From positions 1,714 to 65,713 of the forward strand of contig CAITGV010000002.1 of the NCBI GenBank assembly GCA_903892035.1: a stretch of 64,000 bases of DNA, written 5' to 3'. A program made the position numbers and the translations under genes. Numbering within the stretch: the first letter of the stretch is position 1; the number at the start of each line of letters is the position of its first letter. Below the pieces are notes generated by a model, which ran no database searches, was not told where the DNA came from, and saw only the letters and a program-made list of their open reading frames with translations. Below, piece after piece: positions 1 through 64,000 of the stretch. This DNA comes from an uncultured bacterium (lineage in GTDB: Bacteria > Patescibacteriota > Minisyncoccia > Phycocordibacterales > UBA9973).

Positions 1-118
1 CCAAAATTATTCTAGAGTCTCCAATGCTCACTTCAAGCGCATTCAAAACTGCAGGAACTGCTCCCTCAAATTCGACATCGATAACCGGCCCTATGATTGT
101 TTTTATTTTTCCTTGCAT
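1..118 (-). CDS. atpD: F0F1 ATP synthase beta subunit, N-terminal fragment; gene runs off the window start
   Basis: Reverse complement of 1-118 starts at ATG (116-118) and reads MQGKIKTIIGPVIDVEFEGAVPAVLNALEVSIGDSRII, a typical AtpD N-terminus. It completes the atp operon downstream of atpG. Absent from the ORF track because it is truncated. Confidence 0.75.
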   Translation of the reverse strand, partial: MQGKIKTIIGPVIDVEFEGAVPAVLNALEVSIGDSRIIL

Positions 119-293
119 AAATTTAACTACTTATTTTTTAATCGATTTGTGCTTGTATAGTATCGTAAAAATGGCTAATTTGCAAACAAAGAAATGGGTT
201 ACAAGTGTTAGGGCAAAGCCCTTGACTTTTCCGCTATATATGATACACTACGTAAGAGGCCTAGATCTTTGAAATTAAATTTTAATTACCTAA

Positions 294-359
294 TATTATA
301 GAATTATTTTAGCGATTAAATGATTAATCTCTGAGATAATTCTATAATAAAAAATAAAT
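294..359. promoter_or_regulatory. Perfect 14-bp inverted repeat TATTATAGAATTAT / ATAATTCTATAATA (294-307 and 346-359) upstream of the 374 gene
   Basis: Read directly: arms are exact reverse complements with a 38-bp spacer, in the AT-rich promoter region between atpD start and the 374..988 gene. Confidence 0.3.
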
Positions 360-373
360 TAAAATTAAAAAAA

Positions 374-988
374 ATGAAAAAGTTAAAATTAATTGTGATA
401 ATTATCACGCTATCTCTTTCGGTAACAGGGCAGAAAAGCAAAGTAGATTCTGCAAGAACAAAATTCAAGGTTTTGTTCGAACTTCAATTTAACACAGATT
501 CGTACAGAGGATGCGACGGATCACATATCCCATATAAAATATGGGATGAAAACAAAAATCGAAATTGGCTACATGAGCTTTTTTGTAAAAAAGAGTGCAA
601 TGTAAGCTGGAATCTTGAAAAGGACTCCAAATCACTTAAAAAAAGTACAAAGTACTTGCTTAAAATAATTGAGCCACAACAAGACATGACGTTTAGTGAG
701 TATTTTAGTGCTTTTAATGATGCCGGGTACTTATCTCTTGGTAAAGAGGGTATGGAGATTGCCATCCATGTTGGCTCAAAAGTCTTAATTGATTCATTAT
801 TACTCAAAGTGAATTCCAACTTCATTCAGAGTATTAAATTTCATCATGATAGGATATCTATTTCAGATTTATCAAGGATTTTCGAGGACTACCCTGCAAC
901 CTATTATGAGTCCGAAAGAAGAGTGGATATGAATGAGATTTACTTTGAAGGTGAGACAAAAAGATTTGTTGTATTTCAAAAATTATAA
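374..988 (+). CDS. hypothetical secreted protein (N-terminal signal peptide), antisense to the atp operon
   Basis: 204-aa ORF. Hydrophobic N-terminus MKKLKLIVIIITLSLSVTG. No recognisable family. Lies between atpG and atpD on the opposite strand. Confidence 0.45.
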   Translation: MKKLKLIVIIITLSLSVTGQKSKVDSARTKFKVLFELQFNTDSYRGCDGSHIPYKIWDENKNRNWLHELFCKKECNVSWNLEKDSKSLKKSTKYLLKIIEPQQDMTFSEYFSAFNDAGYLSLGKEGMEIAIHVGSKVLIDSLLLKVNSNFIQSIKFHHDRISISDLSRIFEDYPATYYESERRVDMNEIYFEGETKRFVVFQKL

Positions 989-1094
989 CTTAAGGTTATT
1001 AAAAACGTCGGGAATGAAAATTATTCTTTCCGGCGTTTTACTATACCTATTCGTGAACCATTTACTCTATTTTTACAATTGTACTTTTGCAAAG

Positions 1095-2051
1095 CTAGCT
1101 CACGCTTGCCATACCTGCTGATATTTCCGATATTTCTTGGGTGATTGATGACTGGCGGGCTTTGTTGAATACCAGTGTCAGGTCGTCGATCATCTCCCCT
1201 GCGGCCTCGGATGCATTCTTCATGGCGACCATGCGCGAGGAATGTTCGGAAGCGGTGGACTCGAGAAGCATTTGATAAAACTGCATTCGAGCTAGCTTCT
1301 CTACCAACACACTCATCAATATCTCATAATTTGGCTCAAAAGTATACTGCACCGACTTGGTAGTCGGAGTACCAATTGGTACTCCGACTACCAAGTCTTC
1401 AACCTTCATTTTATTTTTTTCTTCCCCTATCGTTTGTATAAATGAAGCTACTTCTGCACCACTTACTGGAAGAATTGGTCGTACTGTTGCGACTTGAGAA
1501 AGTGCAGAAACGAAATCGGTATATGCTATTGAAACACTACTATAATTTCCCTTTTTGAAAAGTTCCATTGCGTGATTTACGATTGGTAGAGCTTCTGTAA
1601 ATCCTGCAGTATCGCTGATATCGTTGAAAGATGCGACAATGTTTTGTCCAAGACGACGAAGAGCAACTTCACCTTTCTTGCCGACGGAAATGAAATCAAT
1701 TCCACTTTCCCCTAGGCCTTGCCTGTGGGAATTTTCTTTGATTATTGCAAAGACTTTTTTAATGACTTGGGAATTGTAAGCGCCACAAAGTCCACGGTTT
1801 GAAGTGACGAGAATTATCAAAGATTTTTCTGCATTATTATTTACTTTCAAAAGTGGATGATTACTTTCTTGTGCTTGTTGTGATAAAGAAGAAAGAACTT
1901 CCCATGAATATCTTGCGTACTCCCTTGAAGCAAGCGTCCTCGAAATAGCGCGCTTCATCTTCGAAGCTGCCACCAGCTCCATCGCCTTGGTGATCTTCTT
2001 CGTGCTCTTCACGCTCTTTATTCGTCTTTTTATTTCTTTCGTGGATGCCAT
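1095..2051 (-). CDS. atpG: F0F1 ATP synthase gamma subunit
   Basis: N-terminus MASTKEIKRRIKSVKSTKKITKAMELVAASKMKRA and C-terminus ARQSSITQEISEI match the gamma subunit. Position between atpA and atpD. TAG stop at 1095-1097. Confidence 0.95.
   Translation of the reverse strand: MASTKEIKRRIKSVKSTKKITKAMELVAASKMKRAISRTLASREYARYSWEVLSSLSQQAQESNHPLLKVNNNAEKSLIILVTSNRGLCGAYNSQVIKKVFAIIKENSHRQGLGESGIDFISVGKKGEVALRRLGQNIVASFNDISDTAGFTEALPIVNHAMELFKKGNYSSVSIAYTDFVSALSQVATVRPILPVSGAEVASFIQTIGEEKNKMKVEDLVVGVPIGTPTTKSVQYTFEPNYEILMSVLVEKLARMQFYQMLLESTASEHSSRMVAMKNASEAAGEMIDDLTLVFNKARQSSITQEISEISAGMASVS
1355..1396. repeat. Perfect 42-bp palindrome ACTTGGTAGTCGGAGTACCAATTGGTACTCCGACTACCAAGT (head-to-head dimer of the REP unit), in frame inside atpG
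   Basis: Read directly. Each half equals the 23-bp hairpin unit found at 19343, 19555 and 19831. Encodes LVVGVPIGTPTTKS within AtpG just before the conserved YTFEP segment. Confidence 0.85.
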
Positions 2052-2058
2052 AAATTAA

Positions 2059-3561
2059 CTAAACAAACATTTTTTTGAAATCAGCTATCGCGGTCTTGAT
2101 TTCTGCTTCCCCGTCGTCTTCCCAAATGCGCTTTTCGCGGACTTGCTTCATAAAGGTCTTGGCGTTGTTTTCGGCATATTCGATGAGGCCTGTTTCAAAT
2201 TCGGAAATCTTTGTGACGGCTATGTCATCCAAATAGCCTTTGACGAGAGCGTAGAGCGCGACGACTTGGTGTTCGACAACGACGGGAGAGTATTGAGGCT
2301 GTTTGAGAAGCTCGACTGCTCGGCGACCACGTTCGATGGTAGCTTTGGTAGCTTCATCGAGGTCCGAACCGAATTGTGAGAAAGCTTCGAGTTCGCGGAA
2401 TTGCGCAAGGTCGAGTTTCAAAGTACCAGCAACTTTTTTCATAGCTTTGATTTGGCAAGTACCACCCACGCGTGATACAGAAAATCCGACGTTGATGGCA
2501 GGACGAATACCTTTGTAGAACAAATCAGTTTCTAGGAAAATTTGTCCGTCAGTAATGGAGATGACGTTTGTCGGAATGTAAGCAGAAATATCTCCAGCTT
2601 GAGTTTCAATAATTGGAAGTGCTGTAATAGAACCACCACCGTAGTCTTTGTTCTTGCGACAAGCACGTTCAAGAAGACGTGAGTGTAAATAGAAAACATC
2701 TCCAGGATATGCTTCACGACCTGGTGGACGACGAAGAAGAAGAGAAATTTCACGGTAAGCGACAGCGTGTTTGGAAAGATCATCGTAAATAATTAGCACG
2801 TCCTCACCTTTGTCCATAAAATATTCAGCAATAGCGACGCCAGTGTAAGGGGCAATATATGCAAGAGCTGAAGGGTCAGAAGCGCCAGCAGAAACGATAG
2901 TGGTGTATTCCATAGCTCCACCTTCGCGTAGACGTGTTTCTATTTTGCGAAGTTTAGAATCTTTTTGACCAATAGCAACGTAAACACACTTCATATTTTG
3001 ACCTTTTTGATTGAGGATTGCGTCGATAGCAATAGCAGTCTTACCAGTCTGACGGTCGCCGATTATGAGCTCGCGTTGTCCGCGACCGATTGGTACAAGA
3101 GCGTCGATTGCTTTGATACCAGTCTGCACTGGTTGGTCAACACCTTGGCGAGTAATAACACCAGATGCAACACGCTCAACAGGATACATTGCAGATGACT
3201 TGATAGCACCAGCACCGTCGATTGGTAGAGCAAGAGCATTTACGACACGACCGATGAGGGCTTCACCCACGCCGACTTCAAGAATTTTTCCTGTAGCTTT
3301 GACTTCATCACCTTCTTTAATATTGTTGTATTCACCAAGCACGATAATGCCAACAAAATCTTCTTCAAGGTTGAGCGCAACGCCCGTGACACCGTTTGGA
3401 AAAGTCACCATTTCTGATGATTTGATATCAGACAGACCTGAGACACGAACGATGCCGTCGAAGACTTCGGTCACGACACCGACTTTTTGTACAGAAGAAG
3501 TCTTTTTAAAATTTGCAATTTCTTTTTTTAAATTTTCTATAACTAAGTTTCTTGTATTCAT
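2059..3561 (-). CDS. atpA: F0F1 ATP synthase alpha subunit
   Basis: Walker [21 protein letters not shown]. 500 aa. Sits within the atp operon. Confidence 0.97.
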
Positions 3562-3566
3562 AAATT

Positions 3567-3971
3567 TTATCCTATTAATGCTTGGCGTAATGATTCTAAT
3601 TTTGCTTTAACCGACCCATCGTATACCTCATCCCCTATTTTAATTTTAAATCCCGCTATTAATCTTTGGTCTAAAAATTCGAGGATATGAGCTTCTTTAA
3701 CTTTGTATCTTTGCTTTAGAGATTCTCTCAAGTGACTTTTTGTATTTTCATTCATCCGATCTTGACTCCATACTTGTGCCTCCACGATGCTATGTTTTTT
3801 GTCGTAAAGTTTACGATAATTTTCCATTATTTGTGGAATTTGTCGCAACATTTTTTTACTTTTTAAATAAAGAGCAAATTCTTTTACAGTTTTTTTTAAC
3901 ATAGCTTCATCGAGCTTGTCTGTGCTATCAAGTAGTATTTCTGCTAAATGTTTTGAGCTAACTCTTTGCAT
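3567..3971 (-). CDS. atpH: F0F1 ATP synthase delta (OSCP) subunit, short form
   Basis: Position between atpF and atpA. 134-aa alpha-helical protein with OSCP-like C-terminus. Shorter than typical. Confidence 0.6.
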
Positions 3972-3974
3972 ATA

Positions 3975-4475
3975 TTAGGACTTTAATTTCTTAATATTCT
4001 CTTCAACTATTGCACGATTTATACTTGGAGTCGTATTTTCTTCCAATACTTTTGTAACAACTCGCAAAACTAGATCAGCCACCTCCTTTTCTGCATCTTT
4101 AAGCATTGCATCTTTTTCAGCAAGCATGTCTTTTGTACCTTTTACTCTGTATTCTTCTACTAAAGTCTTTATTTCTGCCATAGACTTTTCTTTTTGTTTT
4201 TCCATATCTTTTGCAAGAGCTTTTTTTGAATCATTTGCTATCACAAGGACTTCTTTGTGGGTATTCGCCAAAATTTCTTGTGCATCTTCAAGAATTTTTT
4301 TCTGCATCTTCGCGTCCTCAAGTCCTCCAGCAATTGTGTCTCTGCGTTCGTCCATAAGTTTGCGAAGAGGTTTGAATGCAGCAAGGTAAAGTACAGCAAA
4401 AACTATCACAAAGTTGATCGCTTGTGCTACTATTGCGTGCCATTCTATGTGAAATGTGGAAATAAGTGCGTCCAT
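3975..4475 (-). CDS. atpF: F0F1 ATP synthase subunit b
   Basis: N-terminal transmembrane helix followed by a long charged, coiled, K/E-rich helix. Operon position. Confidence 0.7.
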   Translation of the reverse strand: MDALISTFHIEWHAIVAQAINFVIVFAVLYLAAFKPLRKLMDERRDTIAGGLEDAKMQKKILEDAQEILANTHKEVLVIANDSKKALAKDMEKQKEKSMAEIKTLVEEYRVKGTKDMLAEKDAMLKDAEKEVADLVLRVVTKVLEENTTPSINRAIVEENIKKLKS

Positions 4476-4524
4476 GTAATTAGTTAAAAGTTAAAAGTAA
4501 AAAAGTTATAAAGCAAATCATTAC

Positions 4525-4800
<276 letters not shown>

Positions 4801-4862
4801 TTACTAATAAATTTCTAATTGCTAATATCTAATGTCTAAATGAAATGCGTATTTTTTAGAAA

Positions 4863-5732
4863 TTAGGTATTGGTCATTAGAACTTTTTCATGCTCTTCAT
4901 CGTGCGCATCGTGATCTTGCGCTGCGATTGTAAAGTAAACCAAAACAAGCATTGAAAAAATTAAAGCCTGAATCACTCCCACTAAAATTTCTAGGAACAT
5001 AAATGGTACAGGCAGACCATATGAAAATATTGCTCCCATTGAAAGCAAGAGAACTTCTCCTGCAAAAACGTTTCCAAAAAGACGAAACGAGAGTGATGCA
5101 ATTTTTGCGAATTCACCAATGAGCTCTAGTATTCCCACAAAAAAAGTAATTGGGGCTATTAGAAGCACAGTTGGTTCTTTTTTAATTTTGCCTGGAATAC
5201 TTCCAAGCGCCTTTAGATTAACATATTTATTGAAAACTTTCCACAGGCCTATTGCTATAATTCCAAAAATATTTGAACCTATTACTGCAATGACCGCAAG
5301 AGCAAGAGTGGTATTTATATCGGCTGTACCTGAACGCAAAAATGGCACAAAAGCTGTACCTTCGGGTGTGTGAGTAAGAATTCCAAAACCACCAAGTGGC
5401 AGTATGCCCAACCAGTTATTTATTAATACAAAAAAGAAAACAGTGATAGCAAGCGGAAAAACTTTTTCTGTAACTTTTCTACTTCCTGTGACTTGGTCTG
5501 CAAGATTTAGTGCGCCGTCGATCACAACTTCAAAAATATTTTGTAGCATTCCAGGAACTTTTTTCAAACTTCTACGTAGACTTATAGAAAGAATTGCAAT
5601 GATGATGACTACTACCCAGCTTGTGAGTAATGCATTTGTAATTTGAAAGCCATGAAAATTTGCAATTGGCTCTGCAAAAAGAGTTGAATCGTGGATTATT
5701 GCAGTATTATTTTGTGTCACTTGATTGTTCAT
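4863..5732 (-). CDS. atpB: F0F1 ATP synthase subunit a
   Basis: 289-aa polytopic membrane protein with conserved Arg-containing C-terminal helices (SLSFRLFGNVFAGE). Operon position. Confidence 0.9.
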   Translation of the reverse strand: MNNQVTQNNTAIIHDSTLFAEPIANFHGFQITNALLTSWVVVIIIAILSISLRRSLKKVPGMLQNIFEVVIDGALNLADQVTGSRKVTEKVFPLAITVFFFVLINNWLGILPLGGFGILTHTPEGTAFVPFLRSGTADINTTLALAVIAVIGSNIFGIIAIGLWKVFNKYVNLKALGSIPGKIKKEPTVLLIAPITFFVGILELIGEFAKIASLSFRLFGNVFAGEVLLLSMGAIFSYGLPVPFMFLEILVGVIQALIFSMLVLVYFTIAAQDHDAHDEEHEKVLMTNT

Positions 5733-5964
5733 TTGATTTAATATTATTTAAACTTTTTTTCGCTTCACGAATTATGCCGTATATTGAAATACCAAATGCG
5801 ATGCCTGTCATGCCGATAAAAATAAAAGGTGCTGTGTGAAATTTACTATCCAACCATCTTCCTAAAAAAAGCGAAACTAAAACTGGACCCGCAACCCAGC
5901 CTGACATTTTTCCAAATACCATCATTGGTTCTTGCCAGTAAGGTTTTTTTATATCATTTTTCAT
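5707..5964 (-). CDS. AtpZ/AtpI-like small membrane protein (ATP synthase protein I family)
   Basis: The tracked ORF 5707..6111 overlaps the tRNA at 6054-6125. The internal Met at 5964 (MKNDIKKPYWQEPMMVFGKMSGWVAGPVLVSLFLGRWLDSKFHTAPFIFIG) gives an 85-aa two-TM protein resembling the AtpZ family, immediately upstream of atpB. Confidence 0.5.
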   Translation of the reverse strand: MKNDIKKPYWQEPMMVFGKMSGWVAGPVLVSLFLGRWLDSKFHTAPFIFIGMTGIAFGISIYGIIREAKKSLNNIKSNEQSSDTK

Positions 5965-6053
5965 AAAATGTGTTTGTGGATGGAATTGGACATTGACCGA
6001 TGTCTTATAAACTGGAGCGAATTCAAATATAAATAAAGCTATTCCGCCCTGTG

Positions 6054-6125
6054 TGAGCGTGGATGGAATCGGACCATCGACCTCTGTCTTATCAGGACAG
6101 CGTTCTACCACTGAACTACACGCTC
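6054..6125 (-). tRNA. tRNA-Ile (anticodon GAU)
   Basis: Minus-strand sequence folds as GAGCGTG-TA-GTTC-AGTGGTA-GAAC-G-CTGTC-CTGATAA-GACAG-AGGTC-GATGG-TCCGATT-CCATC-CACGCTC-A. Good acceptor, D and anticodon arms. T-loop is unusual (C at position 55). Acceptor helix is extended by CCTGTGT/ACACAGG flanks. Confidence 0.6.
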
Positions 6126-6302
6126 ACACAGGAAATAATTGATGCTTTATTTTTATTATGAATGAACGAACAGTTTATATTGTACCCGTTATATCAGCGA
6201 CTCGTTCTACCAAAAACTACACGCTCAAATTTTGTGTTAAAACAAAATGCCGTCCTCCTAGGACACGCCGATACTATACCAAAAATACGCTCTATATGCA
6301 AC

Positions 6303-6336
6303 AAAAAACACCCCGTTGGGAGTGTTTTTTGTTTTT
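6303..6336. terminator. Hairpin AACACCCC-GTTG-GGAGTGTT followed by T-run; bidirectional intrinsic terminator downstream of the RRM gene
   Basis: Read directly. GC-containing stem flanked by A-run on one side and T-run on the other. Confidence 0.5.
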
Positions 6337-6355
6337 AAAATTTAAGAGAAAGTTC

Positions 6356-6685
6356 TTAGTAAGAACGGCCTCCTCCATTTCCACCACGATTGAAACCACC
6401 ATTTCCGCCTTGGCGTGGAGGGCGAGCTTCCATTGGGCGAGCTTCATTAACTGTAAGGTTTCTTCCACCGAAGTCCTGACCGTTAAATGATGAGATTGCT
6501 TTATCAGCATCACCGTCGTTTTCCATTTCGACGAATCCGAAGCCTTTTGAGCGTCCAGACATCTTATCCATGATAATTGTTGCTGAAGCAACCGCACCTG
6601 CTTGCTCAAAATGTGCCTTGAGCTCGGCGTCTGTGGTGCTGTAAGGCAAACCACCGACATATAACTTCTTTGCCATAAATGACAA
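6356..6685 (-). CDS. RNA-binding protein with RRM domain and Gly/Arg-rich tail
   Basis: RNP1/RNP2-like motifs KLYVGGLPY and KGFGFVEM. C-terminal GGNGGFNRGGNGGG tail. Confidence 0.85.
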   Translation of the reverse strand: MSFMAKKLYVGGLPYSTTDAELKAHFEQAGAVASATIIMDKMSGRSKGFGFVEMENDGDADKAISSFNGQDFGGRNLTVNEARPMEARPPRQGGNGGFNRGGNGGGRSY

Positions 6686-6734
6686 TGTGACTCACGGATA
6701 GTTACTAAAAAAATACCAATCCGCAAAAATAACT

Positions 6735-6785
6735 AATCCCGACCTAGAAAAAATTTCTCGTCGGGATTCCGACACAAGGTCGGAA
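6735..6785. promoter_or_regulatory. Cluster of three overlapping, mutually exclusive hairpins (AATCCCGAC/GTCGGGATT; GTCGG/CCGAC; TTCCGAC/GTCGGAA)
   Basis: Read directly in the prfA-to-RRM intergenic region. Could be a terminator for prfA and/or a leader element for the RRM gene. Confidence 0.35.
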
Positions 6786-6865
6786 CTAATAATGCAGTTC
6801 TTTTCAAAACCACTTCAAAGGATTATATCATATTTTTTAATATATAGCAATTGGGTGTGGAAAAC

Positions 6866-7846
6866 CTATTCTTCGTCTTCTGCCTCCCCCACAGTTCCCT
6901 CTTGTATCGTATCGATAATGCGGTCTAGTTCACCACGCATAATAGCTGGAATGTTTGACCAAGATTGTTTGATGCGGTGATCTGTGACGCGGTCTTGAGG
7001 AAAATTGTACGTACGAATTTTCTCACTTCTGTCCCCTGTCCCAACCTGACCCTTGCGGTCTGCAGAATATTTTTTTGCTTCCTCCTCTTCTTTCATCGCT
7101 TGGATTTTTGCAGTCAAAATCATCATCGCTTTTTCACGATTTGCAAGCTGACTTCTTTCGCTTGTACAACGCACGTCGAGACCGGTCGGTTTGTGAATAA
7201 GGCGAACAGCAGTTTCAACTTTGTTCACGTTTTGCCCTCCTGCTCCACCAGAGCGAGAATATTCCATTTCAAGATCTACAGGATTAATTTCAAATGCAAC
7301 TTTTTTTCGCATTGGAAGCACTGCAACTGTCGCAGTTGATGTGTGAATTCTTCCATTTTTTTCTGTTATTGGTACGCGTTGAACTCTATGAACGCCAGTT
7401 TCAAAACGTAATAATTTGTAAACATCTTTACCTTTTATTTCAAATGAAGCTTCTTTGTATCCGCCTGCTTCACTTTTTGATTCGTAATTTGTTTTCCAAT
7501 TCCAACCACGGTTTTCAGAATATTTTTGATACATTTCTCCAAGTTGCCATGCGAAAAGTGAGGCTTCGTCGCCACCCGCACCTGCTCGTACTTCCATGAT
7601 TACTTCATTTGGAAATTCCTCTTCTTCCTTTTCAGATTTTTCAATCGCTGTAAGCTGAGATTCTATGCCGTGTTTTTGAGTTTCAATATTTGCCAATTCT
7701 TCGGCTGCCATGTCATGAAGAGTTCCGTCGCTTTCGAGCATATTTCGGACCTCTTCTTCTTCACGCAAAAGCTTCTCATAACTTTCAGCAAGGTACGAGG
7801 TCTTATGATTCTTTTTTAATTCTGGGAGTCGGTCAATTAATGACAT
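6866..7846 (-). CDS. prfA: peptide chain release factor 1
   Basis: GGQ motif [11 protein letters not shown] and RF1-type region [25 protein letters not shown] (PxT-type). True start taken at [12 protein letters not shown] (ATG 7844-7846); the tracked N-extension is probably spurious. Confidence 0.9.
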
Positions 7847-7853
7847 AAAATGA

Positions 7854-7946
7854 TTATACCACCCCACTCGACTGTTGTCGTAGCAACAATCCTCAATGAC
7901 CACATTGACCTACTGGGTAAATACAGGAGGGGTTGGGGTGGTATAA
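7854..7946. promoter_or_regulatory. 13-bp perfect inverted repeat TTATACCACCCCA ... TGGGGTGGTATAA bracketing about 67 nt in the rpmE-prfA spacer; downstream arm contains TATAAT 8 nt before the prfA ATG
   Basis: Read directly. GC-rich arms in an AT-rich genome. Inner small hairpin TGTTG-ctacga-CAACA. Confidence 0.3.
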
Positions 7947-7959
7947 TAAATATATTTAT

Positions 7960-8181
7960 TTACTTTGCTTTTTTAGCAGCTGAAGCAGCGGTACGCTTTT
8001 TGAATTTATCTACGCGTCCAGCAGTATCGAGAAGATTTTCTTTTCCAGTATAAAAAGGGTGACATTGACTACAGATTTCAACTTTGATTTCTGGCATTGT
8101 TGAGCCAACTTCAAATACAGTTCCACAAGCGCAAGTCGCCTTGGTTGTTGCAGAAAATTTTGGATGTATATCTTTTTTCAT
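7960..8181 (-). CDS. rpmE: 50S ribosomal protein L31
   Basis: [47 protein letters not shown], the classic L31 sequence with Cys ligands. Confidence 0.9.
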
Positions 8182-8219
8182 ATTTAGCGAGTTTAGCACA
8201 CAATTACAATCTTTGCAAA

Positions 8220-9602
8220 TTAGCGTTTTGAAACCCCATATTGCTTCAAATAATCAATATCACCCTGTAGTCTTGACTTAAGTCCCATTACTGAACGTCC
8301 ATATGAGCAGGTTGAACCTCCACTTCCGTAGTATTTGCAAGCTGCTCTAATTTGCCCAGAATATGAATCGCCGATTGCCCCTAGGTCTGTGAGATATATA
8401 GCTGAAGCCATAAAAGCATGAGATGCAGCCCAAGGATTTGTGGCAGGAACTCCTAGTAGATTTTGTAGTCTATCGTCAATACTCTTCCACGTAGATGGAA
8501 TAAACTGAGCAGGACCCATTGCTCCACCATAACCTTTTACACCGGCAATAGGACAGGACACAGCTGTTTTTAGTGGATCAAGACCAAGTGCACTTGTGAT
8601 ATTTAGAAATATTGGTACATCACGATTTGGCGCCATAAGATTTGACCAAGATTTACCAGTTTTAATATTTACACCATATCCCGATTTTGTATCAGAAAGA
8701 TAACATTGACCGACATTTTGGCCAATGCCACTTTCTTGAGTAAGAATTGCAAGTAGAAATGCAGGGTCAATGCTAGTTTTCGCTTGAGCATTTTGAGCAT
8801 AAGCTAAAGCGTCTTCGAATTTAATCGCTCCTGTACCACCAGCAAGTTGGAATAGTCGTGCTTTGATTTGGTCCGCGCGAGCCTTCTTTTCTGCAGCAAG
8901 AGCTTTATAATCTCCTTCTTTTTTCTGGCTAAGATTTAATAATTGTTTTTTATCAGCTTCATTTTGAGCAACTTGTTTGGTCGCAGATTCAAGTTGAGCT
9001 TTTGCATCAAGCTCTTTGTTTTGCTGAGTCTCAAGTGATTTTTTCTGTACTTCTGTTTGATTTTTTATTCCATGAATTGTATCAATAGATTTTTTTATGG
9101 AATTGTTTACTGACTGAAAAGAATTTGAATCTGCGTAAAATTCTGACAGTGTTTTGTCAGAAAGAATCAAATGAGTAATTGAAGAATTATCATTTTCATT
9201 TGTCTTGCGAAGAATTTGTGAAAGTGATTCATGTTCACGGTCAATTTTTTCTGAAAGTGTTTCAATAGTAAGAACTTTATTTGTGATATCAGCTTTCAAT
9301 TGAGCAATAGCAATTCCACGAGCTTTGATTTTCGTTTTTAGAGCATTTATTTGGCCGGTGAGGTTTGCTACGTCCCCTTTAAGTGTTCCAGTTTGTGCTT
9401 GTTGTGCTTGAAGCTGGCTATTTAAAGTAGCCAATTCTTGATTGAGTTGATTTAATTCATTTGTACAAAATGCTTTTTGATCAGGAGTAGAATTTTGAGT
9501 AAGGGTCAAACAGTCAAAATCAGCCGATACTTTTGGAGTAAAAGTCAGACAAGAAAACAGTATTACTATAATAAGAAACATACCGAAACAACGTTTCAAC
9601 AT
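8220..9602 (-). CDS. secreted coiled-coil protein with C-terminal lytic transglycosylase-like domain
   Basis: Signal peptide. About 250 aa of heptad-like Q/K/L-rich sequence. C-terminus [10 protein letters not shown] ... [12 protein letters not shown] resembles the lytic murein transglycosylase family. Confidence 0.55.
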
Positions 9603-9629
9603 ATATTTATTATATCATATATGTATTTG

Positions 9630-10262
9630 TTATTCAGCAGGTGCTGGTTCCTCCTCCTTCTTGCCCTTCTTTTCTACTTCAATTGCAGAAAGGTCAACAG
9701 GAACTTCTTCTTTTTCTTCTTTGATAACTGCAACGAGTGCTACAGCTTCTTCGCCATCTGTGATCATCGTCACTCCTTTTGGAAGTTTGATGTCACTTAC
9801 GAGAACTTTGTCTTCTAGTGTTGCAAGCTTTGAAATATCAACAGTCAATGAATGAGGCAATTCTTTTGGAAGAGCTTCAATTTCAACTTCGTGTAGAACT
9901 TTAACAAGGTTTCCAAGTCCACCCTTAACAGCTCCAGATATTCCTTCGAATTCCAAAGGAACATTAACTTTGACTGCAATGTTGACGTCGATAGCCAAAA
10001 AGTCTACGTGAATAGGAAATCCTTTTACAGGATCTACTGCAACGTCGTGAATAAGTACATCAATATTTTTACCTCCCACTACTAGCACTACTGGGCTAGA
10101 TTCACCGGCTTCCTTAAATGCTTTTGCAAAGTCGGAACTCGGTACGGAAATTGATGTGTTTTCCACACGAGCGCCATAGACGACCGCCGGTATGCCACCA
10201 TCCTTACGGATTTTAGCAAGTGAGTCTGTCTTACTTCGCTTTGTTGCGTTTATGTTTGTCAT
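9630..10262 (-). CDS. rplY: 50S ribosomal protein L25 / general stress protein Ctc
   Basis: TKRSKTDSLAKIRKDGGIPAVVYG N-terminal motif and acidic C-terminal tail. Start taken at MTNINATKRSK (ATG complement 10260-10262). Confidence 0.85.
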   Translation of the reverse strand: MTNINATKRSKTDSLAKIRKDGGIPAVVYGARVENTSISVPSSDFAKAFKEAGESSPVVLVVGGKNIDVLIHDVAVDPVKGFPIHVDFLAIDVNIAVKVNVPLEFEGISGAVKGGLGNLVKVLHEVEIEALPKELPHSLTVDISKLATLEDKVLVSDIKLPKGVTMITDGEEAVALVAVIKEEKEEVPVDLSAIEVEKKGKKEEEPAPAE

Positions 10263-10308
10263 GGGAAATACAATAGCACAAAAGGCTAAAATTCGCAATA
10301 TCTAGAGT

Positions 10309-12000
10309 CTATTTTATGATGTGTTCCCTTATGTATTCCCTGCTTCCGCCAACTTTTTTGCCGGGGTTTAGGATATTTTGTGGGTCGAAAATTTGTTTGG
10401 TTTTTTCGAAAAGTGAGTAAACTTTTTCCCCGTACATTTGTTCTAAGAATGGTGTGCGAATTATGCCGTCATTGTGCTCAGCGTCAATTGAGCCATGATA
10501 TGAAAGTACAAGAGAGTAAACTTGGTCAGCAAGATTTAAAATAAAATCTGGGTCAAACTTATGCTTCAAATCTAGAAGTGGAATAAGATGGAAATTTCCA
10601 TTGGCTGCATGGCCGTGAATATTGTAGATGAGTTTGTTGTCGTCGAGAATTTTTTTAACTTTAGGGAAAAATTCAGGAAGTGATTCGGCTGGCACTATCA
10701 CGTCATCGATAAAAGGAGCAGTTTGTTTTCCTTGAAAATGCTCGCGTAATAGTGCAAATGAATCGTGGCGTATAGTCCAATATTTTTCTGCTTCAGATTT
10801 TGAAAAAACTTTTCGTGCTTTTGCATTTGGATACTTTTTCATTTTCTGGTAAAGCACATCAATACGATTTCGAACTTCCTCTTTACTGTCCCCTGCGCAT
10901 TCAACAAGAAGGACAAGTTTTGGCACTCCAGTGAAAAGCATTGTCATTTCAGGTATAAATGAAAAACCCAATTTTATTGCACCCCAAAGTCCTCTTTTTT
11001 TAATAAAACCATACCAGAATTTTAGAGCTAATTTTATGGTTTTGTCGTCGTAAGCTTCCACTGTCTCAGGTAGTGCAAGAAGTGCATCGTCAACCATTTC
11101 TCCTAAATTGTCGAGTGATTTCAGAAATACTACAACCATCGCACTCTCTTTTTTTACTTGAACAAGTCGTAAATTAATTTTTGTAGCAATTGCAAGTGTT
11201 CCCTGAGAGCCGACTATTAGTTTACTTAAATCAAATATTTCTTTTTCTTCGTCCCAGACATTCCATAAATAATATCCAGCAGAATTTTTTGTAACAATTG
11301 GTTTTGCTTTTTTTATGATTTCGCTATTATCGTTTATCAATTGAAAAATATTTTTATAAATATCTCCTTCGAAATCACCTTGAGCAATTTTTGCGTACAA
11401 TTCTTTTTTATTGAGTGGTCGCACTGCATATTTGTGGCCATCTGAAAAAACTACTTCGAGTTCTTTTATGTAGTCTTCAGTTTTACCATATCGAAGCGTA
11501 AGCTCACCCGCGGAATTGTTACCAACCATTCCACCCAGAGCATTTATAGATTTTGATGCTGTAAAACAAGGCAAAAGTAGATCGTGTTCTAGTGTCGCTT
11601 TTTCGAAATCTCTATAGTAGCAACCTGGCTCGACGGTTGCGACTCCAGATATTGTAACGGGAGCACTTCCAAAAAACATTGGCTTCATGTTGTAAGGATC
11701 AACTGGTGATACGCCAACTATTTGGTGCATGTAACGAGTAAAATCAATAATTATAGAATTATTTAGTGGACCGCCTGCCATACAAGTACCAGCAGAACGC
11801 GCAGTGATAGAAAGGTCAGGATATTTTGTTTTATTTTCATTTGCCCATTTTACAAGGTTTTCAACATCAGTAGAATCTTTTGGAAAAAGAACCAATTTAG
11901 GAATTACGACAAAAAGACTTGCATCGCGAGAATATTTTTTAATCGCCTCATCTCCGTCCTCAATATCCCCTTTCCAAAATTTTTGTATTTCTTCTTTCAT
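10309..12000 (-). CDS. FAD-linked oxidase / FAD-binding dehydrogenase (GlcD/D-lactate dehydrogenase-like)
   Basis: 563 aa with FAD_binding_4-like N-terminal half and C-terminal oxidase domain. Family-level call only. Confidence 0.65.
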   Translation of the reverse strand: MKEEIQKFWKGDIEDGDEAIKKYSRDASLFVVIPKLVLFPKDSTDVENLVKWANENKTKYPDLSITARSAGTCMAGGPLNNSIIIDFTRYMHQIVGVSPVDPYNMKPMFFGSAPVTISGVATVEPGCYYRDFEKATLEHDLLLPCFTASKSINALGGMVGNNSAGELTLRYGKTEDYIKELEVVFSDGHKYAVRPLNKKELYAKIAQGDFEGDIYKNIFQLINDNSEIIKKAKPIVTKNSAGYYLWNVWDEEKEIFDLSKLIVGSQGTLAIATKINLRLVQVKKESAMVVVFLKSLDNLGEMVDDALLALPETVEAYDDKTIKLALKFWYGFIKKRGLWGAIKLGFSFIPEMTMLFTGVPKLVLLVECAGDSKEEVRNRIDVLYQKMKKYPNAKARKVFSKSEAEKYWTIRHDSFALLREHFQGKQTAPFIDDVIVPAESLPEFFPKVKKILDDNKLIYNIHGHAANGNFHLIPLLDLKHKFDPDFILNLADQVYSLVLSYHGSIDAEHNDGIIRTPFLEQMYGEKVYSLFEKTKQIFDPQNILNPGKKVGGSREYIREHIIK

Positions 12001-12043
12001 TTTTTATATTATGAATTATATCATAATATGGTAAAATCAAAAT

Positions 12044-12967
12044 ATGGAAAACAATATACAACACGCAAGTTTGGGTTATACAAAAAAGCTCTGCATTCTA
12101 CCTTTTGACCACAGATCTTTTTTTGTGCAATTGCTAGGTTTTACAGAGCCTTTAACAGATGAACAAAAGGAAACCTTGGTTAATTATAAAAAAATTATTT
12201 ACAAAGGTTATGAAAAATCTTTAACAATGGGTACCACCGTTGAGTCAACTGCAATACTGGTAGATGACGCTTTTGGAATGGAAATACTTTTAGATGCTAA
12301 ACAAAAAGGATATAACACACTGCAAAGTACTGAAGTAAGTGGAATGGACCATTTTGAATTTGATCATGGAGAAAATTGGAAAGAATGGATTGATAAAGTA
12401 AAACCAACTTTTGTAAAAGTATTAGTGCGCTACAATGTGGCCGGTGATAGAAGTCTAAATGAAAAGAGTATTGCAAATTTAAAAATCGTAAGTGAATTTG
12501 CTCATTCAAATGGATATAAATTTTTAATTGAACCTTTGGTTCCTGCGACCCAAGAACAATTGACTACTCTACAAAATAATAAGGCACGTTATGACCACGA
12601 ACTCCGGCCTGAGCTAACTGTCAAAATGATTACCGAAATGCAAGATGCGGGGGTTGAGCCAGATGTATGGAAAATTGAAGGAATGTATACTGAATATGAC
12701 TATGCAAAATGTGTCATGGCTGCACAGCGAGAAGGTCGCACAAATGTAGGCATCGTATCACTAGGAAGAAATGAGACTGACGAAGTGGTGGAGACATGGC
12801 TCAAAGTCGGCGCAAAAGTTCCTGGAGTCATAGGTTTTGCTGTTGGGCGAACAATATTTCTAGATTCATTGATGAAATATAGAAAACAAGAGATGACAGA
12901 GTCACAAGCAATAGATAAAATCGCAGAACGATTTCTACATTTTTACAAAGTATTTAATTCTATTTAG
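12044..12967 (+). CDS. putative class I aldolase-like protein (DUF2090/LacD-DeoC-like), partner of adjacent PfkB kinase
   Basis: LPFDHR motif near the N-terminus resembles LacD/DeoC-type aldolases. Neighbour is a PfkB sugar kinase and the pentose-phosphate cluster. Weak, motif-level call. Confidence 0.3.
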   Translation: MENNIQHASLGYTKKLCILPFDHRSFFVQLLGFTEPLTDEQKETLVNYKKIIYKGYEKSLTMGTTVESTAILVDDAFGMEILLDAKQKGYNTLQSTEVSGMDHFEFDHGENWKEWIDKVKPTFVKVLVRYNVAGDRSLNEKSIANLKIVSEFAHSNGYKFLIEPLVPATQEQLTTLQNNKARYDHELRPELTVKMITEMQDAGVEPDVWKIEGMYTEYDYAKCVMAAQREGRTNVGIVSLGRNETDEVVETWLKVGAKVPGVIGFAVGRTIFLDSLMKYRKQEMTESQAIDKIAERFLHFYKVFNSI

Positions 12968-13826
12968 AGAATAAACTTTTCCAATCAGTTGCAAATTTTT
13001 CGAGGCCTTTATCTGTAAGGTCGTGTTTGATATTATATTCTTCCCAATTTTTTTGTTCGAGTTCTAGGTAATCAATTTGTTTTTTATCAGTAACAGAAAT
13101 AATTAAATCACTTGGAAGTTTTAATAATCTACCCTCCTCCTCCCATTTTATCCAAAGTGCTAGTGGAGCAGTTATGATTTCAGCTTCATTTTTCAAACAG
13201 TAGTTAACATGATCGATACTACGAATACTAGCACCCAGAACACTGACGTGACTTCCCCACTCCTTATACATTTTTAAAATATTTCCAATTAAATCAAGGC
13301 CGTATATTCCAATATCATCGAGTCTTCCAACAAATGGCGAAACATAAACCTGACCTTTTTTAGCTCCCTTTGTAGCAGAATGCACTGCAGCCGCTTGATC
13401 TTGTGAAAAACAAAGTGTCATATTTACATTTATTCCTTCAGAAACTAAAACCTTCGCCACGGAAATACCGGTGTGTGTTATTGGAAGTTTTACATAAATA
13501 CCAGAAAACCATTTTGAAAGTATTCGTCCTTGCTCACACATTGTTTCAAAACTTGTTGCATCATCAGAATAAACTTCCACAGAAATTGAACCCGATGGAA
13601 TAATATTTTTTATATCGTTAGCAACTTTATTGTATTCTACCCAAATACTTTCATTTGTAAGTACACCGTCATTTTTCAATTTTTGAATTTCAGGATTTTT
13701 TGCTACAAGAGATGGATTTGTTGTTTGACCATCAAGAAAACCCAATTTTTCAAATAAAATTTTTGTTTCTGCTGGATCACCACTATCTAGAAATATTTGT
13801 GTCTTTATGTATTCTGGTTTGTTCAT
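12960..13826 (-). CDS. tal: transaldolase (Tal/Fsa family)
   Basis: QIFLDSGDPAETKILFEKLGFLDGQTTNPSLVAKN is a diagnostic transaldolase motif. Confidence 0.85.
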   Translation of the reverse strand: MNKPEYIKTQIFLDSGDPAETKILFEKLGFLDGQTTNPSLVAKNPEIQKLKNDGVLTNESIWVEYNKVANDIKNIIPSGSISVEVYSDDATSFETMCEQGRILSKWFSGIYVKLPITHTGISVAKVLVSEGINVNMTLCFSQDQAAAVHSATKGAKKGQVYVSPFVGRLDDIGIYGLDLIGNILKMYKEWGSHVSVLGASIRSIDHVNYCLKNEAEIITAPLALWIKWEEEGRLLKLPSDLIISVTDKKQIDYLELEQKNWEEYNIKHDLTDKGLEKFATDWKSLFSK

Positions 13827-13869
13827 ACCTAAATTGTATCATATTGACTGTATATGCTAAAATATAGGT

Positions 13870-14859
13870 ATGGAAAATCAACAAAAAATAGACGTATTGT
13901 CAATCGGTGATATTACAACCGAGCCTTTTATTAAACTTTCAGAAGCACTCGTTCTTCCAAGCCCCCAGGGTCAGCAACTTTGCGTGAACTATGGAGATAA
14001 AGTTGCATTTGAATCAGCAGAAGTACTTCGTGCTGTAGGAAATGCTGGAAATTCAGCAGTTTCCGCTGCTCGCCTTGGATTAAACTCATATTTGTTGGCT
14101 TATGTTGGAAATGATTCTGTAGGTAAGGGTGATATTGATGAATTAGAAAAAAATAATGTCCATACCGATTTTATAGTGACTGTACCAGACATGCCTTCCA
14201 ACTATCACTATGTACTTTGGTACGGAGTAGAAAGAACAATTTTAGTAAATCATCATGAATACCCATATTCATTTCCAAAAACTATACCTGAACCAAAATG
14301 GATATACTTTACTTCAATAGCTTCAAATTCACTTCCTTATACTTTAGAAATTGCACAATATTTGAAAGCTCATCCAAATGTAAAATTGGCATTTCAACCT
14401 GGGACTTTTCAGATGAAATTGGGAACTAATGTTTTGAAAGATATTTATGCTTGTACTGAACTTTTTTTCTGTAATTTTGAAGAAGCGCAAAGAATTTTAA
14501 ATACAACGGAAACAGATAAAAAAAAGTTGATGAATATGATTCGTGGTCTTGGACCAAAAATTGCTGTTGTTACCGATGGTATAAATGGTGCATATGCAGA
14601 CGACGGCACAAATCAATATTTTATGCCCGTGTATCCACACGAGCCTTTTGAGCGTACTGGCGCAGGTGATGCTTTTTCCTCAACTCTTACTTCAGCTCTA
14701 GCCTTAGGTAAAACCCTCGAGGAGGCTCTCACCTGGGCACCAATAAATGCGATGTCTGTTACCCTTCAAGTCGGCGCGCAAAAAGGCCTTCTTTCAATGG
14801 AAAAACTGCAAGAATATCTCGCAAATGCACCTGAAGATTATAAATTAAAAAAGATATAA
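13870..14859 (+). CDS. PfkB-family carbohydrate kinase
   Basis: C-terminal TGAGDAFSSTL (PfkB signature 2). 329 aa. Confidence 0.8.
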   Translation: MENQQKIDVLSIGDITTEPFIKLSEALVLPSPQGQQLCVNYGDKVAFESAEVLRAVGNAGNSAVSAARLGLNSYLLAYVGNDSVGKGDIDELEKNNVHTDFIVTVPDMPSNYHYVLWYGVERTILVNHHEYPYSFPKTIPEPKWIYFTSIASNSLPYTLEIAQYLKAHPNVKLAFQPGTFQMKLGTNVLKDIYACTELFFCNFEEAQRILNTTETDKKKLMNMIRGLGPKIAVVTDGINGAYADDGTNQYFMPVYPHEPFERTGAGDAFSSTLTSALALGKTLEEALTWAPINAMSVTLQVGAQKGLLSMEKLQEYLANAPEDYKLKKI

Positions 14860-14926
14860 ATCTCTAATAATTTGCTATTTATTTTATATATGGTATAGTG
14901 TTTTTGTACATTAAACAATATATCTA

Positions 14927-15124
14927 ATGAAAAAGAAAAACATTATTGCTATGAAGAAAAATTCATCGCAAAGGCAAAAACGACTAAAGACTCGATATGA
15001 AAAATTAAAGTTAGCTGTTGCCTGTGGTACAGCAAACATTAATGAACTAGATCGAATCGGCCATATGCTTGCAAATGCATGGCTGTCAGGAGTAAGATTA
15101 AAAGTTAATGCTTCACATTTTTAA
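14927..15124 (+). CDS. small basic hypothetical protein (65 aa)
   Basis: Only an ORF between convergent genes, followed by a hairpin terminator. No family recognised. Confidence 0.2.
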   Translation: MKKKNIIAMKKNSSQRQKRLKTRYEKLKLAVACGTANINELDRIGHMLANAWLSGVRLKVNASHF

Positions 15125-15148
15125 CTTATTAATCAAAAAAAGAAGGTT

Positions 15149-15188
15149 AACGTTTTAGGTACTTGTTACTTAAAACGTTTTCTTTTTG
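15149..15188. terminator. Hairpin AACGTTTTA-(13 nt)-TAAAACGTT plus T-run, between convergent small ORF and tkt
   Basis: Read directly. 9-bp stem followed by TTCTTTTTG. Confidence 0.45.
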
Positions 15189-16171
15189 TCTAAAACTGTT
15201 TTTACAGCTGAGATTATGTGAGAGACTCCCATTCCGTAGTGCTCAATGAGTTCAGCAGGCGCTCCAGATTGTCCAAATTCATCATGCACGCCGATATATT
15301 CGATTAATGTTGGATGATTTGTTGAGAGTACTTCAGAAATTGCACTACCGAGACCTCCCGCAATTTGATGTTCTTCAACTGTGACGAGTGCACTAGTTTC
15401 TTTGGCTAAGTCAATAATTGCATTTACATCGAGTGGTTTTATTGTAGCTACATTCATAACCTTCACTGCAATTCCCTCTTTTTCAAGATCTTGCGCAGCT
15501 TTAAGTGCATTGTGTACAAGTGCACCACAAGCGATAATACCAACTACTGCAGGTTTTTCTGATTGATAAAATATTTGCGCCTTACCAATTTCAAAAGGAG
15601 TATCGAGTGTAGTAATAATAGGACTTTTTTCTCGAGCCAAACGTAAATAACAAGGCTGTTTTAATTTTGCTATTGCAAGTGTTGCCTTTTTAGCTTCAAT
15701 TACATCACACGGCGAGAGGACTATCATCCTTGGTAAAATACGCATAAGCGCCATATCTTCTATTGCTTGGTGTGTACCTCCATCTGGTCCCACAGAAACT
15801 CCAGCATGACTACCTACGATCACTATCGGAGTGTCATTGTAGCAAACTGTGGTACGAATTTGCTCCCAGTTTCGTCCAGGAGAAAACATTGCATATGAAG
15901 ATGTAAATGGAAATTTTCCCATCGCCGACATTCCAGCAGCGACTGTCACAATATTTTGTTCAGCTACTCCAACTTGAATAAAACGTTCAGGAAATTTATT
16001 TGCAAAAAAATGCATTTGTGTACTTTCTGTGAGGTCAGCACAAAGACCAACAATATTTTTGTCTTCTTCTCCGGCCATTAAAAGTCCTTCACCAAAACCT
16101 TTTCGAATTGGTACTTGTTCCACATCAGCATCAAAAACTTTTGTATTTAATTTTAAATTTTGGTTTAGCAT
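15170..16171 (-). CDS. transketolase, C-terminal (pyrimidine-binding) subunit
   Basis: 333 aa matching the Pyr-binding and C-terminal domains of transketolase. Forms a split pair with the upstream ORF. Confidence 0.9.
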   Translation of the reverse strand: MLNQNLKLNTKVFDADVEQVPIRKGFGEGLLMAGEEDKNIVGLCADLTESTQMHFFANKFPERFIQVGVAEQNIVTVAAGMSAMGKFPFTSSYAMFSPGRNWEQIRTTVCYNDTPIVIVGSHAGVSVGPDGGTHQAIEDMALMRILPRMIVLSPCDVIEAKKATLAIAKLKQPCYLRLAREKSPIITTLDTPFEIGKAQIFYQSEKPAVVGIIACGALVHNALKAAQDLEKEGIAVKVMNVATIKPLDVNAIIDLAKETSALVTVEEHQIAGGLGSAISEVLSTNHPTLIEYIGVHDEFGQSGAPAELIEHYGMGVSHIISAVKTVLDKKKTF

Positions 16172-16172
16172 T

Positions 16173-17057
16173 TTATTGAAGTGTTTCTTTAATTTTATTT
16201 AAATCAGCGAGCGCTATTGCTACTTGCTCAGCTTTAGGTGGAGCTCCTGTGACATCTGTAATACCCGGTGGATTTCCGTGCCATTTATAATTTCCTTCCA
16301 TGAATGAAACTCCTTTTCCTGGAATTGTACGAGCAAGAATGACTGTAGGTTTTTCAAAAACAGTTTTTGCCTGCTCAAATGCAGTATCGAGTGCTCGAAA
16401 GTCATGACCATCGACTTCAATCACATGCCAATTGAAGCTTTCCCACTTTTCTTTCATTGGAGAAAGAGGCATTACATCATCAAGATAGCCCTCAATTTGA
16501 ATATTGTTGTAGTCTACAACTCCAACCATATTGTGAAGTTTATATTTTCCTGCAAGCATTACAGCTTCCCAAATGTTTCCTTCTTGAAGTTCACCATCAC
16601 CCATAAAAGTATAAAATTTCTTTTTTGATGTAACACCATTATCCATCCGTTCAGCTAAAGCCATTCCGCATGCTTGAGAAAGTCCGCAACCAAGAGGCCC
16701 TGATGAAGTTTCAACAACTGGTAACCATTCACGATGAGGGTGACCTTGAAGACGAGTACCAAGTTTGCGAAGTGTTAATAATTCTTCAACAGGAAAATAT
16801 CCAGAGTGTGCGAGTGTAGCGTAATACACGGGACAAATATGACCATTTGATAAAATAAAACGATCACGTTCTACCCAAGTTGGATTTTTCGGATCATGTT
16901 TTAAAGCATGAAAATATAAATAAGTAAAAACATCTGCCATCCCAAGTGGACCTGCAGAGTGGCCACTTTTTGCAGCAGCAAGCATTTCGATTATACTAAT
17001 GCGGATATCGTTAGCTTTTAATTGAAAATCTTTTACTTGTTCGTCAGTTAAGCTCAT
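16173..17057 (-). CDS. transketolase, N-terminal (TPP-binding) subunit
   Basis: GHSAGPLGMADV, GDGELQEG and NNIQIEG motifs of the transketolase TPP domain. 294 aa. Adjacent to the C-terminal subunit. Confidence 0.9.
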   Translation of the reverse strand: MSLTDEQVKDFQLKANDIRISIIEMLAAAKSGHSAGPLGMADVFTYLYFHALKHDPKNPTWVERDRFILSNGHICPVYYATLAHSGYFPVEELLTLRKLGTRLQGHPHREWLPVVETSSGPLGCGLSQACGMALAERMDNGVTSKKKFYTFMGDGELQEGNIWEAVMLAGKYKLHNMVGVVDYNNIQIEGYLDDVMPLSPMKEKWESFNWHVIEVDGHDFRALDTAFEQAKTVFEKPTVILARTIPGKGVSFMEGNYKWHGNPPGITDVTGAPPKAEQVAIALADLNKIKETLQ

Positions 17058-17069
17058 ATATATCTGTGA

Positions 17070-17774
17070 TTATATCACAAGGTTTTGAAAGTTAGTAATT
17101 GTTTCTCTAACATCGACAGCTTTCCAAATTGCAGAACCCATTACAAGTCTATCTGCCCCAGCTTCGATCAAATCATGCGCTGTATCCATATTTACCGATC
17201 CGTCTACTGAAACAGTCATATCTGGAAATAGTTTTTTAATTTTTTTAATTTGGTCGTAAACACGTGGATCGAATGGTTGTGATTGAAAACCGATTTTATC
17301 TATTCCCATACATTGAACAAAATCAACAAAAGGAATGAGTGGTGCGACAACTTTTTCAATATCAGTCGTTGTTCCAATTGCTATACCAATTTCGACATTG
17401 TCGCGTACAGCCATATCAATGCCTTCTAGAAAATCTCTAAAAGCTCCATCTTCTTGATCCTCTGCGCCGACGTGAAAAATAAGTCGCTTTGCACCCATTT
17501 GCAAATATGTACCCATTTTATCTTTTGCGTCTTTGACCATCAGATCAAATTCATAATCAAATTCTTCCCAAAAAGGTAGGCCCTCTTCTTCGTTTAAAAT
17601 TTTTGTTAAACCTTGTGTATCTGTATCATTATAAGGCCATGTTGTTCTGGGAACATATATACCATCACAAAGATCTATTTGAATAGTTCTAATTATGCCA
17701 CCTCTTATCATAGACAATTTTCCTCGAATATCACCCAAATTTTCTGACATTATAGCCGGTATTATTTCAATCAT
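17070..17774 (-). CDS. rpe: ribulose-phosphate 3-epimerase (divergent)
   Basis: Pattern IIPAIMSENLGDI ... DLMV ... VDGSV ... AGADRLVMGSAIW parallels Rpe motifs (SILSADF, HLMV, VDGGV, AGAD..VAGSAIF). Pentose-phosphate neighbourhood. Confidence 0.65.
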   Translation of the reverse strand: MIEIIPAIMSENLGDIRGKLSMIRGGIIRTIQIDLCDGIYVPRTTWPYNDTDTQGLTKILNEEEGLPFWEEFDYEFDLMVKDAKDKMGTYLQMGAKRLIFHVGAEDQEDGAFRDFLEGIDMAVRDNVEIGIAIGTTTDIEKVVAPLIPFVDFVQCMGIDKIGFQSQPFDPRVYDQIKKIKKLFPDMTVSVDGSVNMDTAHDLIEAGADRLVMGSAIWKAVDVRETITNFQNLVI

Positions 17775-17782
17775 AAATATTA

Positions 17783-18265
17783 CTAAAACTTATTAATTCT
17801 TCTAATGTTTCTTTCCTCTCCTGGAAATTTTGTTTCAAGAAAAATCTTTATCGCATTTTTAATTTCATCTTCAGATAAAAATCTACTTGAAAGAGAGAGT
17901 ATATTTGCATTGTTGTGAATTCTTGAAAGTTTTACTATTTCATATGGGTCTGTGCTTTCTGCACCATTTACATCGATAGCACCTTTTGCGAGCGCGAGTC
18001 CATAAAACACAGCTGCTCGCACTCCAGCCACCCTATTTGCAACCATTGCCTCCCCTTGCCCACTTCCGCCAAGAATAATACCATAACTTCCCGCGTCGTT
18101 TGCAACAGCCTCTGCAACTGGCTTTATCAAGTCAGGGTAGTCGTCATCTTTGTCGTAACTAAATGGACCCTTGTCAATAACTTCATTTCCAAGTTCCAAT
18201 AAAAAAGGCTTCAATTTTTCTTTGATTTCGTAACCTGCATGATCTGTACCGATGTAGATTTTCAT
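17783..18265 (-). CDS. rpiB: ribose-5-phosphate isomerase B
   Basis: MKIYIGTDHAGYEIKEKL is a typical RpiB/LacAB N-terminus. 160 aa. Confidence 0.9.
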   Translation of the reverse strand: MKIYIGTDHAGYEIKEKLKPFLLELGNEVIDKGPFSYDKDDDYPDLIKPVAEAVANDAGSYGIILGGSGQGEAMVANRVAGVRAAVFYGLALAKGAIDVNGAESTDPYEIVKLSRIHNNANILSLSSRFLSEDEIKNAIKIFLETKFPGEERNIRRINKF

Positions 18266-18268
18266 ATG

Positions 18269-19291
18269 TTATTTTGACGCAGCTTTGATAACGTGTTCAA
18301 CGAGTGCGTGGGTATACCCCATTTCGTTGTCATACCACGCTAGGACTTTTACAAGGTTTCCACCGACAACGCGAGTCATTGCAAGGTCGGCAATTGATGC
18401 ATGTGGGTCACCTAGGATGTCGGATGATACAAGAGGTTCTTCGGTAACTGCAAAAACTTTTGACCAATTTGGATTCAATGCACCCTTACGCAGAAGATCA
18501 TTTACTTCTTCGACTGTAGTATTTCTTTTAGAGATAAATGTGATATCGGCAATAGAGCCTGCTGGAACTGGTACACGGATAGAAATACCATCAAAAAGTC
18601 CATCAAGTGTCGGGTAAGCTTTTGCGACCGCAATAGCAGCACCAGTGGAAGATGGAACCATATTTTGTGCCGCAGCACGACCCTCGCGAAGATCTTTTTT
18701 ACTTGGACCATCGACAAGTGCTTGAGTACCAGTGTAAGCGTGTGTAGTATTTAACAATGCTTTTTCAATACCAATACTTTCATTTAAAATTCCAACTACT
18801 GGCGAGCAAGCATTTGTAGTACAAGATGCATTTGAAGTAATAGCACAAGTTCCAAATTTTTCTTCATTTACACCGATAAGAATAGTCTCTCCAGGTACAG
18901 TGCCATCACCTTTTGCAGGAGCAGAAATGACAACTTTTTTAGCTCCACAATCAATATGAAATTTTGCTTTTTCAAATGAAGTAAAAAGTCCAGTGGATTC
19001 AATGACAATATCGATATTCATTGCGCCCCATGGAAGTTTAGTTGTATCTCTTTCCGAAATAAAATGAACTTGCTTTCCATCAACAAAAATATCTTTCCCA
19101 TCATTTTTTATATCGTGATTCCATTTATGATACACCGTATCGTATTTAAGTAGATATGAAAGAGATTCAATTGAACCTAAATCGTTTACTGCAACAATAT
19201 CTAATTCAGGATGTTCCCATCCAACTTTTAAAAATGCACGACCAATACGACCAAAACCATTTATCGCAACACGAATTTTTTTGTTTTCCAT
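18269..19291 (-). CDS. gap: glyceraldehyde-3-phosphate dehydrogenase
   Basis: INGFGRIGR NAD-binding motif. Catalytic SCTTNACSP. 340 aa. Confidence 0.95.
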   Translation of the reverse strand: MENKKIRVAINGFGRIGRAFLKVGWEHPELDIVAVNDLGSIESLSYLLKYDTVYHKWNHDIKNDGKDIFVDGKQVHFISERDTTKLPWGAMNIDIVIESTGLFTSFEKAKFHIDCGAKKVVISAPAKGDGTVPGETILIGVNEEKFGTCAITSNASCTTNACSPVVGILNESIGIEKALLNTTHAYTGTQALVDGPSKKDLREGRAAAQNMVPSSTGAAIAVAKAYPTLDGLFDGISIRVPVPAGSIADITFISKRNTTVEEVNDLLRKGALNPNWSKVFAVTEEPLVSSDILGDPHASIADLAMTRVVGGNLVKVLAWYDNEMGYTHALVEHVIKAASK

Positions 19292-19342
19292 ATAGCGACA
19301 TTATATCAGAAAAATATAAATCAGGAAATTTATAATTCATTC

Positions 19343-19365
19343 ACTTGGTACTCCGACTACCAAGT
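19343..19365. repeat. REP unit ACTTGGTACTCCGACTACCAAGT (8-bp stem, 7-nt loop), 19 bp upstream of the RAYT start
   Basis: Read directly. Same unit as 19555, 19831 and the halves of 1355-1396, here with loop CTCCGAC (inverted relative to the intragenic copies). Confidence 0.85.
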
Positions 19366-19384
19366 GATATACTTAACTTAATCT

Positions 19385-20017
19385 ATGAGAAATCACAAAT
19401 TTACTGAAGGTGAATACTATCATATATATAATCGTGGCACGGAAAAAAGAGATATCATTTTAGATCAGTATGATCTCCATAGATTTATGAAAAGTTTAAT
19501 AGAATTCAATAGAATTGAGCCTATAGGTAGTTTGTATGAATTATCATTCCAAGAACTTGGTAGTCGGAGTACTAAGTTAAAGAAAAACAAACTAGTTTCA
19601 ATTATTGCGTATTGTATAAATACAAATCACTTCCATTTAATTCTTACTCCACTAGTAGAAAAAGGTATCGAAAAGTTTATGCAAAGAATGGCTGGATATA
19701 CTAGATATTTTAATGAAAAAAATAAGCGAACAGGTGTATTATTTCAAGGTAAATTTAAATCTAAGCATGTTGGATACAATAATTATCTAAATCATTTGAG
19801 TGCATATGTGAATATGAATAATTTAGATAAACTTGGTAGTCGGAGTACCAAGTTGAGCAGGTCTAGTTTAGAGGAGTATATTGATGTGAACTTTGGCGGT
19901 GGTATTTGTGATACATCTATCGTACTTGATCAATTTAAGAGTAAAAAGGACTATTTAAAATTTGCAAAAGAGTCTTGGGCGGATACTCTGGAGAGGAAAA
20001 AGTATCTGGAAATTTAG
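19385..20017 (+). CDS. REP-associated tyrosine transposase (RAYT, IS200/IS605-like Y1 HUH transposase) carrying two in-frame REP insertions
   Basis: Conserved YHIYNRGTEKRDI, HUH motif HFHLIL, FQGKFKS and a Tyr in AYVNMN match the RAYT/TnpA_REP family. Two copies of the REP unit lie inside the ORF, each translated as LGSRSTKL. Confidence 0.75.
   Translation: MRNHKFTEGEYYHIYNRGTEKRDIILDQYDLHRFMKSLIEFNRIEPIGSLYELSFQELGSRSTKLKKNKLVSIIAYCINTNHFHLILTPLVEKGIEKFMQRMAGYTRYFNEKNKRTGVLFQGKFKSKHVGYNNYLNHLSAYVNMNNLDKLGSRSTKLSRSSLEEYIDVNFGGGICDTSIVLDQFKSKKDYLKFAKESWADTLERKKYLEI
19555..19577. repeat. REP unit ACTTGGTAGTCGGAGTACTAAGT (one mismatch) inside the RAYT ORF
   Basis: Read directly. In frame; encodes ELGSRSTKL between the N-terminal motif and the HUH motif. 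Confidence 0.8.
19831..19853. repeat. REP unit ACTTGGTAGTCGGAGTACCAAGT inside the RAYT ORF
   Basis: Read directly. In frame; encodes KLGSRSTKL just after the catalytic-Tyr region. Confidence 0.85.
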
Positions 20018-20553
20018 AGATTTTTTATCTCAGAATTAATTGAATCTCTTTCCTTAGCTGAAAGGTCATAGGTAATTGCTTCACATCCTGCATAGCTATA
20101 CGTCAATCCCAATCCTATTAGTGGTCTGCCTCCAATATCAAGACATTGTTGCGGTGAAAACTGTTCAACATACACCCAAGATTTTCCACCGTTTTCAGGA
20201 CAAACATCACCGAAGCAGTAACTAATAAATTTAACCTCCCTGTTGTTGTAGTAGTAGTATCCGCTTGGAAATTTATAAGAAAATTCTTTTGGGTGAGCAT
20301 TTAAAGGGTTCTGTATATAAACACCGGCATATGTTGTCCCTAAAAATGCAACACAAACGAGAACAATAATTGTAATTCTGAGTGCTTTTGGGGTGGCAAA
20401 AATAATACAAGAAATGATATATAAAATAAGAACAGCTATCAACCCCAGTGGCCTGATAATTGGAAGCTCTCCGTGGCTATAAAAGTACAAAGAAAAAAAC
20501 ATAACAATAGTTAATACTATTTTTGATATGTTTGGTGATATTAATTTCTTCAT
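20014..20553 (-). CDS. hypothetical membrane protein with Cys-containing extracytoplasmic domain
   Basis: 179 aa with three predicted hydrophobic helices then YYYYNNREVKFISYCFGDVCPENGG... No family recognised. Confidence 0.4.
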   Translation of the reverse strand: MKKLISPNISKIVLTIVMFFSLYFYSHGELPIIRPLGLIAVLILYIISCIIFATPKALRITIIVLVCVAFLGTTYAGVYIQNPLNAHPKEFSYKFPSGYYYYNNREVKFISYCFGDVCPENGGKSWVYVEQFSPQQCLDIGGRPLIGLGLTYSYAGCEAITYDLSAKERDSINSEIKNL

Positions 20554-20564
20554 ATTAGTACTGC

Positions 20565-21980
20565 CTATTTTAGCAAATCTATTAATAATTGTCTTGCTAG
20601 TGCGGGGTTTGCGCTTCCTTTTGTTTCTTTCATTATTGCCCCAACTAGACCCATGATTGCGGTCTCTTTCCCCCCTTTATAGTCTGCCACAACCTTTGGA
20701 TTAGCATTAATAATTTTTTGTGCAATCTCTTTTAGCGCCCCTTCATCATTTTTTTGGAGTAAATCTTTTTCTGTTGCAATTTTCATTGGTGAATCATCGA
20801 CAAGCACAATCATTGCAAGTATATCTTTTGCACTTCGTGAGTTTATTTTTGAACTTATTACCATATCAATCAATTCTGCAAAATTTCCAGCTTTTGGGAG
20901 CTTAGCTTCCAAATTTACTTTCTGTAGCCCAAGGAGATCTGAAGTAATATAATTTGAAGCAATACGAATTTTTTCTTTATCATTTAAAATATCAGCTACA
21001 GCTTCGAACCAATGTGCAAGCTCTGGTGTAGTCACATAACTTTCGATGTCTTCAGCTTTAATACAGTATTTTTCTGCATAACGAATACGTTTAGCACTCG
21101 GTAGTTCAGGTAAATTATTTTTTAAGTCAGCATTATTAAAAATTTCGGAAAGTTTAAATTTTGTAATATCTGGATCAGGAAAATATCTATAATCATTTGA
21201 ATTTTCTTTCTTTCTTTGTGAAAAAGTAATCTGTTTATTTTCATCCCAACCGCGAGTCTCTTGCACAATTTCCTCTCCCCTTACAGACTCTAATAATTCA
21301 GTCATTCTTTCAATCTCGTATTCTGCCGCACGCTCTACCGCTCTAAATGAATTGATATTTTTGACTTCAACTTTGGTACCAAATTTTACAGGGTCAGCTG
21401 ATACTGAAATATTTAATTCAACACGCATCTCACCTTTTTCCATATTAGCTTTTGATACTCCAAGATATTGAAGTAAAAGTTGAAGTTCGCGTCCAAAGTT
21501 TCCTGCATCTTTTGCACTGTGAATCACAGGCTCAGTCACAAGCTCCATAAGAGGCACTCCGGCACGATTAAAATCCACAAGTGAATAATCTCCACCTGGG
21601 TGTTTATTTGTGCCAGTATCTTCTTCTAGGTGAATACGTGTAATTTTTACACCAGCTAGTTCTCCACCTGACACCATTGGGTATTTAAATTGAGTAATTT
21701 GGTAGCCTTTTGGAATATCTGGATAAAAGTAATTTTTTCTATCAAATTCAGTAAAATCTGCAATATTTCCATTTATTGCAAGCCCAACTCTAATCACAGA
21801 CTCAATTGCTTTTTTATTTGGTACAGGCATAGTACCTGGATGAGCCATACAGATTGGACAAATATTCCAATTTGGTCTCTCTTCATCTGGGTCATTCTTA
21901 CAAGAACAAAACATTTTTGTCACTGTATCAAGTTCGGCGTGAACCTCGAGCCCTATTGTGGTGTAATACTTTTTTTCCAT
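20565..21980 (-). CDS. gatB: Asp-tRNA(Asn)/Glu-tRNA(Gln) amidotransferase subunit B
   Basis: MEKKYYTTIGLEVHAELDTVTKMFCSC N-terminus. C-terminal GatB/YqeY domain. 471 aa. Confidence 0.95.
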   Translation of the reverse strand: MEKKYYTTIGLEVHAELDTVTKMFCSCKNDPDEERPNWNICPICMAHPGTMPVPNKKAIESVIRVGLAINGNIADFTEFDRKNYFYPDIPKGYQITQFKYPMVSGGELAGVKITRIHLEEDTGTNKHPGGDYSLVDFNRAGVPLMELVTEPVIHSAKDAGNFGRELQLLLQYLGVSKANMEKGEMRVELNISVSADPVKFGTKVEVKNINSFRAVERAAEYEIERMTELLESVRGEEIVQETRGWDENKQITFSQRKKENSNDYRYFPDPDITKFKLSEIFNNADLKNNLPELPSAKRIRYAEKYCIKAEDIESYVTTPELAHWFEAVADILNDKEKIRIASNYITSDLLGLQKVNLEAKLPKAGNFAELIDMVISSKINSRSAKDILAMIVLVDDSPMKIATEKDLLQKNDEGALKEIAQKIINANPKVVADYKGGKETAIMGLVGAIMKETKGSANPALARQLLIDLLK

Positions 21981-22000
21981 GAATTCAGTATAGCAGAAAT

Positions 22001-23008
22001 TTATTCGCGAATCAGCTTGACTAATTCATCACTAAATTTTTTGACGCTTTTATCGTCATATAGAGAAATTGTATAAACAGGCTTTTTGAGTTTTTTAAAC
22101 TCCGCAACTTTTTTGGCAATTATTTTTTCTTTAGTATTTAATTTAGTTTTTCCATCTTCAACTACATCTGTTTTGGTTAATAAAATTATTTCATCTTTTT
22201 CATCAAGACCATTACCATAGGCTTTCAATTCCTTTCGAATTTGTTTATAAACCTTCATCATTCCCCCCTTTTCAATTTCATTTTCAAAAGAAATTAGGTG
22301 AAGAATTTTTTTAGTTCTCATAATGTGACGAAGAAATTTCACACCTAAGCCTTTGCCTTCACTTGCACCTTCTATAACACCAGGAATGTCAGCAATGATG
22401 TGCCCATAAAAGTCTCCAAGATTTGGGTCGAGGGTTGTAAAAGCGTAATCACCTATTTTTGCACGAGAATTTGTTAAAGCATTTAGAAGTGAGCTTTTTC
22501 CTGCATTTGGAAGTCCAACCAAGCCCATATCTGCAAAAAGTCGGAGCTCAATATGAAAGTCAGCATCGTCACCAGGTTTACCTTTTGTGGCCTTTGTGGG
22601 TGTAGTATTGATTGAACTTTTGTAATGTTCATTTCCATTTCCACCAAATCCACCTTTCAATAAAAGTATTTTTTGACCCTCTTCCACAAGCTCGTAAGTA
22701 TTTCCATTTTGCTTATTTGTAATTAAAGAGCCGACAGGTAATTCAAAAAAAAGTTTAACGCCATTTGCACCGTGTTTACTTCCACCCATTCCGTTTTCAC
22801 CACGTCCAGCTTTAAATTCCTTTTTGTGACGGTATTCTGCAAGTTTAAACGGATCACGGCAACCAAGGGCGTATACATCACCACCGTGTCCACCATCTCC
22901 TCCATTTGGTCCACCTTTATCAATAAATTTTTCATGACGCCATCGTACAACACCGTCGCCTCCACGTCCTGCTTCAAGATTCACATTGATTTCATCTATA
23001 AATGCCAT
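22001..23008 (-). CDS. obg: GTPase Obg (short form)
   Basis: Gly-rich Obg fold N-terminus (GGDGG, GGHGGDV). G-domain motifs [10 protein letters not shown] and [10 protein letters not shown]. Confidence 0.95.
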
Positions 23009-23012
23009 AAAA

Positions 23013-23897
23013 TTAAATTGCTTTTTGTGCGAGGGCTATTGCCCCTGCACGTGAATTGGTAACTGCCATAAAAAGTCCATTGTGACAAAAAATTGCATCA
23101 GGAACACCAGAAGCTTTTGCCATGTCCTCATCCCTCATTCCGGCCCAAGCATGTGGTAAATATTTCCTACATTCAAATGATCCAAGTTTTACACGCACAC
23201 CTTCAACTTTCCAATTTCCGTCTGGTCTTGGGGCTACAACAAAAAGTGTTTCTGGGTAATTTATGGCAATTTCTTCCCAAGGATATTTACCATCGAGAAC
23301 GAGGATTTTCTTGTCTGTTGTTTCTCTGTAAATTTTATTTACCAATGCTTCACCCTGCACAGCATCTATCATTCTAGAAATTTCTCTCATTAAAATTTCT
23401 TGTGCAAATTTTACAACTTCCATAAAAGGTTTATCGTAGTCTTCGCCTTCTTTCCAACTTGGTCTAAAAGCATAAAAAGCACTTTGAATTAAATAAGGTG
23501 GTAGGTGAATTCGTAGGTCGAATAAATTAATTCCATTGTCACCGGCATCGATTGACTGAACTAATTTTTCATCAATTTTATCTGCAACTGTCTTTGAACC
23601 ACATAGTTGCTCTCCGAACTTTTTCCAAACCAAACCGAAAGATGCATATGGAATGCTGTTTGGTCTTAGACCTGCTCCGCCAATTTGATGGTGATCAAAA
23701 TGATTCTTTTCGGGATTATGTTCGCCACCTACATCTACAACATAGTCTGCACTATCAATAATATTTTTGTCCCTCGTGCGAATAATTTTTGCTTTATTTT
23801 CTAAAAGTATTAAGAGTGTCGCACAAGCAAAAATATCGTCAGCATGAAAACTTCCGTTGTGAGCCACTATAGTTTTTTTCTTTGTAAATATACTCAT
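23013..23897 (-). CDS. MYG1/UPF0160-family metal-dependent hydrolase
   Basis: [10 protein letters not shown]-terminal motif and HHQ cluster typical of the UPF0160 family. Confidence 0.6.
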
Positions 23898-23898
23898 A

Positions 23899-24498
23899 TT
23901 ATTTATTCAAATTTTCTTCACTCAATTCATAAATAAAACTAGCCAATTTTTGAAGTAATACAAACCCTATAATAAATGCAACAATTAATAATGTAAACCA
24001 TTTAAAGTTGTGACTAATTTTTATTGCTTCACTACTAAAGAAATAACCAATTGACAGAAGTGCGGTAAGCCATATTGCTGACGATGAAAGTTCGGCTGAA
24101 GCATATGTTTTAAAATTCACTTTTGAATATCCGGAAAAAATAAGTGTGAAATGATTCATGCCGTATATAAACTTTGAAATAAATATTGACCAAAATGGTT
24201 TTTGTTTAAATTTTGGTAAAACATAATTTATTTTCCTCTCAATAAAACTAAATAAACGATTTTGCATGCGACGAGAAGATAAAAATATTCCTAAATAATA
24301 CCAAATTATTGTTTTCATTATTGAACCAGCAATTGCTATATAAAGAACTTGCCAGAAAGTCACAGCCCCCAAGTGTGTCAAAATTCCAGCGAAAATCAAA
24401 ACCACCTCACCCTCTATTATTATCCAAAGTAATAAAATTAATAATGAAAAAGTTTGGTGCGATGTAATAAAGTGATTTAATAAATTAATTGTATTCAT
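23899..24498 (-). CDS. DedA/SNARE-associated-like membrane protein
   Basis: Polytopic, about 199 aa. Weak resemblance to DedA-type proteins. Confidence 0.35.
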   Translation of the reverse strand: MNTINLLNHFITSHQTFSLLILLLWIIIEGEVVLIFAGILTHLGAVTFWQVLYIAIAGSIMKTIIWYYLGIFLSSRRMQNRLFSFIERKINYVLPKFKQKPFWSIFISKFIYGMNHFTLIFSGYSKVNFKTYASAELSSSAIWLTALLSIGYFFSSEAIKISHNFKWFTLLIVAFIIGFVLLQKLASFIYELSEENLNK

Positions 24499-24499
24499 A

Positions 24500-24994
24500 T
24501 TATGAAAACAATGAATCCACTACCTCCTTTACTACACTGCCGTCTGCTTTTCCTTTCAAATCCTTCATTAAAGCCGACATAAGCAAGCCTTTTTTTGTAG
24601 TATCGGTAATTCCCAATTCAATTTGCTTAACTTTTGCAATGCTTATGACTTCAGATTTATCCATGAGCTTTGGGAGATAAATTTCGATATATGCATATTG
24701 GGCTTTCTCTTCATCTACTAAATCCTGGCGACCAGCACTTGTAAATTGCTCAATGGAGTCTTTGCGCTGTTTTGCAAGACGAGAGATCACAGCTAAAACC
24801 TCTTCATCGGAAAGCGTGTCTTGGGGTTTCTTGCCTTTTGCCACCAATTCATTTGTAATTGCTGCTGAAATTCCACGCACAACTGACAATTTAATGGCAT
24901 CTTTTGCCATCATTGCCTCTTTTATTTGATTTTTAATTGTTTCTTGTAACACGATACCATTATAGCAAAATATGTTATAATTTCCTATATGCAA
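24500..24994 (-). CDS. yqeY: GatB/YqeY-domain protein
   Basis: IKNQIKEAMMAKDAIKLSVVRGISAAI ... DEEVLAVISRLAKQRKDSIEQF matches YqeY. True start probably internal to the tracked ORF. Confidence 0.75.
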   Translation of the reverse strand: MHIGNYNIFCYNGIVLQETIKNQIKEAMMAKDAIKLSVVRGISAAITNELVAKGKKPQDTLSDEEVLAVISRLAKQRKDSIEQFTSAGRQDLVDEEKAQYAYIEIYLPKLMDKSEVISIAKVKQIELGITDTTKKGLLMSALMKDLKGKADGSVVKEVVDSLFS

Positions 24995-25717
24995 AAAAAA
25001 TTACTATTTTTAGATACAGAGACAACGGGAAATGAAGAAAAGGATTACTTATGTGAAATCGCATACATTTGTGGTGATATTAAGAAAGAGGCAATGTTTA
25101 AGCCTCAGGTTCCTATAACAGTGGGTTCTATGGCTGTGCACCATATTACAAATAAAATGGTCAAAGACCGCGGACCTTTTATTGGTAGTCCTGAATATAA
25201 TGAAATCAAAAATTTACTGGCTGATGAATCAAATATCTTTGTTGCACATAATGCAATGTTTGATATTAAGATGATTAAAAAAGAAGGTCTTGATGTAAAA
25301 AAATATATTTGTACTCTTCGAGTCGCAAGGCACCTTGATCCGGAAGAAAAAATTGAATCTTATAGACTGCAATATCTTCGTTATTTACTTGAAATAGAAG
25401 TAGATGGTACCGCACACGATGCACTTGGTGATGTGCTAGTGCTTGAGCAACTTTTTGCACGACTTCAGAAAAAAATAATGGAAACTGACAATATTTCTGC
25501 CGATGAAGCAATTGAAAAAATGATTGAAATATCTTCTACTCCATCACTTATAAAATCTTTCAAATTTGGTAAACACAATGGTAAAACTGTCGCTGAGGTT
25601 GCAAAAATTGATGCTGGTTACCTCGATTGGCTTCTTAAACAAAAAATGGAAAATGAAGGCGACGAAGAAGATTGGATTTATACCCTCCGCCACTACCTCG
25701 GCAAATTACCTATATAA
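24989..25717 (+). CDS. DEDDh 3'-5' exonuclease (DnaQ-like) with C-terminal extension
   Basis: Exo I FLDTETTG, Exo II HNAMFDIKM and Exo III HDALGDV motifs. Confidence 0.75.
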   Translation: MQKKLLFLDTETTGNEEKDYLCEIAYICGDIKKEAMFKPQVPITVGSMAVHHITNKMVKDRGPFIGSPEYNEIKNLLADESNIFVAHNAMFDIKMIKKEGLDVKKYICTLRVARHLDPEEKIESYRLQYLRYLLEIEVDGTAHDALGDVLVLEQLFARLQKKIMETDNISADEAIEKMIEISSTPSLIKSFKFGKHNGKTVAEVAKIDAGYLDWLLKQKMENEGDEEDWIYTLRHYLGKLPI

Positions 25718-25721
25718 AAAA

Positions 25722-25757
25722 AGCCCTCCATAAAAACGGAAGGCTTTTTGTTCGACA
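25722..25757. terminator. Hairpin AAAGCCCTCC-ataaaaac-GGAAGGCTTT flanked by A and T runs; bidirectional terminator for convergent genes
   Basis: Read directly. Confidence 0.5.
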
Positions 25758-25766
25758 GCTAAAAAT

Positions 25767-26201
25767 CTACATGCTTAGAGAAATATGTCTGAATTTTTTA
25801 CTAGGACATATTGCAACTTTCTTTCCTAATAATGTGTTTCCGTAGAACCAGCTACTTACATAATTGGAATCACTTACGTACTCTCTTACAGAAATAACTT
25901 TTTTCTCAAAAGTCATTCTTCTGCCTGAGAGCATGTCATCCACAGCATAGAAGTTGTAATTTCTTGGTAATTTAGCATAAAGAGTATCATTCTCTATACT
26001 AAAGTACTTAGAAAAATACATGGAAAAACTCATTGAATCCTCATCTGAAGATTGTGTCCTCAGATGAAGTAAGTGGATTTCCATTGAGTCGATTTTGTAC
26101 GTTTTGTCAATAACGTAATCTTTTGGTTTGAATTCATTTTGCCCAAAAATTACTGGGCATGTTAACAGTAGGAGACAAACTCCCATGATAATTTTTTTCA
26201 A
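25767..26201 (-). CDS. hypothetical secreted protein
   Basis: Signal peptide MKKIIMGVCLLLLTCPVIFG. 144 aa. No family. Confidence 0.4.
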   Translation of the reverse strand: MKKIIMGVCLLLLTCPVIFGQNEFKPKDYVIDKTYKIDSMEIHLLHLRTQSSDEDSMSFSMYFSKYFSIENDTLYAKLPRNYNFYAVDDMLSGRRMTFEKKVISVREYVSDSNYVSSWFYGNTLLGKKVAICPSKKFRHISLSM

Positions 26202-26286
26202 AATAATAATTATTTGATTGTTTTAAAGAATATAGACTATCCATATCCAAAGAAACTTTAACATTTTTATTGATATATGTCAATTG

Positions 26287-26316
26287 AAAAAACGCCATAA
26301 TATATGGCGTTTTTTC
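26287..26316. terminator. Hairpin AAAACGCCATA-atat-ATGGCGTTTT plus T-run
   Basis: Read directly. Downstream of the 26328 gene on the minus strand. Confidence 0.5.
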
Positions 26317-26327
26317 AAGATTTTGTA

Positions 26328-26597
26328 TTACTCTTTATCCTCTTTTGCGAACATTCGCATGAGTGAACTTGATATAATTACTATAAATACAGTGATGACG
26401 ATTGCATAGATAAATTTTGGTAAAATTCCATTTCCATCAAGTGGAAAGAAATATTTTATTAGTGATGATATTGCTTCATTCCATGCAAGACCGGCAACTA
26501 ATCCTAGTGCGGTAAAAATGTAACCCATTGTACGCTCTCGGAGTTCCCTCTTTACAACACTTGCGCTTTTTTTAATATTTGATATTTTGTTTTCCAT
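26328..26597 (-). CDS. hypothetical small membrane protein
   Basis: 89 aa with two hydrophobic helices. No family. Confidence 0.4.
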   Translation of the reverse strand: MENKISNIKKSASVVKRELRERTMGYIFTALGLVAGLAWNEAISSLIKYFFPLDGNGILPKFIYAIVITVFIVIISSSLMRMFAKEDKE

Positions 26598-26602
26598 AAA
26601 TT

Positions 26603-28501
26603 TTATTTATTTGGTTGCTCACCACCAGTTTCTGCATCTTTTATTTCTTCACCCTGAGTTTCTGGTGATGGATTTGCATCTGGATTTGGAGCTTCTCCAG
26701 CCTTTGACATTTCTTCGCCAACTTTTGAAAGCGCATCAGAAAGAGTTGACGTTGCATTTTTAATTGCTTCAATGTCAGTTCCTTCTTTAGTCATTTTCAA
26801 TGTTGTCATTTTATCCTCAATGTCTTTTTTTGTTTCTGGAGAAATTTTTTCACCGTAATCTTTCAAAGATTTTTCTGCTGTGAAGTACATCATATCTGCA
26901 GTATTTTTATGATCAACTATTTCTTTTTTCTTCGCATCTTCTTCAGCGTGAAGCTCTGCATCTTGTTGCATTTTCTTTATATCAGCATCTGTAAGACCTG
27001 AACTTGCCTCGATACGGATAGTCTGAGATTTACCAGAAGCTTTGTCCATTGCTTTCACGTTTAGAATTCCGTTTGCATCCACGTCGAACGTAACTTCAAC
27101 TTGAGGAATTCCTCTTGGTGCTGGTGGAATACCATCGAGAATAAATCGGCCGAGAGATTTGTTGTCGCTTGCCATTGGGCGTTCACCTTGAGTGATGTGG
27201 ATTTCCACAGAGGTCTGATTGTCCGCAGCGGTTGAGAAAGTCTGAGACTTGGATGAAGGAATAGTTGTATTTCGTTCTACAAGCTTTGTAGACACACCGC
27301 CTAGAGTTTCTATGCCAAGTGATAGTGGAATAACATCTAGGAGTAGCACATCGCGTACATCACCTTTTAGAACTCCACCTTGCACAGCAGCTCCGAGAGC
27401 TACGACTTCGTCAGGATTGATTGAAAGATTTGGAGCTTTGCCGCCAAAGAGCTTCTTCACTTCTTCAACAATCTTTGGCATTCTTGTTTGTCCTCCAACC
27501 ATTATGATTTCATTTATTTCACCCATTTTGAATGGTGAAGCTTCAAGAGCACGCTTTGTGATAGCGATTGATTGAGCAATAAATTCATCGGCAATTTCTT
27601 CGAGCTTTGCGCGAGACATTTTGATAAGCAAGTGTTTTGGACCATCTGCACCAGAAGTGATAAATGGAATATTTATTTCAGTTTCTACAGCAGTTGAGAG
27701 TTCAATCTTTGCTTTCTCAGCAGCCTCATCGAGACGCTGAAGAGCAAGAGGATCCTTCGTAATATCAATTCCACTTTCTTTTTTGAATTCTGTCGCGAGC
27801 CAATTGATGATTTTCTGGTCAATGTCGCGTCCGCCCATGTGAGAGTCGCCATCTGTAGATTTCACTTCGATAACGTCGCCAGAAACTTCCAATACTGACA
27901 CGTCGAATGTTCCGCCTCCGAAGTCGTACACGACAATCTTCTCATCTTTCTTTGTATTGAATCCGTATGCAAGTGCAGCTGCTGTTGGCTCATTGATGAT
28001 ACGCTTCACATCGAGTCCTGCGATAGCGCCAGCATCTTTTGTTGCTTTTCTTTGAGCATCGTTGAAGTATGCAGGCACTGTGATGACGGCTTCTGTGATT
28101 TTCTCACCAAGCTTTGCTTCCACATCAGCTTTAATTTTTCCAAGAATCATTGCAGAAATTTCTTCCGGACGATACCATTTATCTCCAACTTTCACTTCGA
28201 CACCACCATCAGTTCCTTTCTGAATTTTGAAAGGACTTGTCTTTTGTGCTTTTTGAATTTCTGGATCGTCGAACATGTGGCCCATAAAGCGTTTGATACC
28301 GTAAATCGTATTTTCTGGATTGGTCACTGCTTGGCGTTTCGCAAGAAGTCCCACCAAACGATCGCCATTTTTTGCAATAGCGACAATAGAAGGCGTCGTG
28401 CGATTGCCCTCAATGTTTTCTATAATCTTCGGCTGTCCTCCTTCAATTATTCCGACAGCTGAATTTGTTGTACCCAAATCGATTCCTATTATTTTTGACA
28501 T
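26603..28501 (-). CDS. dnaK: molecular chaperone DnaK (Hsp70)
   Basis: [20 protein letters not shown] and full-length Hsp70 architecture. 632 aa. Confidence 0.98.
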
Positions 28502-28576
28502 ATATTTTTATATATAGTTAATTAATAAAGATTGATAATTTATTTTACTCATCAAATATATCACATTTGCAGATAT

Positions 28577-28614
28577 TTTGACAAGTATTTCGTGACCGCT
28601 GAAAGCTTGTCAAA
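28577..28614. promoter_or_regulatory. Inverted repeat TTTGACAAG-N20-CTTGTCAAA in the divergent dnaK / PaaX-like promoter region
   Basis: Read directly. 9-bp perfect arms. Not a CIRCE element; no TTAGCACTC-N9-GAGTGCTAA seen. Confidence 0.35.
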
Positions 28615-28686
28615 TAGAGTATATATGATAGTCTATATGTATGTCAATCCCGTAGAGTGGATTTCCGCCACGGGACAAGGAAAACA

Positions 28687-29286
28687 ATGAAAAAACAAGA
28701 ATTTTCAAGAAAAATAATGAGGATTTTAGGAGAAAAGAAGGCGATTTCTATGCAGGAATTGACTGATAAATTATACAACCCCTCCCGACCTCCCCTTATC
28801 AAGGGAGGCCAAACTGCTATGTATTCCATTCCCCCTGATAAGGGGGACAAAGGGGGTTATAACCCTTCATATGCCATTACCCGATCACTTAAAGGTCTTA
28901 AAGACGCTGGGCTAGTAGAGCATATTTCATCGGGGCAAAATGACTATGTACGAATGACCAAAGAAGGGAAAAAGAAGGCACATAGTTTGAAATTGGAAAA
29001 TGATACAACACTTGTGGATCCATCGTGGGATGGAAAATGGAGAATTATTTTACTTGATTTACCAGAGTCACGAAAAAACGAACGCGAGAGTTTACGTTAT
29101 TTATTGAAAAAGGCAGGTTTTGTTTGTCTAAAAAATTCAGCATGGATTTCCCCCTACCCTTTTGAACATCTATTTGAGAATATCAAAAAAGATTTAGGAC
29201 TCACAACTGAGTTTATGATAATCACAACAGACAGTCTCGACGAAGACACGGAAAAAATAATTAAGGAGAACTTTTGGAAAAACTAA
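28687..29286 (+). CDS. PaaX-like winged-helix transcriptional regulator
   Basis: C-terminal WDGKWRIILLDLPESRKNERESLRYLLKKAGFVCLKNSAWISPYP matches the PaaX C-terminal domain. Start taken at ATG 28687 with AAGGA 6 nt upstream; the tracked ORF begins at an upstream GTG. Confidence 0.6.
   Translation: MKKQEFSRKIMRILGEKKAISMQELTDKLYNPSRPPLIKGGQTAMYSIPPDKGDKGGYNPSYAITRSLKGLKDAGLVEHISSGQNDYVRMTKEGKKKAHSLKLENDTTLVDPSWDGKWRIILLDLPESRKNERESLRYLLKKAGFVCLKNSAWISPYPFEHLFENIKKDLGLTTEFMIITTDSLDEDTEKIIKENFWKN
28774..28868. repeat. 84-bp GC-rich in-frame insertion flanked by imperfect direct repeats TACAACCCCTC / TATAACCCTTC, with two short GC hairpins in opposite orientation (CCTCCCC-TTATCA-AGGGAGG and CCCCC-TGATAA-GGGGG)
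   Basis: Read directly. Encodes NPSRPPLIKGGQTAMYSIPPDKGDKGGYNPS inside the wHTH region of the PaaX-like protein. Flanking YNPS ... YNPS duplication at protein level. Confidence 0.4.
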
Positions 29287-31241
29287 TTTAAAATTTTACC
29301 ATTATCGAGCTTCACAGGAGCCACACAACCCATTATGTCGTTGGCTTTTTTGGTTGTTGATTGATACCAGCGACCTGTTGCTTTATTCAAGACCCATGGA
29401 GAAATGACATCATTTAAATATTTTGTTTGAAATCTTTTAACTGCAAGGAACATTTTGTTATCAAAATATTTAGACGTAGTATCAAGTTTTTCACCCTGTG
29501 TATCATTTAAGAATTTTTTAATTTTAATTATTTCCGCACCACTCTCACCTTTTCTTACATAAGTTGTGAAATAAGGACATGATTTACCCAAAGTTGAATG
29601 AGAAGAGTCTATTGGAGATATGCTCGGGATAATTTGTTCTATTGGTTGTGGTGTTGGTAGTGGTGGATGACCGCCTCCATGTGGACACGAAACTGTTGAA
29701 AATGTTTGATCTGGACTAGAACCAGTACCAGCAGTATTTATTGCATATGATTGGTAGTGGTAAGTTGTTCCACAAGATAAACCTGAAATACTTTTTGAAA
29801 ATGATCCAGTACTATATGTACCAGTTTCAGAAACATTTGTTCCGTAACTTGCAGTATTTCCATAATTGAAACCGCGCTCTGTCGCATCCGCGCCACGAGT
29901 GTCGGTTATATTTCCATTCAAAATAGCAGAATTTTGTGTAATCGTAGAAATCGTATTTACATCAACTAGTGGAATTTGTACTAATAATCCGCCGTCATTA
30001 ACTGTCCAATTGTATGTAGTAGTTAAAATATCGTGTGAACTAGAAGCAGATGAATAATATTGACTATTGCCAGCATCAAAAGTTACATTGTTTTGTAAGG
30101 TTTGATTTGCCCATGAATTTAATATTGAAGAATAGTTTTCTGGTGAAAGTGTATCATCTGTAAACATGTCCGTCATGTCTGTAACATTTGCGACATTCCA
30201 CGTGCTCAAATCTTGATCAAACACAATGTCACCATTAAACATATTATCCATATCAGTGTCCGAAATAAGATTCCATGAGGACAAAGGCTGATTAAATACA
30301 GAATTGTAAAACATATAGCCAGTATTATTTACTTGTGACATATTCCACATATTAAGCGGTTGATCGTAAGCAGATCCATCAAACATATCATAAGCAATAT
30401 TTAATGATGAAGTGTTCCATGAATTTAAAGGTTGATCAAATAACGTAGCGCCAGAAAATAAAAAAGACATATCGACAACTTTTGAGACATTCCAGTAATC
30501 ATGATTTTGGTCATATGCGAGACTCTGATTAAAATCAGTATTTTGATAAAACATTCCGCTCATTCCCACCAAACCATCTGTATTCCACATACTTATATCT
30601 TGATTAAATGGTGACATTGCAAAAGTAAATTGCATATACTGTACATTTGATGTATTCCATAAATTTAATGGTTGATCAAAGTTTGAAGAATTGAACATGT
30701 TTGATATATCTGTGATATTAGAAATATTCCATGTATTTATACTATGATTTGAATTATCAAACGATATAACAGCATAAAACATACTATCAAGAGTTTCAAC
30801 AGATGTTAGATCTGGTGCGTCCACAGCATTTACTACTAAATTTGCACAATTATCAAATGCGTGACTCATTGAAAGCCAATGAATATTTCCCCAATTTTCA
30901 ACTGAAAGAATCTTCAACATGTCTGTTGAATCAGCAGAACCATTGAAATATATTTGCGGAAAAGTTCCTGTAATTTTTACTGTATAAATACCGCTTGATG
31001 CATATGTGTGAGTTATATTTCCAGTGACTCCGATATCTGTATTCGAATCACCCCAATCAACATCATAGTTGTAAGTTTCAAGAGGCTTTGTTGGAATAGT
31101 AATTTGTTTATTATTTGATGAACCAGGACTAATATTTGCAGTATTCCATGTCGTAATAAATTCACCTGCCGCACTAGCTTTATGATGAATAACAAATACA
31201 ATTAACAATAAAAACATTCCTATACATATCTTTTTAAGCAT
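29283..31241 (-). CDS. secreted surface protein: DUF285/BspA-type 26-residue repeats, FN3-like domain, Pro-rich linker, C-terminal PG_binding_1-like domain
   Basis: Signal peptide. Repeated F-N-Q/D-x-L/I-x-x-W-N-v-S-x-V-x-x-M-x-x-M-F units. FN3-like AILNGNITDTRG ... CGTTYHYQSYAINTAG. C-terminal GAEIIKIKKFLN ... AVKRFQTKY peptidoglycan-binding-like segment. Confidence 0.75.
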   Translation of the reverse strand: MLKKICIGMFLLLIVFVIHHKASAAGEFITTWNTANISPGSSNNKQITIPTKPLETYNYDVDWGDSNTDIGVTGNITHTYASSGIYTVKITGTFPQIYFNGSADSTDMLKILSVENWGNIHWLSMSHAFDNCANLVVNAVDAPDLTSVETLDSMFYAVISFDNSNHSINTWNISNITDISNMFNSSNFDQPLNLWNTSNVQYMQFTFAMSPFNQDISMWNTDGLVGMSGMFYQNTDFNQSLAYDQNHDYWNVSKVVDMSFLFSGATLFDQPLNSWNTSSLNIAYDMFDGSAYDQPLNMWNMSQVNNTGYMFYNSVFNQPLSSWNLISDTDMDNMFNGDIVFDQDLSTWNVANVTDMTDMFTDDTLSPENYSSILNSWANQTLQNNVTFDAGNSQYYSSASSSHDILTTTYNWTVNDGGLLVQIPLVDVNTISTITQNSAILNGNITDTRGADATERGFNYGNTASYGTNVSETGTYSTGSFSKSISGLSCGTTYHYQSYAINTAGTGSSPDQTFSTVSCPHGGGHPPLPTPQPIEQIIPSISPIDSSHSTLGKSCPYFTTYVRKGESGAEIIKIKKFLNDTQGEKLDTTSKYFDNKMFLAVKRFQTKYLNDVISPWVLNKATGRWYQSTTKKANDIMGCVAPVKLDNGKILN

Positions 31242-31258
31242 TTTAGGATTATAACATA

Positions 31259-34200
31259 TTATTTTTTACTAGTTGTAACTGTTTTAGCCAAAATTTCATT
31301 GACCACTTTTCTGGAATAAGTCCAGAAAAGACCTGTACCTTTTTTCAAACCTTGCGGTGCAAGAATTTGTTTGAAGTGATATTCCTGAAAAGCAATTAAG
31401 GCTTTTTTTGTTGCTGGACCAAACAGATTTGTCTCTTGCCCAGGCGAACCAGGTCCAGTTTTTGCTACAAGAAAACCATTTGCATTCAAGAATATTTGAA
31501 GTCTTTTTACAGAAATATCAGTTGAATTTGGTGCAAGATTTTTTGGGAATTTATAACCAGTTAAACTACCGGCAATAATTGGTTTTACGCCGTATGGATC
31601 AACCGTAGTATTATTTTGCGTATTATTTACATTTACAATTACGCACTTATTAGAACTATCTAATACATAGCCAGATTGACATGTATTTGTCGTTGTTGGA
31701 GTTGGTGTTGGAGCTACATACCAACCACCTCCGCCCCCACCTCCTCCTCCACCACCATTTGAACATGACGATGTGGTAAATGTACTATCCTCTGTTGTCA
31801 TTTGTGTGTAGCTATTTACTGCATAGCTTGCAAAGTGATATGTAGTTCCACACGATAGATTTGATAAATTTGTTGAGAATGCACCAGTACCGTATGGTCC
31901 ACTATTTTGAGTTATGGTCTGACCATAGTCTCCAGTTGTGCCCCAATAAAATCCTCGTATTGATGCATTTTGACCACCAGTGTCTGTTATGTTTCCATTT
32001 AATGTCGCTGATGTTTTTGTAACATTTGAAACTGAACTTGTAACAGTCGGACCAGTTATATCCAACATCCAAGTAAGTTGAGGGAAATCATTTGGAACAA
32101 TTCCCCACACACCATCATTAGTAAATGACCATGATGATAATGGTGCTACGTAATTATTGTATTTGAAGTAATTTGGACTATTACCATCTGTATTTACCGC
32201 ACTACAACCATTGATACTTTGACCAAATACACAGTCATTTTGACCGCTATTTGTTTTGTCGAAATAATCATTTAAAATAGTATCATCACCACTTAAATAT
32301 CCTGCAAATCCTCCATAATCTGTTGTGAAGTTCGAAACTGTTCCTACAGAGAAAAGATTTGTAAGAGAATCATTACCACTAGAATATCCCACAAATCCAC
32401 CACCAGAACCTCCTGCATCTATACCATCAACATTTCCTGTTGAGTATGAATTTGTAATTTGATCAGTACCATCTAAATATCCAATAAATCCTCCAACATA
32501 ATTTGCTCCACTTACATTTCCACGAGCATATGAATTTTCAGCATCTAGGTTACCATTTTGTGAAGCACCAACCAATCCTCCAACATATGAATTGCCATTT
32601 CCACCATGAACATTTCCAATTGCAAAATCACTATATAAGTGCGAGTCATCATCAATTCCTATTAAACCACCAGCTCCACTTTGATCATCGTTGTCTGGTG
32701 CTGTGACATTTCCAGTCGAGCTACTTTCTGCAATATAAGGACTTCCATTTATTGCTCCAATAAGACCACCGATACTATGAATAGTATCGGAAGTAGAGGC
32801 ATTAACATCACCAGTAGTGTGGAGATTTATACCAACCATTAATCCGAAACCAACAAGTCCACCAATGTCAGGATAAAAACCTCCATTAGGTCCAGCTGTG
32901 ACAGTGACACTTGAGTTCACATTTACTATTTCTGTAAAAACAGCCAATGAAGTAAGTGCGCCTACATTATGTATTGAACTAATAGTACCAGTAAGATTCA
33001 AATCATGAATATATGATTCAAATACATATTGGAATAATCCATCTCCATCTGAATTTCCAGCACTGTCATCTATTGCAAAATCAATAGTGTGTCCACCTCC
33101 ATCAAATTCTCCATGAAATCCAGTTTCTTGATTATAACTTCCAACCATTATGTTGTTTCCATTTCCAGCACAATGTAAATCATTTTCAAGTACAAAATTT
33201 GATGAAAGGAAATCATTGATATCCATAAATTGCTGACAAGTAGAAATCTGATATGGATCACCAGAAAGACCAGTACCTCCATCAAATGGGCTCAAAACAT
33301 AACCGAAGTGCAAGTAGTCTGGCACACCAACACCGAGGTATTCAACACGAATTGTATGATTACCACCATCGAGATTTACATTTATACTTGTACTACTACC
33401 TTGATAGTACCAGTGATCCAAAATTAAATTATCATCTACATAAACCCTTGCTTCATCATCTGCCCCCACAGTAAATATATAATTTCCCGCTGAAAGATCT
33501 ACAGTTTCAGTATAACGAGCAGTAAATACTGAATTTCCAACACCCACAGGATCTCCGTCATAACCCCAATCATAGTTTACTGAATCAGTATTTGTGGTTA
33601 GGTCAGCTGGTCGATCTGGGATAATTATTTCAGAATCAGATACTATTCCTGACCAGTATTCTGCAGTGTAAGCACCGATTGGGTCATCTGAGACAAGAGC
33701 GTGAAGTGTAGGCAAGTGACTTGTATTCACATCCCAAATCGGCTCACCAGAAAAGTCCCAACTTGTAAGTGGTGCATTTGAGTCATTTGCCACAAAATAA
33801 TTTGCATCACTTCCATCTGTATTTACTGCAGTACAATTTTCCATTACATCAGAGTACCCTGCGCAATCAAGTCCACCACTTGCTGTTTTGTCATAATAAT
33901 TATTAGAAGAAATAACTGGCTCGCCTTTCATATCGCCAACAAGTGCAGCATAACCAAGACTAAAACCAGAAACATTTCCTTTCACAAATGAATCCGTAAT
34001 CAATGCAGAGCTAAATGTTTCTCCGATAAGTCCACCACCTTTGTATCCTGAGTCAGTACTCACAACATTACCAGCAAAATACACACTTGAGAGAATTCCG
34101 TATTCATCCATCGAACCAATAAGTCCTCCTACATAATTTATTCCAGTAACAGTTGAAGTCGAATATGAATTACTCAATATTAGTGGTATTCCACCAGAGT

Positions 34201-37200
34201 ATGCATATTCACCAATAAATCCTCCAGCGTATGAATCTGTATAATATCCTGTAACATGGCCAGTGGAATAATTTTGATCCATCAAGCTAGATAGTATATA
34301 TTGATCATTACTGTTATCTGTTGAATCATATACACCAATTAATCCGCCAACATCAGCATTTCCTTGTACATCACCAGAGAAATAATTCAAATTAAAATTA
34401 TTGGTGAATCCTGTATTACTTTCATTGTAAAGATAATAATTTCCAACAAGTCCACCAATTGCACCACCCTCCGCTGAAACATTAGAGGTCGAATAATTAT
34501 TTTCCATTGTGAAATTTACTGAACGATTTGAAACCCAATTCTCAAGATCTAAATTTCCAATTAATCCACCAGTATTACTATAACCTTCTACTGTGCCAGT
34601 TGAATAATTATTTGAAATATTTACTGAAATATCAATATTTCCATTTTCTTGGTCTAGATAAAAGTATCCAAATAAGCCTCCCGTGTAATCATCTCCATCA
34701 ATATTTGTAACATTTCCAGAATAATGATTACCAGTAAATGTTAGAGTACCTTCGTAGTTATTGTAATTTCCAATGAGTCCACCAGTGTCACTATTTTGAC
34801 CATTCGAAATATCATTTTCAGCAAACGAATTTGTAATACTTACAACTGAACTATTATTTTGAATTAATTGACCAATAAGTCCTCCCACATCATATCCATC
34901 ACTTATTAGTCCGACTGTATGAGAACTATTTGAAATAGTAAGTCCAGCTGTGTCGTTACTTTGATATCTTCCTGAAATAGTAGCCGAGCCAATAAGTCCA
35001 CCAATCTGATTGGAACTACTATTTATCATACTCGTAGATGTTGAATTTGAAAGTGTAATTCTGGCACCAGATTGATCAACGTTATCCATATAACCAAACA
35101 GTCCACCCACGCAATATATTCCACTAATAATTCCGTTTGAATTTATATTACTGAATACAGATGAATAGTTATTTGTTGCTTGCACATATCCACCAATACC
35201 ACCTGTATAATATTGATTTGAAGTAACATTTGCATTACTTACAATATTTGTAAGCGTTAAATTATTTCCACTACCAAATAATGCACCAGTGCCACTACTT
35301 GCATTAGTTGAATTAATATTTCCATTTACAACAAGATTTAAAATAGAAGCACCATTGGTATTTTGCAACAAGCCCACTGCATAACTTAATGAGTCATCAA
35401 TATTTACGTCAATACTATTTCCACCACCATCAAGTACTCCACTGAAAGGAATTTTTGTACCAATCATTATATGATTGCCCTCATCAGCGCACTCCAAACT
35501 ATTCATCAATAAATAATGTTTATCAAGTAAACCAACATTATCCATTTCTTCAAATTGAGCGCAAGTGGAAATTTGATATTTATTATTTGCTGTTCCCTCT
35601 CCACTACCAGAATAAGTTGAAGAGAATAGATTTGACCTTAGTGTTGGTAAATTATCTGCATTTGCTTGCCATGTTGATGTAAAGTTCCAAGAAGCAAGTG
35701 GTGCATTGGCATTTGTATCTTTGAAATAATTTGGGTCAAATCCATCTGTATTTACAGGTGAACATCCAGACACATCTTCATTGTGTGCACACCCAACAAC
35801 CCCTGTATTTGTATAGTCATAAAAATTATTTGTAAGCGTACCGCCATTTACTCCAGTGATTCCTCCGGTGTTGTTTAAGAAACTCGAAACAAATCCAGTA
35901 GCAAAAGAATTTGAAATACTTCCAGCATTATAGCCAGAAAGACCAGCACCATCATCTCCATTATTATATCCAGTAACACTACCAGTGGCATAAGAGTTTG
36001 ATATTGTTCCATAATTCAAGCCAGAAAGACCTCCGGCATATTGAGACCCTACAACAGAACCAGTTGCAAAAGTATTTGTAATAATACCTTCATTTTGACC
36101 AACAATACCACCAACCGCATCAGTAGCTGAAACTGCTACAGATGAATAAGAATTAAGAATATGTCCACTACTCATCGAATGTCCAGCAATACCTCCTATC
36201 CATTGTGCCCCAGAAACAGTACCTGATGTATAAACATTTTCAATATGTCCGTAGTTGACTGCTGTGACTGCACCCACATTGTCTTGATTGGTCGCAAAAT
36301 TAACATTTTCTAAATTTAAGTCATAGACCTTTCCGTCACTATTTAGATTGCTGAACAACCCCGCACTTGCACCGGAAAGATTTTCATACAAATGATTAAT
36401 TGTATAACCTTGACCATTAAAGCTTCCACTAAAATCTACAATTGGAGAAAAGCCCTGACCAAAATTATTTGACCAATTTATTGTATCAGTACAGTCAATA
36501 TTATTTGTCAGAATGAAGTTGTCGTTTTGATAATTTCCAACATCAGAGAGCTGAGTACACTTCGATATTTTATATGGGTCACTCACTGTTCCTGTTCCGC
36601 CATCAAAATCCTGTGGTGCTGATTGTGCATTTGTAAGTTTCGGATATGTACCGAGTTGTGTATGCCATATATAGAAATCCCAACTTGATATTGGATCGTT
36701 AAAAGTATTATTGAAGAAGTAATGCGCATCTGGTGAACCAATTGTATTTACTGGTTCACATCCAGGGAAATCACCTTCATTACTAGTACAATTATCTGAA
36801 TTGGAATTTAATTGGTCGTAGTAGTCGTTTCCAAAATCTACGGAATTATATCCATAGTAACCAGCAAAACCAGCATAAGTATCCAAGAAATTTGAAACAG
36901 CTCCAGCTGAAAATGAATTGTAAATATTTACATTTGAATCTGTCCAACCAACGAATCCACCAGCAACATTTCCACTACCATCTCCTGTAACATTTCCAGA
37001 AGAATATGAATTAAATATATCAATAATATTGTTTGCTTGCCCTACAAGACCTCCTGCCATCGTGTGACCAAGAACATTTCCAGTTGAGTAAGCATTATTT
37101 ATTAGTATAAAACCATTTGCTTGACCAACGAGACCTCCTGTATATACTTCAGAACTAACATCTCCCGTAGAGAAACTTTGATTGATAGTTGAAAAAGATT

Positions 37201-40200
37201 CCATGTAACCAACAAGTCCTCCGACACCATAGTCAACCAAACCATTTGGAGTGTTCTTTGTCACAGCTCCAGTACTAGAACTTGTATCAATAAGTGACCC
37301 ACCTGTGACAATACCAGCAAGACCACCAATCCCTCCAGCACTATAATTATCTGTAACGGCGCCTGATGAAACACTATTAACTATATAACTACTGTTTTCA
37401 ATATAGCCCACAATACCACCAACTGCACTTTCTTCATTATCATCAGTTGTAGAAGTAACTGTTGCAGATGAAGTGACATCGTAAATATTTGTACTATCTG
37501 CGTAACCAACAAGTGAGCCAATGCCTGGATAGTATCCATTGTTTGAAGTTGATACAACACTACCAGTTATATTTACATTTCCAATTGTCGCACCTTGTGC
37601 ATCTGTAAACAAACCTACATCAAAATTTTCAGCATTAATATTTATATTTATTGTGTGACCTCCACCGTCAAAACTTCCTGTGAAATAATTATTATTATCA
37701 CCTATCATCACACCATTACCAAGTGATGCACAGTCAAGATTTGCATCAAGAACATAACTACCAGAGAGATTATTATTTATATCTACAAGTTGCTGACAAG
37801 TTGAGATATGTGTGGGATCAATACTGCCAAACACTATTGCAGAAAGTGTTGGGTAAGTGCCAGGATTTAAATGCCAAATATTTTCAAAGTCCCAATTATT
37901 TAATGGAGCATTTGTAGAATTAGTTTTGAAGTAAGAAGTATTAACAGATATTGGATCATTTACAGGCGAACAACCAGATTGATCACCATTGTTTGTACAG
38001 CCCGACTGACCTGAACCAAAGAAATCATAATAACTATTTTCATAATAAGTATCGCCATCATCATAACCAACCATACCTCCAGTATCTTGATTATAATTTG
38101 TTATATAACCAGTAGCAAAACTATCAACCATTGCTCCGTCAAAAAAACCAACAAGACCACCGGCATCTTGACCACCCAAATTTCCAGTTACATCTCCACT
38201 TGCATATGAACTATTAATATTTGTGTAATAATTGTAGCCGACAAGACCTCCTGCTGTATCAGAACTTACTACGTTTCCTTGTGCGTATGAATTGGTAATG
38301 CTTGAAAACTCTGCATCTCCTATAAGTCCTCCTGCATCATAAACAATATTTACATTTCCTTTTGCGTAATCTTCATAAAAATTAGAATCACCTGCATACC
38401 CCACAAGACCACCACCACCTGTATCAATATTTGTACCCTGCATTGAAACATTTCCTGTTGTAAAACTACCACCTATTTCTGAATTATTTTCTACATACCC
38501 AGCAAGTCCGCCTATTGATTCCACATTATCTCCACCAGTAATATTGGCCGAAGATGAACTATCATAAACACTAGAACTGTTTGCATAACCAACAAGCCCT
38601 GCTACTGTTTGCCAAAAGAAAGAAGAACCAGTGACACTTCCTGCAATATGAGCATCTCCTATTATTGCTCCGTTTGTGTTTTGAAATAAAGCAACGTTAA
38701 ATGATGTGTAATCATTTATGTCTACCGCTATAGTGTGTCCGCCCCCATCAAACAATCCAGTAAATGGATCAACAGTACCAACCATAATATTATTATGTTC
38801 AGCTGTACAATCAAGATTTGTTATTAGTTTGAAATATTTATCTAACAAATCATATTTATTTATTTCTTCAAATTGAGAACATGAAGTAATAAGATAAGGT
38901 GACAAATCTGTGCCATCTCCAGCACCTGAAAATCCCGTTGAATATGTTTGTAGTATTGGAAGTGTTGAATTATTTGTTTTCCAAAGCGTAGAAAAATTCC
39001 ATTTATCAAGTGGTGCAGTACTTGATGTATTTACAAAATGATTTTGATCAGCGCCATCAGTATTTACCGGAGTAGCACACTCGCCTCCGCCCATACCACC
39101 CAAAGCACCATCACCTTCACAATTTACCTGACCACCAACGGTTTTGTCGTAGTAATTGTTTACAATTGTACCTACAGAATTTCGGCCGAATAAATTTCCG
39201 ATATATGTATCGCTTGCAAGTGGAGTTTGAGTGTATCCTGAACCATTATTGAAATAAATACCACTAGTAGTAAATGAATCCATCACTGGTCCATAATTGT
39301 AACCAGAAAAACCTCCAATGTATGTGTTGTTAAATGGATATGTAATTCCTTCAGCCATGACACTTCCAGAGGAATAACTTTTATCAACTATTGAATTATT
39401 GTAACCAGAAAAACCTCCAACGGTGCTATAGCCATGTACTGTACCTGTTGCAAAAGAATTTTCAATTATAAAATAATTTAAACCAACAAAACCACCAACG
39501 TTATAAGTTCCTATCACATCACCCGTAGCATAAGAGTTTTCAATTACTCCTTGTGCTTCATTTCTACCAACAAGTCCGCCTGCACCTTCTGTACCCGTAA
39601 CATTTACAGATGAATGAGAATTAATAATTGTATCCGAGTAATCATGACTCCCCACAAGTCCACCAGTGTCACAAGAATTACTTGTTACTGTACCAGTTGT
39701 GTAGGTATTTGAAATACTTCCATAGTTACTTCCAACAAGCCCACCAACATCACAACCTCCACTTGTATTAATTATATTTACATTTTCTAAACCAACATTT
39801 TTTATCAAAGAACCATTTTCAGTAATTCCAAAAAGTCCAGCAAATTGATGGTCTGTATCGTGTTCATATAGATTTGAAATAACATAACCATTTCCATTGA
39901 GAGTACCAAAAAATTTATTTCCAGCATCTGGTCCGATTGGTAAAAATCCAGCACCATCATTCCAACTTACTGTATCACTACAATCAATGTTGTTGTTTAA
40001 AACATAAACATAATTTGCATTTAAACCAAGGTTGATGTTTTGCAATTGGTAACAAGTAGAAATCTGAAACGGATTTCCCAATGTACCAACACCTCCTGCA
40101 AAAGTATCAATGGAATCCGAAGCCAAACGATCCAGCACTGGCAGATGATTAAAGGCTGTGGTCCATATTGTTGTACTGTCCCAAGCATCAAGCGGAGCAT

Positions 40201-43200
40201 TATCAAAATTATTTAAGAAATAACTAGGATCAGGACTTCCGATAGTATTCACAGGTGAACAACCAGAAATGTCACCATTGTTTGTACAATTCATAACACC
40301 TGACGCAACTTGATTGTAATAACTATTTGTAAATGTATTACCACCCATATCTTCACCATCAATAGCGCCATACCAACTTGCAAAATTTTTCAAATTTCCC
40401 GTAAAGAAAGAGTTACTAAAAGTTGTATCTAAACTTGCAGTTACTAATCCCCCACCATTTGAAGCAGAATCTACGCCATCAATAATTCCTGAAGCATATG
40501 AATGAGAAATAGTTACATGGTCAGTATAAAATGCTACACCTCCTAACGATGTTTGCCCTGTAACATTACTTGTAGAATATGAATTATCAATATCACCGTA
40601 ACCAAAATAGCCCGCGAGTCCACCCATATACCCAGGACCCGAAAGACTACCTGTTGAGTAACTTTCAATCATATCTGATGCGTTTGAACATCCAAGTATT
40701 CCACCTATAGAATAATCAATATCAAGCAAAGGATTAATATTCAAATTTCCTGTTACATAACTTTTATCAATTGTTGACGTAACCAAATCACCCACAAGAC
40801 CACCAACAGTTGAAGCATTATCTAACTCTGGAGAAATAATATTTCCAGAATAGGATGTATTTGAAAAATATGTACTATCAGAATATCCAACAAGTCCACC
40901 GATATTTGGCCATGAACCATTGTTTGCAACATTTATAATATTTACACTTGAGTGAATATTTCCAATTAAAGAATTTTCAATATCTGCTGAAAATGACCCG
41001 ACATTGTTCATAGCCGTAATCGTGCCTGCGATATTTAGATTTTGAACCGAAGCACCATCAATGTATTGGAATAGACCAACACTAATTTCGTCTCCAAAAG
41101 TATCATCAATAGCAATCGTGATTGTATGGTCTTGTCCATCAAAATTTCCATAAAATGGCAACGATGTCCATCTCGAACCTACCATTATATTGTTTCCAAA
41201 TGAGGAACAATCAATATTATTATTCAATACATAATACGCGCCAAGATTCAAATTTATATTTTCAAATTGCTGACATGTTGTGATTTGATATGGATTACCA
41301 GAAGAACCGTCTCCACCAGCAAAGTTTGAAACAACTCCGTTGTTGAAATAATATGTACCAACACTTGAATTTCTATTTTGTGTAATGTCTTCATTTACAC
41401 GAGAATCTAGAAGAGTCCAAGTTGAATCATCATTACTTGCGTATAGATTCCAACTTATTGGATCTCTTGCTGTATTATCACCGGCTGTCCTCCATCTATA
41501 GCCATCAAAATTCACACCCTCACCCATATCAATATGAAGTATAGAGTGACCTGTCTGATTGTCACCACCACCAACTCCAAAATTATTATCTTGCCACTTT
41601 GTGTAATTATTTCCATCTATAGCCATAAATGGAATATTTTCTTTTGGATTATTTCCACTAGGATTAGTCGCTACAAAAGGTATTTCTGGAGAAATTATTT
41701 GTCCCCCAACCTCAGGAAAAAATTCTCCGACTTGAATACAATTGTTTGAACAATTTGCATCTGGACCAGCATCGCGTCTTTTTGTAATATCCCATTTCAA
41801 ATATCGGTACGAAGGAACAACAACATCATCTGCCGAAATATTTACAAGTCTTGGCAAAAAGCCAACAGTTTGATTCCAAATATCACCATCCCAAGCATCC
41901 ATTGGTTTTGCTGAAAGATTCGTAATAAAATATTTTGAATTTGGAAAACTTTCAGTGTCTACAGGTTTGCAACCATTTATACCTTGCTGATAAGTACAAG
42001 TATTTATTTGTGAATTAATCTGGTCGAAATACACATTTGTATATGTCGCGCCAGTATCGTAACCAACAAAACCTCCAAAATTATCAATAAAACTTATTAC
42101 ATTTCCTTTTGAAAAATCATCATTAAATTGATCACTGCTACTTGTGTAACCAATAAAACCTCCAGCATATGAACCACCATCAAGTCCATCTACATTCCCC
42201 GATGCATATGAGTGTTCTATTATATCTCCACCATCTGTGTATCCAATAAATCCTCCGGCAGTACCACTTGCGTGAACTGTACCAGTTGCGTATGAGTCGC
42301 TGATATATACACCTCCGTTTTGTGACGCACCAGAAAAACCTCCGACATAATTACTTCCGAGTCCACCATCAACATTTCCAGAAGCAAAACTCTCTGTTAT
42401 CGTTGAATTATCAGAAACACCAAAAAGTCCACCATATCCTGACGCGTTGGAATAATCTCCCGCTGTAACATTACCAGTCTCGTATGATTGACTTACAGTT
42501 GATAGAAATGAATAACCTATAAGACCACCAACGGTATGAAGTGTATCACTTGCTGACGCATTTATGGTTCCAGTTGATGAACTATTTTCTAAAGTTGAAT
42601 TATCAATTTCACCAATAAGCCCACCAATTTCTGGATAATAATTATCATTAAATAATGTAGTAATGTTTACACTAGAATTTACATTATAAAAATCAGAACT
42701 ATTATCAGCATAAGATACCAAACTACCTATTGTATGAGGAGAAATAATGCTTCCAGAAATATTTAAATCATGAATTGTTCCACCACTTACATATTGAAAA
42801 AGTCCAGCGCCGTCATAATCTCCATTTTCATCATCAATACTTATATATATAGTATGACCTCCACCATCAAAACTTCCAGTGAAAGGAATGCTATTTCGTA
42901 AATTTCCAATCATTACACTATTTCCGTCGCCTTCACAATGTAAATCAGTATCTAAAATATAAACATCAGAAAGATTATTATTTATATTTTCAAATTCTCC
43001 ACAAGTAGTAACACGTGTTGCAATCTGTAGAAAAGGATATCCATTATTTGTATTTCCATTAATACTCCAAGGTAGTGCAAAAGCCCAACCCGCATTTACA
43101 AACGTGCTTTTTGTTTTTAGAGTATTTGTGTTAGCACTTGTAAGGCCCGTGCAGTTTCCACCTCCACAACCATCTGACTGGCCAGCTGTTTGATTGTCCC

Positions 43201-44191
43201 AAAATGAATTAGAAAAAATTTGCCCGCCATTTCCTCGTCCCATAAAAGCTCCTGTGGATGTTGCTCCACCTCCGACACTTCCATAACTAAATGAATTTGA
43301 AATATTAGCAATTGAATAACCGACAAATCCTCCGACATCCTGAACTGTTCCTGTAACATTTACACCCGAATAAGAATTATCGATACTTCCTCCATCCGCT
43401 TCTCCGATAAGTCCTCCTACTTGAGAAGTACCAACTATTATACCTGTTGCATATGTCTCAGAAATTGTTCCGCCACCCATATATGCTGAAATTGCGCCCG
43501 TGGTTCCGCCACCAGTAATGTTTACATTTTCCAACCAAACCCTCGTGATAACAGCACCTGTCGATAATCCCCCAAAAAGAGATGCATTGTTTACTAATGG
43601 TTGATTGATAAAAAGACCAGATATTTTATACCCCATTCCATCAAAGTGACCAACAAAAGTATTATTAATATCTCCAATCGGCATAAAACCATCACCTGTA
43701 TTGTATGGATCAACATTACAATCAATATTACTTCCGAGTACATAGTACGCAGAACGATCGTTGGCCATATCTTCTAAATCAGAACAAGAATTTATTACGT
43801 AAGGATTATTAGAAATACCAGCACCTTGAGAAATTTGTGGAGCGATTTTATTTTGCGGAGGAGTTGGTTTTTGATTTAAATCTTGCGGTGTAGAAATTGG
43901 TGCTGGTGTAGGATCCGGACTTGGTGTTGGAGTTGGTGTTGGCAATGAAGCAGGGTCAGGCAATGGATCAGGAGTTGGTGTCGGAATCGGATTTGGATCA
44001 GGTGTAGGATTTGGTGTTGGAGTTGGAGTTGGATCAGGTGCCGGCGTCAAATTCTGATCTATACTCGGGGGAATAGAATCATCCGCATTAGCAATATAAA
44101 TCAATGCTTGAGATACTGGAGCGACTGTAAAAATAACAATTAATAAATTTAATAATAAAAACTTTCCACCAACTAATAAAATTTTTTTCAT
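31259..44191 (-). CDS. giant (4310 aa) cell-surface protein: signal peptide, PT-rich linker, about eight GLUG-motif modules, discoidin (F5/8 type C)-like domain, PA14 domain, FN3-like domain, Gly12 run, PG_binding_1-like C-terminus
   Basis: Uninterrupted 12.9-kb ORF. Recurring module N-P-Y-x-I-x-x-C-x-Q/L ... Y-x-L-x-x-x-I-D-C ... F-x-G-x-F-D-G-x-G-H-T-I followed by many GGLVG/GGFIG GLUG units. Discoidin-like near 41402-41809. PA14-like (VGADDEARVYVDDNLILDHWY) near 33305-33667. FN3-like near 31760-32047. LQIFLNANGFLVAKTGPGSPG near 31310-31516. Confidence 0.85.
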   Translation of the reverse strand: MKKILLVGGKFLLLNLLIVIFTVAPVSQALIYIANADDSIPPSIDQNLTPAPDPTPTPTPNPTPDPNPIPTPTPDPLPDPASLPTPTPTPSPDPTPAPISTPQDLNQKPTPPQNKIAPQISQGAGISNNPYVINSCSDLEDMANDRSAYYVLGSNIDCNVDPYNTGDGFMPIGDINNTFVGHFDGMGYKISGLFINQPLVNNASLFGGLSTGAVITRVWLENVNITGGGTTGAISAYMGGGTISETYATGIIVGTSQVGGLIGEADGGSIDNSYSGVNVTGTVQDVGGFVGYSIANISNSFSYGSVGGGATSTGAFMGRGNGGQIFSNSFWDNQTAGQSDGCGGGNCTGLTSANTNTLKTKSTFVNAGWAFALPWSINGNTNNGYPFLQIATRVTTCGEFENINNNLSDVYILDTDLHCEGDGNSVMIGNLRNSIPFTGSFDGGGHTIYISIDDENGDYDGAGLFQYVSGGTIHDLNISGSIISPHTIGSLVSYADNSSDFYNVNSSVNITTLFNDNYYPEIGGLIGEIDNSTLENSSSTGTINASASDTLHTVGGLIGYSFLSTVSQSYETGNVTAGDYSNASGYGGLFGVSDNSTITESFASGNVDGGLGSNYVGGFSGASQNGGVYISDSYATGTVHASGTAGGFIGYTDGGDIIEHSYASGNVDGLDGGSYAGGFIGYTSSSDQFNDDFSKGNVISFIDNFGGFVGYDTGATYTNVYFDQINSQINTCTYQQGINGCKPVDTESFPNSKYFITNLSAKPMDAWDGDIWNQTVGFLPRLVNISADDVVVPSYRYLKWDITKRRDAGPDANCSNNCIQVGEFFPEVGGQIISPEIPFVATNPSGNNPKENIPFMAIDGNNYTKWQDNNFGVGGGDNQTGHSILHIDMGEGVNFDGYRWRTAGDNTARDPISWNLYASNDDSTWTLLDSRVNEDITQNRNSSVGTYYFNNGVVSNFAGGDGSSGNPYQITTCQQFENINLNLGAYYVLNNNIDCSSFGNNIMVGSRWTSLPFYGNFDGQDHTITIAIDDTFGDEISVGLFQYIDGASVQNLNIAGTITAMNNVGSFSADIENSLIGNIHSSVNIINVANNGSWPNIGGLVGYSDSTYFSNTSYSGNIISPELDNASTVGGLVGDLVTSTIDKSYVTGNLNINPLLDIDYSIGGILGCSNASDMIESYSTGSLSGPGYMGGLAGYFGYGDIDNSYSTSNVTGQTSLGGVAFYTDHVTISHSYASGIIDGVDSASNGGGLVTASLDTTFSNSFFTGNLKNFASWYGAIDGEDMGGNTFTNSYYNQVASGVMNCTNNGDISGCSPVNTIGSPDPSYFLNNFDNAPLDAWDSTTIWTTAFNHLPVLDRLASDSIDTFAGGVGTLGNPFQISTCYQLQNINLGLNANYVYVLNNNIDCSDTVSWNDGAGFLPIGPDAGNKFFGTLNGNGYVISNLYEHDTDHQFAGLFGITENGSLIKNVGLENVNIINTSGGCDVGGLVGSNYGSISNTYTTGTVTSNSCDTGGLVGSHDYSDTIINSHSSVNVTGTEGAGGLVGRNEAQGVIENSYATGDVIGTYNVGGFVGLNYFIIENSFATGTVHGYSTVGGFSGYNNSIVDKSYSSGSVMAEGITYPFNNTYIGGFSGYNYGPVMDSFTTSGIYFNNGSGYTQTPLASDTYIGNLFGRNSVGTIVNNYYDKTVGGQVNCEGDGALGGMGGGECATPVNTDGADQNHFVNTSSTAPLDKWNFSTLWKTNNSTLPILQTYSTGFSGAGDGTDLSPYLITSCSQFEEINKYDLLDKYFKLITNLDCTAEHNNIMVGTVDPFTGLFDGGGHTIAVDINDYTSFNVALFQNTNGAIIGDAHIAGSVTGSSFFWQTVAGLVGYANSSSVYDSSSSANITGGDNVESIGGLAGYVENNSEIGGSFTTGNVSMQGTNIDTGGGGLVGYAGDSNFYEDYAKGNVNIVYDAGGLIGDAEFSSITNSYAQGNVVSSDTAGGLVGYNYYTNINSSYASGDVTGNLGGQDAGGLVGFFDGAMVDSFATGYITNYNQDTGGMVGYDDGDTYYENSYYDFFGSGQSGCTNNGDQSGCSPVNDPISVNTSYFKTNSTNAPLNNWDFENIWHLNPGTYPTLSAIVFGSIDPTHISTCQQLVDINNNLSGSYVLDANLDCASLGNGVMIGDNNNYFTGSFDGGGHTINININAENFDVGLFTDAQGATIGNVNITGSVVSTSNNGYYPGIGSLVGYADSTNIYDVTSSATVTSTTDDNEESAVGGIVGYIENSSYIVNSVSSGAVTDNYSAGGIGGLAGIVTGGSLIDTSSSTGAVTKNTPNGLVDYGVGGLVGYMESFSTINQSFSTGDVSSEVYTGGLVGQANGFILINNAYSTGNVLGHTMAGGLVGQANNIIDIFNSYSSGNVTGDGSGNVAGGFVGWTDSNVNIYNSFSAGAVSNFLDTYAGFAGYYGYNSVDFGNDYYDQLNSNSDNCTSNEGDFPGCEPVNTIGSPDAHYFFNNTFNDPISSWDFYIWHTQLGTYPKLTNAQSAPQDFDGGTGTVSDPYKISKCTQLSDVGNYQNDNFILTNNIDCTDTINWSNNFGQGFSPIVDFSGSFNGQGYTINHLYENLSGASAGLFSNLNSDGKVYDLNLENVNFATNQDNVGAVTAVNYGHIENVYTSGTVSGAQWIGGIAGHSMSSGHILNSYSSVAVSATDAVGGIVGQNEGIITNTFATGSVVGSQYAGGLSGLNYGTISNSYATGSVTGYNNGDDGAGLSGYNAGSISNSFATGFVSSFLNNTGGITGVNGGTLTNNFYDYTNTGVVGCAHNEDVSGCSPVNTDGFDPNYFKDTNANAPLASWNFTSTWQANADNLPTLRSNLFSSTYSGSGEGTANNKYQISTCAQFEEMDNVGLLDKHYLLMNSLECADEGNHIMIGTKIPFSGVLDGGGNSIDVNIDDSLSYAVGLLQNTNGASILNLVVNGNINSTNASSGTGALFGSGNNLTLTNIVSNANVTSNQYYTGGIGGYVQATNNYSSVFSNINSNGIISGIYCVGGLFGYMDNVDQSGARITLSNSTSTSMINSSSNQIGGLIGSATISGRYQSNDTAGLTISNSSHTVGLISDGYDVGGLIGQLIQNNSSVVSITNSFAENDISNGQNSDTGGLIGNYNNYEGTLTFTGNHYSGNVTNIDGDDYTGGLFGYFYLDQENGNIDISVNISNNYSTGTVEGYSNTGGLIGNLDLENWVSNRSVNFTMENNYSTSNVSAEGGAIGGLVGNYYLYNESNTGFTNNFNLNYFSGDVQGNADVGGLIGVYDSTDNSNDQYILSSLMDQNYSTGHVTGYYTDSYAGGFIGEYAYSGGIPLILSNSYSTSTVTGINYVGGLIGSMDEYGILSSVYFAGNVVSTDSGYKGGGLIGETFSSALITDSFVKGNVSGFSLGYAALVGDMKGEPVISSNNYYDKTASGGLDCAGYSDVMENCTAVNTDGSDANYFVANDSNAPLTSWDFSGEPIWDVNTSHLPTLHALVSDDPIGAYTAEYWSGIVSDSEIIIPDRPADLTTNTDSVNYDWGYDGDPVGVGNSVFTARYTETVDLSAGNYIFTVGADDEARVYVDDNLILDHWYYQGSSTSINVNLDGGNHTIRVEYLGVGVPDYLHFGYVLSPFDGGTGLSGDPYQISTCQQFMDINDFLSSNFVLENDLHCAGNGNNIMVGSYNQETGFHGEFDGGGHTIDFAIDDSAGNSDGDGLFQYVFESYIHDLNLTGTISSIHNVGALTSLAVFTEIVNVNSSVTVTAGPNGGFYPDIGGLVGFGLMVGINLHTTGDVNASTSDTIHSIGGLIGAINGSPYIAESSSTGNVTAPDNDDQSGAGGLIGIDDDSHLYSDFAIGNVHGGNGNSYVGGLVGASQNGNLDAENSYARGNVSGANYVGGFIGYLDGTDQITNSYSTGNVDGIDAGGSGGGFVGYSSGNDSLTNLFSVGTVSNFTTDYGGFAGYLSGDDTILNDYFDKTNSGQNDCVFGQSINGCSAVNTDGNSPNYFKYNNYVAPLSSWSFTNDGVWGIVPNDFPQLTWMLDITGPTVTSSVSNVTKTSATLNGNITDTGGQNASIRGFYWGTTGDYGQTITQNSGPYGTGAFSTNLSNLSCGTTYHFASYAVNSYTQMTTEDSTFTTSSCSNGGGGGGGGGGGWYVAPTPTPTTTNTCQSGYVLDSSNKCVIVNVNNTQNNTTVDPYGVKPIIAGSLTGYKFPKNLAPNSTDISVKRLQIFLNANGFLVAKTGPGSPGQETNLFGPATKKALIAFQEYHFKQILAPQGLKKGTGLFWTYSRKVVNEILAKTVTTSKK

Positions 44192-44253
44192 AAAGTAAAT
44201 ATATTATATCAATTATGAAATGAATAACGAAATATTTTAAACTGGGGAAAACA

Positions 44254-44285
44254 AAAAAACTTTTATATTTCTATAAAAGTTTTTT
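44254..44285. terminator. AT-rich 14-bp-stem hairpin AAAAAACTTTTATA-tttc-TATAAAAGTTTTTT between the two giant genes
   Basis: Read directly. Perfect palindromic arms with T-run after the hairpin on the minus strand. Confidence 0.4.
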
Positions 44286-44307
44286 TGTTTATTCAAATTA
44301 TATAATT

Positions 44308-47300
44308 TTACTTCCCTGCCAAAATCATCTTCTTAATCAATGCTCTTGTCAGAGGTCCAAGTGCACCAGTTTGTTGAAGCTTGTTTGCTTTCTGGAATTT
44401 TTTAATAGCTGCTACTGTTTTTAGTCCCAAATAGTTGTTTTCATTTCCAGGTGAACCTGCACCAGTCTTTGAGATGATATAGCCATTTGCATTTAAGAAT
44501 ATTTGAAGGGCTTTTATAGTGAGATTTAAGTTTCCATATGAAAGTGTTTTCTTTAGAACGAGTAACGGGTTTGTATCTCCGCTACCACCATTTCCAATAG
44601 ATGAATTATTGTTTGTATTTGATGCAGGTGGTTGATTTGTTGTTGGTGGTGCAATATATCCTCCACCTCCACCACCACCGCCGTGGCTTATATTTGTATT
44701 TGTTGGACAAGTACTTGTAATAAATGTTGCATCAGGAGATACTCCAGTTCCTGCAGAATTTGTTGCATAAGCCTGATAATGGAATGTAGTACCACACGCA
44801 AGCCCTGTGATTGTTGAAGTAAATGTTCCAGTTGAAAAGCTTGCGGTAATTGTTGTTTGTGAACCATATGAATTTGTTGGTCCATAATAGAATCCATGCA
44901 CGGTAGAATTCTCGCCACCATTTGCTGTAATATTTCCATTCAATACTGCACCTGAAATTGTAACGCTCGATGATGTTGGAGTTGCAATTGTCGGTTGAGA
45001 TACTGGACCTGCAGTTACAGCTAGTGAGAATATGTCAGTATTTAATGAGTGGTGTATTTGATTTGGAACAATGTCTGCGCCATTTCCAGAGAATTTGATT
45101 ACGCGAGTGTTGTATGTATCTTGGTACACTTGATGGTCTGCATCTGTTGGATAACTTTCTGTATCGTGATATGGATAACTACTCATTTCATTGAATGGTA
45201 GTGGGAGGATAGTATCACCAAGTGGACGGCCGTAGTTCTTTTGATAGTCCCAAGATTTGTATATGAAATCACGAACTGTACCATCTGCTTGTGTTGGTAC
45301 TGCATACTTAAGTGACAATTCATCACCTTGCACCATGATGACAAATTTATTATCTACATCAGAAAGTAGCGAAGTGACATCACCATATTTTGTAGCATTA
45401 CCAGTGATTTGATTTCCAACAAATGCATTTGTAAGAGTGTCGTATACTGGTTGCTCCAATTTCATTTTTGGATCAGATGGATTTGTTAATTCTTTTTGTG
45501 ATACACCACGAAAACCAAGATTCGCAGAATATGCTGGTTCATTTGTGACAGTGACTGTTTCGTCTGGAGTGGTGTCGACTGCGAGATAGTCAATGTCCCA
45601 TTGGCGAATATTACTCATCGAAATTATTCGAATAGTATTGTCTTTGATATTCATTCCAGAAAGGTCAATGACTTTTGTCTGTGTTCCTTCAGCATTTACA
45701 AGGTTGCGAGATGCATGAGTAGTATCAGCACGAGTTGTGATAAATGGATTTTTGTCAGCAGGCATATCGACAAACACACCACTTGAATTTTTGTACTGGA
45801 ATTTATCGCGACTGATATCAGATGGCTTTGTTGGATATGGACCTTCCTTACCACGCTTTATAACAAGCTTGAGATTTGCAGGGGTTGTAGAATCATTTGA
45901 AAGTTTTACCTGCAAATATGATGGAGTTGCATTTGGAGTCACAGTACTGTGCCAATACATATTGTCATCTTGAGCTACAAGGTTTTTTACATCGCGACCA
46001 TTTTCATCTGTGACTGACACTGGAGCAGAGGCATTTTTTGAGACTGTGTGAATCGTGCCATTGTCACGATAGTCTGGATACACATTTACATTTGCACTGT
46101 GGTCAATGATTTGCAACTGTGCCTGGTCGTAGTAATCTACTTCGTTCAATTCTGTTGTATTTTTTATATCGTAGTATGTCTCACCATTTACTGTATGAGG
46201 TACAAGTGAACCGCTTGGCATTTGTGCGTAAGCTAGGGGTTGCGCATATGTACTATTTGCATTTGGGTCCTGATACCAAGGATTTGCTTTCCAAAGAGCT
46301 CCACTCATTCCTAGGTCTGGTGCTCCAGAAGTTGAAACGTCTGTTATGAATTTATATTCGTGACCATCCCATGTAAACAAATATGGACACGATGCTGAGA
46401 ATGGACCTTGGAGTGGGCTTGTGTTCGTATGATTATCAGAAGTTGTAGAGCGAACCATGAAATATAGAGATGAGGCAGACATACCACCGTTATTTAAATT
46501 GTGAGAAGTTGTTGAATCACCTAAAGCAGAAAGATACCCTGCATTGAAATCATTAATGTAATATTTTAGCGTGAATACATTATTTGTTGGATTAATTGAA
46601 TATATCGAACCTTGCCCACCGTACGTAGTTCCGTATAAGGTTCCGTTTGATTCGACGAATGGAGCATTAGGATTTCTACCATGCGTACCGTCAAAGTCAT
46701 GAATGTCGGTGAATGTAGAATTTGAAGGATTGAACGAAAATACGGTACCTTGATTATTTACCCCTCCATACACTGTTGTACTAAACAAGATTCCATTTAC
46801 ATTTAATAGCGAAGCCTGGGGAGAGTTTCCATCCGTACCATTAAAATTATGAATATCAGTGAATGTAGAATTGGAAGTATTGAATGAAAAGATGATACCT
46901 TGACCATTTGCTCCGCCACTTTGTGTTGTGCCATACAGAATTCCACCTACATCCGTAAATCCTGCATAAGGATATGCTCCACTTGTATTGTCAAAGTCGT
47001 GAAGTTTTGTGAATGCATTTCCATTTGTGGTATCGACAGAGAAGATAGTGCCGTAGCCGTTTGTACCTGCATTTACAGTTCCACCATAGAGAACTCCATT
47101 TACATTTAGAAGTTCGGTATAAGGATTTGCACCATTGGTCGAATCGAAATCATGAATGTCTGTGTATGTTGAATTTGAGGGATTGAATGAGTATATTGCA
47201 CCATAATTATTTGAGCTAGCATACGCAGAACCATATAGGATTCCACCCACATCAACGAGAGCATTGTAAGGATTTGCACCGTGAGTGTTGTCGAAGTCAT

Positions 47301-50300
47301 AAACATCGGTATATGTATTATTTGAAGGGTCAAAAGAGAAAATAGTACCATAACCATATGCTCCACCATATACAGTATTACCATACAATATTCCACTTAC
47401 ATTTATCATTGTAGCCTGAGAATTTGATCCGTGAGTTAGATCAAAATTGTGCACTACAGTATATGTTGAATTTGCAGGATTGAAAGAGAAAATAGTACCG
47501 TAACCATTTGGTCCCTGATATTCTGTCGTTCCATAAAAAATTCCATTAACTTCAACCAAGGCATCTCGTGGATTCGCTCCATCGTGATGACTTGTCGCAT
47601 CAAGAAATTCTTGCCATGTCGCATGAGGACGACTGTCATAAACTACTTCACTATTTGAAGCAACGTCTGTATTCCAATTAAAATTGCCAATACCATCAAA
47701 ATAAATATTTGATATCAATGGCTCTCCTGCTTTCTCTGCCTTTGCCCACACCCAAGTATTACCAGAGCCGTCATTGTATTTGGTTCCTGTCTTTGTGCCA
47801 GATAGTGAACAGTCAGATGGTGAACCAGTACAACCTACTTGAGATTGAAGAGTTTCCCATGCACTTGTATCGAAGTTCCAGATATATAGTGATGTGTGCA
47901 TTGTATTATTTGCATCACCGTGACCTGTCCAGTTGATTGTGTATTTTGGATTGACTATACCTGTTAGGTCTTTTGATATTTTGTAGACTTGAGAATCGTA
48001 ACCTCCACCAGAGAGTGCTGTGATCCAGTAGGTACCATCTTTTGTAAATGTTTTACTTACGTTACCTGAGAGAACTCCTGGATTTGTAGGAGAAACTTCC
48101 ACATCGTGACTTTCATAACCTGTGATTGTGACAGCGTGGTTACTTGTGCCAAAAGCTTGGAGTGTTGGAAGAGTGCCTGTGTTTGTTTGCCAAACATCTG
48201 TGAAATTCCAAGCTGAAAGTGGTGCTTGTGAGTGAGTATTTTGGAAGTAGGTTGAGTTTGGTGAGTCGGTGGTGTTGACGGCGTTACAGCCGGAAATATC
48301 AGACGTGCCAACACAACCAGTTTGACCTGAAGCTATTTGGTCGTAGAAATTGTTGGTATAATGATTGCCACTGTCGTAGTCGTGACCAGCAAATCCACCG
48401 TAGCTACTGTCGAAATGAATTACAGAACCAGTTGAGAACGAATTTACATATGTATCATCACCATTTTGACCTGCGAACCCTCCACCACTATCTCCACCGC
48501 TAACTCCATCTACATTTCCAGATGCGTATGTATTTGTGTATGTATTATAACTTCCACCATATCCAATAAACCCACCTGCTTCATATGAACTCGTCACATT
48601 CCCTGATGCATATACATCTTGGAAATTTACATGATCAGCATAACCAATAAAACCACCGCCACCATATGTTATCGACACATTACCGGATGCATAGCTTTGT
48701 AAAATACTTGTATTGTCTGCGCCACCAATAAAGCCTCCCGCAGTATCCATATCATTACCTACCGTTACATTTCCAGTTGCAAAACTTGTATCTATAACTG
48801 AATTTGAATCATAACCAATAAATCCACCAATATCGTCCGTAGAACTGATTACATTTCCAGTGGCACTACTTCCTGAAACTACGTCATTAATAGTAGATCC
48901 AATAAGTCCACCTGTATAAGAAGTTCCACCTGTTACAATAACCGAAGAATTCACATTCGAAATTATTGAATATTGTGAATATCCAGAAAGAGCTCCGACT
49001 TGCTCGTAAAGTTCCGTTATATTTCCTGTAATATTTAGATTCTGAATTATTGCATTATTTGTCTGATTAAAAAGACCAGCACTACTGTAATTATCATTTA
49101 CATCGTTTATTGCAATTTGTATTGTGTGTCCTTGTCCGTCAAAACTTCCAGAAAACGGAGTGCTAACACCAACCATTATATTGTTTGCTTCACCACGACA
49201 ATCCAAATCTGTGGTGAGAACATAGTCACCAGAAAGATTGTTGTTGATGTTTTCGAAATCTGCACAAGTTGCAATTGAGGATTGGACTGTAGTTTGAGCA
49301 ACATCATCAGAAGTTAGATTGTGAAGCGTTGGCAAGTGACCTCCGTCTGCATCCCAAATGTTTTGGAAATTCCATTGATCGAGTGGAGCGTTTGTAAAGT
49401 TGCCTTTGAAATAGTTTGGTGAGTGTCCGTCGGTGTTGACTGCGGTACAGCCAGAAATATCAACACCTGAAACACAACCCGGTATACCACTTTTTGTTCG
49501 GTCATAAAAATTATTAACTGAATCATAATCACCAAAGTCACCACCAGCAAATGATCCACCTGTATCAAGATTTGTTAGTGTTCCAAAAGAAAATGAATTT
49601 GATATATTATTCAAATCTGATAGACCTATAAAGCCTCCAATATCAGAACCAGCACTTATTCCGTCTACATTTCCAGAAGAATATGAATTGGTTATTGTGC
49701 TATCTTGAATGTATCCACCAAAACCACCAGCACCACTACTACCACTAACATTACCTGTGGAATAAGAATTTGAAATAATTGTAGGGGTGTTTGTAATATA
49801 AGTTTGTCCAATCAAGCCACCCACATAACTAGTTCCAACAACAGATGCACCTGCAAAATAGTTTTGGTCTAGCGTTGCATTTAATAAATTACTTCCGCTT
49901 TCATCATCAGAATAATAATACCCAATAAGTCCACCAGCACTGTTAGCTCCAGAAGTTACTGTTGATGTAGAATAATTTTTATTAAAGTTAAAATTTAATC
50001 CAACCGATCCCAAAGTACTAAGTTCTAAATCACCAATCAGTCCACCCACTCTCGAATCGACTCCGCTGACTGTCGCGTCTGAATGGTTAGTAGAAACTAC
50101 TACATTTGTATCATAAGTACCATCTGCCCATATATCCATATAACCAGAGAGACCTCCAACACCACTATAACCATGTATCAAACCAGAACTATAATTATTT
50201 AATATATTTATATTTAAATCAGCAGTTTGAATATAATTGATTACATCAAAGTCTCCAAAAATTCCACCAACATTACTACCATCTGATGTTATATTTCCAG

Positions 50301-51174
50301 AGAAGTGATTACCTGTAAATGTCATATTTATAGTGTCATCAGTTTCTCCATTGTTGACCAATCCCACAATACCTCCGACATTACTATGGTCAGACGTAAT
50401 ATCACTTTCTGCATATGAATTGGTTAAAGTAAAACTAGCATTATTATTTACGTACAAATTACCTATAAGCCCACCCACATTATTATCAAATGAACTTATG
50501 GCTCCTGTGGTATGAAAACTATTTGTTATATTTACAGCAGTGGTACTACTTTCAGATTGTTGATAAGAATCATATATTTGCCCAATTAGTCCTCCCACAC
50601 TACCGTAACCTGAAATAATTCCCGTAGTTGAACAGCCTGTAATGTTAACAATATTATTATTTGTATTCGTTAAGTAACTAATAAGACCACCGACATAAGG
50701 TGCATCTGTGGTTGATACATTTGCTGTCACGTGATCATTTGTAAGCGTAAGTCCTCCATCATTTACAGTAGCAATAAGTCCACCGGTGTTGGACATACCA
50801 CCACCCACAATACTTCCAGCAACGGTAAGGTTTGTAATTGTCGCACCATTTGTCTGACCAAACAGACTAGCGTACCAATCTCTAATATTTATATCAACAG
50901 TAACCGTATGATTATTACCATCAAATGTTCCCGTAAACGGGTCGGTTGTTGCAACTTCAATATCATTGCCTAAATCCTCACCAGCTGGCCCACAATTTAA
51001 ATCATTTGCAAGAATATAACTGCCAGCTAAATCATTATTAATATTTTGGAAATCGTTACAAGTAGAAATAGAAATCGGCCCATCAGCCTTTGTGCTATTA
51101 ATATTAAATAAAACAAAACCAATTATTGATAAAAATGTGATAAACAAAACAGATGAGAATTTTTTGTAATTCAT
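44308..51174 (-). CDS. giant (2288 aa) cell-surface protein: signal peptide, GLUG-motif modules, 7-blade beta-propeller of about 48-aa repeats (GloVer/TIGR03803-like), further beta-rich region, FN3-like domain, Gly run, PG_binding_1-like C-terminus
   Basis: Uninterrupted 6.9-kb ORF. Seven repeats of pattern G-x-N-P-x-x-x-L-v-x-V-x-G-i-L-Y-G-T-T-x-x-G-G-x-x-G-x-G-T-I-F-S-F-N-P-S-N-S-T-Y-T-D-I-H-D-F (about 46570-47583). C-terminal LNGNITANGG ... CGTTFHYQAYATNSAG and KALQIFLNANGYIISKTGAGSPG. Confidence 0.85.
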   Translation of the reverse strand: MNYKKFSSVLFITFLSIIGFVLFNINSTKADGPISISTCNDFQNINNDLAGSYILANDLNCGPAGEDLGNDIEVATTDPFTGTFDGNNHTVTVDINIRDWYASLFGQTNGATITNLTVAGSIVGGGMSNTGGLIATVNDGGLTLTNDHVTANVSTTDAPYVGGLISYLTNTNNNIVNITGCSTTGIISGYGSVGGLIGQIYDSYQQSESSTTAVNITNSFHTTGAISSFDNNVGGLIGNLYVNNNASFTLTNSYAESDITSDHSNVGGIVGLVNNGETDDTINMTFTGNHFSGNITSDGSNVGGIFGDFDVINYIQTADLNINILNNYSSGLIHGYSGVGGLSGYMDIWADGTYDTNVVVSTNHSDATVSGVDSRVGGLIGDLELSTLGSVGLNFNFNKNYSTSTVTSGANSAGGLIGYYYSDDESGSNLLNATLDQNYFAGASVVGTSYVGGLIGQTYITNTPTIISNSYSTGNVSGSSGAGGFGGYIQDSTITNSYSSGNVDGISAGSDIGGFIGLSDLNNISNSFSFGTLTNLDTGGSFAGGDFGDYDSVNNFYDRTKSGIPGCVSGVDISGCTAVNTDGHSPNYFKGNFTNAPLDQWNFQNIWDADGGHLPTLHNLTSDDVAQTTVQSSIATCADFENINNNLSGDYVLTTDLDCRGEANNIMVGVSTPFSGSFDGQGHTIQIAINDVNDNYSSAGLFNQTNNAIIQNLNITGNITELYEQVGALSGYSQYSIISNVNSSVIVTGGTSYTGGLIGSTINDVVSGSSATGNVISSTDDIGGFIGYDSNSVIDTSFATGNVTVGNDMDTAGGFIGGADNTSILQSYASGNVSITYGGGGFIGYADHVNFQDVYASGNVTSSYEAGGFIGYGGSYNTYTNTYASGNVDGVSGGDSGGGFAGQNGDDTYVNSFSTGSVIHFDSSYGGFAGHDYDSGNHYTNNFYDQIASGQTGCVGTSDISGCNAVNTTDSPNSTYFQNTHSQAPLSAWNFTDVWQTNTGTLPTLQAFGTSNHAVTITGYESHDVEVSPTNPGVLSGNVSKTFTKDGTYWITALSGGGYDSQVYKISKDLTGIVNPKYTINWTGHGDANNTMHTSLYIWNFDTSAWETLQSQVGCTGSPSDCSLSGTKTGTKYNDGSGNTWVWAKAEKAGEPLISNIYFDGIGNFNWNTDVASNSEVVYDSRPHATWQEFLDATSHHDGANPRDALVEVNGIFYGTTEYQGPNGYGTIFSFNPANSTYTVVHNFDLTHGSNSQATMINVSGILYGNTVYGGAYGYGTIFSFDPSNNTYTDVYDFDNTHGANPYNALVDVGGILYGSAYASSNNYGAIYSFNPSNSTYTDIHDFDSTNGANPYTELLNVNGVLYGGTVNAGTNGYGTIFSVDTTNGNAFTKLHDFDNTSGAYPYAGFTDVGGILYGTTQSGGANGQGIIFSFNTSNSTFTDIHNFNGTDGNSPQASLLNVNGILFSTTVYGGVNNQGTVFSFNPSNSTFTDIHDFDGTHGRNPNAPFVESNGTLYGTTYGGQGSIYSINPTNNVFTLKYYINDFNAGYLSALGDSTTSHNLNNGGMSASSLYFMVRSTTSDNHTNTSPLQGPFSASCPYLFTWDGHEYKFITDVSTSGAPDLGMSGALWKANPWYQDPNANSTYAQPLAYAQMPSGSLVPHTVNGETYYDIKNTTELNEVDYYDQAQLQIIDHSANVNVYPDYRDNGTIHTVSKNASAPVSVTDENGRDVKNLVAQDDNMYWHSTVTPNATPSYLQVKLSNDSTTPANLKLVIKRGKEGPYPTKPSDISRDKFQYKNSSGVFVDMPADKNPFITTRADTTHASRNLVNAEGTQTKVIDLSGMNIKDNTIRIISMSNIRQWDIDYLAVDTTPDETVTVTNEPAYSANLGFRGVSQKELTNPSDPKMKLEQPVYDTLTNAFVGNQITGNATKYGDVTSLLSDVDNKFVIMVQGDELSLKYAVPTQADGTVRDFIYKSWDYQKNYGRPLGDTILPLPFNEMSSYPYHDTESYPTDADHQVYQDTYNTRVIKFSGNGADIVPNQIHHSLNTDIFSLAVTAGPVSQPTIATPTSSSVTISGAVLNGNITANGGENSTVHGFYYGPTNSYGSQTTITASFSTGTFTSTITGLACGTTFHYQAYATNSAGTGVSPDATFITSTCPTNTNISHGGGGGGGGYIAPPTTNQPPASNTNNNSSIGNGGSGDTNPLLVLKKTLSYGNLNLTIKALQIFLNANGYIISKTGAGSPGNENNYLGLKTVAAIKKFQKANKLQQTGALGPLTRALIKKMILAGK

Positions 51175-51198
51175 AGTAAATATAGTATACCACTTTTA

Positions 51199-51218
51199 CC
51201 CCCCCCAAAAAAAAAAAA
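51199..51218. repeat. Homopolymer tract C8 A12 (G8/T12 on the coding strand) 25 bp upstream of the 2288-aa gene start
   Basis: Read directly: ccccccccaaaaaaaaaaaa. Confidence 0.9.
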
Positions 51219-51245
51219 TTTATGCAATATTTTCTGTGGATAACA

Positions 51246-51288
51246 AATAGCGTGGCGGGGTACTCCCCGCCACGCTATTTGTTTTTTT
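51246..51288 (+). terminator. Strong GC-rich hairpin AAATAGCGTGGCGGGG-tact-CCCCGCCACGCTATTT followed by TTTTTTT on the plus strand only
   Basis: Read directly. 16-bp perfect stem. The U-tract is on the plus strand although both flanking genes are minus-strand. Confidence 0.55.
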
Positions 51289-51306
51289 ATTTAATATAGA
51301 ATTAAA

Positions 51307-51951
51307 TTATTTCTTTTTAGGAGTTGGTATTACACTAATCATTTTTGCACCAGTGATATTTCCATTTGCATCTTTTGTTCCACCAATAACCATTACATTT
51401 GCACCAACAGCTAAGTCAGACAAACTTGCACCCTTTTTACCAGACATACTTACTTTTGCTTTTGCATCAGGAGTAACTGTAATTGACTTTGATGTAGAAG
51501 TTGCAGTTTTTCCATGACCAGTTCTTTCACTTGTAGAAATTGTAAGTGTGCCATTGTCATTTGCTGTTACAGTACCACGAACAGGTCCCATTGTATTTTT
51601 TGCTAAATCACCACCTTTTGGTGCAGGCATTGAAATGACACGAGTTGCTGAAATATTGTTACCCGAGATTGTTCCTTGAACTGCAATTCTTGCACCAGAT
51701 GTAATATCTGCAGCTGATTTTGTTTTATTACCAACAAACTTTGCATTTGAAGTATCTACTGTATAAGTAGTTGGAGTTTTTCCGATTGTTGTAATTGTAA
51801 TACTTGCTCCACTTATTGCTGTCACATTACCCATTACCATTGGGACGTGATTTTTTGCTATTTGTTGAGTATCTGTCGCAGCGTGTGCAACACCACCCAA
51901 AAACATAAATGACAAAACTAAAAACGAAATTGCTAAATATTTTTTTGACAT
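51307..51951 (-). CDS. hypothetical secreted beta-rich protein (DUF5666-like), upstream neighbour of the giant genes
   Basis: Signal peptide MSKKYLAISFLVLSFMFLGGVAHA. T/S/G-rich repeated beta-strand-like segments (GNVTAISGASITITT, GTVTANDNGTLTIST). Confidence 0.45.
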   Translation of the reverse strand: MSKKYLAISFLVLSFMFLGGVAHAATDTQQIAKNHVPMVMGNVTAISGASITITTIGKTPTTYTVDTSNAKFVGNKTKSAADITSGARIAVQGTISGNNISATRVISMPAPKGGDLAKNTMGPVRGTVTANDNGTLTISTSERTGHGKTATSTSKSITVTPDAKAKVSMSGKKGASLSDLAVGANVMVIGGTKDANGNITGAKMISVIPTPKKK

Positions 51952-52061
51952 ATGATTTTTTTATTTAAAAACTAATAATAAATTTACAAACGATATGTAG
52001 ATTATATCACACACACCATTCTTACATAAACTATACGCACTGTGAATAACTTTTGGTGCAA

Positions 52062-52673
52062 CTATTTTATAGCAAAAACTTTTACACCAGCAGGGCGGAT
52101 TATGCGAGCTTGCCCTGAAGGACTTGAAGGGTCGCCGAGTTTATAACCAGACTGAACAATCACAGCAATAGTATGTTCTTTTTCTTTGTCGTCTGTTTCA
52201 ATAGTCTCCATTGATTGATGTAAATTTGGATCAAAAGTGTCCCCAACTTTTGTTGTCATTTGTGAGACATTGTAGTCAGCTAAAACTTTTAAAATTTGCT
52301 GATGAATATATTCCACACCGATACGCCAATTTTTATCAACTTTCTCCCATGCTTCACGGTTTGAAAAAGCCATATCATACGAATCAAGCGCAGGTAAAAG
52401 ATCTAAAATAAAATTTTCTTCAGCGTAACTACGGACACCTTTCAATCTTTCAGCTTCATCTTTTTTGTAATTTATAAAATCTGCGCGTTCACGCTGAAGT
52501 GCTGTGAGATATTCACCTTCCTTATTTTTTGCTTCTTTTAAATCTTTTCGTACTTTCTTTAGAGTTGCTTTTAAATCTTCTTCACCGTCAGCATTATAGA
52601 CGAATTCAACAACATCTTCTTCTTCTGGAATTATATCTTCAGTTTTTATTTCTTCTTCATTCATAACGTGCAT
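52062..52673 (-). CDS. grpE: nucleotide exchange factor GrpE
   Basis: Acidic N-terminus. Coiled region LTALQRERADFINYKKDEAERL. C-terminal beta domain. 203 aa. Confidence 0.9.
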   Translation of the reverse strand: MHVMNEEEIKTEDIIPEEEDVVEFVYNADGEEDLKATLKKVRKDLKEAKNKEGEYLTALQRERADFINYKKDEAERLKGVRSYAEENFILDLLPALDSYDMAFSNREAWEKVDKNWRIGVEYIHQQILKVLADYNVSQMTTKVGDTFDPNLHQSMETIETDDKEKEHTIAVIVQSGYKLGDPSSPSGQARIIRPAGVKVFAIK

Positions 52674-52690
52674 TATAGCGGAAATTTACT

Positions 52691-52718
52691 AAAAAAACAA
52701 AAAACTCCTTTCGGAGTT
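52691..52718 (-). terminator. Hairpin AACTCC-tttc-GGAGTT followed by T-run on the minus strand, downstream of rpsI
   Basis: Read directly. Confidence 0.5.
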
Positions 52719-52732
52719 CTCTGCTTTTTGTT

Positions 52733-53140
52733 TTAACGTTTTGACCACTGTGGGGCTTTGCGGGCTTTCTTGAGACCGAATTTACGGCGTTCTTTTGCTC
52801 GAGGATCACGTTTTAAATAACCAGCTTTTTTAACAACATCGTGAAGTTCTGCATTGAATTCAACAAGACCGCGAGCAATACCGTGTCTTACAGCTTCTGC
52901 TTGTGAGTGAGAACCTCCACCGTTTACATGAACAGTAATTTCAAATTTATCAGAAATTTTTGATTCACTAAAAGGATCATTTATTATTCCCTTTAATTCA
53001 TTTGTTGGAAAATATGCATCGTATTCTTTTTCGTTTATCAAAATACTCATCTTTGTAGATGGAGTCATGCGTACGCGTGCAGTAGAAGTCTTTCTGCGAC
53101 CAACTGTTTCTATATATGAATTTGTTTTCTTTTCTGCCAT
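52733..53140 (-). CDS. rpsI: 30S ribosomal protein S9
   Basis: C-terminus GGGSHSQAEAVRHGIARGL ... KRDPRAKERRKFGLKKARKAPQWSKR. Confidence 0.95.
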   Translation of the reverse strand: MAEKKTNSYIETVGRRKTSTARVRMTPSTKMSILINEKEYDAYFPTNELKGIINDPFSESKISDKFEITVHVNGGGSHSQAEAVRHGIARGLVEFNAELHDVVKKAGYLKRDPRAKERRKFGLKKARKAPQWSKR

Positions 53141-53144
53141 ATTA

Positions 53145-53492
53145 TTATTCGCTAACTGTTAAATTTTTCATCATTTTTGCACGCAATTTATTGCTTGGTA
53201 ACATTCCGTAAATTGCTAAATTAAAAATTTCTGCATAACCTTTTTTACCGATTACATGAGCCATTTTTTCTTGAGTAAGTCCGCCTGGGTATCCAGAATA
53301 ACGAGCGTAAGTTTTTGCTCCAAGTTTTTTCTCACTCAATTTTACCTTTGATGCATTTAGTATAGTTACTTGCCCTCCAGTAATTTTATTTTTTTCAAAT
53401 GCAGGTGTATTTTTACCAATCAAAATCTTCGCAGCTTCACTTGCTACACGACCAATAGTTCTTCCTTCTGCATTAATAGTATATTTTGTCAT
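53145..53492 (-). CDS. rplM: 50S ribosomal protein L13 (short form)
   Basis: N-terminus MTKYTINAEGRTIGRVAS and GKKGYAEIF ... KLRAKMMKNL match L13. Adjacent to rpsI. Confidence 0.9.
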   Translation of the reverse strand: MTKYTINAEGRTIGRVASEAAKILIGKNTPAFEKNKITGGQVTILNASKVKLSEKKLGAKTYARYSGYPGGLTQEKMAHVIGKKGYAEIFNLAIYGMLPSNKLRAKMMKNLTVSE

Positions 53493-53495
53493 AAA

Positions 53496-53849
53496 TTAAA
53501 CAAATTCAATTACTGCCATTTTACTTGCATCTGAAAGACGCTTTGGCAACTTTGTAATTCTAATATATCCACCTTTTCGATCCTTGTATTTTGGTGCGAT
53601 TTCATCAAAAAGCTTCTTTGCAACTTCTTTACTGTTCATCATTTGTGCAACAACAAGTTTTCTAGAAGCAATATCTCCAGCCTTTGCTTTAGTAACAAGC
53701 TTTTCTGTATATGGACGAAGTTCTCGTGCTTTCGCATCTGTAGTTGTAATTTTTCCGTGATTGATAAGAGAAAGTGCAAGCGACTTCATCAAAGCGCTTC
53801 TTACATTTTTTTCTCTTCCAAATTTTCTTGTTGAATTATGATGTCTCAT
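53496..53849 (-). CDS. rplQ: 50S ribosomal protein L17
   Basis: MRHHNSTRKFGREKNVRSALMKSLALSLINHGKITTTDAKAREL. Confidence 0.95.
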   Translation of the reverse strand: MRHHNSTRKFGREKNVRSALMKSLALSLINHGKITTTDAKARELRPYTEKLVTKAKAGDIASRKLVVAQMMNSKEVAKKLFDEIAPKYKDRKGGYIRITKLPKRLSDASKMAVIEFV

Positions 53850-53850
53850 T

Positions 53851-54828
53851 TTATTTTAGCGTAATGCCATACGCGCCTAATACTTTTTTAATCTCTGCAA
53901 TTCCCTTCTCTCCAATTCCTTCAATCTCAAGAAGATCCTCTTTTTTCTTTCTTGCAATACCACCAACTGTGCGAATGTTTGCACCAGTCAAAGCATTTAA
54001 TGTGCGAGTAGAAAGATCAAGAGTATCAACACGAGTTTTAAGAAAATCTGCAATTTCTTCTGTCTTTGCTCCATCTTTAGAATCTTTTTCAACTTCTTTA
54101 GATGAAGATTTAATTTCTTTTTCAACAACTTCTGCTGGCTTGAAATCAACGATAGCACTCAACTGAGCAATCATTGTTTCGATAGATTTTTCTAGAGCCT
54201 CACGTGCAGAAATAGTTCCATCTGTTTCAATGATCATGCGTAGACGGTTGTGATTTGTTTTATCACCAACACGCATATTTTCAACTTCATAAGAAACACG
54301 ACGGATTGGAGAGAAAATTGCATCAACTGCAATAGTTCCAATATCTACTTTTCCTTTTTGAATATTTTCTTTCGAAACAAAACCAAGGCCTTTTTCGATA
54401 TTGATTTCAATATTTAAGTTCTTTGATTTATCAGTAACTTCTGCGATGTAAAGTTCTGGGTTAAGTACTTCTATTTGACCACCAGCATTTATATCAGCAG
54501 CGGTTACAGACTTCAATCCTTTTATAGAGATAGTTGCAATTTGAGGCTCGTCACTTGTTAATTTGAAACGAACTTTCTTTAAATTTAAAAGAATTGTAAT
54601 AACATCTTCTTTTACTCCGTCCATTGTTGAAAATTCATGTTGCACTCCATCAATTTTAAGTGATGTAATAGCTGCGCCAGAAAGAGATGATAGGATTATA
54701 CGGCGAAGACTGTTACCCAAAGTATGACCATACCCTGGATAAAGGTTATCTATTTCATACACGCCTTTATGCATCTCTTCTGAGACGATACGAGGCTTTG
54801 ATGGTAAAATTATACTATAGTCTGACAT
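53851..54828 (-). CDS. rpoA: DNA-directed RNA polymerase alpha subunit
   Basis: NTD motif GYGHTLGNSLRRILLSSLSGAA. CTD present. 325 aa. Conserved position between rplQ and rpsD. Confidence 0.95.
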   Translation of the reverse strand: MSDYSIILPSKPRIVSEEMHKGVYEIDNLYPGYGHTLGNSLRRIILSSLSGAAITSLKIDGVQHEFSTMDGVKEDVITILLNLKKVRFKLTSDEPQIATISIKGLKSVTAADINAGGQIEVLNPELYIAEVTDKSKNLNIEINIEKGLGFVSKENIQKGKVDIGTIAVDAIFSPIRRVSYEVENMRVGDKTNHNRLRMIIETDGTISAREALEKSIETMIAQLSAIVDFKPAEVVEKEIKSSSKEVEKDSKDGAKTEEIADFLKTRVDTLDLSTRTLNALTGANIRTVGGIARKKKEDLLEIEGIGEKGIAEIKKVLGAYGITLK

Positions 54829-54857
54829 ATATATTTATATAAAAATTAATTTTAAAA

Positions 54858-55466
54858 TTATCGACTATAAAACTCTAGCACAGTGTTAAAATCTAAAAAT
54901 CCTTCCTTGTTTTTTGGTTTATCTTTTACTTCTGCTTCCATCTTTTCTGGAGAAACTGAGAGCCAAACTGGAAAAGTGTAATTATTTAATTTCTTTGCTA
55001 AATCTGCAAACATAACACTTCCACGACTTCCTTCTCGAACTGAAATTTTACTTCCTGGCTTGATCGCATATGATGGAACTGTTGTGCGTACTCCATTTAC
55101 CAAAAAGTGTCCATGGGAAACCATTTGTCTTGCTAGAGCGCGTGTATGAGCAAATCCCATTCGGTAAACAGTATTATCTAGTCTTTGTTCCAATGATTCA
55201 AAAAGTGCATCTGCAACAGAACCATTTTTTACCTCAGTAGCTTTCTTTACATAATTTGAAAATTGTTTTTCAGAAACACCGTAAGAAAAACGAATCTTTT
55301 GTTTTTCTACAAGCTGTGATCCGAATTCAGAAAGAGCCTTTGGGCGCTTTCCTCCTACTTTTTTCTTGTGTCGAGCTTCAGATGAAGTAAATTTCGCAGT
55401 CTGGCATTTTTCAAAAACTCCAGATCCTAGGCGACGACATAATTTGAATTTTGGTCCGTGTATCAT
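54858..55466 (-). CDS. rpsD: 30S ribosomal protein S4
   Basis: KLCRRLGSGVFEKCQTAKF N-terminal Zn-ribbon-like region and S4 domain. 202 aa. Confidence 0.95.
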   Translation of the reverse strand: MIHGPKFKLCRRLGSGVFEKCQTAKFTSSEARHKKKVGGKRPKALSEFGSQLVEKQKIRFSYGVSEKQFSNYVKKATEVKNGSVADALFESLEQRLDNTVYRMGFAHTRALARQMVSHGHFLVNGVRTTVPSYAIKPGSKISVREGSRGSVMFADLAKKLNNYTFPVWLSVSPEKMEAEVKDKPKNKEGFLDFNTVLEFYSR

Positions 55467-55479
55467 AAATATTTAAAAA

Positions 55480-55911
55480 TTATACTCTTCGTGGCTTCTT
55501 AGCCTTTGGGCCATTGTGTGGCACAGGTGTTCGATCTTTAATACTTAAAAGTTCAAAACCACGAGCCATAAAAGATCTAATAACTGGCTCACGTCCGCTT
55601 CCAACTCCTTTTACAACAACTTCAACATCTTTGATTCCGATATTTTGAGCTTTTTCACCAATAATATCTCCAACCTTTGATGCAGCAAATGGTGTTCCCT
55701 TTTTAGCCCCACGAAAACCAAGTGAGCCAGCTGAAGACCAAAATATAGCATTACCCATTTTATCTGCCAACACAACCTTAGTATTGTTAAATGTTGCCTC
55801 GATATTTAGAATAGCAGTCGTAACTTTCTTCTTTGGGACCTTTGAAGTTACAACTGGAGCTTTAACTTCATCTTTTGTAACCTCTTCTTTTGTTATTTTT
55901 GTCTTTGCCAT
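55480..55911 (-). CDS. rpsK: 30S ribosomal protein S11
   Basis: ATFNNTKVVLADKMGNAIFWSSAGSLGFRGAKKGTPFAA core. Confidence 0.95.
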   Translation of the reverse strand: MAKTKITKEEVTKDEVKAPVVTSKVPKKKVTTAILNIEATFNNTKVVLADKMGNAIFWSSAGSLGFRGAKKGTPFAASKVGDIIGEKAQNIGIKDVEVVVKGVGSGREPVIRSFMARGFELLSIKDRTPVPHNGPKAKKPRRV

Positions 55912-55922
55912 AAATTTAAATT

Positions 55923-56303
55923 TTATTTCTTCTCAACTTTCTTTCTTCCTGATGACATTGTCTTTCGGACATTTCCACGAACTGTACGTGAATTTGTTTT
56001 TGTACGCTGACCTCGTACTGGCATCTTTCTTGTGTGACGTACTCCACGGTAAGCCTTGATATCTTTCAAACGCTTAATGTTTGCAGAAATTTCACGCTTT
56101 AGGTTTCCTTCAATTTTCAATTCTTCAACAATTTTACGAATTTGATTTTCTTCATCTGGAGTAATTTCTTTTGCTTTTTTTGTATATGGGATATTTACTT
56201 CATCTAGTATTTTTCTAGCACGAGAAAGACCAATACCGTAAAGAACGGTTAGGCCGATGTCTAGATGCTTTTCATTTGGTATTGTAATTCCTATGATTCT
56301 CAT
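55923..56303 (-). CDS. rpsM: 30S ribosomal protein S13
   Basis: MRIIGITIPNEKHLDIGLTVLYGIGLSRARKIL. Confidence 0.95.
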   Translation of the reverse strand: MRIIGITIPNEKHLDIGLTVLYGIGLSRARKILDEVNIPYTKKAKEITPDEENQIRKIVEELKIEGNLKREISANIKRLKDIKAYRGVRHTRKMPVRGQRTKTNSRTVRGNVRKTMSSGRKKVEKK

Positions 56304-56330
56304 AACTCAATCGTTTTATATAATAAGAAA

Positions 56331-56441
56331 TTATTGCTTTTGCTTATGTTTAGGTGTACTGCAGATAACACGCAAGTGGCCTTTTCTTTTGACCATTTTG
56401 CATTTAGCACATATTTTTCTGACTGCAGCTTTGACTTTCAT
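56331..56441 (-). CDS. rpmJ: 50S ribosomal protein L36
   Basis: Not in the ORF track (36 aa). Reverse complement reads ATG AAA GTC AAA GCT GCA ..., giving [36 protein letters not shown]. Canonical position between infA and rpsM. Confidence 0.85.
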
Positions 56442-56519
56442 AATAAAATAATAAATTAATATACTCCTTATTTTCAAAGGAATATTTCCTTTTTTTAACT
56501 AAACGCTATCATACACTAT

Positions 56520-56741
56520 TTATAATCTTTTGACAACCCTTCCTTTTCCACCATATGGATCTATCAGGACCATCACCTTATCTCCTACTAAAATCTTGAT
56601 GCGATTCATTCGCATTTTACCAGACAAATATGCCAAAACTTTCTCACCATTATCGAGATCGACTCTAAACAAAGTACTGGGTAGGGCCTCTGTGACCACG
56701 CCAGGTAAAGTCAAATCTTTTTCATTATTTTGGCTATTCAT
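56520..56741 (-). CDS. infA: translation initiation factor IF-1
   Basis: LPGVVTEALPSTLFRVDLDNGEKVLAYLSGKMRMNRIKILVGDKVMV S1-like fold sequence. Confidence 0.9.
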   Translation of the reverse strand: MNSQNNEKDLTLPGVVTEALPSTLFRVDLDNGEKVLAYLSGKMRMNRIKILVGDKVMVLIDPYGGKGRVVKRL

Positions 56742-56799
56742 TCTTGTGGTAGTATCTTAACAAATATTTAAAATATAGTCAAATATCTATTGTGGAAAG

Positions 56800-58068
56800 C
56801 TATTTAAGGGTATTAATAATACTGATTTTGGTTGAATTATCTGGAAATGACGACTTCCAAAAAGGACGTATAACCACCTCTGCTTTATCGATATTTTTGA
56901 AATTTGCCATTATGTCTTTGAAATCACTTTTTGGTCTTCCAATCAATGAATCATTGATTTTCGAAATATCTACATTCCAAACTAATTTTGATTGGCCATT
57001 TCCATTAAATACAATTGTATTTAAGTTTATCGGATCAATATTACTTTTATCATTCAAAGAAAAATTAATATCTTTCAAACCATTTAGTGTGACAGGTAGG
57101 TCATCATAGTCAGAAACTTCCTGTTTTGCAATTGCTTGTGTAAGGTCATCTGTATTAAATATTATCACATATAAATCTCCTGTTACTTTTTCTGAAATAT
57201 TTTCATTTGAAGAATTTAAAACTGGGTCTGCAATTATTGGTTTAAAAATAGTAAAATCACTAAAATAAATAAAGTTCTTGGGAAGTTGAGTTCCAATTTG
57301 ATTAGATAATTTTTCTTTTAATTTATCACCTAGTGTTGAAAGTGCAGTTGCACCTTGATCTGGCGTAATTGAATATTGTAATCCTGAAAAACCACCAGAT
57401 ATATCCCCTTTTGATCTAGCATAAAACTTTGAAGCTTTTGCAGTACCCGTAAATGCAGGAAGTATAAAATCTGTAGGTTGTGAATTGTATTCTTCTCCGG
57501 GCGTATCAGCATGCACGGCCACAATAACAGAACCCGGAACGATTTCCTTATTAACAATTGTATATCCTGGAAGAGTTACATTTGCTTCTGTGCGGTAAAT
57601 TTTTCCTGAAGTTGACTGAAGGCGTAAATTTTTGGAAAATTTTTGAACACTTGCGCTATATGCATTATAAAGAATTACACTTCCGCGTGCTGCAGCTGAA
57701 ATTTTTGAACTTTTTACCCCCTGCACGTCAGTAGTTTCTTCTCCTGAAAGTTTCATTATCTGAAAAGACAAACTGCCATCATTAGAATTTAAATTGGCAG
57801 TAAATTCTGTATTCTCAAGAGAAATATCTCTTGTTTTTGGTGTAATTGTAACTTCAGCTTTTGCAAAAATTGCTGAAATAGCAAAAAATAAGGCCAAAAC
57901 ACTAGCTACTGCAAAAACCCAGAGCAGAGGTTTTGGCTTTACTTTATCGTTTACGGGTAAATTATCATCTTCGTTATTATTTTTCTCAAGATCTAAGGTG
58001 AAACTACTCCTTGGAATTTTTTTATCTGTTGAAATATGAATGATGTCAGAAAAATTTTTTTTAGGCAT
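56800..58068 (-). CDS. hypothetical bitopic membrane protein with large extracytoplasmic domain
   Basis: Single hydrophobic helix LLWVFAVASVLALFFAISAIFA after a charged N-terminus. 422 aa. Start overlaps the upstream gene by 8 bp. Confidence 0.45.
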   Translation of the reverse strand: MPKKNFSDIIHISTDKKIPRSSFTLDLEKNNNEDDNLPVNDKVKPKPLLWVFAVASVLALFFAISAIFAKAEVTITPKTRDISLENTEFTANLNSNDGSLSFQIMKLSGEETTDVQGVKSSKISAAARGSVILYNAYSASVQKFSKNLRLQSTSGKIYRTEANVTLPGYTIVNKEIVPGSVIVAVHADTPGEEYNSQPTDFILPAFTGTAKASKFYARSKGDISGGFSGLQYSITPDQGATALSTLGDKLKEKLSNQIGTQLPKNFIYFSDFTIFKPIIADPVLNSSNENISEKVTGDLYVIIFNTDDLTQAIAKQEVSDYDDLPVTLNGLKDINFSLNDKSNIDPINLNTIVFNGNGQSKLVWNVDISKINDSLIGRPKSDFKDIMANFKNIDKAEVVIRPFWKSSFPDNSTKISIINTLK

Positions 58069-59257
58069 GGTTTATGTTGTGCATTCTACTAATAAATATT
58101 GACTCAAGAAGCATGAAAGGATCATTGGCATTTTCACAACCTGGAGTACAAAATGAGAGTAAGGTACTTTTATCGGCTGTAACTACTAAAAATTTCTTTT
58201 TTGTTAAAACGTATTGATTGAATTCTTCTTTTGTAATTGTATCTTGAAACCAGCGGACAAGATTCTCCCCTGCTGTAAGAAAAATAGCATCTGGAAGAGT
58301 AAGATTATTTGAAAGGGTAAAAAGAGAATTTTGAAAATGTTTCAACCATTCATTTTTTGCAGGCAACAAAAATTTATCTATTCTTTCTTTCATCCCTGTC
58401 TCAATATTTCCATCTTGATACAATTGCATAAGCGAAACAACTTCATCATTACTCATCTTGAGTCCTGCAACTAACCTTCGTAAAATAAAATTCTTTCCTG
58501 ATGGAAATGAAGTTGAACCCTCCAAAAGGTCATTACGCACAAATGCGATATCGGTAACTTCACTACCAACATCTATAATAAGAAAATCCTTTGTTTCTTT
58601 ATATATGTCTCGAAACACAATAAATGACATAAATACAAAAGAAGAAAAAAATACACTTTTTGCATTTAATGTCTTTTTTATAGTATTTCTTATCCTCTCA
58701 ATCAAAAAAGTTGGACTAACACTTAAAAAAATTGCCAATTCTGCTTTTTTTGCTTTTTTTTCATATGGATCAACATATGAATAGCCATTTAATTTTATTT
58801 GAATAATTTGCTTGTCAATGACCTGTGCACCTCCATCTTTTTCACCTGTATCCAAATTTCTCTCAGTTGCAAATCGTTCAATTTCTTTTTTAACTAAATC
58901 CTCTTCAAATTTTTTTGTATATACAAATGGCACATTTTTTTCAATTTGAATAACTCGAGTTTGAGATACATACCACGGTGAAGCCAATACACAATGAATA
59001 GCATCGGGTGGTGGCAATTTTGCTTTTTCAAAATTTCTAAGCGAAGTCTCCAAGGATTTGACCATCTCTTCCACAAATTCTGAAAAGGAAAGGTTTTCTT
59101 TAAAAGAAAAAGGTGTGCGAGATGAATAAATTACATTTGGTTTGATGTATTTATCGGACTGTTTTAAATTTGTCACAAGCGATGTACCGATACTTCCAGT
59201 ACCAATATGAAAAAGTAAAACAGATTTTTCTTTTTTTGACGACGAAAAAATTCCCAT
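58061..59257 (-). CDS. actin-fold ATPase-like protein (PilM/FtsA-like)
   Basis: Two phosphate-loop-like motifs LLFHIGTGSIG and LIIDVGSEVTDIAFV characteristic of the actin/Hsp70/PilM fold. Translationally coupled to a bitopic partner, an arrangement like pilM-pilN. Weak call. Confidence 0.35.
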   Translation of the reverse strand: MGIFSSSKKEKSVLLFHIGTGSIGTSLVTNLKQSDKYIKPNVIYSSRTPFSFKENLSFSEFVEEMVKSLETSLRNFEKAKLPPPDAIHCVLASPWYVSQTRVIQIEKNVPFVYTKKFEEDLVKKEIERFATERNLDTGEKDGGAQVIDKQIIQIKLNGYSYVDPYEKKAKKAELAIFLSVSPTFLIERIRNTIKKTLNAKSVFFSSFVFMSFIVFRDIYKETKDFLIIDVGSEVTDIAFVRNDLLEGSTSFPSGKNFILRRLVAGLKMSNDEVVSLMQLYQDGNIETGMKERIDKFLLPAKNEWLKHFQNSLFTLSNNLTLPDAIFLTAGENLVRWFQDTITKEEFNQYVLTKKKFLVVTADKSTLLSFCTPGCENANDPFMLLESIFISRMHNINHA

Positions 59258-59280
59258 TTGTTTATTATACTATAAATTTT

Positions 59281-61005
59281 TTATTTACAATATAATAACC
59301 ATAAAACTTCTTTTTGGTAACAACTTTCACAATAAATAATCTCTGGTCTGTCTGGCGAATAGGATGTCTCGAATTCATTCATACAACCATCATTCATACA
59401 TTGTCTATGCCAAAGTTTAATAGGATTGATTTTTTCAAGACGTTCAAAATGTCTACAATTTGAACATTTATTTGGAATTGGCAGATTAAATCTTTTATAA
59501 AATTGAAATTCTTGTGGAATAATTTTAAAAGCTGTGGCACATTGGTGATGACAACTTCCTTCGTCTTTACATCCAATCACCTCATTCATAATTTTTTCCT
59601 CAACATCATATATTTCTGGAATAGTGTCTGGCTGAAGCGTAATATTATATGATTTACTATCTTCAACTCTCCATGAATAATGTTTATTTTCAGCATCATT
59701 CTTATTCAGTGGGAAATATTCTTGTGCGACTGTTTCATTATATGCAAATGGAATAATAATATTTGGAAAAAATTCTCCATATTTATATTCTCTATTATTT
59801 TCAACATACCTAATAGTATTCATTTGTTCTATTATTTTGGGAACTAAAATAATATATTCCTCTTTTGTGTATTGTTTATTAAAAATACAATATGACTTTT
59901 TTCTTAAACTAATACACCCAAATAGGTACTCAGAATTATAACAATCGTCTGAATAATAAACATCATGACTAAAATATACGCGATTACAAAATGCCACACG
60001 ATTATCACCGAAACCACTGTGTATTTCATAACTTTCACTAGTTCCTACACCAACGTGGTCAACATCATATGTATCTTTTGCACCAGTTGGAACAAAAAAT
60101 GAATAACGGCAATTTTCATCATCTGTTGCAGAAAAACAATGTTTACAATCCTTTGTATGTTCTAAATCATCTCCAGTTGAATTATCTATATTTTTAACCC
60201 AAGCATATTTTCGAGGAAATTGTAGAGAATGTGTAATAAAATTGTTCTCTACACTTTCTATCCCCTGCAAAGTATCAAGTTTCATTGAATCTTTTATTTT
60301 TAAATATTCTTCTTTTGAATACTGAACATTATAAATGCAGTGAGATTTATTTCGTAAATTTGTACAACCAATACAATCAAAGCAATTTTTACATCCATAC
60401 AAAAACCAACTATCTACACAATCTTCAGAATAACTACTAAAGAATAGTCGACTAGATCTTTTTATATGCATTGATGCATAACAGTATTCACATTTGTTTG
60501 AAAAATCAACATCCACACAATCTTTCATATCAAAATTTTGAGCAGAGTAAGCACAATCCTCGTAATTTCTACCACCAAAACATAGATATGAATTATTTAC
60601 ATAAACCAATTGATTTGTGTATTCACTATTCACAGCAAAGTCTTGATACAAATTTCTTCTTGGAACTTTCTCCATTAATTCTTTAAACTGAGCGAAGAAA
60701 TTTTTTTCAAAATCATAATCAACTCCATATTTCATAGCATCCCAATTGTCAGATGAATAGCACTCATTGCAATAAACAACAAGTGGCTTGTCGGCACTAT
60801 ACATGGAAATCATTTTTTTATCACAAAGAACACATGCAGTTTTATACAATGATCTTTCGTTTCGAAATCTCATTCTCCTAACCATTCGACATTCCGGACA
60901 CCATGTCGGAGCAGGTACTTCAATTTTTTTGTAAAAATCAAAGTCATCGGATTCGATTGTGAAATCTATTTTACAGTTTTGACAATTTTTTATTTCTGAA
61001 TTCAT
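59281..61005 (-). CDS. Cys-rich repeat protein with terminal zinc-ribbon-like CxxC pairs (hypothetical)
   Basis: 574 aa with about 36 Cys. N-terminal CQNC ... CPEC and CVLC ... CNEC. Internal repeated module (W/E)(F/Y)L(Y/F)GC ... LR(N/K)KS(H/Y)CI(Y/F)N(V/K)QY(S/T)KEEY. C-terminal CSNC and CESC. Confidence 0.55.
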   Translation of the reverse strand: MNSEIKNCQNCKIDFTIESDDFDFYKKIEVPAPTWCPECRMVRRMRFRNERSLYKTACVLCDKKMISMYSADKPLVVYCNECYSSDNWDAMKYGVDYDFEKNFFAQFKELMEKVPRRNLYQDFAVNSEYTNQLVYVNNSYLCFGGRNYEDCAYSAQNFDMKDCVDVDFSNKCEYCYASMHIKRSSRLFFSSYSEDCVDSWFLYGCKNCFDCIGCTNLRNKSHCIYNVQYSKEEYLKIKDSMKLDTLQGIESVENNFITHSLQFPRKYAWVKNIDNSTGDDLEHTKDCKHCFSATDDENCRYSFFVPTGAKDTYDVDHVGVGTSESYEIHSGFGDNRVAFCNRVYFSHDVYYSDDCYNSEYLFGCISLRKKSYCIFNKQYTKEEYIILVPKIIEQMNTIRYVENNREYKYGEFFPNIIIPFAYNETVAQEYFPLNKNDAENKHYSWRVEDSKSYNITLQPDTIPEIYDVEEKIMNEVIGCKDEGSCHHQCATAFKIIPQEFQFYKRFNLPIPNKCSNCRHFERLEKINPIKLWHRQCMNDGCMNEFETSYSPDRPEIIYCESCYQKEVLWLLYCK

Positions 61006-61013
61006 TAATTTTT

Positions 61014-61051
61014 GATATACCCGTTTTACGCTATCGCGATTTTGGGTATAT
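61014..61051. promoter_or_regulatory. Inverted repeat GATATACCC-N20-GGGTATATT between the Cys-rich gene start and alaS end
   Basis: Read directly. Confidence 0.25.
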
Positions 61052-61053
61052 TA

Positions 61054-62862
61054 CTAATTTATTATTGCCTTAATTCTTCTTACACCTTGAGATGAAGCTT
61101 CTTCTTTTTGGATTTTAAAGTGTCCGATTTCAGATGTATTTGTTATATGCGGACCTCCACAGAATTCGATGCTGACCCATGAGTTTCCCCTCTCATTTAC
61201 AAGGAGAGGGCTAGGGAGAGGTTCTTCTTGATTACCACTTCCGATAAAATACACACTCACAATTTCAGGGTATTTCGCGCCGAATTCCATTTCTGCACCA
61301 AGTTTTTCGGCTTCTACAAATGGCATTTCACGTCGGACAACATTTAATCCTTTAGCAATATTTACATTTACAATATCTTCCACTTTTTTCTTTTCTTCGT
61401 CTGTCATTTTTCGATCAAAAGAAAAATCCATACGAAGGCGCTCTTCGGTGATATTACTTCCACGTTGTTTTACACTTTTTCCAAGCACTTCTTGAAGTGC
61501 AGAGAGCAGTAAATGATGCGCTGTATGAAGACGTATCGTTTGTGGATTGTGATTCGCAAGTCCGCCCTTAAACATACCTGCTGAAGCAGTCTGAGAAAGT
61601 TTTTGATGTTCTGCCATTTTCTTTTCATAATCTTCCAAATCAACTGTCGTTCCTCTTTCTTTTGCCAACTCTTGTGTAAGTTCAATTGGAAAACCATATG
61701 TCGTCGCAAGCACAAATGGATCAATCTCCTTTTTAAATTCTTTCATTCCGTCTTCAACAGTATTTCTAAATTTATGAATTTCCGAAATAATTATCTCTAT
61801 ATTTTTTTGAGAATTTACTTGTGGATAAATAACTTTATATTTTTCAATAAATAACTTCAGTATTTCTTCTGTTAATGTTGCAGAAAATTGAAGTTTTAGA
61901 CTTCTAACAATTGCGCGACGAATCAATCTTCGTAATATATAGCCTCGATCCTTATTTGAAGGCATTACTCCATCAGAAACCAATAGAAGTGCAGTCCTAA
62001 GATGGTCAGTTATCACACGAGCGTAATTTTCATTATAATTCTTGGACTGCAATTTTATTTTTTCAATAACATCTGCAAGCATATCAGTATCATATGCCGT
62101 TTTTTTACCCTGCATTACTGCTGTGATGCGTTCGAGACCTGCACCTGTATCGACATTTTTTTGTGAAAGTTTACCAATTACTTTTCCGTCTTTTTTTTCA
62201 TATTCCATAAAGACATCATTCCAAATTTCAATGACATCTTCTTTTTTTACTGCATTCAAGAATTCTTCATGAGTAAGTTCGCCAATGTCGCCACTCATAT
62301 CATAAAACATTTCACTACATGGTCCACATGGACCATTGTCTCCAGGACTCCACCAATTGTCTTCGGCAGGCAATGCATAAATACGATTTTCTGGAATACC
62401 AGCTTTCATCCAAATATCTTTCGACTCTTGGTCAAAAGGGGCATTTTCATCACCTTGAAAAATTGTTATATATAAACGCTTTGAGTCAAGGCCTAAACCT
62501 TCGTCTTTTGAGGTAAGAAATTCATAACTCCAATTAATAGCTTCATTTTTAAAATAATCACCTAAAGACCAGTTGCCCATCATTTCAAAAAAAGAAAAAT
62601 GCCTATTGTCACCAATGTCATCTAGGTCACCAGTACGAACGCATTTCTGCACATCCACAAGTCGTTTTCCCATTGGATGATGCTCACCCAATAAATACGG
62701 AACGAGTGGTTGCATTCCAGCAGTATTAAAAAGCACAGAAGGATCATTTTCTGGAACAAGTGACGCAGATGGAATCACGGCATGACCGCGCTTTTTAAAA
62801 AATTCTATAAATCTGGTGCGTATTTCTTGTGATTGCATATTAGTTTTCTCCATCTTTTTCAT
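61054..62862 (-). CDS. alaS: alanine--tRNA ligase, C-terminally truncated form (catalytic, tRNA-recognition and editing regions only)
   Basis: N-terminus IRTRFIEFFKKRGHAVIPSASLVPENDPSVLFNTAGMQP. Editing HTAHHLL motif and terminal CGGPH. Only 602 aa versus about 870 typical. Confidence 0.9.
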   Translation of the reverse strand: MKKMEKTNMQSQEIRTRFIEFFKKRGHAVIPSASLVPENDPSVLFNTAGMQPLVPYLLGEHHPMGKRLVDVQKCVRTGDLDDIGDNRHFSFFEMMGNWSLGDYFKNEAINWSYEFLTSKDEGLGLDSKRLYITIFQGDENAPFDQESKDIWMKAGIPENRIYALPAEDNWWSPGDNGPCGPCSEMFYDMSGDIGELTHEEFLNAVKKEDVIEIWNDVFMEYEKKDGKVIGKLSQKNVDTGAGLERITAVMQGKKTAYDTDMLADVIEKIKLQSKNYNENYARVITDHLRTALLLVSDGVMPSNKDRGYILRRLIRRAIVRSLKLQFSATLTEEILKLFIEKYKVIYPQVNSQKNIEIIISEIHKFRNTVEDGMKEFKKEIDPFVLATTYGFPIELTQELAKERGTTVDLEDYEKKMAEHQKLSQTASAGMFKGGLANHNPQTIRLHTAHHLLLSALQEVLGKSVKQRGSNITEERLRMDFSFDRKMTDEEKKKVEDIVNVNIAKGLNVVRREMPFVEAEKLGAEMEFGAKYPEIVSVYFIGSGNQEEPLPSPLLVNERGNSWVSIEFCGGPHITNTSEIGHFKIQKEEASSQGVRRIKAIIN

Positions 62863-63328
62863 CTTCCTCGTTTAAGTATCCAGGAATTTTTTTAACTTGT
62901 TGTTCAATAAACCACATTACTATAAAAATAAATAAGGTTAAAACTGTAGCCATAAATGCCAAAGCATACTCACCAAAGCCAGCAGCCATACCAATACCCG
63001 CTGAAACCCAAAGACTACTAGCTGTGGTCAAACCTTTAACTTTTGAATTCTTAAATACAATAAGTCCTGCACCTAAAAATCCAACACCAGCAATAATCTG
63101 AGAAGGCATATGAAGTGGATCAATAGAACCAACTCCAGCATAAACCGTAGTCATAAGTTTAGAAATAATGACAAATAAGGCTGAACCCATCGAAACAAGT
63201 GCATATGTTCGCATTCCAGCTGTCTTGTGAGCATATATTCTCTCCGTTCCAATAATCATCCCTAGAAACATAGCCACAAAAAGACTTGTTAAAATTTCAA
63301 TATTTTCAGGTCCAAGTAATGTACTCAT
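62840..63328 (-). CDS. MgtC/SapB-family membrane protein
   Basis: GMIIGTERIYAHKTAGMRTYALVSMGSALF matches the MgtC N-terminal signature. 162 aa. Overlaps the alaS start by 23 bp. Confidence 0.7.
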   Translation of the reverse strand: MSTLLGPENIEILTSLFVAMFLGMIIGTERIYAHKTAGMRTYALVSMGSALFVIISKLMTTVYAGVGSIDPLHMPSQIIAGVGFLGAGLIVFKNSKVKGLTTASSLWVSAGIGMAAGFGEYALAFMATVLTLFIFIVMWFIEQQVKKIPGYLNEEDEKDGEN

Positions 63329-63356
63329 TTTTTAATAATTAATTTATATGCGAAAA

Positions 63357-64000
63357 TTATATCACAATTCCCCCACCTAGGCACACTATATTTTCATATA
63401 AAACCACGGATTGCCCCGGGGAAACTAGAACATTATTTTTAAAAAATATTTTAATATTTTCTTTACTAACTTCAAGTATTTCACATTTTTCAAATTCACC
63501 ATGGTATCGAATCTGTGCAGTATATTTTTTTCCTAATACGGGTGGTTCATTTACAAATGATAAGTTTGAAATCGTAATACCCGCTTTATTGGCGGGCACA
63601 AGATTTTGAGATTTGAGTCCAACAGTTATTGTATTTTTCTTCATATCTTTACTAATTACATAATATGGTTTTGAATTACTATTTTTTGCTGTGATAGTAA
63701 AACCATGACGTTCACCAAGAGCAAAAACATATGCTCCATCGTGATTTCCAATAACTTCACCATTTTCATTCAATACATTACCTTTTTTATTTTTAATATA
63801 ATGCGATAAAAAATCTTTTACATCCAAATCTCCAAGCATACAAATACCCTGACTATCTTTTTTATTTGCTGTTGGTAATTTGAATTTCTTTGCCAAAACT
63901 CTAATTTGGCTTTTTTTGTATTTTCCAATAGGGAATAAAACATGAGACAAATCTTTATTATTTAATCTATATAAAAAATAACTTTGATCTTTGGTCTCAT
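63357..64000 (-). CDS. mnmA: tRNA-specific 2-thiouridylase MnmA, C-terminal portion (N-terminus beyond window end)
   Basis: KDSQGICMLGD ... central and C-terminal MnmA beta-barrel regions. The reading frame stays open to the window edge and the PP-loop N-terminus is missing. Confidence 0.75.
   Translation of the reverse strand, partial: ETKDQSYFLYRLNNKDLSHVLFPIGKYKKSQIRVLAKKFKLPTANKKDSQGICMLGDLDVKDFLSHYIKNKKGNVLNENGEVIGNHDGAYVFALGERHGFTITAKNSNSKPYYVISKDMKKNTITVGLKSQNLVPANKAGITISNLSFVNEPPVLGKKYTAQIRYHGEFEKCEILEVSKENIKIFFKNNVLVSPGQSVVLYENIVCLGGGIVI

Follow-up and report, generated by a model that had tools for sequence, protein, structure and literature searches.

An in-frame palindrome in atpG as a probable member of a Patescibacteria-wide REP/REPIN-like family associated with an IS200/RAYT-type Y1 transposase gene

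Introduction

GTAG REPs have a GTAG tetranucleotide, unpaired, at one end of the repeat (PMC3733652). Intragenic copies of REPs of the GTAG and CGTC types are listed for Opitutus terrae, Rickettsia conorii, Thauera, Xanthomonas, and others (Di Nocera et al. 2013, PMC3733652). More than half of the intragenic REPs are dimers, and their hosts include genes for DNA ligase and tRNA synthetases (PMC3733652). Rickettsia palindromic elements (RPEs), the classic example of in-frame insertion, are palindromic repeats that occur in frame in unrelated Rickettsia genes and encode a conserved peptide that is seemingly compatible with function (PMC10969869).

The palindrome described here lies in the atpG gene of a member of the Patescibacteria, within a 64,000-nucleotide stretch of DNA that was analyzed as a whole and is referred to as the window. 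It is probably one copy of a Patescibacteria-wide, REP/REPIN-like family that is associated with an IS200/RAYT-type Y1 gene, and it appears to be tolerated and translated. A literature search returned no paper combining RAYT or REPIN with CPR terms, nor were the peptide and DNA strings of the element found in it. The wider pattern across the phylum is more interesting than the single atpG copy. An earlier note, written from the letters of the window alone, had read the locus essentially correctly; it is amended below as to the cleanness of the insertion, the RAYT label, which holds in part, and the expected instability of the palindrome, which was not seen.

The Palindrome and Its Building Block

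The building block of the atpG palindrome is a 23-bp hairpin, ACTTGGTAGTCGGAGTACCAAGT, laid out as ACTTGGTA-GTCGGAG-TACCAAGT, in which an 8-bp stem (ACTTGGTA/TACCAAGT) encloses a GTCGGAG loop. The symmetry of the stem leaves the loop as the sole difference between the two orientations of the unit (GTCGGAG in orientation A and CTCCGAC in orientation B). The 42-bp A-B dimer occupies positions 1355-1396 and reads ACTTGGTAGTCGGAGTACCAA followed by TTGGTACTCCGACTACCAAGT, exactly the perfect palindrome that had been claimed, and one further base on each side extends it to the 44-bp form listed in Table 1. Both halves are the hairpin unit that is also present at the Y1 transposase locus 18 kb away, in agreement with the head-to-head dimer originally proposed.

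A 21-mer of the unit occurs five times in the window, at positions 1355 (+), 1376 (-), 19345 (-), 19555 (+, one mismatch), and 19831 (+), and not once in 100 dinucleotide-preserving shuffles of the window. Beyond these five, no degenerate copies were found in the 64 kb at up to 2-3 mismatches. When single-stranded, the dimer forms a perfect 20-bp stem, with a free energy of -23.7 kcal/mol for DNA and -40.4 kcal/mol for RNA (z of about -10). The GTAG of the unit (TTG-GTAG-TCGG) is located inside the stem of the monomer and pairs with CTAC in the dimer. At Rfam gathering thresholds, only a tRNA was found in the window and no family covers the palindrome. A role as an intra-operon terminator was rejected, as no T-run follows the palindrome and it was not called in a terminator scan.

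Table 1. Coordinates of the atpG and Y1 features in the 64-kb window
Feature	Positions	Strand	Remarks
atpG, F1 ATP synthase gamma subunit, 318 aa	1095-2051	-	PF00231 E = 2e-87; TIGR01146 288 bits vs cutoff 194
Palindrome	1354-1397		44 bp, perfect, without spacer; arms 1354-1375 and 1376-1397, 100% complementary (repeat finder)
GLGESG indel of AtpG	1701-1718		+6 aa relative to nearest relatives
Hairpin unit upstream of Y1	19343-19365	-	19 bp upstream of the Y1 start codon; loop opposite to both internal units
Y1 (HUH) tyrosine transposase ORF, IS200/RAYT type, 210 aa	19385-20017	+	PF01797 E = 5.5e-8, 33.4 bits vs cutoff 23
Hairpin unit inside Y1 ORF	19555-19577	+	1 mismatch; translated ELGSRSTKL
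Second hairpin unit inside Y1 ORF	19831-19853	+	right after the catalytic-Tyr motif; translated KLGSRSTKL

Position of the Element in AtpG

On the minus strand, the palindrome is read as D219-LVVGVPIGTPTTK-S233 of AtpG, in frame and open. This stretch ends three residues ahead of the invariant Y236, with which the Y-x-F-E-P C-terminal helix begins, and the protein exceeds the 292-312 aa that are found for most of the best 120 homologues. The earlier statements that the element is in frame, that it stands just before YTFEP, and that AtpG is somewhat long are thus all borne out. We infer that the 14 extra residues are translated by the ribosome. Peptides that would follow from translation of the element are the tryptic VEDLVVGVPIGTPTTK, LVVGVPSGTPTTK-containing peptides, and LGTPTTK junctions.

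In an AlphaFold2 model of AtpG, built from a 74-sequence alignment (mean pLDDT of 81.5), residues 219-230, i.e., the insert, are the sole stretch with a pLDDT below 50 and are modeled as a coil flanked by helices 198-218 and 242-316. A beta-hairpin fold is not claimed for the peptide, since the model gives no confident structure at the insert. Comparison with the gamma chains of the PDB (phmmer) points to the same region: the alignment breaks at query residues 202/235, with residues 3-202 matching residues 3-197 of 2qe7_G and residues 235-314 matching residues 203-282. The 32 residues of AtpG in between stand where the solved chain has approximately five, and the insert is therefore assigned to a naturally variable linker.

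AtpG Orthologues with and without the Dimer

The alignment with orthologues that the earlier note had called for shows that the closest relatives (P0002-P0005, 304 aa, from GROS21 metagenomes) are 90% identical to the AtpG of the window and do not harbor the dimer. The excess of 14 residues over these relatives is composed of two indels, GLGESG (Table 1) and a further eight residues at the palindrome. The 18-mer encoding GLGESG occurs once only in the window and, hence, does not represent a second repeat insertion. At the palindrome, approximately 18 bp of the ancestral loop sequence have been replaced, for a net gain of 24 bp (eight codons) relative to the nearest relatives; the aligned DNA is ...AAATCTCCACAGGTCGGACCTGTGAGAAGTGTGCAG... 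in the relatives and ...GTTGAAGACTTGG...CCAAGTCGGTGCAG... in the window. With sequence gained and replaced locally, the site departs from a clean 42-bp insertion. The notion of a 14-residue insertion thus survives in that the nearest orthologues are free of the dimer, but the net difference is eight codons with replacement rather than 14 codons cleanly added. At the same site, the atpG genes of these relatives have an unrelated 17-bp palindrome, CACAGGTC-G-GACCTGTG.

A more distant AtpG (P0069 type, 62% identity) carries LVVGVPSGTPTTKS in the same loop, six codons further from the conserved tyrosine. The underlying DNA is the same 42-mer, with 41 of the 42 bases identical, which excludes an ancestral loop and indicates that a discrete DNA element is involved. 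The earlier note had considered that the same 14 residues in orthologues lacking any REP would speak against a mobile insertion; the P0069 type, however, carries the REP DNA itself. The distribution over AtpG sequences is best explained by entry of the dimer into the AtpG linker after the split from the sister lineage, as far as sequence comparison can suggest.

The Y1 Transposase Locus

The alignment of the Y1 protein contains the motifs HFH and AYVNMNN (Y-x-N-M-N-N), in keeping with the HUH and catalytic-Tyr motifs of the Y1/HUH transposase fold of RAYTs. Its homologues number 1,740, several of which are named "REP element-mobilizing transposase RayT" by JGI, while a phmmer search against the PDB gave only a chance match (E = 0.83). 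The NCBIfam equivalog for REP-associated tyrosine transposases (NF047646, REP_Tyr_transpos) scores 22.8 bits against a cutoff of 80 and is not passed by the Y1 of the window.

The Y1 genes of L047, L052, and L058 have units approximately 17 bp before the ATG and approximately 7 bp after the stop codon, forming a compact unit-Y1-unit element of approximately 690 bp. Two internal units occur at the same two positions in all three, in one orientation, and read LGTPTTK. Units on both sides of the gene, i.e., flanking cognate REPs as expected for a RAYT, are thus present in L047, L052, and L058 and also in the sister genome L083. At both internal positions, L-[GS]-x-x-[TS]-T-K is found in most of the best 120 Y1 homologues, and a few are unrelated there. 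The window Y1 has one upstream and two internal units and no downstream unit, and this copy may be immobile. Relative to L047, L052, and L058, the loops of its internal units are flipped, with three C-to-G changes each, which is the pattern that would be expected from stem-mediated inversion.

In the sister genome L083, whose AtpG is 90% identical, the Y1 protein (P0125, 67% identity) is encoded between recR and rplU, whereas the neighbors of the window Y1 are gap and gatB. The L083 gene carries another hairpin, ACTTGGAAGC-AAG-GCTTCCAAGT, at all four places, read as LGSKASK. Hairpin variants include TAGTCGGAGTA and AAGCAAGGCTT. Y1 proteins with the same hairpin are approximately 67% identical and, hence, no closer than the L083 protein with its different hairpin, so that coevolution of enzyme and hairpin is not clean. 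The RAYTs described by Bertels et al. (PMC5581495) are single-copy and vertically inherited, but the L083 gene lies elsewhere and one Nomurabacteria genome contributes two members of the Y1 family, P0184 and P0225. On the basis of these sequences, the Y1 gene appears to move together with its own cognate hairpin and to be closer to an insertion sequence than to the single-copy RAYTs. The RAYT label used in the earlier note is therefore partial: the Pfam Y1_Tnp score above cutoff and the flanking units favor it, while the NF047646 score and the IS-like change of locus do not.

Distribution across Patescibacteria and In-Frame Bias

With one genome per GTDB species, the exact 19-mer TTGGTAGTCGGAGTACCAA was found in 52 stretches, in MAGs labeled Parcubacteria, Nomurabacteria, Saccharibacteria, and "Patescibacteria group". 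REPs are present at tens to thousands of copies per genome; in the present scan, a single MAG, JBBUED01, accounts for 12 of the 52 stretches. Three contigs of a MAG labeled Prevotella are also among the matches. The junction of the A-B dimer was found in 23 stretches of JGI metagenomes. Viral contigs gave zero exact matches to the 19-mer and, thus, no support for a phage vector.

The sites were classified after removal of duplicates, with an element counted as inside a long ORF when the ORF has at least 150 codons and the element is at least 15 codons from each end. The 42-bp A-B dimer lies in long ORFs at 19 of its 23 distinct sites, always read as (N/D)LVVGVPxGTPTTK(S/F/L/Y/W), and other in-frame REP dimers, for which the earlier note had suggested a search, are thus found across other genomes. 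The 47-bp B-A dimer, with a spacer of 4-5 bp, lies in a long ORF at none of nine distinct sites (Fisher p = 2.5e-5 for the two dimers), while 20 of the 55 distinct monomers are intragenic and mostly read LGTPTTK. The palindrome has two open phases, of which at least 14 independent sites use one (p of approximately 1e-4); one copy in the other open phase lies within a 56-codon ORF. Copies in genes are thus filtered by length and frame.

The 23-bp unit, with its 8-bp stem, five copies in the window, and 52 stretches elsewhere, corresponds to a REP, i.e., a repeated stem-loop of 20-40 bp. The 42-bp dimer, as an inverted pair that forms one long hairpin and is copied as a unit, corresponds to a REPIN in which the spacer is absent. 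The family is not predominantly extragenic in the way of REPs, given the numbers of intragenic dimers and monomers above.

Pfam identifies the host proteins of the dimer as PheT, LigA, Fmt, HolB, aminopeptidase N (PepN), IF-2, ValS, LeuS, an RsmI-type methylase, and a TypA-like GTPase; another is probably a LepA-like GTPase, as judged by eye from its NLIDTPG context. Altogether, the 42-bp DNA is found in at least 12 unrelated protein families, and its presence in unrelated genes of many genomes identifies it as a repeat element rather than an ancestral AtpG loop. Single contigs can harbor several dimers (three on L042 and two on L020). Two sites exist in LigA. L014 and L071 carry the element at site 1, where L031 and L025 have none. 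At site 2, L014 has none, L025 a monomer, L009 a remnant together with a monomer, and L031 the complete dimer. As the states differ by genome, copies have been gained, lost, and remodeled in place. A concatemer of LVVGVPxGTPTTK variants, searched against an index of 5.8 billion proteins, gave one candidate, and none scored.

Conservation of the Palindrome at the Nucleotide Level

Orthologous filled sites were compared for the P0069-type atpG (four genomes), pheT (three), and ligA site 1 (two). The 42 bp are 95-100% identical, versus 58-84% for the 150-bp coding flanks, and almost no synonymous change is found within the element. The earlier note had expected that so long a palindrome would form a cruciform or stall replication. 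This is not borne out, because such dimers endure at orthologous sites in several diverged genomes.

Diverged copies alter both arms together, as in L009 (GGAGCACC...GGTGCTCC), L077 (two pairs), and L032. Among 15 distinct dimer variants, 96.7% of the cells pair, with G-T pairs present among the stem positions. Two-sided changes affect five of the 20 stem pairs, versus 1.1 ± 0.9 in shuffles, of which one in 500 reaches five; slid registers, used as a control, have zero to one such pairs. This covariation reflects a constraint on the hairpin or the copying of one arm from the other and, with a small sample and a structure derived from the consensus, is supportive rather than conclusive. The palindrome is presumably kept intact by selection for the hairpin, gene conversion, or template switching.

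Proposed Origin and Alternative Explanations

It is proposed that two 23-bp units fused head to head, giving the near-perfect 42-bp palindrome. By analogy with the TnpA proteins of IS608 and ISDra2 and with E. coli TnpA-REP, the Y1 enzyme would recognize the hairpin on single-stranded DNA and move or copy the units. In compact genomes, copies would frequently land in genes, where those surviving would be of a length divisible by three, free of stop codons, benign as a peptide, and situated in a tolerant loop. One such dimer would have entered the variable linker of AtpG ahead of the C-terminal helix after the split from the sister lineage, and the ribosome would read through it to give the extra loop LVVGVPIGTPTTK. 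Against this proposal stands that no transposition event was directly observed and that the insertions display no target-site duplication or consensus beyond the ACTTGG...CCAAGT of the element itself. A phylum-wide "coding REP" system that goes beyond tolerated junk, with two translated recognition hairpins held in the Y1 ORF, can be entertained as a tentative extension. If so, either the hairpin would function at the DNA or RNA level (for example, in binding by Y1 or at the replication fork, or in control over how the mRNA is folded or processed), or a palindrome drive that corrects itself would act within coding sequence. This idea draws on the retention of the dimer at orthologous positions in the essential genes atpG, pheT, ligA, and infB over long divergence, with hardly any synonymous change and with compensatory substitutions in the stem.

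Two alternatives concern what spreads and keeps the hairpin, and both are unlikely. The hairpin could spread and stay uniform without Y1, by gene conversion or hairpin-templated strand switching, with the Y1 gene as a mere colonized host. The units do lie in frame in the Y1 ORF as they do in other genes, and the changes between monomer, remnant, and dimer at LigA site 2, the flipped loops of the window Y1 (a signature of stem-mediated inversion), the joint change of both arms, and the missing target-site signature are all in keeping with it. However, in several genomes the units keep a fixed spacing to the start codon and the stop codon of Y1, the sister Y1 has its own variant at four places, which fits cognate pairs of enzyme and site, and strand switching can remodel copies but alone cannot seed loci in unrelated genes. 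Similarly improbable is that the hairpin is a selected functional motif, either a protein-binding site or an mRNA structure, rather than merely tolerated. The near absence of synonymous change at orthologous sites, the compensatory changes and G-T pairs in the stem, the sharing of the exact 19-mer by several classes, and the 20-bp RNA stem of -40 kcal/mol argue for such a motif. Its low copy number (five units per 64 kb), its patchy presence even between sister genomes, the functional unrelatedness of the host genes, and a hairpin that is neither terminator-like nor matched in Rfam argue against it.

The remaining alternatives question the element itself and are far less probable. Skipping of the element by programmed translational bypass, or its removal at the RNA level, is very unlikely. 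Bypass elements exist in T4 gene 60 and yeast mitochondria, and the very stable mRNA hairpin resembles them. However, skipping would tolerate any length and phase, contrary to the sites found: genes contain only the phase free of stop codons, in a form with a length divisible by three, and not the 47-bp form. Moreover, as seen by inspection of the sequence, take-off at GAC with landing at the sole GAC further downstream would change the frame and run into a TGA. Even less credible is an assembly or amplification artefact, e.g., a fold-back chimera, as judged from assembled contigs rather than from reads. MDA or assembly errors are able to yield perfect palindromes, but correct AtpG sequence continues in frame on both sides, an identical AtpG protein is present on five contigs (NCBI and ENA), and the same in-frame 42 bp recurs in dozens of contigs that, by their record names, stem from different projects and assemblers. 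It is just as hard to sustain that an ancestral or convergently selected loop motif of AtpG, rather than mobile DNA, accounts for the 14 residues. The near-identical peptide in the same loop of the distant AtpG clade would fit such a motif, yet there the nucleotides are the same at a shifted position in proteins of much lower identity, the same DNA recurs in unrelated protein families, and the nearest orthologues lack the dimer. The preferred reading thus remains a translated copy of a Y1-associated hairpin family.

Significance

In-frame palindromes already have precedents in intragenic REPs and RPEs, and what is new here is the phylum, the sharing of the sequence across classes, the intragenic bias toward one frame, and the translated units in the transposase. 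Small hairpin repeats of the REP/RAYT type thereby extend to the Patescibacteria (CPR), for which group none have been reported in the searchable literature. With little intergenic DNA available, the repeats appear to persist largely in essential genes as translated loops of seven or 14 residues, and the element thus provides a natural data set on protein loops that tolerate insertions. It also accounts for odd conserved peptides (LVVGVPxGTPTTK and LGTPTTK) that are expected to recur in CPR proteomes, where they could lead alignments, phylogenies, and domain calls astray. One and the same system allows enzyme, hairpin, and host genes to be compared between many genomes. The conservation of nucleotides and the compensatory changes within coding sequence raise the question of whether the palindromes are selected or self-correcting.

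Comparison with Known Systems

RPEs are likewise palindromic and in frame in unrelated housekeeping genes of a reduced genome. However, they are approximately 100-150 bp long, bear a CGTC tag, lack a dedicated transposase (PMC3733652), and are restricted to Rickettsia, whereas the Patescibacteria element is 21-42 bp long and linked to Y1. With its 42 bp, its GTAG, and its host phylum, the latter is not an RPE and is analogous to one only through in-frame insertion.

PARCELs share with the element coding DNA of dyad symmetry that has spread horizontally. They consist of a 25-residue motif repeated in tandem within surface proteins of unknown function, with no reported link to Y1, while the Patescibacteria element is a single small insert in housekeeping enzymes.

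Members of the IS200/IS605 family (IS608 and ISDra2) resemble the Y1 locus in their Y1 HUH transposase, their end hairpins, their compactness, and a locus that differs between related genomes. A single-strand cut-and-paste mechanism is assumed for the Patescibacteria element by analogy with them. In contrast to these insertion sequences, the Patescibacteria Y1 gene has two additional hairpins inside its ORF and free-standing copies in the genome, and the window Y1 is without the hairpin at the right end.

The closest resemblance is to the GTAG REPs and REPINs with their RAYTs (PMC3733652; Bertels & Rainey 2011, PMC3116915). Common to both are short hairpins containing GTAG, inverted dimers that form a longer hairpin, repeats on the flanks of a Y1 transposase gene, and a minority of intragenic copies, mostly dimers adding residues, with DNA ligase and tRNA synthetases among the hosts. 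The Patescibacteria element differs in that its GTAG is part of the stem rather than an unpaired tag at the end, its dimer has no spacer, and the 42-bp dimer is mostly intragenic and in one frame. Its sequence is common to several classes of a phylum that is absent from the list of REP-bearing groups (PMC3733652). RAYTs are single-copy and inherited vertically (PMC5581495), whereas the Patescibacteria Y1 gene changes its locus between sister genomes and, throughout the family, contains two units that are translated inside the transposase ORF.

Hairpin Variants in the Y1 Transposase Genes

The Y1 (IS200/RAYT-type) transposase gene of the window harbors two internal copies of the 23-bp hairpin unit (19555-19577 and 19831-19853), and in both the 7-nt loop is inverted relative to the corresponding copies of the homologous, unit-bracketed Y1 gene of another genome (L047, 5904/6174), such that CTCCGAC becomes GTCGGAG. 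As a consequence of this inversion, the encoded peptide changes from LGTPTTK to LGSRSTK, a sequence that, among the 120 best homologues, is found solely in the window's own Y1 protein. In the sister-genome Y1 gene, P0125, the same four positions are occupied by another variant of the hairpin, ACTTGGAAGC-AAG-GCTTCCAAGT, which has the outer stem ACTTGG/CCAAGT in common with the window's unit.

Coordinates of the features discussed
Feature	Location	Strand	Context
Sister-genome Y1 gene P0125	L083 4007-4708		flanked by recR and rplU
204-aa ORF, hydrophobic N-terminus	window 374-988	+	between atpG (1095-2051, -) and atpD N-terminus (117..1, -)
Exact 19-mer of the unit, 'Prevotella sp. SUG3189' MAG	L013 331-349
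	L036 7904-7922
	L041 500-518
Perfect inverted repeats, arms 16-19 nt, loops 3-4 nt	window 44249-44290
	window 51242-51283
	window 26284-26318

The atpG Region

In the sister atpG genes (L001-L003, about 3640-3660), which lack the head-to-head unit dimer, the site that the dimer occupies in the window's atpG holds a perfect palindrome of 17 bp, CACAGGTC-G-GACCTGTG. It is unrelated to the dimer, and the motif GTCGGA is common to it and the unit loop; it may be a chance occurrence or may belong to another hairpin family. AtpG of the window has a second indel (1701-1718, minus strand), which adds six residues, GLGESG, relative to the 90%-identical orthologues. The 18-mer encoding these residues occurs once in the window; thus, the indel is not a repeat copy.

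The 204-aa ORF lying between atpG and atpD is on the strand opposite to both neighbors and has no Pfam match. The gap between the two genes is just 36 bp in the sister genome L001.

Other Hairpins and Insertions

Three further perfect inverted repeats of the window have sequences unrelated to that of the unit and are probably terminators. The exact 19-mer of the unit is also present in a MAG labelled 'Prevotella sp. SUG3189' (GC 45-47%), where it is set within arrays of hairpins resembling TTGGTAC-N5-GTACCAA, whose flanks, GTACCGATGC...GCATTGGTAC, are conserved. Contamination could account for these copies, or they could belong to a related family of repeats beyond the Patescibacteria.

Patescibacterial tRNA synthetases carry entire inserted domains, which are distinct from the hairpin inserts: a His_Phos_1 domain in a ValS ORF (L065) and a NUDIX domain in LeuS ORFs (L022/L032).

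Follow-up and report, generated by a model that had tools for sequence, protein, structure and literature searches.

The closest described relatives of the locus studied here are the REP/REPIN-RAYT systems (REPtrons), exemplified by TnpA-REP of E. coli (4er8) and the RAYTs of Pseudomonas. The locus shares with them a Y1/HUH enzyme with a single catalytic Tyr, a gene flanked by its own short palindromic repeat (in the window, the whole 64-kb stretch of DNA that we analyzed, by an upstream copy only), and a REP sequence that is specific to the lineage. The resemblance is partial in two further respects: the repeat is dispersed in the genome, often as inverted doublets, but at low abundance; and the gene, present once in the window, has kept its locus over substantial divergence (the window versus the homologous locus L042) but lies elsewhere in the closest relative genome and has two paralogues in some genomes. 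It departs from them in several respects: the reading frame of the RAYT gene itself holds two more REPs, at conserved sites; a putative promoter takes its -35 box and spacer from the upstream copy; by a rough tally, about half of the dispersed copies seen lie within genes, in frame; copies are few, whereas classical REPs number in hundreds; there is no GTAG/CGTC tag, and the protein falls far below the NCBIfam RAYT cutoff; and the host phylum is Patescibacteria.

Three other groups of elements are instructive for comparison. The IS200/IS605 TnpA enzymes (IS608, ISDra2) have the same fold and chemistry and recognize subterminal hairpins on single-stranded DNA, and IS200 controls its expression via a hairpin near its 5' end. 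IS200/IS605 elements, however, are mobile, occur in several copies and have different left and right ends, both on one strand, whereas here the same hairpin is found at all positions, loop orientation varies, hairpins are dispersed alone, and the gene has a single copy in the window. Intragenic auxiliary operators, such as lac O2 within lacZ and gal OI within galE, offer an analogy only: they too combine a palindromic site at the promoter with further copies in coding sequence, but the palindromes of the present system are, in addition, mobile and scattered. Finally, Ogata et al. reportedly described the Rickettsia palindromic elements (RPEs) in 2000. Di Nocera et al. (2013, PMC3733652) had already reported in-frame REPs within genes of, among others, Opitutus terrae and Rickettsia conorii, so the premise of the original prediction, that REPs are normally intergenic, needs a qualifier. 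Like those intragenic REPs and RPEs (PMC3733652), the repeats described here lie in frame in functional, often essential, protein genes, either singly or as dimers, with about 8-30 aa added to the protein, and related species sometimes have them at one and the same site. They differ in length (RPE-1 measures 100-150 bp, the repeat here 19-23 nt) and in partnership: no dedicated transposase is known for RPEs and CGTC repeats, whereas the present repeat is tied to the Y1 gene that carries it. In the literature, of which coverage was incomplete, we found neither a prior description of RAYT/REP in Patescibacteria/CPR nor a report of REPs inside a RAYT ORF.

We consider it probable that the locus represents a REP-RAYT system of Patescibacteria in which REPs tolerate coding sequence, that of the RAYT gene itself included. 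Such a system would extend REP-RAYT biology to this phylum with an apparently undescribed architecture: the repeat at two conserved sites in the transposase's own frame and within its promoter. In the proposed arrangement, a single RAYT gene would be embedded in an array of its own cognate hairpins at four positions: a promoter copy giving the -35 box and spacer, two in-frame copies at permissive sites (the loop before the HUH strand and the linker past the catalytic-Tyr helix), and a copy about 5 nt past the stop codon in most relatives. The features found in the window are collected in Table 1.

Table 1. Location of the transposase gene, the hairpin copies and associated features in the window.
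Feature	Position	Strand	Description
REPIN-like doublet	1354..1397		two head-to-head units, 1355-1377 and 1374-1396, overlapping by AATT
atpG, F1 ATP synthase gamma subunit	1095..2051	-	318 aa; host gene of the doublet
Upstream REP copy	19341..19367	+	23-nt unit 19343-19365, loop CTCCGAC; extended palindrome TCACTTGGTA...TACCAAGTGA
Putative RAYT promoter	19345..19373	+	-35 TTGGTA, 17-nt spacer, TG, -10 TATACT; 9/12 matches
RAYT-like Y1/HUH tyrosine transposase gene	19385..20017	+	210 aa; HUH = H82-F83-H84; catalytic Tyr = Y141
Internal REP copy 1	19555..19577	+	ACTTGGTAGTCGGAGTACTAAGT; in frame, L58-L65 = LGSRSTKL
Internal REP copy 2	19830..19854	+	exact unit 19831-19853; in frame, L150-L157 = LGSRSTKL

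The assignment of the ORF to a RAYT-like gene, made in the original prediction from sequence motifs, is upheld by domain, fold and residue conservation. The protein matches Pfam Y1_Tnp (E 5.5e-8, 33.4 bits against a cutoff of 23), and its AlphaFold model (pLDDT 82.8) finds as the top Foldseek match among solved structures 4er8_A, the E. coli REP-associated tyrosine transposase with bound REP hairpin, followed by IS608 and ISDra2 TnpA; H82, H84 and Y141 are unchanged across 28 homologues. A search of PDB sequences with the profile of this protein's family returned no match, so the link to 4er8 and IS608 is seen by fold comparison only. The protein scores 22.8 bits against the NCBIfam RAYT equivalog NF047646 (cutoff 80), which places it outside that family; it represents a separate clade within the Y1 superfamily, with 659 clusters at E <=1e-30.

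The coordinates and sequences predicted for the ORF, the upstream copy and both internal copies proved correct throughout. The hairpin unit is 23 nt long, ACTTGGTA-GTCGGAG-TACCAAGT, and the upstream copy (ACTTGGTACTCCGACTACCAAGT) is its exact reverse complement, with the loop flipped. This copy has a 10-bp stem and a 7-nt loop, ends 19 nt before the ATG, and folds as single-stranded DNA with an energy of -7.8 kcal/mol (z -6.0). Internal copy 1 differs from the unit by one mismatch (C to T) that produces a G.T mismatch in the stem, and its folding energy is -4.0 kcal/mol. The codons of both internal copies read CTT GGT AGT CGG AGT AC(T/C) AAG, giving LGSRSTK(L). They are in frame and tolerated, as had been proposed: in the AlphaFold model the first falls in a loop predicted to be disordered (pLDDT <50 at residues 60-65), and the second comes directly after the catalytic-Tyr helix. 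At up to 3 mismatches the window contains 7 strand-matches to the unit, corresponding to 5 distinct copies; 100 dinucleotide-preserving shuffles of the window gave 0 unit-like matches, which rules out chance as the source of these copies. The unit is a dispersed hairpin repeat that also occurs outside the gene, with two extra copies in atpG that had been overlooked.

To place this arrangement in the family, we compared 82 full-length homologous genes with 185 control windows taken at shifted positions in the same loci. The upstream hairpin is present in 72/82 genes, the first internal hairpin in 57/82, the second in 28/82, mainly the closer ones, and the downstream hairpin, which begins a median of 5 nt past the stop codon, in 64/82. 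Three or more copies were found in 60 of the 82 genes and in none of the 185 control windows, and two or more in 75/82 loci versus 10/185 controls. The window itself has lost the downstream copy; no degenerate version was found in it after the stop codon or before gatB, at up to 6 mismatches. At 40-70% identity, homologues that match the protein in length (about 205-230 aa) have hairpins on both flanks and at these two internal sites, indicating that the arrangement is old and family-wide. The four positions show no regular pattern of loop orientation, which varies between loci; this fits poorly with a strand-specific excision scheme like that of IS608. The outer stem TTGG...CCAA is kept within one clade, and no GTAG- or CGTC-type 5' tag is common to the lineages among the hairpins compared.

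The age of the arrangement contradicts the suggestion of the original prediction that the element was recently self-targeted. If the REP of this RAYT had transposed twice into its own gene in this lineage, the internal copies would be expected to be exact or near-exact to the unit and to lie in loops, as they do; but hairpins occupy the same two codon positions in homologues of 40-70% identity, and in each lineage the internal copies match the flank copies of that lineage. We therefore give recent self-insertion almost no credence. The prediction had also named a finding that would count against it, namely relatives with the same LGSRSTKL segments whose genomes hold no other hairpin-forming DNA. 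The first part was found, in that relatives do carry LGSRSTKL-like segments; the second was not, and hairpin DNA occurs elsewhere in their genomes as well.

All the copies that a gene carries, in its ORF and beside it, undergo concerted evolution, and their sequence differs between lineages. We identified 31 distinct hairpin cores in 40 genes: copies within one gene differ on average by 0.58 mismatches per 19 nt, compared with 6.6 mismatches per 19 nt for the same position in different genes. The internal copies of each lineage match its own flank copies, the non-coding flank copies covary with the coding copies, and in more distant clades wholly different sequences are found at the internal sites. 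This is a clear sequence-level case of a repeat family in concerted evolution over coding and non-coding sites. It also offers a natural experiment, in which dozens of lineage-specific hairpins, each paired with its enzyme variant, could reveal how Y1 enzymes recognize hairpins.

Covariation was evaluated on the in-frame internal copies, chosen solely by their outer anchors. In their stems, 94% of cells are paired and double-sided changes number 60, versus 16 in shuffles; the covariation score is 0.53 versus 0.18 in shuffles, a value reached by 0/500 shuffles, and controls in which the pairing partner was slid along the alignment scored <=0.12. In hairpin codons, synonymous identity reaches 97%, compared with 72% elsewhere. 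This combination of stem covariation and near-frozen synonymous sites shows that the selected object is the DNA palindrome rather than the peptide. Relatives have LGTPTTKL, LGSKASKL, LGGPTSKL or LGSSTTKL at the internal sites, and L-G...K is retained at both sites throughout the TTGG...CCAA clade, as would be expected if the enzyme contained two copies of a functional peptide, LG(S/T)xxTK, whose DNA was palindromic only incidentally. Yet the peptide is free to vary (GTPTTK, GSRSTK, GSKASK, GGPTSK, GSSTTK) while the stem stays paired by compensatory changes, the hairpin codons hardly vary at synonymous sites, the same DNA recurs in the non-coding flanks and, with another reading frame, in other genes, and segment 1 is predicted to be disordered; a conserved protein motif is therefore highly improbable. 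Peptides that recur in this way, such as LGTPTTK or NLVVGVPSGTPTTK, are encoded by the repeat and should not be annotated as protein motifs. We also considered the peptide as the setter of hairpin specificity and rejected this idea, because loop flips turn LGTPTTK into LGSRSTK while the unit in the genome is unchanged.

The upstream REP overlaps the putative promoter in a specific way: its left arm is the -35 box TTGGTA, and the remainder falls within the 17-nt spacer. The ATG lies 11 nt past the putative -10 box, so the RAYT mRNA would be near-leaderless. The layout TTGGnn-17-(TG)n-TATAAT/TATACT is repeated, by our reading, in at least 19 homologous loci. A promoter scan of the region gave 7 hits versus 5.4 expected, which alone is not above chance, and the -10 hexamers lie in AT-rich DNA. 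From this layout we infer that a putative RAYT promoter has its -35 box and spacer within the upstream REP. A terminator scan around the RAYT gene found none.

This overlap bears on whether the hairpins act in mRNA, through stability, 3' end protection, translational pausing or attenuation, and owe their spread to RNA structure under selection and not to recognition by the transposase. Some E. coli REPs stabilize mRNA. Such stabilization is also discussed in PMC3733652, and the downstream copy, at a median of 5 nt past the stop codon, resembles these mRNA-stabilizing REPs, while the internal copies are transcribed. The upstream copy, however, overlaps the -35 box and spacer and hence would be untranscribed, and copies occur in either orientation relative to their host genes. 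Nor is there a strand-specific wobble of the kind that would signal RNA, the sense strand having no excess of G.T (18) over A.C (15), or any Rfam match at the hairpins. An RNA-level element, which also leaves unexplained why the hairpin type tracks the Y1 gene, is in our judgment unlikely.

The genomic setting of the gene argues similarly against an autonomous IS200-like insertion sequence, in which the flank hairpins would be the left and right ends and the gene the mobile unit. The Y1 fold of the enzyme and the hairpins just beyond both gene ends at most loci are as expected for such an element. In the closest relative genome, moreover, the RAYT homologue lies at a different locus (recR / RAYT / rplU), so vertical inheritance at a single locus is not the whole story, and some genomes contain two RAYT paralogues. 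These paralogues are, however, 44-63% identical to each other and not near-identical, and the window has one RAYT copy in 64 kb. Synteny with L042 is retained, with the order rpe-rpiB-gap / RAYT / x / gatB common to both, and gene and neighbours have diverged to a similar degree (71% identity for the RAYT, 56-75% for the neighbour genes). The hairpins are also dispersed without the gene, even inside other genes. Together these observations make an insertion sequence quite unlikely.

Beyond the gene, the exact 21-mer was found in 37 genome stretches, all except two from Patescibacteria MAGs, and several single genomes contain multiple 21-mer loci. Lineage-specific hairpin copies number 25 in 523 kb of flanks (~1 per 21 kb), an abundance judged from genome stretches. 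Density in the window is likewise low, with 5 copies at 3 places in 64 kb (1 doublet, 3 singles) and one site beyond the RAYT gene. Pfam-confirmed host genes of hairpin copies encode PheT, LigA, PepN, IF-2, LeuRS, an RsmI-like methylase, AtpC and AtpG; in related genomes an in-frame hairpin is present in pheT, ligA, infB, leuS, pepN and atpC. Of the dispersed copies seen, roughly half lie in frame within genes; copies point either way with respect to their host genes, and in other genes other reading frames of the unit are used (LVVGVPS, LVLRLPS, WYSDYQ). The unit is stop-free in 5/6 frames, where ~4.5/6 would be open by chance for 6-7 codons. The repeat is one source of short odd insertions in essential proteins of reduced genomes.

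Many hairpin variants are perfect palindromes with a 1-nt centre, which is typical of protein-dimer sites, and the overlap with the promoter resembles an operator. Patescibacteria are thought to take up DNA. The palindrome might accordingly be a double-stranded site for another factor (an operator to which a repressor or nucleoid protein binds, a signal for DNA uptake, or a site related to restriction) that is merely enriched near the gene. Against this, a lineage-specific sequence is tightly linked to the Y1 gene (at least two copies in 75/82 loci versus 10/185 controls), a density of ~1 per 20 kb is far sparser than that of uptake signals, and no other neighbouring gene is conserved across the homologous RAYT loci. 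We regard such a site as very unlikely.

Under the REP-RAYT reading that we favor, the hairpin would be scattered at low density genome-wide, often as a head-to-head doublet and often in frame in essential genes. Linkage, covariation and analogy with TnpA-REP suggest that the enzyme recognizes these hairpins, and it may bind or cleave them as single-stranded DNA, like E. coli TnpA-REP. Its preferred targets would be in cis and at places where a hairpin is already present, and repeated overwriting or flipping of copies would then amount to homogenization; within the gene, only insertions in the two tolerant loops would survive. Binding at the promoter copy, with the internal copies perhaps as auxiliary sites, could result in autoregulation.

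A stronger form of this mechanism is possible, though we put it forward tentatively and doubt it more than we believe it: the locus might be a self-contained replicator, with functional internal copies, a RAYT ORF that carries master copies of its substrate, replacement by the enzyme that homogenizes all copies, and a four-site array that throttles expression. Because the ORF would carry its own substrate, enzyme and repeat would be inseparable by recombination. Were this true, a transposase in ultra-small bacteria would be continuously rewriting short inserted peptides throughout their proteome, and the homogenized copies would include those that encode loops of essential proteins such as AtpG, IF-2, LigA and tRNA synthetases.

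The atpG doublet is a 44-nt perfect palindrome with a folding energy of -22.7 kcal/mol (z -11); it is in frame, but in a different frame from the RAYT copies, encodes DLVVGVPIGTPTTKS, and falls in a segment without counterpart in solved gamma subunits. Intragenic REPs are recognized by being in frame and absent from a close orthologue, and the doublet is missing from an orthologue of 90% aa identity (82% nt), the closest AtpG relative. At the same site this relative has a different single hairpin, CACAGGTCGGACCTGTG, indicating that hairpin sites are reused. In this closest relative the atpG hairpin (L124) is of another type than the REP that goes with the RAYT of the same genome (L038), so homogenization is not universal. 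A second AtpG variant, P0154, bears the peptide PTGVGIPTAVGKS in its protein sequence.

The gene content and protein matches of the window (G+C 36%, AT-rich) are of the Patescibacteria/CPR type. The original prediction had placed three copies of the 23-nt hairpin unit at the RAYT gene, one upstream and two in frame within it (LGSRSTKL), and the sequence bears out their positions (table below); the chance expectation for such copies around the gene is none. As single-stranded DNA, single units fold with -4 to -7.8 kcal/mol and the doublet in atpG with -22.7 kcal/mol.

Features of the window RAYT and atpG genes, with hairpins of three related loci (window coordinates)
Feature	Position	Strand	Sequence	Remark
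RAYT-like ORF	19385..20017	+		210 aa
Upstream unit copy	19343-19365		exact reverse complement of ACTTGGTAGTCGGAGTACCAAGT	ends 19 nt 5' of ATG
Internal copy 1	19555-19577		ACTTGGTAGTCGGAGTACCAAGT, one mismatch	in frame, LGSRSTK(L)
Internal copy 2	19831-19853		ACTTGGTAGTCGGAGTACCAAGT, exact	in frame, LGSRSTK(L)
Two more unit copies	1355-1377 and 1374-1396			inside atpG; together a 44-nt perfect palindrome
atpG ORF	1095..2051	-		host of the 44-nt doublet
Hairpin of L038 (RAYT locus of closest relative)			ACTTGGAAGC-AAG-GCTTCCAAGT	
Hairpin of L040 (homologous locus)			ACTTGGAGGTC-C/G-GACCTCCAAGT	upstream, internal-1, internal-2 and downstream positions
Hairpin of L042 (locus syntenic with window RAYT)			CTTGGTAGTTCAACTACCAAG	

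The transposase matches Pfam Y1_Tnp (E 5.5e-8) and falls below the cutoff of the NCBIfam RAYT equivalog (22.8 bits, cutoff 80). A profile search of PDB sequences with the transposase family gave no match. The AlphaFold model (pLDDT 82.8) best matches 4er8_A, the E. coli REP-associated tyrosine transposase in complex with a REP hairpin, followed by IS608 and ISDra2 TnpA; by analogy with 4er8, the enzyme would recognize the hairpins described here. Residues H82 and H84 (HUH motif) and Y141 show no variation across 28 homologues. This is a large family of 659 clusters (50% identity; E ≤ 1e-30), and the few source names on protein matches are Patescibacteria-group, plus one "archaeon" label.

The original prediction had also proposed, as one of two possibilities, that the REP inserted recently into its own RAYT gene. 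The homologues contradict this: at 58-70% identity and equal length, they have both segments at matching alignment positions, and the paired segments agree inside each protein (GTPTTK/GTPTTK, GSKASK/GSKASK, GGPTSK/GGPTSK, GSSTTK/GSSTTK). LGTPTTK is the loop-flipped form of the window unit, and in the window RAYT both internal loops have the opposite orientation to that of the upstream copy and of most close homologues. At the DNA level, every lineage uses its own hairpin at all its positions (L038, L040, L042). Quite different hairpins, for example CAGCGGTTCAACCGCTG, AGATAGAGGTTAAACCTCTATCT and GTAGGGGTGCTACCCCTAC, occur in 80 additional metagenome loci (40-67% identity), at about -37 to -60, +165 to +200, +430 to +450 and directly past the stop.

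To quantify occupancy, we counted one hairpin family per gene in 82 full-length genes: the upstream position is filled in 72/82, internal-1 in 57/82, internal-2 in 28/82 and the downstream position in 64/82. At least three copies are present in 60/82 genes, compared with 0/185 control windows taken at shifted positions in these loci. A hairpin of lineage-specific sequence accompanies this gene with at least two copies in 75/82 loci (10/185 controls), which contradicts a reading of the palindrome as a site for another factor. Where found, the downstream copy has a median start 5 nt past the stop codon; a search after the window RAYT found none. In more distant members a whole 46-52-nt doublet can occupy internal site 1, consistent with the model, in which the loop that holds this site (residues 60-65, pLDDT <50) is predicted to be disordered.

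The next comparisons concern what is conserved. In the clade that keeps the TTGG...CCAA outer stem, the mean difference between copies inside one gene is 0.58/19 nt, while equal positions across different genes differ by 6.6/19 nt; the 40 genes have 31 distinct cores between them. In the in-frame internal copies, selected by outer anchors alone, 94% of stem cells are paired, double-sided changes number 60 (16 in shuffles), and the covariation score is 0.53 (0.18 in shuffles), a value reached by 0/500 shuffles; sliding the pairing partner along the alignment, as a control, gives scores of ≤0.12. In five genes whose proteins are 87-92% identical, codon identity at identical residues is 97% in hairpins and 72% elsewhere, contrary to a reading of the LGSRSTK-type segments as a protein motif. 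Wobble mismatches are equally frequent on the sense and antisense strands and so give no specific sign of an RNA structure; the reading as an RNA element is contradicted by this among other results. Loop orientation flips frequently over the four positions and follows no rule. Together, these alignments show the conserved object to be the DNA palindrome, with copies that evolve in concert.

The window sequence 5' of RAYT reads TTGGTA, 17 nt, TG, TATACT, with the ATG 11 nt further on, and TTGGTA is the left arm of the upstream REP copy. The layout TTGGnn-17-TGnTATAAT, with ATG 6-12 nt on, was read by eye in at least 19 homologous loci; a promoter scan of this AT-rich region by itself gave no excess over chance. 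The recurring layout suggests that the upstream copy is putative promoter DNA and the mRNA nearly leaderless. Promoter and internal copies together might provide autoregulation.

The unit is indeed a repeat beyond the RAYT gene, as the atpG doublet shows. Exact matches to its 21-nt core are present in 37 stretches from species-representative genomes; only two of these stretches are not from Patescibacteria MAGs, and several genomes have multiple loci. Many copies sit within long ORFs (by Pfam, PheT, LigA, PepN, IF-2, LeuRS, an RsmI-like methylase, AtpC and AtpG), in several reading frames and commonly as the doublet NLVVGVPSGTPTTK; a rough tally puts about half of the 70 copies inside genes. 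For other family members, 523 kb of flanks contain 25 copies of their lineage-specific hairpins, 15/25 of them within ORF segments 120 aa or longer. Two long contigs of the Prevotella sp. MAG JAXFLJ01 carry the core (L006 329-351, L022 7902-7924) embedded in a longer palindrome, GTACCGATGCTTGGTA...TACCAAGCATTGGTAC, with no RAYT homologue in the 8 kb covered at either locus.

In atpG the unit is translated in a frame other than that of the RAYT copies, as DLVVGVPIGTPTTKS, and the doublet segment has no counterpart in solved gamma subunits. At 304 vs 318 aa, the closest AtpG relative (90% aa and 82% nt identity) lacks 14 residues, about 8 of which map to the doublet loop. At the doublet's exact site, this relative carries another, single hairpin, CACAGGTCGGACCTGTG (L124 10635-10651), while two other genomes have the doublet there; thus hairpin-bearing sites are reused and the hairpin itself turns over. 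The L124 hairpin differs from the REP of the same genome's RAYT (L038); therefore homogenization is not universal, or that genome has a second system. A second extra atpG segment of 18 nt (GLGESG; window ~1700-1720, minus strand, codons ~110-116) is missing from L124, and similar RQGLGE stretches occur in the AtpG homologues P0200 and P0181.

The order rpe-rpiB-gap / RAYT / x / gatB is common to the window and L042, with RAYT 71% identical and neighbours 56-75%, as expected for vertical descent. The 64-kb window holds no second RAYT copy, and an autonomous IS made of the RAYT gene and its hairpins is contradicted. The closest relative by AtpG, however, has its RAYT homologue (71% identical) between recR and rplU. 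In L042 (10676-11405) the RAYT stop and a gatB-adjacent REP copy are separated by a VanY-family gene; the corresponding part of the window (20014-20553) has no downstream REP and is taken up by an unrelated ORF of 179 aa, which overlaps the RAYT stop. Some genomes have two RAYT paralogues, as on one contig (L034 1-543 and 2574-3026), where they lie 2 kb apart with 63% and 44% identity to the window protein.

A REP-RAYT system whose repeat tolerates coding sequence, its own transposase gene included, fits what we observed: the architecture, its family-wide conservation, the DNA-level constraint, the concerted evolution and the dispersal into essential genes. The enzyme may act preferentially in cis, at hairpins already present; such action, with only two loops tolerating an insert, would explain both the fixed sites and the homogenization. 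In REPtrons, REPs flank the RAYT gene, whereas here they also lie inside its ORF. RAYT surveys examined extragenic flanks only (10.1101/119735), and in-frame intragenic REPs and RPEs are known from Opitutus terrae, Rickettsia conorii and others (PMC3733652). In the literature, as incompletely covered by our search, we found no description of REPs within a RAYT ORF or as its promoter, nor of REP-RAYT systems in Patescibacteria.

The right arm of the flank hairpin is tandemly repeated one to five times (e.g. GAACCTCCAAGTTCGA GAACCTCCAAGTTCGA) downstream of RAYT in L049, L045, L054, L057, L059, L067, L073 and L089 and upstream in L122; either repeated rounds of cleavage and joining or replication slippage could have left this trace. 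The strongest other palindrome of the window, unrelated to the REP unit, is a perfect hairpin at 51242-51283 (19-bp stem, 4-nt loop, AACAAATAGCGTGGCGGGGTACTCCCCGCCACGCTATTTGTT, 55% G+C), and the sole Rfam match at gathering threshold is a tRNA gene at 6054-6125 on the minus strand.

What the first reader, a model, noticed from the sequence alone, without database searches (positions are those of the whole stretch)
28687..51951. A 23-kb surface-protein block wedged between grpE and dnaK
grpE (52062-52673) and dnaK (26603-28501) lie on the same strand in the conserved grpE-then-dnaK order, but about 23.4 kb of non-housekeeping genes separates them. The intervening block holds a PaaX-like regulator, three paralogous secreted mega-proteins (652, 4310 and 2288 aa, about 21.7 kb of coding sequence, a third of the window) and a small secreted beta-rich protein. 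The whole block is bounded by intrinsic-terminator-like hairpins. This looks like an accessory adhesin/host-interaction island inserted into a conserved chaperone operon. It is the most distinctive system in the window.
Basis: partly seen in the sequence, partly recalled or inferred. Interest (0 to 1): 0.8.

Follow-up and report, generated by a model that had tools for sequence, protein, structure and literature searches.

The report
Giant surface-protein genes beside dnaK regulator
In an uncultured ultra-small (Patescibacteria/CPR) bacterium, 22.7 kb of genes for giant cell-surface proteins fill a spot between grpE and dnaK that varies from species to species. The small "PaaX-like" gene next to them is not cargo: it is a conserved, apparently undescribed candidate regulator of dnaK with its own 30-bp palindromic DNA site.

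Summary
grpE and dnaK lie on one strand, 23.6 kb apart, separated by genes of 214, 2288, 4310 and 652 aa plus an antisense PaaX_M-domain gene.

- In 70 of 71 related Paceibacteria genomes and 54 of 54 metagenome loci, grpE and dnaK are never adjacent. An antisense PaaX-like gene always sits between them.
- A conserved 30-bp palindrome lies at the dnaK promoter. So the regulator is resident, and dnaK has its own promoter.
- The real variable slot lies between grpE and the regulator's 3' end. It spans 5-8447 bp in relatives and 22.7 kb here, the largest seen.
- Cargo elsewhere is heterogeneous. Only the closest relative shares a DUF5666 protein and a 715-aa PG-binding protein.
- Codon usage is native. 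There are no mobility genes, tRNA or att-like repeats. This argues for in-situ expansion rather than a foreign island.

The giant proteins carry signal-peptide-like N-termini. They contain about 12-13 beta-helix GLUG modules (AF2 pLDDT 94, fold of the IgA1-protease N-domain), lectin-type domains and a shared Fn3-like plus peptidoglycan-binding tail. No catalytic motif was found, so they are probably host-attachment fibres.

A T12G8 tract sits in the promoter of the 2288-aa gene and may act as a phase switch.

The parts
52062..52673 (-). grpE, the left anchor of the variable slot. It has its own upstream terminator and a TATAAT box.
   Evidence: Pfam GrpE E 9e-34. The rpsI-grpE spacer holds a stem AACTCC-GAAA-GGAGTT followed by a T-run, then TATAAT 7 nt before the ATG.
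51307..51951 (-). 214-aa secreted DUF5666-like protein, the first cargo gene. It is possibly co-transcribed with grpE.
   Evidence: PF18914 E 2.8e-5, below the Pfam cut-off. N-terminus MSKKYLAISFLVLSFMFLGGVAHA|ATD. It is 30% identical to the DUF5666 protein in the same slot of L002. The 110-nt grpE spacer shows no significant hairpin (z -1.2).
51242..51283 (.). 19-bp GC-rich palindromic hairpin between the DUF5666 gene and the 2288-aa gene; terminator-like.
   Evidence: MFE -47.6 kcal/mol for the spacer, z -6.0.
51199..51218 (-). T12G8 homopolymer tract immediately upstream of the TGGTATACT extended -10 box of the 2288-aa gene. Candidate slipped-strand phase-variation switch.
   Evidence: It is the only long homopolymer run (>=9 A/T or >=7 G/C) in the 64-kb window. 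Length variation could not be tested.
44308..51174 (-). 2288-aa surface protein: signal peptide, 3 GLUG beta-helix modules, 7 GloVer repeats, an unassigned region, an Fn3-like domain, a Gly-run and PG_binding_1.
   Evidence: Pfam PG_binding_1 E 4.8e-11 and M26_N E 5e-10. TIGR03803 GloVer E 1e-67 with 7 stretches. Module HMM hits at residues 32-347, 292-625 and 633-1011.
44249..44290 (-). 19-bp A/U hairpin followed by UUUU; an intrinsic-terminator-like site after the 2288-aa gene.
   Evidence: z -5.2.
31259..44191 (-). 4310-aa surface protein: signal peptide, Pro/Thr-rich linker, about 9-10 GLUG beta-helix modules, an F5/8 type C-like domain, a PA14 domain, an Fn3-like domain, a Gly-run and a PG_binding_1-like tail.
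   Evidence: Pfam Glug 128.5 bits, M26_N E 3.8e-16, PA14 E 7e-10, PG_binding_1 22.5 bits against a cut-off of 23. Module map. AF2 model of residues 955-1366 has pLDDT 94.2 and is all-beta. Best PDB matches are the IgA1-protease N-terminal beta-helix structures 7uvk, 6xja and 3n6z. No HExxH and no LPxTG motif.
29283..31241 (-). 652-aa surface protein: signal peptide, PKD-like domain, PARCEL/DUF285 repeats, then the same Fn3-like plus PG-binding-like tail. It starts 17 bp after the 4310-aa gene and is probably co-transcribed with it.
   Evidence: DUF285 E 1e-56. PARCEL-repeat NCBIfam hits. The tail is homologous to the other two proteins and 61% identical to the tail of the L002 715-aa protein.
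28687..29286 (+). Resident 'mini-PaaX' regulator (winged HTH plus a Cas2-like PaaX_M domain, with no PaaX C-terminal domain). It is divergent from dnaK and NOT part of the cargo.
   Evidence: PaaX_M E 7e-21. TIGR02277 scores 38.5 bits against a cut-off of 264.55. AF2 pLDDT 79.8. Best PDB matches are PaaX 8a39, 3l09 and 3kfw. Present antisense between grpE and dnaK in 70/71 and 54/54 loci.
28581..28610 (.). 30-bp palindrome (family consensus ACAAGTATTTCGCG-GT-CGCGAAATACTTGT), the candidate operator at the dnaK promoter.
   Evidence: Exactly one copy per locus in 72 loci, always at the dnaK-operon promoter. One-sided changes are common and compensatory ones rare, so it behaves as a DNA site rather than an RNA helix. 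All 63 full palindromes found in a metagenome-wide scan lie beside paaX-like/dnaK.
28555..28647 (-). dnaK promoter region. P1 is TTGACA-N18-TATACT, upstream of the palindrome. P2 has its -35 box TTGTCA inside the right arm of the palindrome, then N18, then (TG)ATATATT.
   Evidence: 11/12 and 10/12 matches. The same layout is conserved across relatives.
26603..28501 (-). dnaK, the right anchor.
   Evidence: HSP70 E 1e-241.
26284..26597 (-). DUF5654 small membrane protein gene (26328-26597) and the canonical terminator (26284-26318) that ends the dnaK unit.
   Evidence: z -7.0.

Best explanation
The window comes from a Paceibacteria-type (Nomurabacteria-like) Patescibacteria genome.

In this lineage grpE and dnaK are separate transcription units. 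grpE follows the S13-S11-S4-rpoA-L17-L13-S9 cluster. dnaK is transcribed from its own promoter(s), which carry a 30-bp palindrome. A small PaaX-like winged-helix gene is transcribed divergently from that promoter. I infer that this protein binds the palindrome and represses dnaK, working like HrcA/CIRCE or HspR/HAIR but with unrelated parts.

The DNA between the 3' end of grpE and the 3' end of the regulator is a convergent-end region where accessory genes accumulate and turn over.

In this species and its nearest relative the slot holds secreted wall-associated proteins. Here they have expanded by gene duplication and module accretion into 22.7 kb (29283-51951). The products are:
- a DUF5666 protein;
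- two giant proteins built of serial ~400-aa beta-helix GLUG modules with lectin-type domains (F5/8-C, PA14, GloVer);
- a PARCEL-repeat protein.

The three large proteins all end in a common Fn3-like plus peptidoglycan-binding tail.

Inferred mechanism: Sec export, retention on peptidoglycan (their own, or alternatively the host's), and display of long rigid fibres that bind host-cell surface glycans, as expected for an episymbiont. The 2288-aa gene may be switched on and off by a T12G8 tract in its promoter.

Shown here: the gene order and its conservation, the domain content, the folds, the native codon usage and the operator's exclusivity to this locus. Inferred: regulator-operator binding, secretion, adhesion and phase variation.
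For: Architecture:
- An antisense PaaX-like gene lies between grpE and dnaK in 70/71 GTDB-representative relatives. The grpE-dnaK gap is 635-9306 bp (median 1961). The grpE-to-regulator slot is 5-8447 bp.
- The same holds in 54/54 metagenome loci and.

Operator:
- There is one palindrome per locus. It stays with dnaK even when a TerC gene intervenes, as in L059 and L081.
- It shows no RNA-type covariation.
- All 63 genuine copies in the metagenome scan lie at this locus.
- There is no CIRCE in 1.42 Mb of related loci.

Regulator fold.

Cargo variability.

Shared ancestry with L002.

Native origin:
- Codon usage matches the flanks.
- There are no long identical or flanking repeats.
- There is no tRNA or known RNA at the edges.

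Protein nature.

Precedents: giant surface proteins in CPR Vampirococcus (PMC8080830), and secreted PG-binding/PKD/galactose-binding proteins proposed for host attachment in Paceibacteria (PMC10936435).
Against: - There are no expression, proteomic or binding data.
- Signal peptides were judged by eye, not with a dedicated predictor.
- PG_binding_1 is just under the Pfam cut-off in the 4310-aa protein (22.5 against 23). In the 652-aa protein it is inferred only by homology.
- Only one close relative (GrpE 77% identical) is available, so the timing and direction of the expansion are weakly constrained. Transfer from a closely related CPR with the same codon usage cannot be excluded.
- Gene order differs from L002: there the DUF5666 gene is next to the regulator, here it is next to grpE.
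- Whether hrcA or another heat-shock regulator exists elsewhere in these genomes was not testable.
- The regulator-palindrome link rests on co-localisation alone.
Confidence: 0.72

Rival explanations
1. The whole 23-kb block, including the PaaX-like regulator, is a horizontally acquired adhesin island that split a formerly contiguous grpE-dnaK operon.
For: The block is absent from 69 of 70 relatives and is by far the largest interval seen. The cargo is of an accessory type.
Against: - The regulator is present at this position in 70/71 and 54/54 loci, and grpE-dnaK is never contiguous.
- Codon usage is indistinguishable from the flanks.
- There are no integrase, transposase, tRNA or att-like repeats.
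- The DUF5666 protein and a PG-binding protein are shared with the nearest relative.
- The giant genes are paralogues of each other.
Confidence: 0.08
2. The giant proteins are not adhesins. They would be enzymes or weapons that attack the host envelope (polysaccharide lyase, depolymerase or protease-like), with the PG-binding domain targeting cell wall.
For: - The beta-helix fold also matches phage tailspike depolymerases and PL6 lyases at lower rank.
- PG-binding domains are typical of wall hydrolases (PMC10936435).
- Giant genes of predatory Omnitrophota have been linked to cell-wall degradation (10.1101/2023.11.21.568195).
Against: - No catalytic domain or HExxH motif was found.
- The best structural matches are the non-catalytic N-terminal domain of IgA1 proteases.
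- The lyase and tailspike matches are weak: E 5.5e-3 to 8.8e-3 for CBA120 TSP3, E>=0.015 for the other tailspike and lyase matches, with TM about 0.2-0.33.
- The lectin-type domains (PA14, F5/8-C) point to binding.
Confidence: 0.13
3. The position next to grpE/dnaK is functional. Large, aggregation-prone secreted proteins would be co-expressed with the chaperones that keep them export-competent.
For: - No terminator separates grpE from the DUF5666 gene.
- In many relatives large paralogous arrays also sit directly downstream of grpE on the same strand.
Against: - Cargo in relatives is functionally heterogeneous: CutA1, DUF2238, SET, glyoxalase and Zn-finger proteins. In some species the slot is empty (gap 635-680 bp).
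- Strong hairpins and separate promoter-like sites isolate the giant genes.
- The palindrome controls only the dnaK side.
Confidence: 0.07
4. The block is an assembly artefact or chimeric contig that joins grpE and dnaK regions to unrelated giant genes.
For: Repetitive giant genes are prone to misassembly.
Against: - The same proteins and junctions occur on 6 or more contigs, from ENA and Logan assemblies of different runs.
- The repeats are only 60-87% identical at the DNA level.
- The reading frames are uninterrupted over 12.9 and 6.9 kb.
Confidence: 0.02

Closest known systems
Giant surface proteins of CPR episymbionts and predators (e.g. Vampirococcus lugosii, 1392-4163 aa; PMC8080830), and secreted PG-binding/PKD/galactose-binding proteins of Paceibacteria (PMC10936435)
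   Same: Same superphylum and small genome. Very large secreted proteins with adhesion- or lectin-type domains, proposed to mediate host attachment. A PG-binding domain is present.
   Different: The domain make-up here is serial GLUG beta-helix modules plus GloVer and PARCEL repeats, not WD40, integrin or DUF11. The three large genes are clustered in one hypervariable slot and share one C-terminal tail. No experimental data exist for this organism.
GLUG-motif / Peptidase_M26_N beta-helix domain of streptococcal IgA1 proteases (PDB 6xja, 7uvk, 3n6z)
   Same: Same fold and Pfam families.
   Different: There is no M26 catalytic domain, no HExxH and no LPxTG. The module is repeated about 9-10 and 3 times to make fibre-like proteins. 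The anchor is PG_binding_1 instead of sortase, SLH or T9SS as in other GLUG proteins.
Tandem giant extracellular protein genes Giant1-5 of Apilactobacillus kunkeei (PMC12863079)
   Same: Several consecutive genes for 3000-8000-aa extracellular proteins take up a large share of a small genome. They arose by duplication within a symbiont lineage.
   Different: Unrelated organism and domains. No relation to a chaperone locus.
HrcA/CIRCE and HspR/HAIR heat-shock repressor systems
   Same: A dedicated repressor gene sits at the dnaK locus with an inverted-repeat operator that overlaps the chaperone promoter. It works like these systems (inferred).
   Different: The protein family differs (wHTH plus Cas2-like PaaX_M). 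The operator differs (14-2-14 palindrome ACAAGTATTTCGCG-GT-CGCGAAATACTTGT). No CIRCE is present. The 4 HAIR-like matches (<=2 mismatches) in 1.42 Mb lie away from dnaK. The site is found only at dnaK, not at other genes, in the scan performed.
PaaX, repressor of phenylacetate catabolism (E. coli; PDB 8a39)
   Same: The winged-HTH and central Cas2-like domains are homologous.
   Different: It is about 100 aa shorter and lacks the PaaX C-terminal domain. It fails the PaaX equivalog model (38.5 against 264.55 bits). No paa genes are nearby. It is locked to dnaK.

Membership tests
Horizontally acquired genomic island | Composition or codon usage differs from the host genome | tested here: not met
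   The RSCU distance of 400-codon chunks is 0.103-0.114, against 0.112 for flanking genes. GC is 0.33-0.38 in the block against 0.30-0.44 in the flanks.
Horizontally acquired genomic island | Mobility genes, a tRNA target or flanking direct repeats | tested here: not met
   No integrase or transposase domains in the block ORFs. The only tRNA is at 6053-6125. No flanking repeats. The nearest Y1-transposase-like ORF is 8.6 kb from the block.
Horizontally acquired genomic island | Variable presence among relatives | tested here: met
   The surface-protein cargo is absent from all relatives except L002.
Contiguous grpE-dnaK(-dnaJ) heat-shock operon with CIRCE/HrcA | grpE and dnaK adjacent in one transcription unit in this lineage | tested here: not met
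   An antisense gene separates them in 70/71 and 54/54 loci. The minimum gap is 635 bp.
Contiguous grpE-dnaK(-dnaJ) heat-shock operon with CIRCE/HrcA | A CIRCE element (TTAGCACTC-N9-GAGTGCTAA) upstream | tested here: not met
   No match with 3 or fewer mismatches in 1.42 Mb of the window plus related loci.
GLUG motif-containing surface protein | GLUG / M26_N repeats above the family threshold | tested here: met
   The 4310-aa protein scores Glug 128.5 bits (cut-off 20.5) and M26_N 59.5 (cut-off 27.7). The 2288-aa protein scores M26_N 39.5 and matches the module HMM at E 2e-105.
GLUG motif-containing surface protein | Right-handed beta-helix fold of the module | tested here: met
   AF2 pLDDT 94.2 and pTM 0.92. 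Foldseek matches to 7uvk, 6xja and 3n6z at E 2e-6 to 1.5e-5.
GLUG motif-containing surface protein | Export signal and cell-surface anchor | tested here: inconclusive
   The N-terminal n/h/c regions were seen by eye. PG_binding_1 is clear in the 2288-aa protein (43.1 against 23), borderline in the 4310-aa protein (22.5 against 23), and inferred by homology only in the 652-aa protein. No dedicated signal-peptide predictor was available.
PARCEL/DUF285 repeat surface protein | DUF285 repeats above threshold | tested here: met
   The 652-aa protein scores DUF285 190.2 bits (cut-off 25) in 3 stretches, plus NCBIfam PARCEL hits.
PaaX family (phenylacetate repressor) | Passes the PaaX equivalog model with three-domain architecture | tested here: not met
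   TIGR02277 scores 38.5 bits against a cut-off of 264.55. Only the wHTH and PaaX_M domains are present, in 199 aa.
PaaX family (phenylacetate repressor) | Genomic association with paa catabolic genes | tested here: not met
   The neighbours are grpE and dnaK in all loci examined.
Divergently encoded local repressor with palindromic operator | A conserved palindrome between the regulator and the target promoter, specific to that locus | tested here: met
   One copy per locus in 72 loci. All 63 genuine copies in the metagenome scan are at this locus.
Divergently encoded local repressor with palindromic operator | The protein binds the site and represses transcription | not testable with these tools
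   This needs EMSA or footprinting and in vivo or in vitro transcription.
Phase-variable promoter (homopolymer tract) | A homopolymer tract within the promoter core | tested here: met
   The T12G8 tract abuts the extended -10 box of the 2288-aa gene and is unique in the window.
Phase-variable promoter (homopolymer tract) | Tract length varies within or between populations | not testable with these tools
   The only retrievable independent contig (L010) is identical to the window. Other contigs were collapsed by the look-up.

The most novel reading that the evidence does not exclude
The ~180-200-aa 'mini-PaaX' protein and its 30-bp palindrome would form a previously undescribed, lineage-wide dnaK (heat-shock) repressor system of Paceibacteria-type CPR bacteria. 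It would fill the role of HrcA/CIRCE or HspR/HAIR. The convergent-end region beside it would be a hotspot where host-interaction genes are born and expanded, here possibly under homopolymer-tract phase variation.
Probability: 0.45. Interest if true: 0.65.

Novelty: new variant of a known kind. Interest (0 to 1): 0.45.

Why it matters
Almost nothing is known about gene regulation or host attachment in Patescibacteria.

The locus offers two things.
- A concrete, testable regulator-operator pair for the central chaperone dnaK. It is conserved across more than 120 independent loci.
- A clear case of how an ultra-small symbiont builds a large surface-protein arsenal: 7250 aa in three genes, made by in-situ duplication in a tolerated intergenic slot rather than by importing an island.

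It also corrects a tempting misreading. A 'split operon' here is the ancestral state, not an insertion scar.

Tried and rejected
- A homology search with the full 4310-aa protein timed out. It was repeated with the C-terminal 671 aa. The closest hits are only about 30-50% identical GLUG/PG-binding proteins, with no close orthologue outside the species.
- CIRCE and HAIR scans were negative at dnaK.
- Reading the palindrome as an RNA hairpin or thermometer was rejected. Of 13 pairs, most show frequent one-sided breaks (up to 29/63) and few compensatory changes.
- A search for further regulon members found none. A metagenome scan with the half-site plus centre gave 120 loci. Of these, 57 were chance hits in GC 0.46-0.70 genomes with random right arms, and all 63 true sites were at paaX-like/dnaK.
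- Compositional foreignness was not found.
- Att-like or long identical repeats were not found.
- A tRNA or Rfam element at the edges was not found.
- Sequence search of the PDB with the regulator gave nothing. Only the fold search linked it to PaaX.
- Tract-length variation could not be assessed.
- Literature searches for PaaX/dnaK or HrcA in Patescibacteria returned nothing relevant.

Full report

The ORF list reproduces every gene at the stated coordinates. Pfam confirms DnaK (26603-28501, minus strand; HSP70 E 1e-241) and GrpE (52062-52673, minus strand; E 9e-34). Between them lie:
- a plus-strand PaaX_M-domain protein (E 7e-21);
- minus-strand ORFs of 652, 4310 and 2288 aa;
- a 214-aa DUF5666-like ORF.

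The grpE stop and the dnaK start are 23,560 bp apart. The three large ORFs total 7250 aa, or 21.75 kb.

The flanks are housekeeping genes. Upstream of grpE lie S13-S11-S4-RpoA-L17-L13-S9. Downstream of dnaK lie DUF5654, an ExoX-like exonuclease, YqeY, Obg and GatB. GrpE homologues carry Nomurabacteria, Paceibacterota and Minisyncoccia names, so the organism is a Paceibacteria-type CPR bacterium.

The same proteins and both junctions of the block recur on several contigs from independent assemblies. The arrangement is therefore not an assembly artefact.

**2. Two details of the observation need correcting.**

First, paralogy is partial.
- The 2288- and 4310-aa proteins share about 400-aa modules (40% identity over 563 aa, E 4e-80).
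- The 652-aa protein shares only the last ~200-250 residues with them (E 5e-24 and 2e-27). Its body is made of PARCEL/DUF285 repeats.

Second, the block is not bounded by terminators.
- The grpE-DUF5666 spacer folds no better than shuffled sequence (z -1.2).
- The 652-aa gene overlaps the 3' end of the PaaX-like gene by 4 bp.
- Strong hairpins lie inside the block, at 51242-51283 (19 bp, z -6.0) and at 44249-44290 (19 A/U pairs plus a U-run, z -5.2).
- Others lie outside it: after rpsI (52703-52718 plus a T-run) and after DUF5654 (26284-26318).

**3. Comparison with relatives.**

Look-ups of GrpE homologues gave these layouts:
- Closest relative (L002; GrpE 77% and DnaK 95% identical): grpE, a 715-aa PG-binding protein, DUF5666, antisense PaaX_M, two small genes, dnaK.
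- A 69%-identical relative: grpE, a 104-aa gene, DUF2238, antisense PaaX_M, a 95-aa gene, dnaK.
- A 67%-identical relative: grpE, antisense PaaX_M, dnaK, with nothing else.

I then scanned one genome per species with a GrpE profile, which gave 80 loci, and mapped the genes with tblastn.
- In 70 of 71 informative, non-redundant loci a PaaX-like gene lies antisense between grpE and dnaK. The one exception contains an assembly gap.
- The grpE-dnaK gap ranges from 635 to 9306 bp (median 1961).
- The part between grpE and the regulator ("slot A") is 5-8447 bp.
- The part between the regulator and dnaK ("slot B") is 93-1981 bp.
- One further locus (L086) has five tandem genes of 557-628 aa filling most of the 10 kb after grpE, without reaching dnaK.

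The window's 23.6 kb is the extreme of a continuous distribution. grpE and dnaK are never adjacent in this lineage.

**4. What fills the slot elsewhere.**

The 137 ORFs in the interval of 64 relatives are heterogeneous:
- tandem ~570-aa treble-clef zinc-finger proteins;
- ABC transporters;
- CutA1 (8), DUF2238 (4), low-molecular-weight phosphatase (4);
- SET, glyoxalase, TerC/DUF475, one DnaJ-domain protein and one cold-shock protein.

PG_binding_1 occurs only in L002. DUF5666 occurs in three loci. GLUG and DUF285 occur in none.

The L002 715-aa protein is homologous to three window proteins:
- the GloVer region of the 2288-aa protein (39% over 314 aa);
- the Fn3-like domain of the 4310-aa protein (51% over 81 aa);
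- the tail of the 652-aa protein (61% over 98 aa).

The two DUF5666 proteins are 30% identical. Surface-protein cargo therefore predates the split of these two species. It then grew here by duplication and domain shuffling.

**5. Foreign or native?**

All tests point to a native origin.
- Synonymous codon usage in the block equals that of the flanks. The RSCU distance of 400-codon chunks is 0.103 and 0.114, against a mean of 0.112 for flanking genes of similar size.
- GC content is unremarkable.
- There are no integrase or transposase domains in the block.
- There is no tRNA or known RNA at the edges.
- There are no flanking or long near-identical repeats. Module DNA is only 60-87% identical over short stretches.

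This argues for old, in-situ expansion rather than a recently imported island.

**6. What the proteins are.**

All four cargo proteins begin with a basic stretch, then a hydrophobic stretch, then an Ala-X-Ala-like site.

A profile built from five modules maps about 9-10 GLUG-type modules in the 4310-aa protein and 3 in the 2288-aa protein.

An AlphaFold model of one module (residues 955-1366) is very confident (pLDDT 94.2, pTM 0.92) and all-beta.
- Its best PDB matches are the non-catalytic beta-helix N-domains of M26 IgA1 proteases (7uvk, 6xja/6xjb, 3n6z; E 2e-6 to 1.5e-5).
- Phage tailspikes and PL6 lyases match only weakly: E 5.5e-3 to 8.8e-3 for CBA120 TSP3, and E>=0.015 for the remaining tailspike and lyase matches.

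Additional domains are F5/8 type C (weak), PA14 (E 7e-10), seven GloVer repeats (E 1e-67), PKD-like and PARCEL repeats.

The three large proteins share a tail made of an Fn3-like domain, a glycine run and a PG_binding_1-like domain. That domain is clear in the 2288-aa protein, borderline in the 4310-aa protein and inferred by homology in the 652-aa protein.

There is no HExxH and no LPxTG motif.

GLUG proteins elsewhere use other anchors (T9SS, SLH). The PG_binding_1 combination recurs in Patescibacteria.

The most economical reading is fibre-like, wall-associated, glycan-binding adhesins. This fits published proposals for CPR giant proteins (PMC8080830) and for Paceibacteria PG-binding secreted proteins (PMC10936435).

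Whether the PG-binding tail holds the protein on the organism's own wall or grips the host's wall is open.

**7. The resident regulator and the dnaK promoter.**

The PaaX-like protein is one of a tight, highly conserved family (60-78% identity across the clade), typically about 177-200 aa. Alignment with homologues places its start at ATG 28687.
- It fails the PaaX equivalog model (38.5 against 264.55 bits).
- It lacks the third PaaX domain.
- Its model (pLDDT 79.8) is a winged HTH plus a ferredoxin-like (Cas2-like) domain.
- The best PDB matches are PaaX 8a39 and the PaaX-like 3l09 and 3kfw.
- A profile search of 1.84 billion representative proteins finds 1139 clusters at E<=1e-10, mostly 180-200 aa long.

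Upstream of dnaK I found a 30-bp palindrome with consensus ACAAGTATTTCGCG-GT-CGCGAAATACTTGT. The window copy is at 28581-28610.
- It occurs exactly once per locus in 72 loci.
- It always lies between the regulator and the first gene of the dnaK unit.
- It remains with dnaK when another gene intervenes.
- A TTGACA-N17/18-TATACT promoter precedes it. In many loci a second promoter uses the right arm (TTGTCA) as its -35 box.
- Pair statistics show frequent one-sided changes and few compensatory ones. It therefore behaves as a protein-binding DNA site, not an RNA helix.

CIRCE is absent from 1.42 Mb of related loci, and HAIR-like matches are not near dnaK.

A metagenome-wide scan for the half-site plus centre returned 120 loci.
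- Of these, 57 are chance hits in high-GC genomes with random right arms.
- All 63 full palindromes lie beside paaX-like/dnaK.
- In all 54 loci that hold both genes, the site lies between the divergent pair.

I infer a dedicated dnaK repressor-operator pair. Binding, the signal sensed and heat responsiveness are untested. I found no paper that describes it.

**8. Transcription units (inferred).**

- rps/rpoA cluster, then a terminator.
- P-grpE (TATAAT 7 nt before the ATG), possibly reading through into DUF5666, then the hairpin at 51242-51283.
- P-2288, where a T12G8 tract abuts a TGGTATACT extended -10 box, then the hairpin at 44249-44290.
- P-4310 followed by the 652-aa gene (17-bp spacer), converging on the regulator's 3' end.
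- The regulator and dnaK-DUF5654, divergent from the palindrome region, ending at the terminator at 26284-26318.

The T12G8 tract is the only long homopolymer run in 64 kb. It resembles known phase-variable promoters. Length heterogeneity could not be examined.

**9. Verdict.**

It is wrong on the key evolutionary claim. No conserved operon was split, the regulator is not cargo and there is no sign of foreign insertion.

The surface-protein cluster is a new member of known kinds. The conserved grpE - variable slot - mini-PaaX - palindrome - dnaK architecture appears to be undescribed, and it is the more interesting result.

Noticed in passing
window 28555-29286; loci L002-L090 and L093-L212: A conserved 'mini-PaaX' gene is divergent from dnaK. 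A 30-bp palindrome (ACAAGTATTTCGCG-GT-CGCGAAATACTTGT) sits at the dnaK promoter in more than 120 independent loci. This is a candidate new dnaK repressor-operator pair, and it matches neither CIRCE nor HAIR.
   Followed up: yes
window 51199-51218: A T12G8 homopolymer tract (read on the minus strand) lies directly upstream of the extended -10 box of the 2288-aa surface-protein gene. It is the only such run in the window and may be a phase-variation switch.
   Followed up: partly
L086 5039-14148; also L055, L065, L066, L068, L071, L076, L083, L087: Tandem arrays of 2-5 paralogous ~560-630-aa proteins lie directly downstream of grpE in many relatives. Each has an N-terminal treble-clef zinc-finger motif (CQNCKKDFTIEPDDFSFYEKIKVPPPTFCPECR). 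An ABC transporter sometimes accompanies them. Function is unknown.
   Followed up: partly
L005 12277-12564; L017 12119-12400; L018 11214-11489; L022, L027, L063, L065: A conserved ~90-aa protein (MVDPKKVDFNQLPKKFCDGALGAF...; weak DUF3467 hit) sits between the palindrome and dnaK in several relatives. It is probably co-transcribed with dnaK and could be a small co-chaperone or operon member.
   Followed up: no
L030 12722-13138; L043 12870-13292; L049 13737-14156; L056 12999-13412: A low-molecular-weight phosphatase (ArsC-like, LMWPc) gene lies between the palindrome and dnaK in four relatives.
   Followed up: no
window 28777-28863 (regulator residues ~31-59): The window's regulator carries an insertion of about 25-30 residues inside the winged-helix domain, relative to the family consensus. 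The insertion is modelled with pLDDT below 50.
   Followed up: partly
window 43887-44056: A 12-nt-periodic repeat encodes a Pro/Thr-rich linker just after the signal peptide of the 4310-aa protein. It is a possible length-variable stalk.
   Followed up: no
window 52674-52732: grpE is preceded by a canonical terminator after rpsI and by a TATAAT box only 7 nt from its ATG. This suggests a separate, nearly leaderless grpE transcript.
   Followed up: partly
window 19385-20017 (+): An IS200/Y1-transposase-like ORF (PF01797, E 5.5e-8) lies among housekeeping genes, 6.6 kb downstream of the 3' end of dnaK. A similar gene interrupts the regulator-dnaK spacer in L038 (3149-3883).
   Followed up: no
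window 56800-61005: Three consecutive genes (422, 398 and 574 aa) have no Pfam or NCBIfam match. They lie between alaS and the infA/rpsM cluster. Counterparts of two of them, without Pfam hits and of similar size, occupy the same position in L002, L005 and L007.
   Followed up: no
window 44000-47000: GC skew turns positive over the C-terminal half of the 2288-aa gene, while the rest of the minus-strand giant genes show strongly negative skew. This is probably an amino-acid composition effect, but it was not examined.
   Followed up: no

Follow-up and report, generated by a model that had tools for sequence, protein, structure and literature searches.

Domains of the PG_binding_1 family (PF01471 / IPR002477, or PGB1) are found in monoderm bacteria, in endolysins and in spore-cortex lytic enzymes, where they fold as a three-helix bundle with the signature LQ..L...G......FG..T..A...FQ, sit at an end of the protein and serve as non-covalent wall-binding modules. 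They are best known from wall-degrading enzymes, in which they direct the protein to its substrate rather than anchor it. PGB1 is also listed with the domains by which surface proteins of monoderms bind the cell wall non-covalently, although its ligand specificity has been poorly characterised, in model organisms as well (PMC5817068). Dedicated C-terminal anchors of Gram-positive surface proteins include LPXTG/sortase attachment with its Pro/Gly-rich wall-spanning region, the GW modules of Listeria InlB, and SLH, LysM and CWB2 domains; a Sec signal, a variable head, a low-complexity spanning segment and a reused C-terminal device are features that these proteins have in common with the ones described here.

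Members of the Patescibacteria (CPR) are mostly uncultured episymbionts whose contact with their hosts is thought to rely on large surface proteins. Their genomes encode peptidoglycan synthesis, and a Gram-positive-like envelope is predicted for them (PMC6744442, PMC8080830). Among the closest described systems are the proteins of Kuroda et al. (2024, mBio, PMC10936435), who found highly expressed secreted proteins with a peptidoglycan-binding domain (PGBD) in three Paceibacteria that parasitise archaea and suggested that they serve in attachment to the host. By the published description, those proteins come from the same class as ours, are extracellular, contain Ig-like or PKD folds beside the PG-binding domain and have a proposed role at the surface; a tail made of an FN3 domain, a linker and a PG_binding_1 domain is not described there as a reusable cassette. 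Elsewhere in the literature we found secreted proteins with a PGBD and giant surface proteins mentioned in general terms only, and no explicit description of such a cassette in the CPR.

The window, by which we mean the whole 64-kb stretch of DNA analysed, contains three adjoining genes on the minus strand, each of which encodes a protein ending in an FN3 domain, a linker and a PG_binding_1-type domain. Gene A (29283..31241, 652 aa) specifies a signal-like N-terminal segment, a PKD-like stretch (Pfam PKD_4, E 4e-5) and DUF285 (BspA-type) repeats (E 1e-56) ahead of the cassette. Gene B (31259..44191, 4310 aa) has a signal-like N-terminus followed by Pro/Thr repeats, GLUG/Peptidase_M26_N-type repeat modules, F5/8 type C and PA14 domains and the cassette, and gene C (44308..51174, 2288 aa) has a signal-like N-terminus, GLUG/Peptidase_M26_N-type repeats, propeller-like repeats (aa ~1198-1552) and the cassette, which is the sole part that A shares with B and C. 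The genes lie in a variable island (28657..52673) between grpE (52062..52673) and dnaK (26603..28501) that also holds a DUF5666 gene (51307..51951) and, on the plus strand, a PaaX-like gene (28657..29286), the neighbouring genes having been searched with Pfam; the order of contents from the grpE side is DUF5666 gene, C, B, A and PaaX-like gene. Synteny comparison with related loci (L082/L088 and L084/L086) showed that the island turns over rapidly among close relatives.

The sequence-only reading had proposed that all three proteins share one C-terminal arrangement, and this was borne out: each tail carries LNGNIT, GF-x-[YW]-G and CGTT[YF]H, then a linker, and then either LQIFLNANG...FQ or KIKKFLN...AVKRFQ. 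The six-frame translation of the 64 kb window contains LNGNIT three times and CGTT[YF]H three times, always in these tails, and HMMs of both domains, run against all 222 ORFs of 60 aa or more from the six frames, revealed no further divergent copy in the window. The FN3-like domains, of about 98 aa each, are 44-53% identical in pairs over 92-97 aa (blastp E 1e-30 to 1e-39), far above the 25% that had been set as the floor for calling the tails related, with the A copy being 50-53% identical to those of B and C. They lie at 29682..29975 in A (aa 423-520; Cys 490 and Cys 519), 31760..32050 in B (aa 4048-4144; Cys 4114 and Cys 4143) and 44704..44997 in C (aa 2060-2157; Cys 2127 and Cys 2156), all on the minus strand, and score 108.9 bits (E 2e-33), 93.4 bits (E 1e-28) and 101.6 bits, respectively, against an HMM built from homologues only. 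The start of the A cassette thus moves to about 29975 from the 29700 first proposed.

Because Pfam gave no significant model for the FN3 part, its assignment required structure prediction. None of the three tails matched Pfam fn3 (PF00041) even at E<=10, let alone at the gathering threshold, and the best Pfam match of the single window copies was Pur_ac_phosph_N, an FN3-like model, at 13-15 bits (cut-off 30); a homologue with tandem FN3 copies (P0001) passes Pfam fn3 with 64 bits (cut-off 25). An AlphaFold2 model of the C tail contains a beta-sandwich of about 100 residues with 7-8 strands (pLDDT >90 over residues 1-104), and the top 50 Foldseek matches of this part in the PDB are all FN3 domains, with E values down to 2e-6 and TM scores up to 0.72; the best match is titin Fn3-56 (E 2e-6, TM 0.69). 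The proposed FN3-like identity therefore holds for C, and the 44-53% identity to C suggests the same fold for the A and B copies. The domains belong to the FN3 sub-family of bacterial tandem FN3 proteins (LxGxV..GG....GF.YG...Y....G.F...L..L.P.T.YYxRAYA.N..G..YG; Bacteroidota, Fibrobacter-type TIGR02145 proteins and others), to which they are 35-50% identical. In contrast to those proteins, the patescibacterial cassette continues into PG_binding_1, and its FN3 has a conserved Cys pair (L.C.TTYH ... T.SC) that is absent from the single Bacteroidota-type relative inspected (P0071).

The linkers are of low complexity, as had been noted, but the glycine runs, first given as 8-12 residues, number 8 in C and 11 in B, and A has PHGGGH instead. 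Read from the sequence, the A linker (29574..29681, minus strand, 36 aa) continues from PHGGGH into a Pro/Ser/Ile-rich stretch. That of B (31553..31759, minus strand, 69 aa) comprises Gly11 (31724..31756), WYVAPTPTPTTT and a Cys-bracketed loop, CQSGYVLDSSNKC, and that of C (44560..44703, minus strand, 48 aa) comprises Gly8 (44659..44682), YIAPP and an Asn/Thr/Pro-rich stretch and is predicted to be disordered (pLDDT <50 in the AlphaFold2 model).

With regard to the last domain, the proposed PG_binding_1 identity was supported by Pfam matches for C and B, and for A, which is sub-threshold in Pfam, by profile-profile comparison and predicted structure. Against a gathering threshold of 23 bits, C (44326..44559, minus strand, aa 2206-2283) scores 43.1/45.5 bits (E 8e-12 at 45.5 bits), and B (31292..31552, minus strand, aa 4214-4300) is borderline, reaching 22.5 bits as a full-length protein and 26.4 bits when only its tail is scored; the homologue-only HMM gives B 68.8 bits. 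Past the FN3 domain, B and C share 37% identity in their tails (E 6e-22). Cassette copies differ from other PGB1 domains in a lineage-typical loop, TG-x-GSPG-x-ET, and some have an insert after FQ (..EVLAPWGL.KGTG); B is of the long-insert subtype (FQEYHFKQILAPQGLKKGTG). They also differ from PGB1 hydrolases in their setting, on giant adhesin-like proteins and regularly behind FN3 and a poly-Gly/Pro linker. The A domain (29286..29573, minus strand), a divergent three-helix domain flanked by Cys 555 and Cys 639 and followed by a 13-aa C-terminal extension, is far more distant: its best pairwise E is 4e-4, it scores 14.3 bits in Pfam and, as a single sequence, 6.6 bits against a homologue HMM built without window sequences, and it lacks the G-x-GSPG-x-E-T...FG..T loop conserved in the other tails. 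A homologue search with this domain returned one protein only, P0121. When A and P0121 were aligned by hhalign with 14 cassette PG domains from other genomes, however, homology was recovered with a probability of 97.5% (E 6e-12, 73 columns). P0121 sufficed as a profile bridge from the A domain to PG_binding_1, but the search did not yield a separate family for it; the A domain is also 61% identical to the final domain of a 715-aa protein at locus L082. An AlphaFold2 model of the A domain (pLDDT 91.4), made from an alignment that held PG_binding_1 homologues and from which two rows were left out, has PG_binding_1-containing structures as its best Foldseek matches (5TV7, the SleB N-domain 6TCI with TM 0.84, 4C2C, 3BKH, 5NM7 and 1LBU, with CtpB and phiKZ gp144 among them). 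Both the A model and the C model (helices 164-175, 197-209 and 220-231) show the three-helix bundle of solved PG_binding_1 domains.

Several features of the three proteins bear on how they might be held at the cell. Each has one hydrophobic segment, at the N-terminus (aa 1-25, 1-36 and 4-28 in A, B and C), and between the end of the cassette and the stop codon there are 5-16 aa, so that the proteins have the layout of a non-covalent C-terminal anchor, in which an N-terminal export signal is paired with a wall-binding domain at the extreme C-terminus. Judged by eye, the N-termini look like cleavable Sec signals (in A, for example, ...HHKASA|AGEF). We rejected sortase-type covalent anchoring, since there is no LPXTG-like motif ([LN]P.[TSA][GNSA]) in the last 150 aa of A, B or C and no hydrophobic window or membrane segment at any of the three C-termini. 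Pfam detected no SLH, LysM, GW or CWB2 domain in the three proteins either; unlike the Gram-positive anchors, retention here would be non-covalent and would depend on PG_binding_1.

The cassette recurs on unrelated heads in related genomes. In a scan of one genome per species across 185,579 species, we found 28 ORFs with PG domains at 24 loci, 23 of which belong to Patescibacteria-labelled or unclassified MAGs and SAGs, and the domains are mostly arranged as (FN3)n-linker-(PG_binding_1)1-2. In 23 of the 28 ORFs, 0-9 aa follow the last matched domain, and in the other five about 50 aa do; one of the 28, at L028, runs off its contig and has the PG domain first, and two have a PG domain only. Five of the loci (L024, L027, L031, L033 and L048) have neighbouring cassette genes, as the window does. 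Heads found on the cassette elsewhere include BspA-type LRR (P0012), NHL repeats (P0050) and propeller-like repeats (P0003 and the 715-aa protein of L082), and in P0045 and P0028 a signal peptide alone precedes the cassette. An exhaustive search matched 109,028 representatives at E<=1e-3; among the best 150 of these, 12 contain the whole cassette as one stretch, which ends within 3 aa of the C-terminus in nine (for example P0149, P0193, P0204, P0217 and P0235).

We therefore consider that the shared tail is probably a modular, non-covalent cell-wall-retention cassette of Sec-exported, adhesin-like surface proteins of Patescibacteria. Each protein would be exported by Sec via its N-terminal signal peptide, and the PG_binding_1 bundle, last to leave the translocon, would take a non-covalent grip on the cell's own peptidoglycan. 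The glycine run and the Pro/Thr/Asn-rich disordered linker would act as a flexible tether across the wall, and the disulfide-capable FN3 domain as a rigid spacer at the base of an exposed head, which in A displays DUF285 repeats; the heads of B and C have GLUG/M26_N-type repeats, PA14 and F5/8C between them. We infer from domain content and layout that the tail binds peptidoglycan, that the cell's own wall is its ligand, that the signal peptide is cleaved and that linker and FN3 act as tether and spacer.

The tail could instead bind the peptidoglycan, pseudomurein or another glycan of a host or prey cell, with the proteins acting as released effectors or as bridges. In a bridge the N-terminal segment would stay uncleaved and fix that end of the protein in the membrane of the symbiont, so that the C-terminal PG-binding domain could dock onto the host. 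We regard this as improbable. PG_binding_1 is typical of enzymes that act on the wall of another cell or on a substrate wall, and the Foldseek matches include endolysins (phiKZ gp144, AP3), SleB/SleC, a DD-peptidase and L,D-transpeptidases. The host attachment proposed for Paceibacteria proteins with a PG-binding domain (PMC10936435) points the same way, as do the carbohydrate-binding, adhesin-type domains of the heads (PA14, F5/8C and DUF285), and the fast turnover of the island would fit host-range evolution. However, Pfam detected no wall-hydrolase catalytic domain in any of the three proteins, the sole matches of this kind being to GLUG motifs and to Peptidase_M26_N, a region that is not catalytic; the signals look cleavable, which would make the tail the sole means of self-attachment; and the combination of a constant tail with highly varied heads is what an anchor with an outward-facing variable end would show.

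A smaller chance falls to a structural or otherwise non-peptidoglycan role, in which the three-helix domain would make contacts between proteins, in oligomerisation, S-layer or pilus docking or prodomain-like regulation, and FN3 would be a mere spacer. Such prodomain-like regulation is known from matrix metalloproteinase propeptides, and CtpB, among the Foldseek matches, is an example of a regulatory or propeptide use of the PG_binding_1 fold. With neither the conserved loop motif nor a score above the Pfam cut-off, the terminal domain of A may have a different ligand or none at all. A strongly conserved PG_binding_1 signature nevertheless persists in B, C and most homologues, and there is no protease catalytic domain for a prodomain to regulate.

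That the three genes adjoin on one strand with a common tail might reflect recent duplication within the genome or gene conversion homogenising the 3' ends. The sequence-only reading had suggested a test for gene conversion, and we reject both possibilities as very improbable: nucleotide identity, which that reading had left open, is only 53-59% in the FN3 part with longest identical runs of 8-14 nt, the same codon is used at the same conserved residue about as often as codon usage predicts (22/48 observed against 21.3 expected, 23/51 against 23.3 and 24/43 against 19.9), no long DNA repeat links the tails (repeat family D14 is only 64-73% identical over 70 nt), and relatives of each copy in other genomes are as close or closer (55-64% identity, against 44-53% among the window copies). 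The cassette instead appears to be of old origin, a module that shuffling has placed behind many unrelated heads.

More tentatively, and with the balance of probability against it, the tail might be the chief means of surface display in Paceibacteria and related CPR lineages, a functional counterpart of sortase/LPXTG or SLH anchoring, with islands such as that between grpE and dnaK swapping heads and so setting host range. If so, the conserved pair of cysteines, the glycine run and the small Cys-bracketed loop of the linker would be working parts of a wall-spanning stalk. In practical terms, a constant tail on many unrelated heads provides a sequence signature with which to list the displayed surface proteome of CPR genomes, a testable anchoring hypothesis and a handle for labelling or pull-down in enrichment cultures. 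The tail itself is real but ordinary, being common in this group; as it is made up of two well-known domains and turns up commonly in databases, its recognition has annotation value and does not establish a new principle. The DnaK encoded beside the island is 83-85% identical to Ca. Nomurabacteria/Paceibacterota proteins, which by sequence places the window near these lineages.

Three consecutive genes on the minus strand, A (29283..31241), B (31259..44191) and C (44308..51174), encode proteins of 652, 4310 and 2288 aa whose translations end just as a sequence-only reading had described, in an FN3-like domain, a low-complexity linker and a PG_binding_1-type domain (hereafter the cassette). When the tails were aligned, the FN3-like segments (~98 aa) proved to be 44-53% identical in pairwise comparisons (blastp E 1e-30 to 1e-39). 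In a six-frame translation of the 64 kb window, the motifs LNGNIT and CGTT[YF]H have exactly three occurrences each, one in every tail. The B and C tails continue to align past the FN3 domain, with 37% identity over 124 aa (E 6e-22); the last domain of A is much more divergent, its best match being B at E 4e-4. The cassette of A begins near 29975 rather than at 29700 as originally placed.

The assignment of the last domain to PG_binding_1 held up in all three proteins, with unequal support that is weaker for A. Pfam PG_binding_1 scores were 43-45 bits for C, a borderline 22.5-26.4 bits for B (cut-off 23) and 14.3 bits for A. An HMM of ten homologous tails that excluded the window sequences scored C and B strongly (82.5 and 68.8 bits) and A at 6.6 bits. 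For A, the assignment comes from hhalign and a structural model. Its last domain has one database homologue, P0121 (46% identity), in which the canonical "vDG.Y....AVKRFQ" pattern is kept, and together the two matched 14 PG tails of other genomes with an hhalign probability of 97.5% (E 6e-12). A model of the final 99 residues of A (pLDDT 91.4, three main helices) matched PDB entries 5TV7, the SleB N-domain 6TCI (TM 0.84), CtpB, phiKZ gp144, the AP3 endolysin and the Zn DD-peptidase 1LBU. The best matches all contain PG_binding_1, a structural test that is partly non-independent because the alignment behind the model included PG_binding_1 relatives. The last domain of A is thus a divergent form of PG_binding_1 in which the G-x-GSPG-x-ET...FG..T loop has been lost.

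The single FN3 copies of the window gave no significant match to a Pfam FN3 model (best Pur_ac_phosph_N, 13-15 bits), and homologues with tandem copies exceed the Pfam fn3 cut-off (P0001, 64 bits). An AlphaFold2 model of the C tail, built from a 13-sequence alignment, comprises a beta-sandwich (pLDDT >90 over residues 1-104), a disordered linker (pLDDT <50) and a C-terminal domain with three helices; its best 50 Foldseek matches in the PDB were all fibronectin type III (titin Fn3-56, E 2e-6, TM 0.69). Each FN3 domain carries a Cys pair (A Cys 490/519, B Cys 4114/4143, C Cys 2127/2156) that is at least 90% conserved among cassette FN3 domains (alignment A4) and missing from P0071, the one Bacteroidota-type relative inspected. 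A second pair, A Cys 555/639, brackets the A-type PG domain and is found also in P0121 and in a 715-aa protein of L082, a locus in another genome. The FN3 and A-type PG pairs probably form disulfides.

Glycine runs, initially put at 8-12 residues, are indeed present in two of the linkers, at lengths of 11 (B, 31724-31756) and 8 (C, 44659-44682), directly behind the FN3 domain. Such runs often precede [WY]-[IV]-A-P, and they also occur in PG-tailed proteins that lack an FN3 domain (P0055, P0099). Among related loci, 12 of 25 FN3-to-PG linkers contain a run of at least four glycines, the longest being 17. C-terminal to its Gly run and ahead of the PG domain, the B linker holds a small Cys-bracketed loop, CQSGYVLDSSNKC (31643-31681, aa 4171-4183); similar C-P-x-G-[FM]-x-C loops lie in the linkers of the ORFs at locus L024 and of P0055.

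N-terminal to this tail lie the heads. In A, Pfam identified DUF285 repeats of the BspA type (E 1e-56) and, weakly, PKD. The B head matched PA14, F5/8 type C, GLUG motifs and Peptidase_M26_N, an N-terminal region without catalytic function, and the C head matched Peptidase_M26_N and GLUG. A shows no similarity to B or C outside the tail, and B and C have head repeats in common (29-43% identity). Gene B contains several copies of a ~1.1-1.2 kb repeat module of GLUG-type, beta-helix-like units (33215-43330, DNA repeat families D1-D18), a module type present also in gene C (48460-50812). Near the 5' end of gene B, 12-nt-period repeats (43887-44056) encode a Pro/Thr/Asp-rich stretch (...PAPDPTPTPTP...) right behind the signal sequence.

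The same tail recurs in other genomes. A profile of the three tails matched 725 proteins among scored candidates. The FN3 part is widespread, reaching Bacteroidales, Planctomycetota, Ignavibacteriae and Fibrobacter-type TIGR02145 proteins, and matches covering >85% of the query also have PF01471 (one named example, Ca. Paceibacterota). Homologues place the cassette at the extreme C-terminus behind BspA-type LRR (P0012), NHL repeats (P0050) or propeller-like repeats (P0003), or with a signal peptide alone as head (P0045, P0028). A scan of 185,579 species, with one genome each, returned 79 loci; those with the whole cassette are nearly all Patescibacteria MAGs (Paceibacteria, Taylorbacteria, Nomurabacteria, Parcubacteria group and Saccharibacteria-labelled), and FN3-only loci reach Bacteroidota, Bacillota, Desulfobacterota and Verrucomicrobiota. 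An HMM scan of the 79 loci found PG domains in 28 ORFs at 24 loci, mostly as (FN3)n-(PG)1-2. The distance from the last matched domain to the end of the ORF is 0-9 aa in 23 of them and ~50 aa in five; the PG domain comes first in one ORF that runs off its contig (L028) and stands alone in two (L008 and one ORF of L031). Paired adjacent cassette genes occur at L024, L027, L031, L033 and L048. When 1.84 billion representatives were searched exhaustively, 109,028 matched at E<=1e-3; among the best 150, 12 had the whole cassette as one stretch, and in nine of those the cassette ended within 3 aa of the C-terminus. One alphaproteobacterial isolate assembly (L030, Rhodoplanes sp. SY1 contig_113, 4193-5545; locus GC content 0.58) carries a cassette ORF of the FN3-PG-PG type whose linker includes 17 Gly; a contaminant contig or horizontal transfer could account for it.

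The best-supported reading of the cassette is that of a non-covalent cell-wall anchor. Following export through a putative N-terminal Sec signal in A, B and C, the PG_binding_1 domain would emerge last and bind the peptidoglycan of the cell itself, with the disordered Gly/Pro/Thr/Asn linker spanning the wall and the FN3 domain acting as a spacer that pushes an adhesin-like head outward. This reading rests on the identities and order of the domains, the lack of another retention signal, the pairing of a constant tail with many heads, and published views. The sole hydrophobic segment of each protein is N-terminal (aa 1-25 in A, 1-36 in B, 4-28 in C), with no LPxTG-like motif or C-terminal hydrophobic segment in any of the three. 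The CPR envelope has been described as peptidoglycan-containing and Gram-positive-like, with elaborate surfaces bearing giant proteins (PMC6744442, PMC8080830), and PGB1 as a poorly characterised class of cell-wall-binding domain in monoderms (PMC5817068). We infer peptidoglycan binding by the tail, the wall that is bound and cleavage of the signal. In the main rival reading, the tail is directed at the wall of a host. Such a role has been suggested for secreted PGBD proteins of Paceibacteria that parasitise archaea (PMC10936435), and it is in keeping with the usual association of PG_binding_1 with lytic enzymes; however, Pfam found no hydrolase domain in A, B or C, and an anchor would be expected to combine one constant tail with variable heads, as seen here.

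FN3 and PG_binding_1 are both well known, and their C-terminal combination is abundant in public data, where cassette proteins are already annotated generically as "peptidoglycan-binding protein"; the literature searched yielded no description of the FN3-linker-PG tail as a reusable CPR cassette. Specialists would not find the result surprising; its value lies in annotation and in a testable anchoring hypothesis.

Recent homogenisation of the tails by gene conversion, a possibility raised by the sequence-only reading, is refuted: codon-aware alignment of the FN3 parts gave nucleotide identities of 59.4% (A-B), 57.5% (A-C) and 52.8% (B-C), no run of identity extends beyond 8-14 nt, and identical codons per identical residue (22/48, 23/51 and 24/43) lie near the 21.3, 23.3 and 19.9 expected from the codon usage of the genes themselves. 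FN3 relatives in other genomes are 55-64% identical to each window copy, at least as close as the window neighbours are, and a DNA repeat search joined the tails only through D14, a 70-nt family of 64-73% identity. The tails are old paralogues or shuffled modules.

A, B and C lie between dnaK (26603..28501) and grpE (52062..52673), near genes for DUF5654, DUF5666 and a PaaX-like regulator. A metagenome contig of 157.8 kb contains an exact match to the window, whose DnaK shares 83-85% identity with proteins named Ca. Nomurabacteria/Paceibacterota. L084 and L086 (DnaK 85% identical) have the gene order rpsI-grpE-(PaaX-like, opposite strand)-dnaK, and grpE and the PaaX-like gene are separated by no more than a single small ORF of 81 aa. 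At L082 and L088 (DnaK 94-95% identical), the gap is filled by genes for DUF5666 and one cassette protein of 715 aa; in the window (28657-52673) it holds DUF5666 and the three cassette genes, 22 kb. The 715-aa protein (L082 5375-7522) has head repeats 39% identical to C residues 1198-1552, an FN3 domain and PHGGGH linker similar to A, and two PG-type domains, the first keeping the canonical vDG motif and the last 61% identical to the tail of A; it is a mosaic relative to the window. The grpE-dnaK gap is thus a variable island of surface-protein genes, with heads and tails combined in differing ways. Elsewhere in the window, between gatB and gap, an IS200/IS605-type Y1 transposase ORF (19385-20017, plus strand; PF01797, 210 aa) and a 179-aa ORF (20014..20553) are both absent from the corresponding position of the close relative L082.
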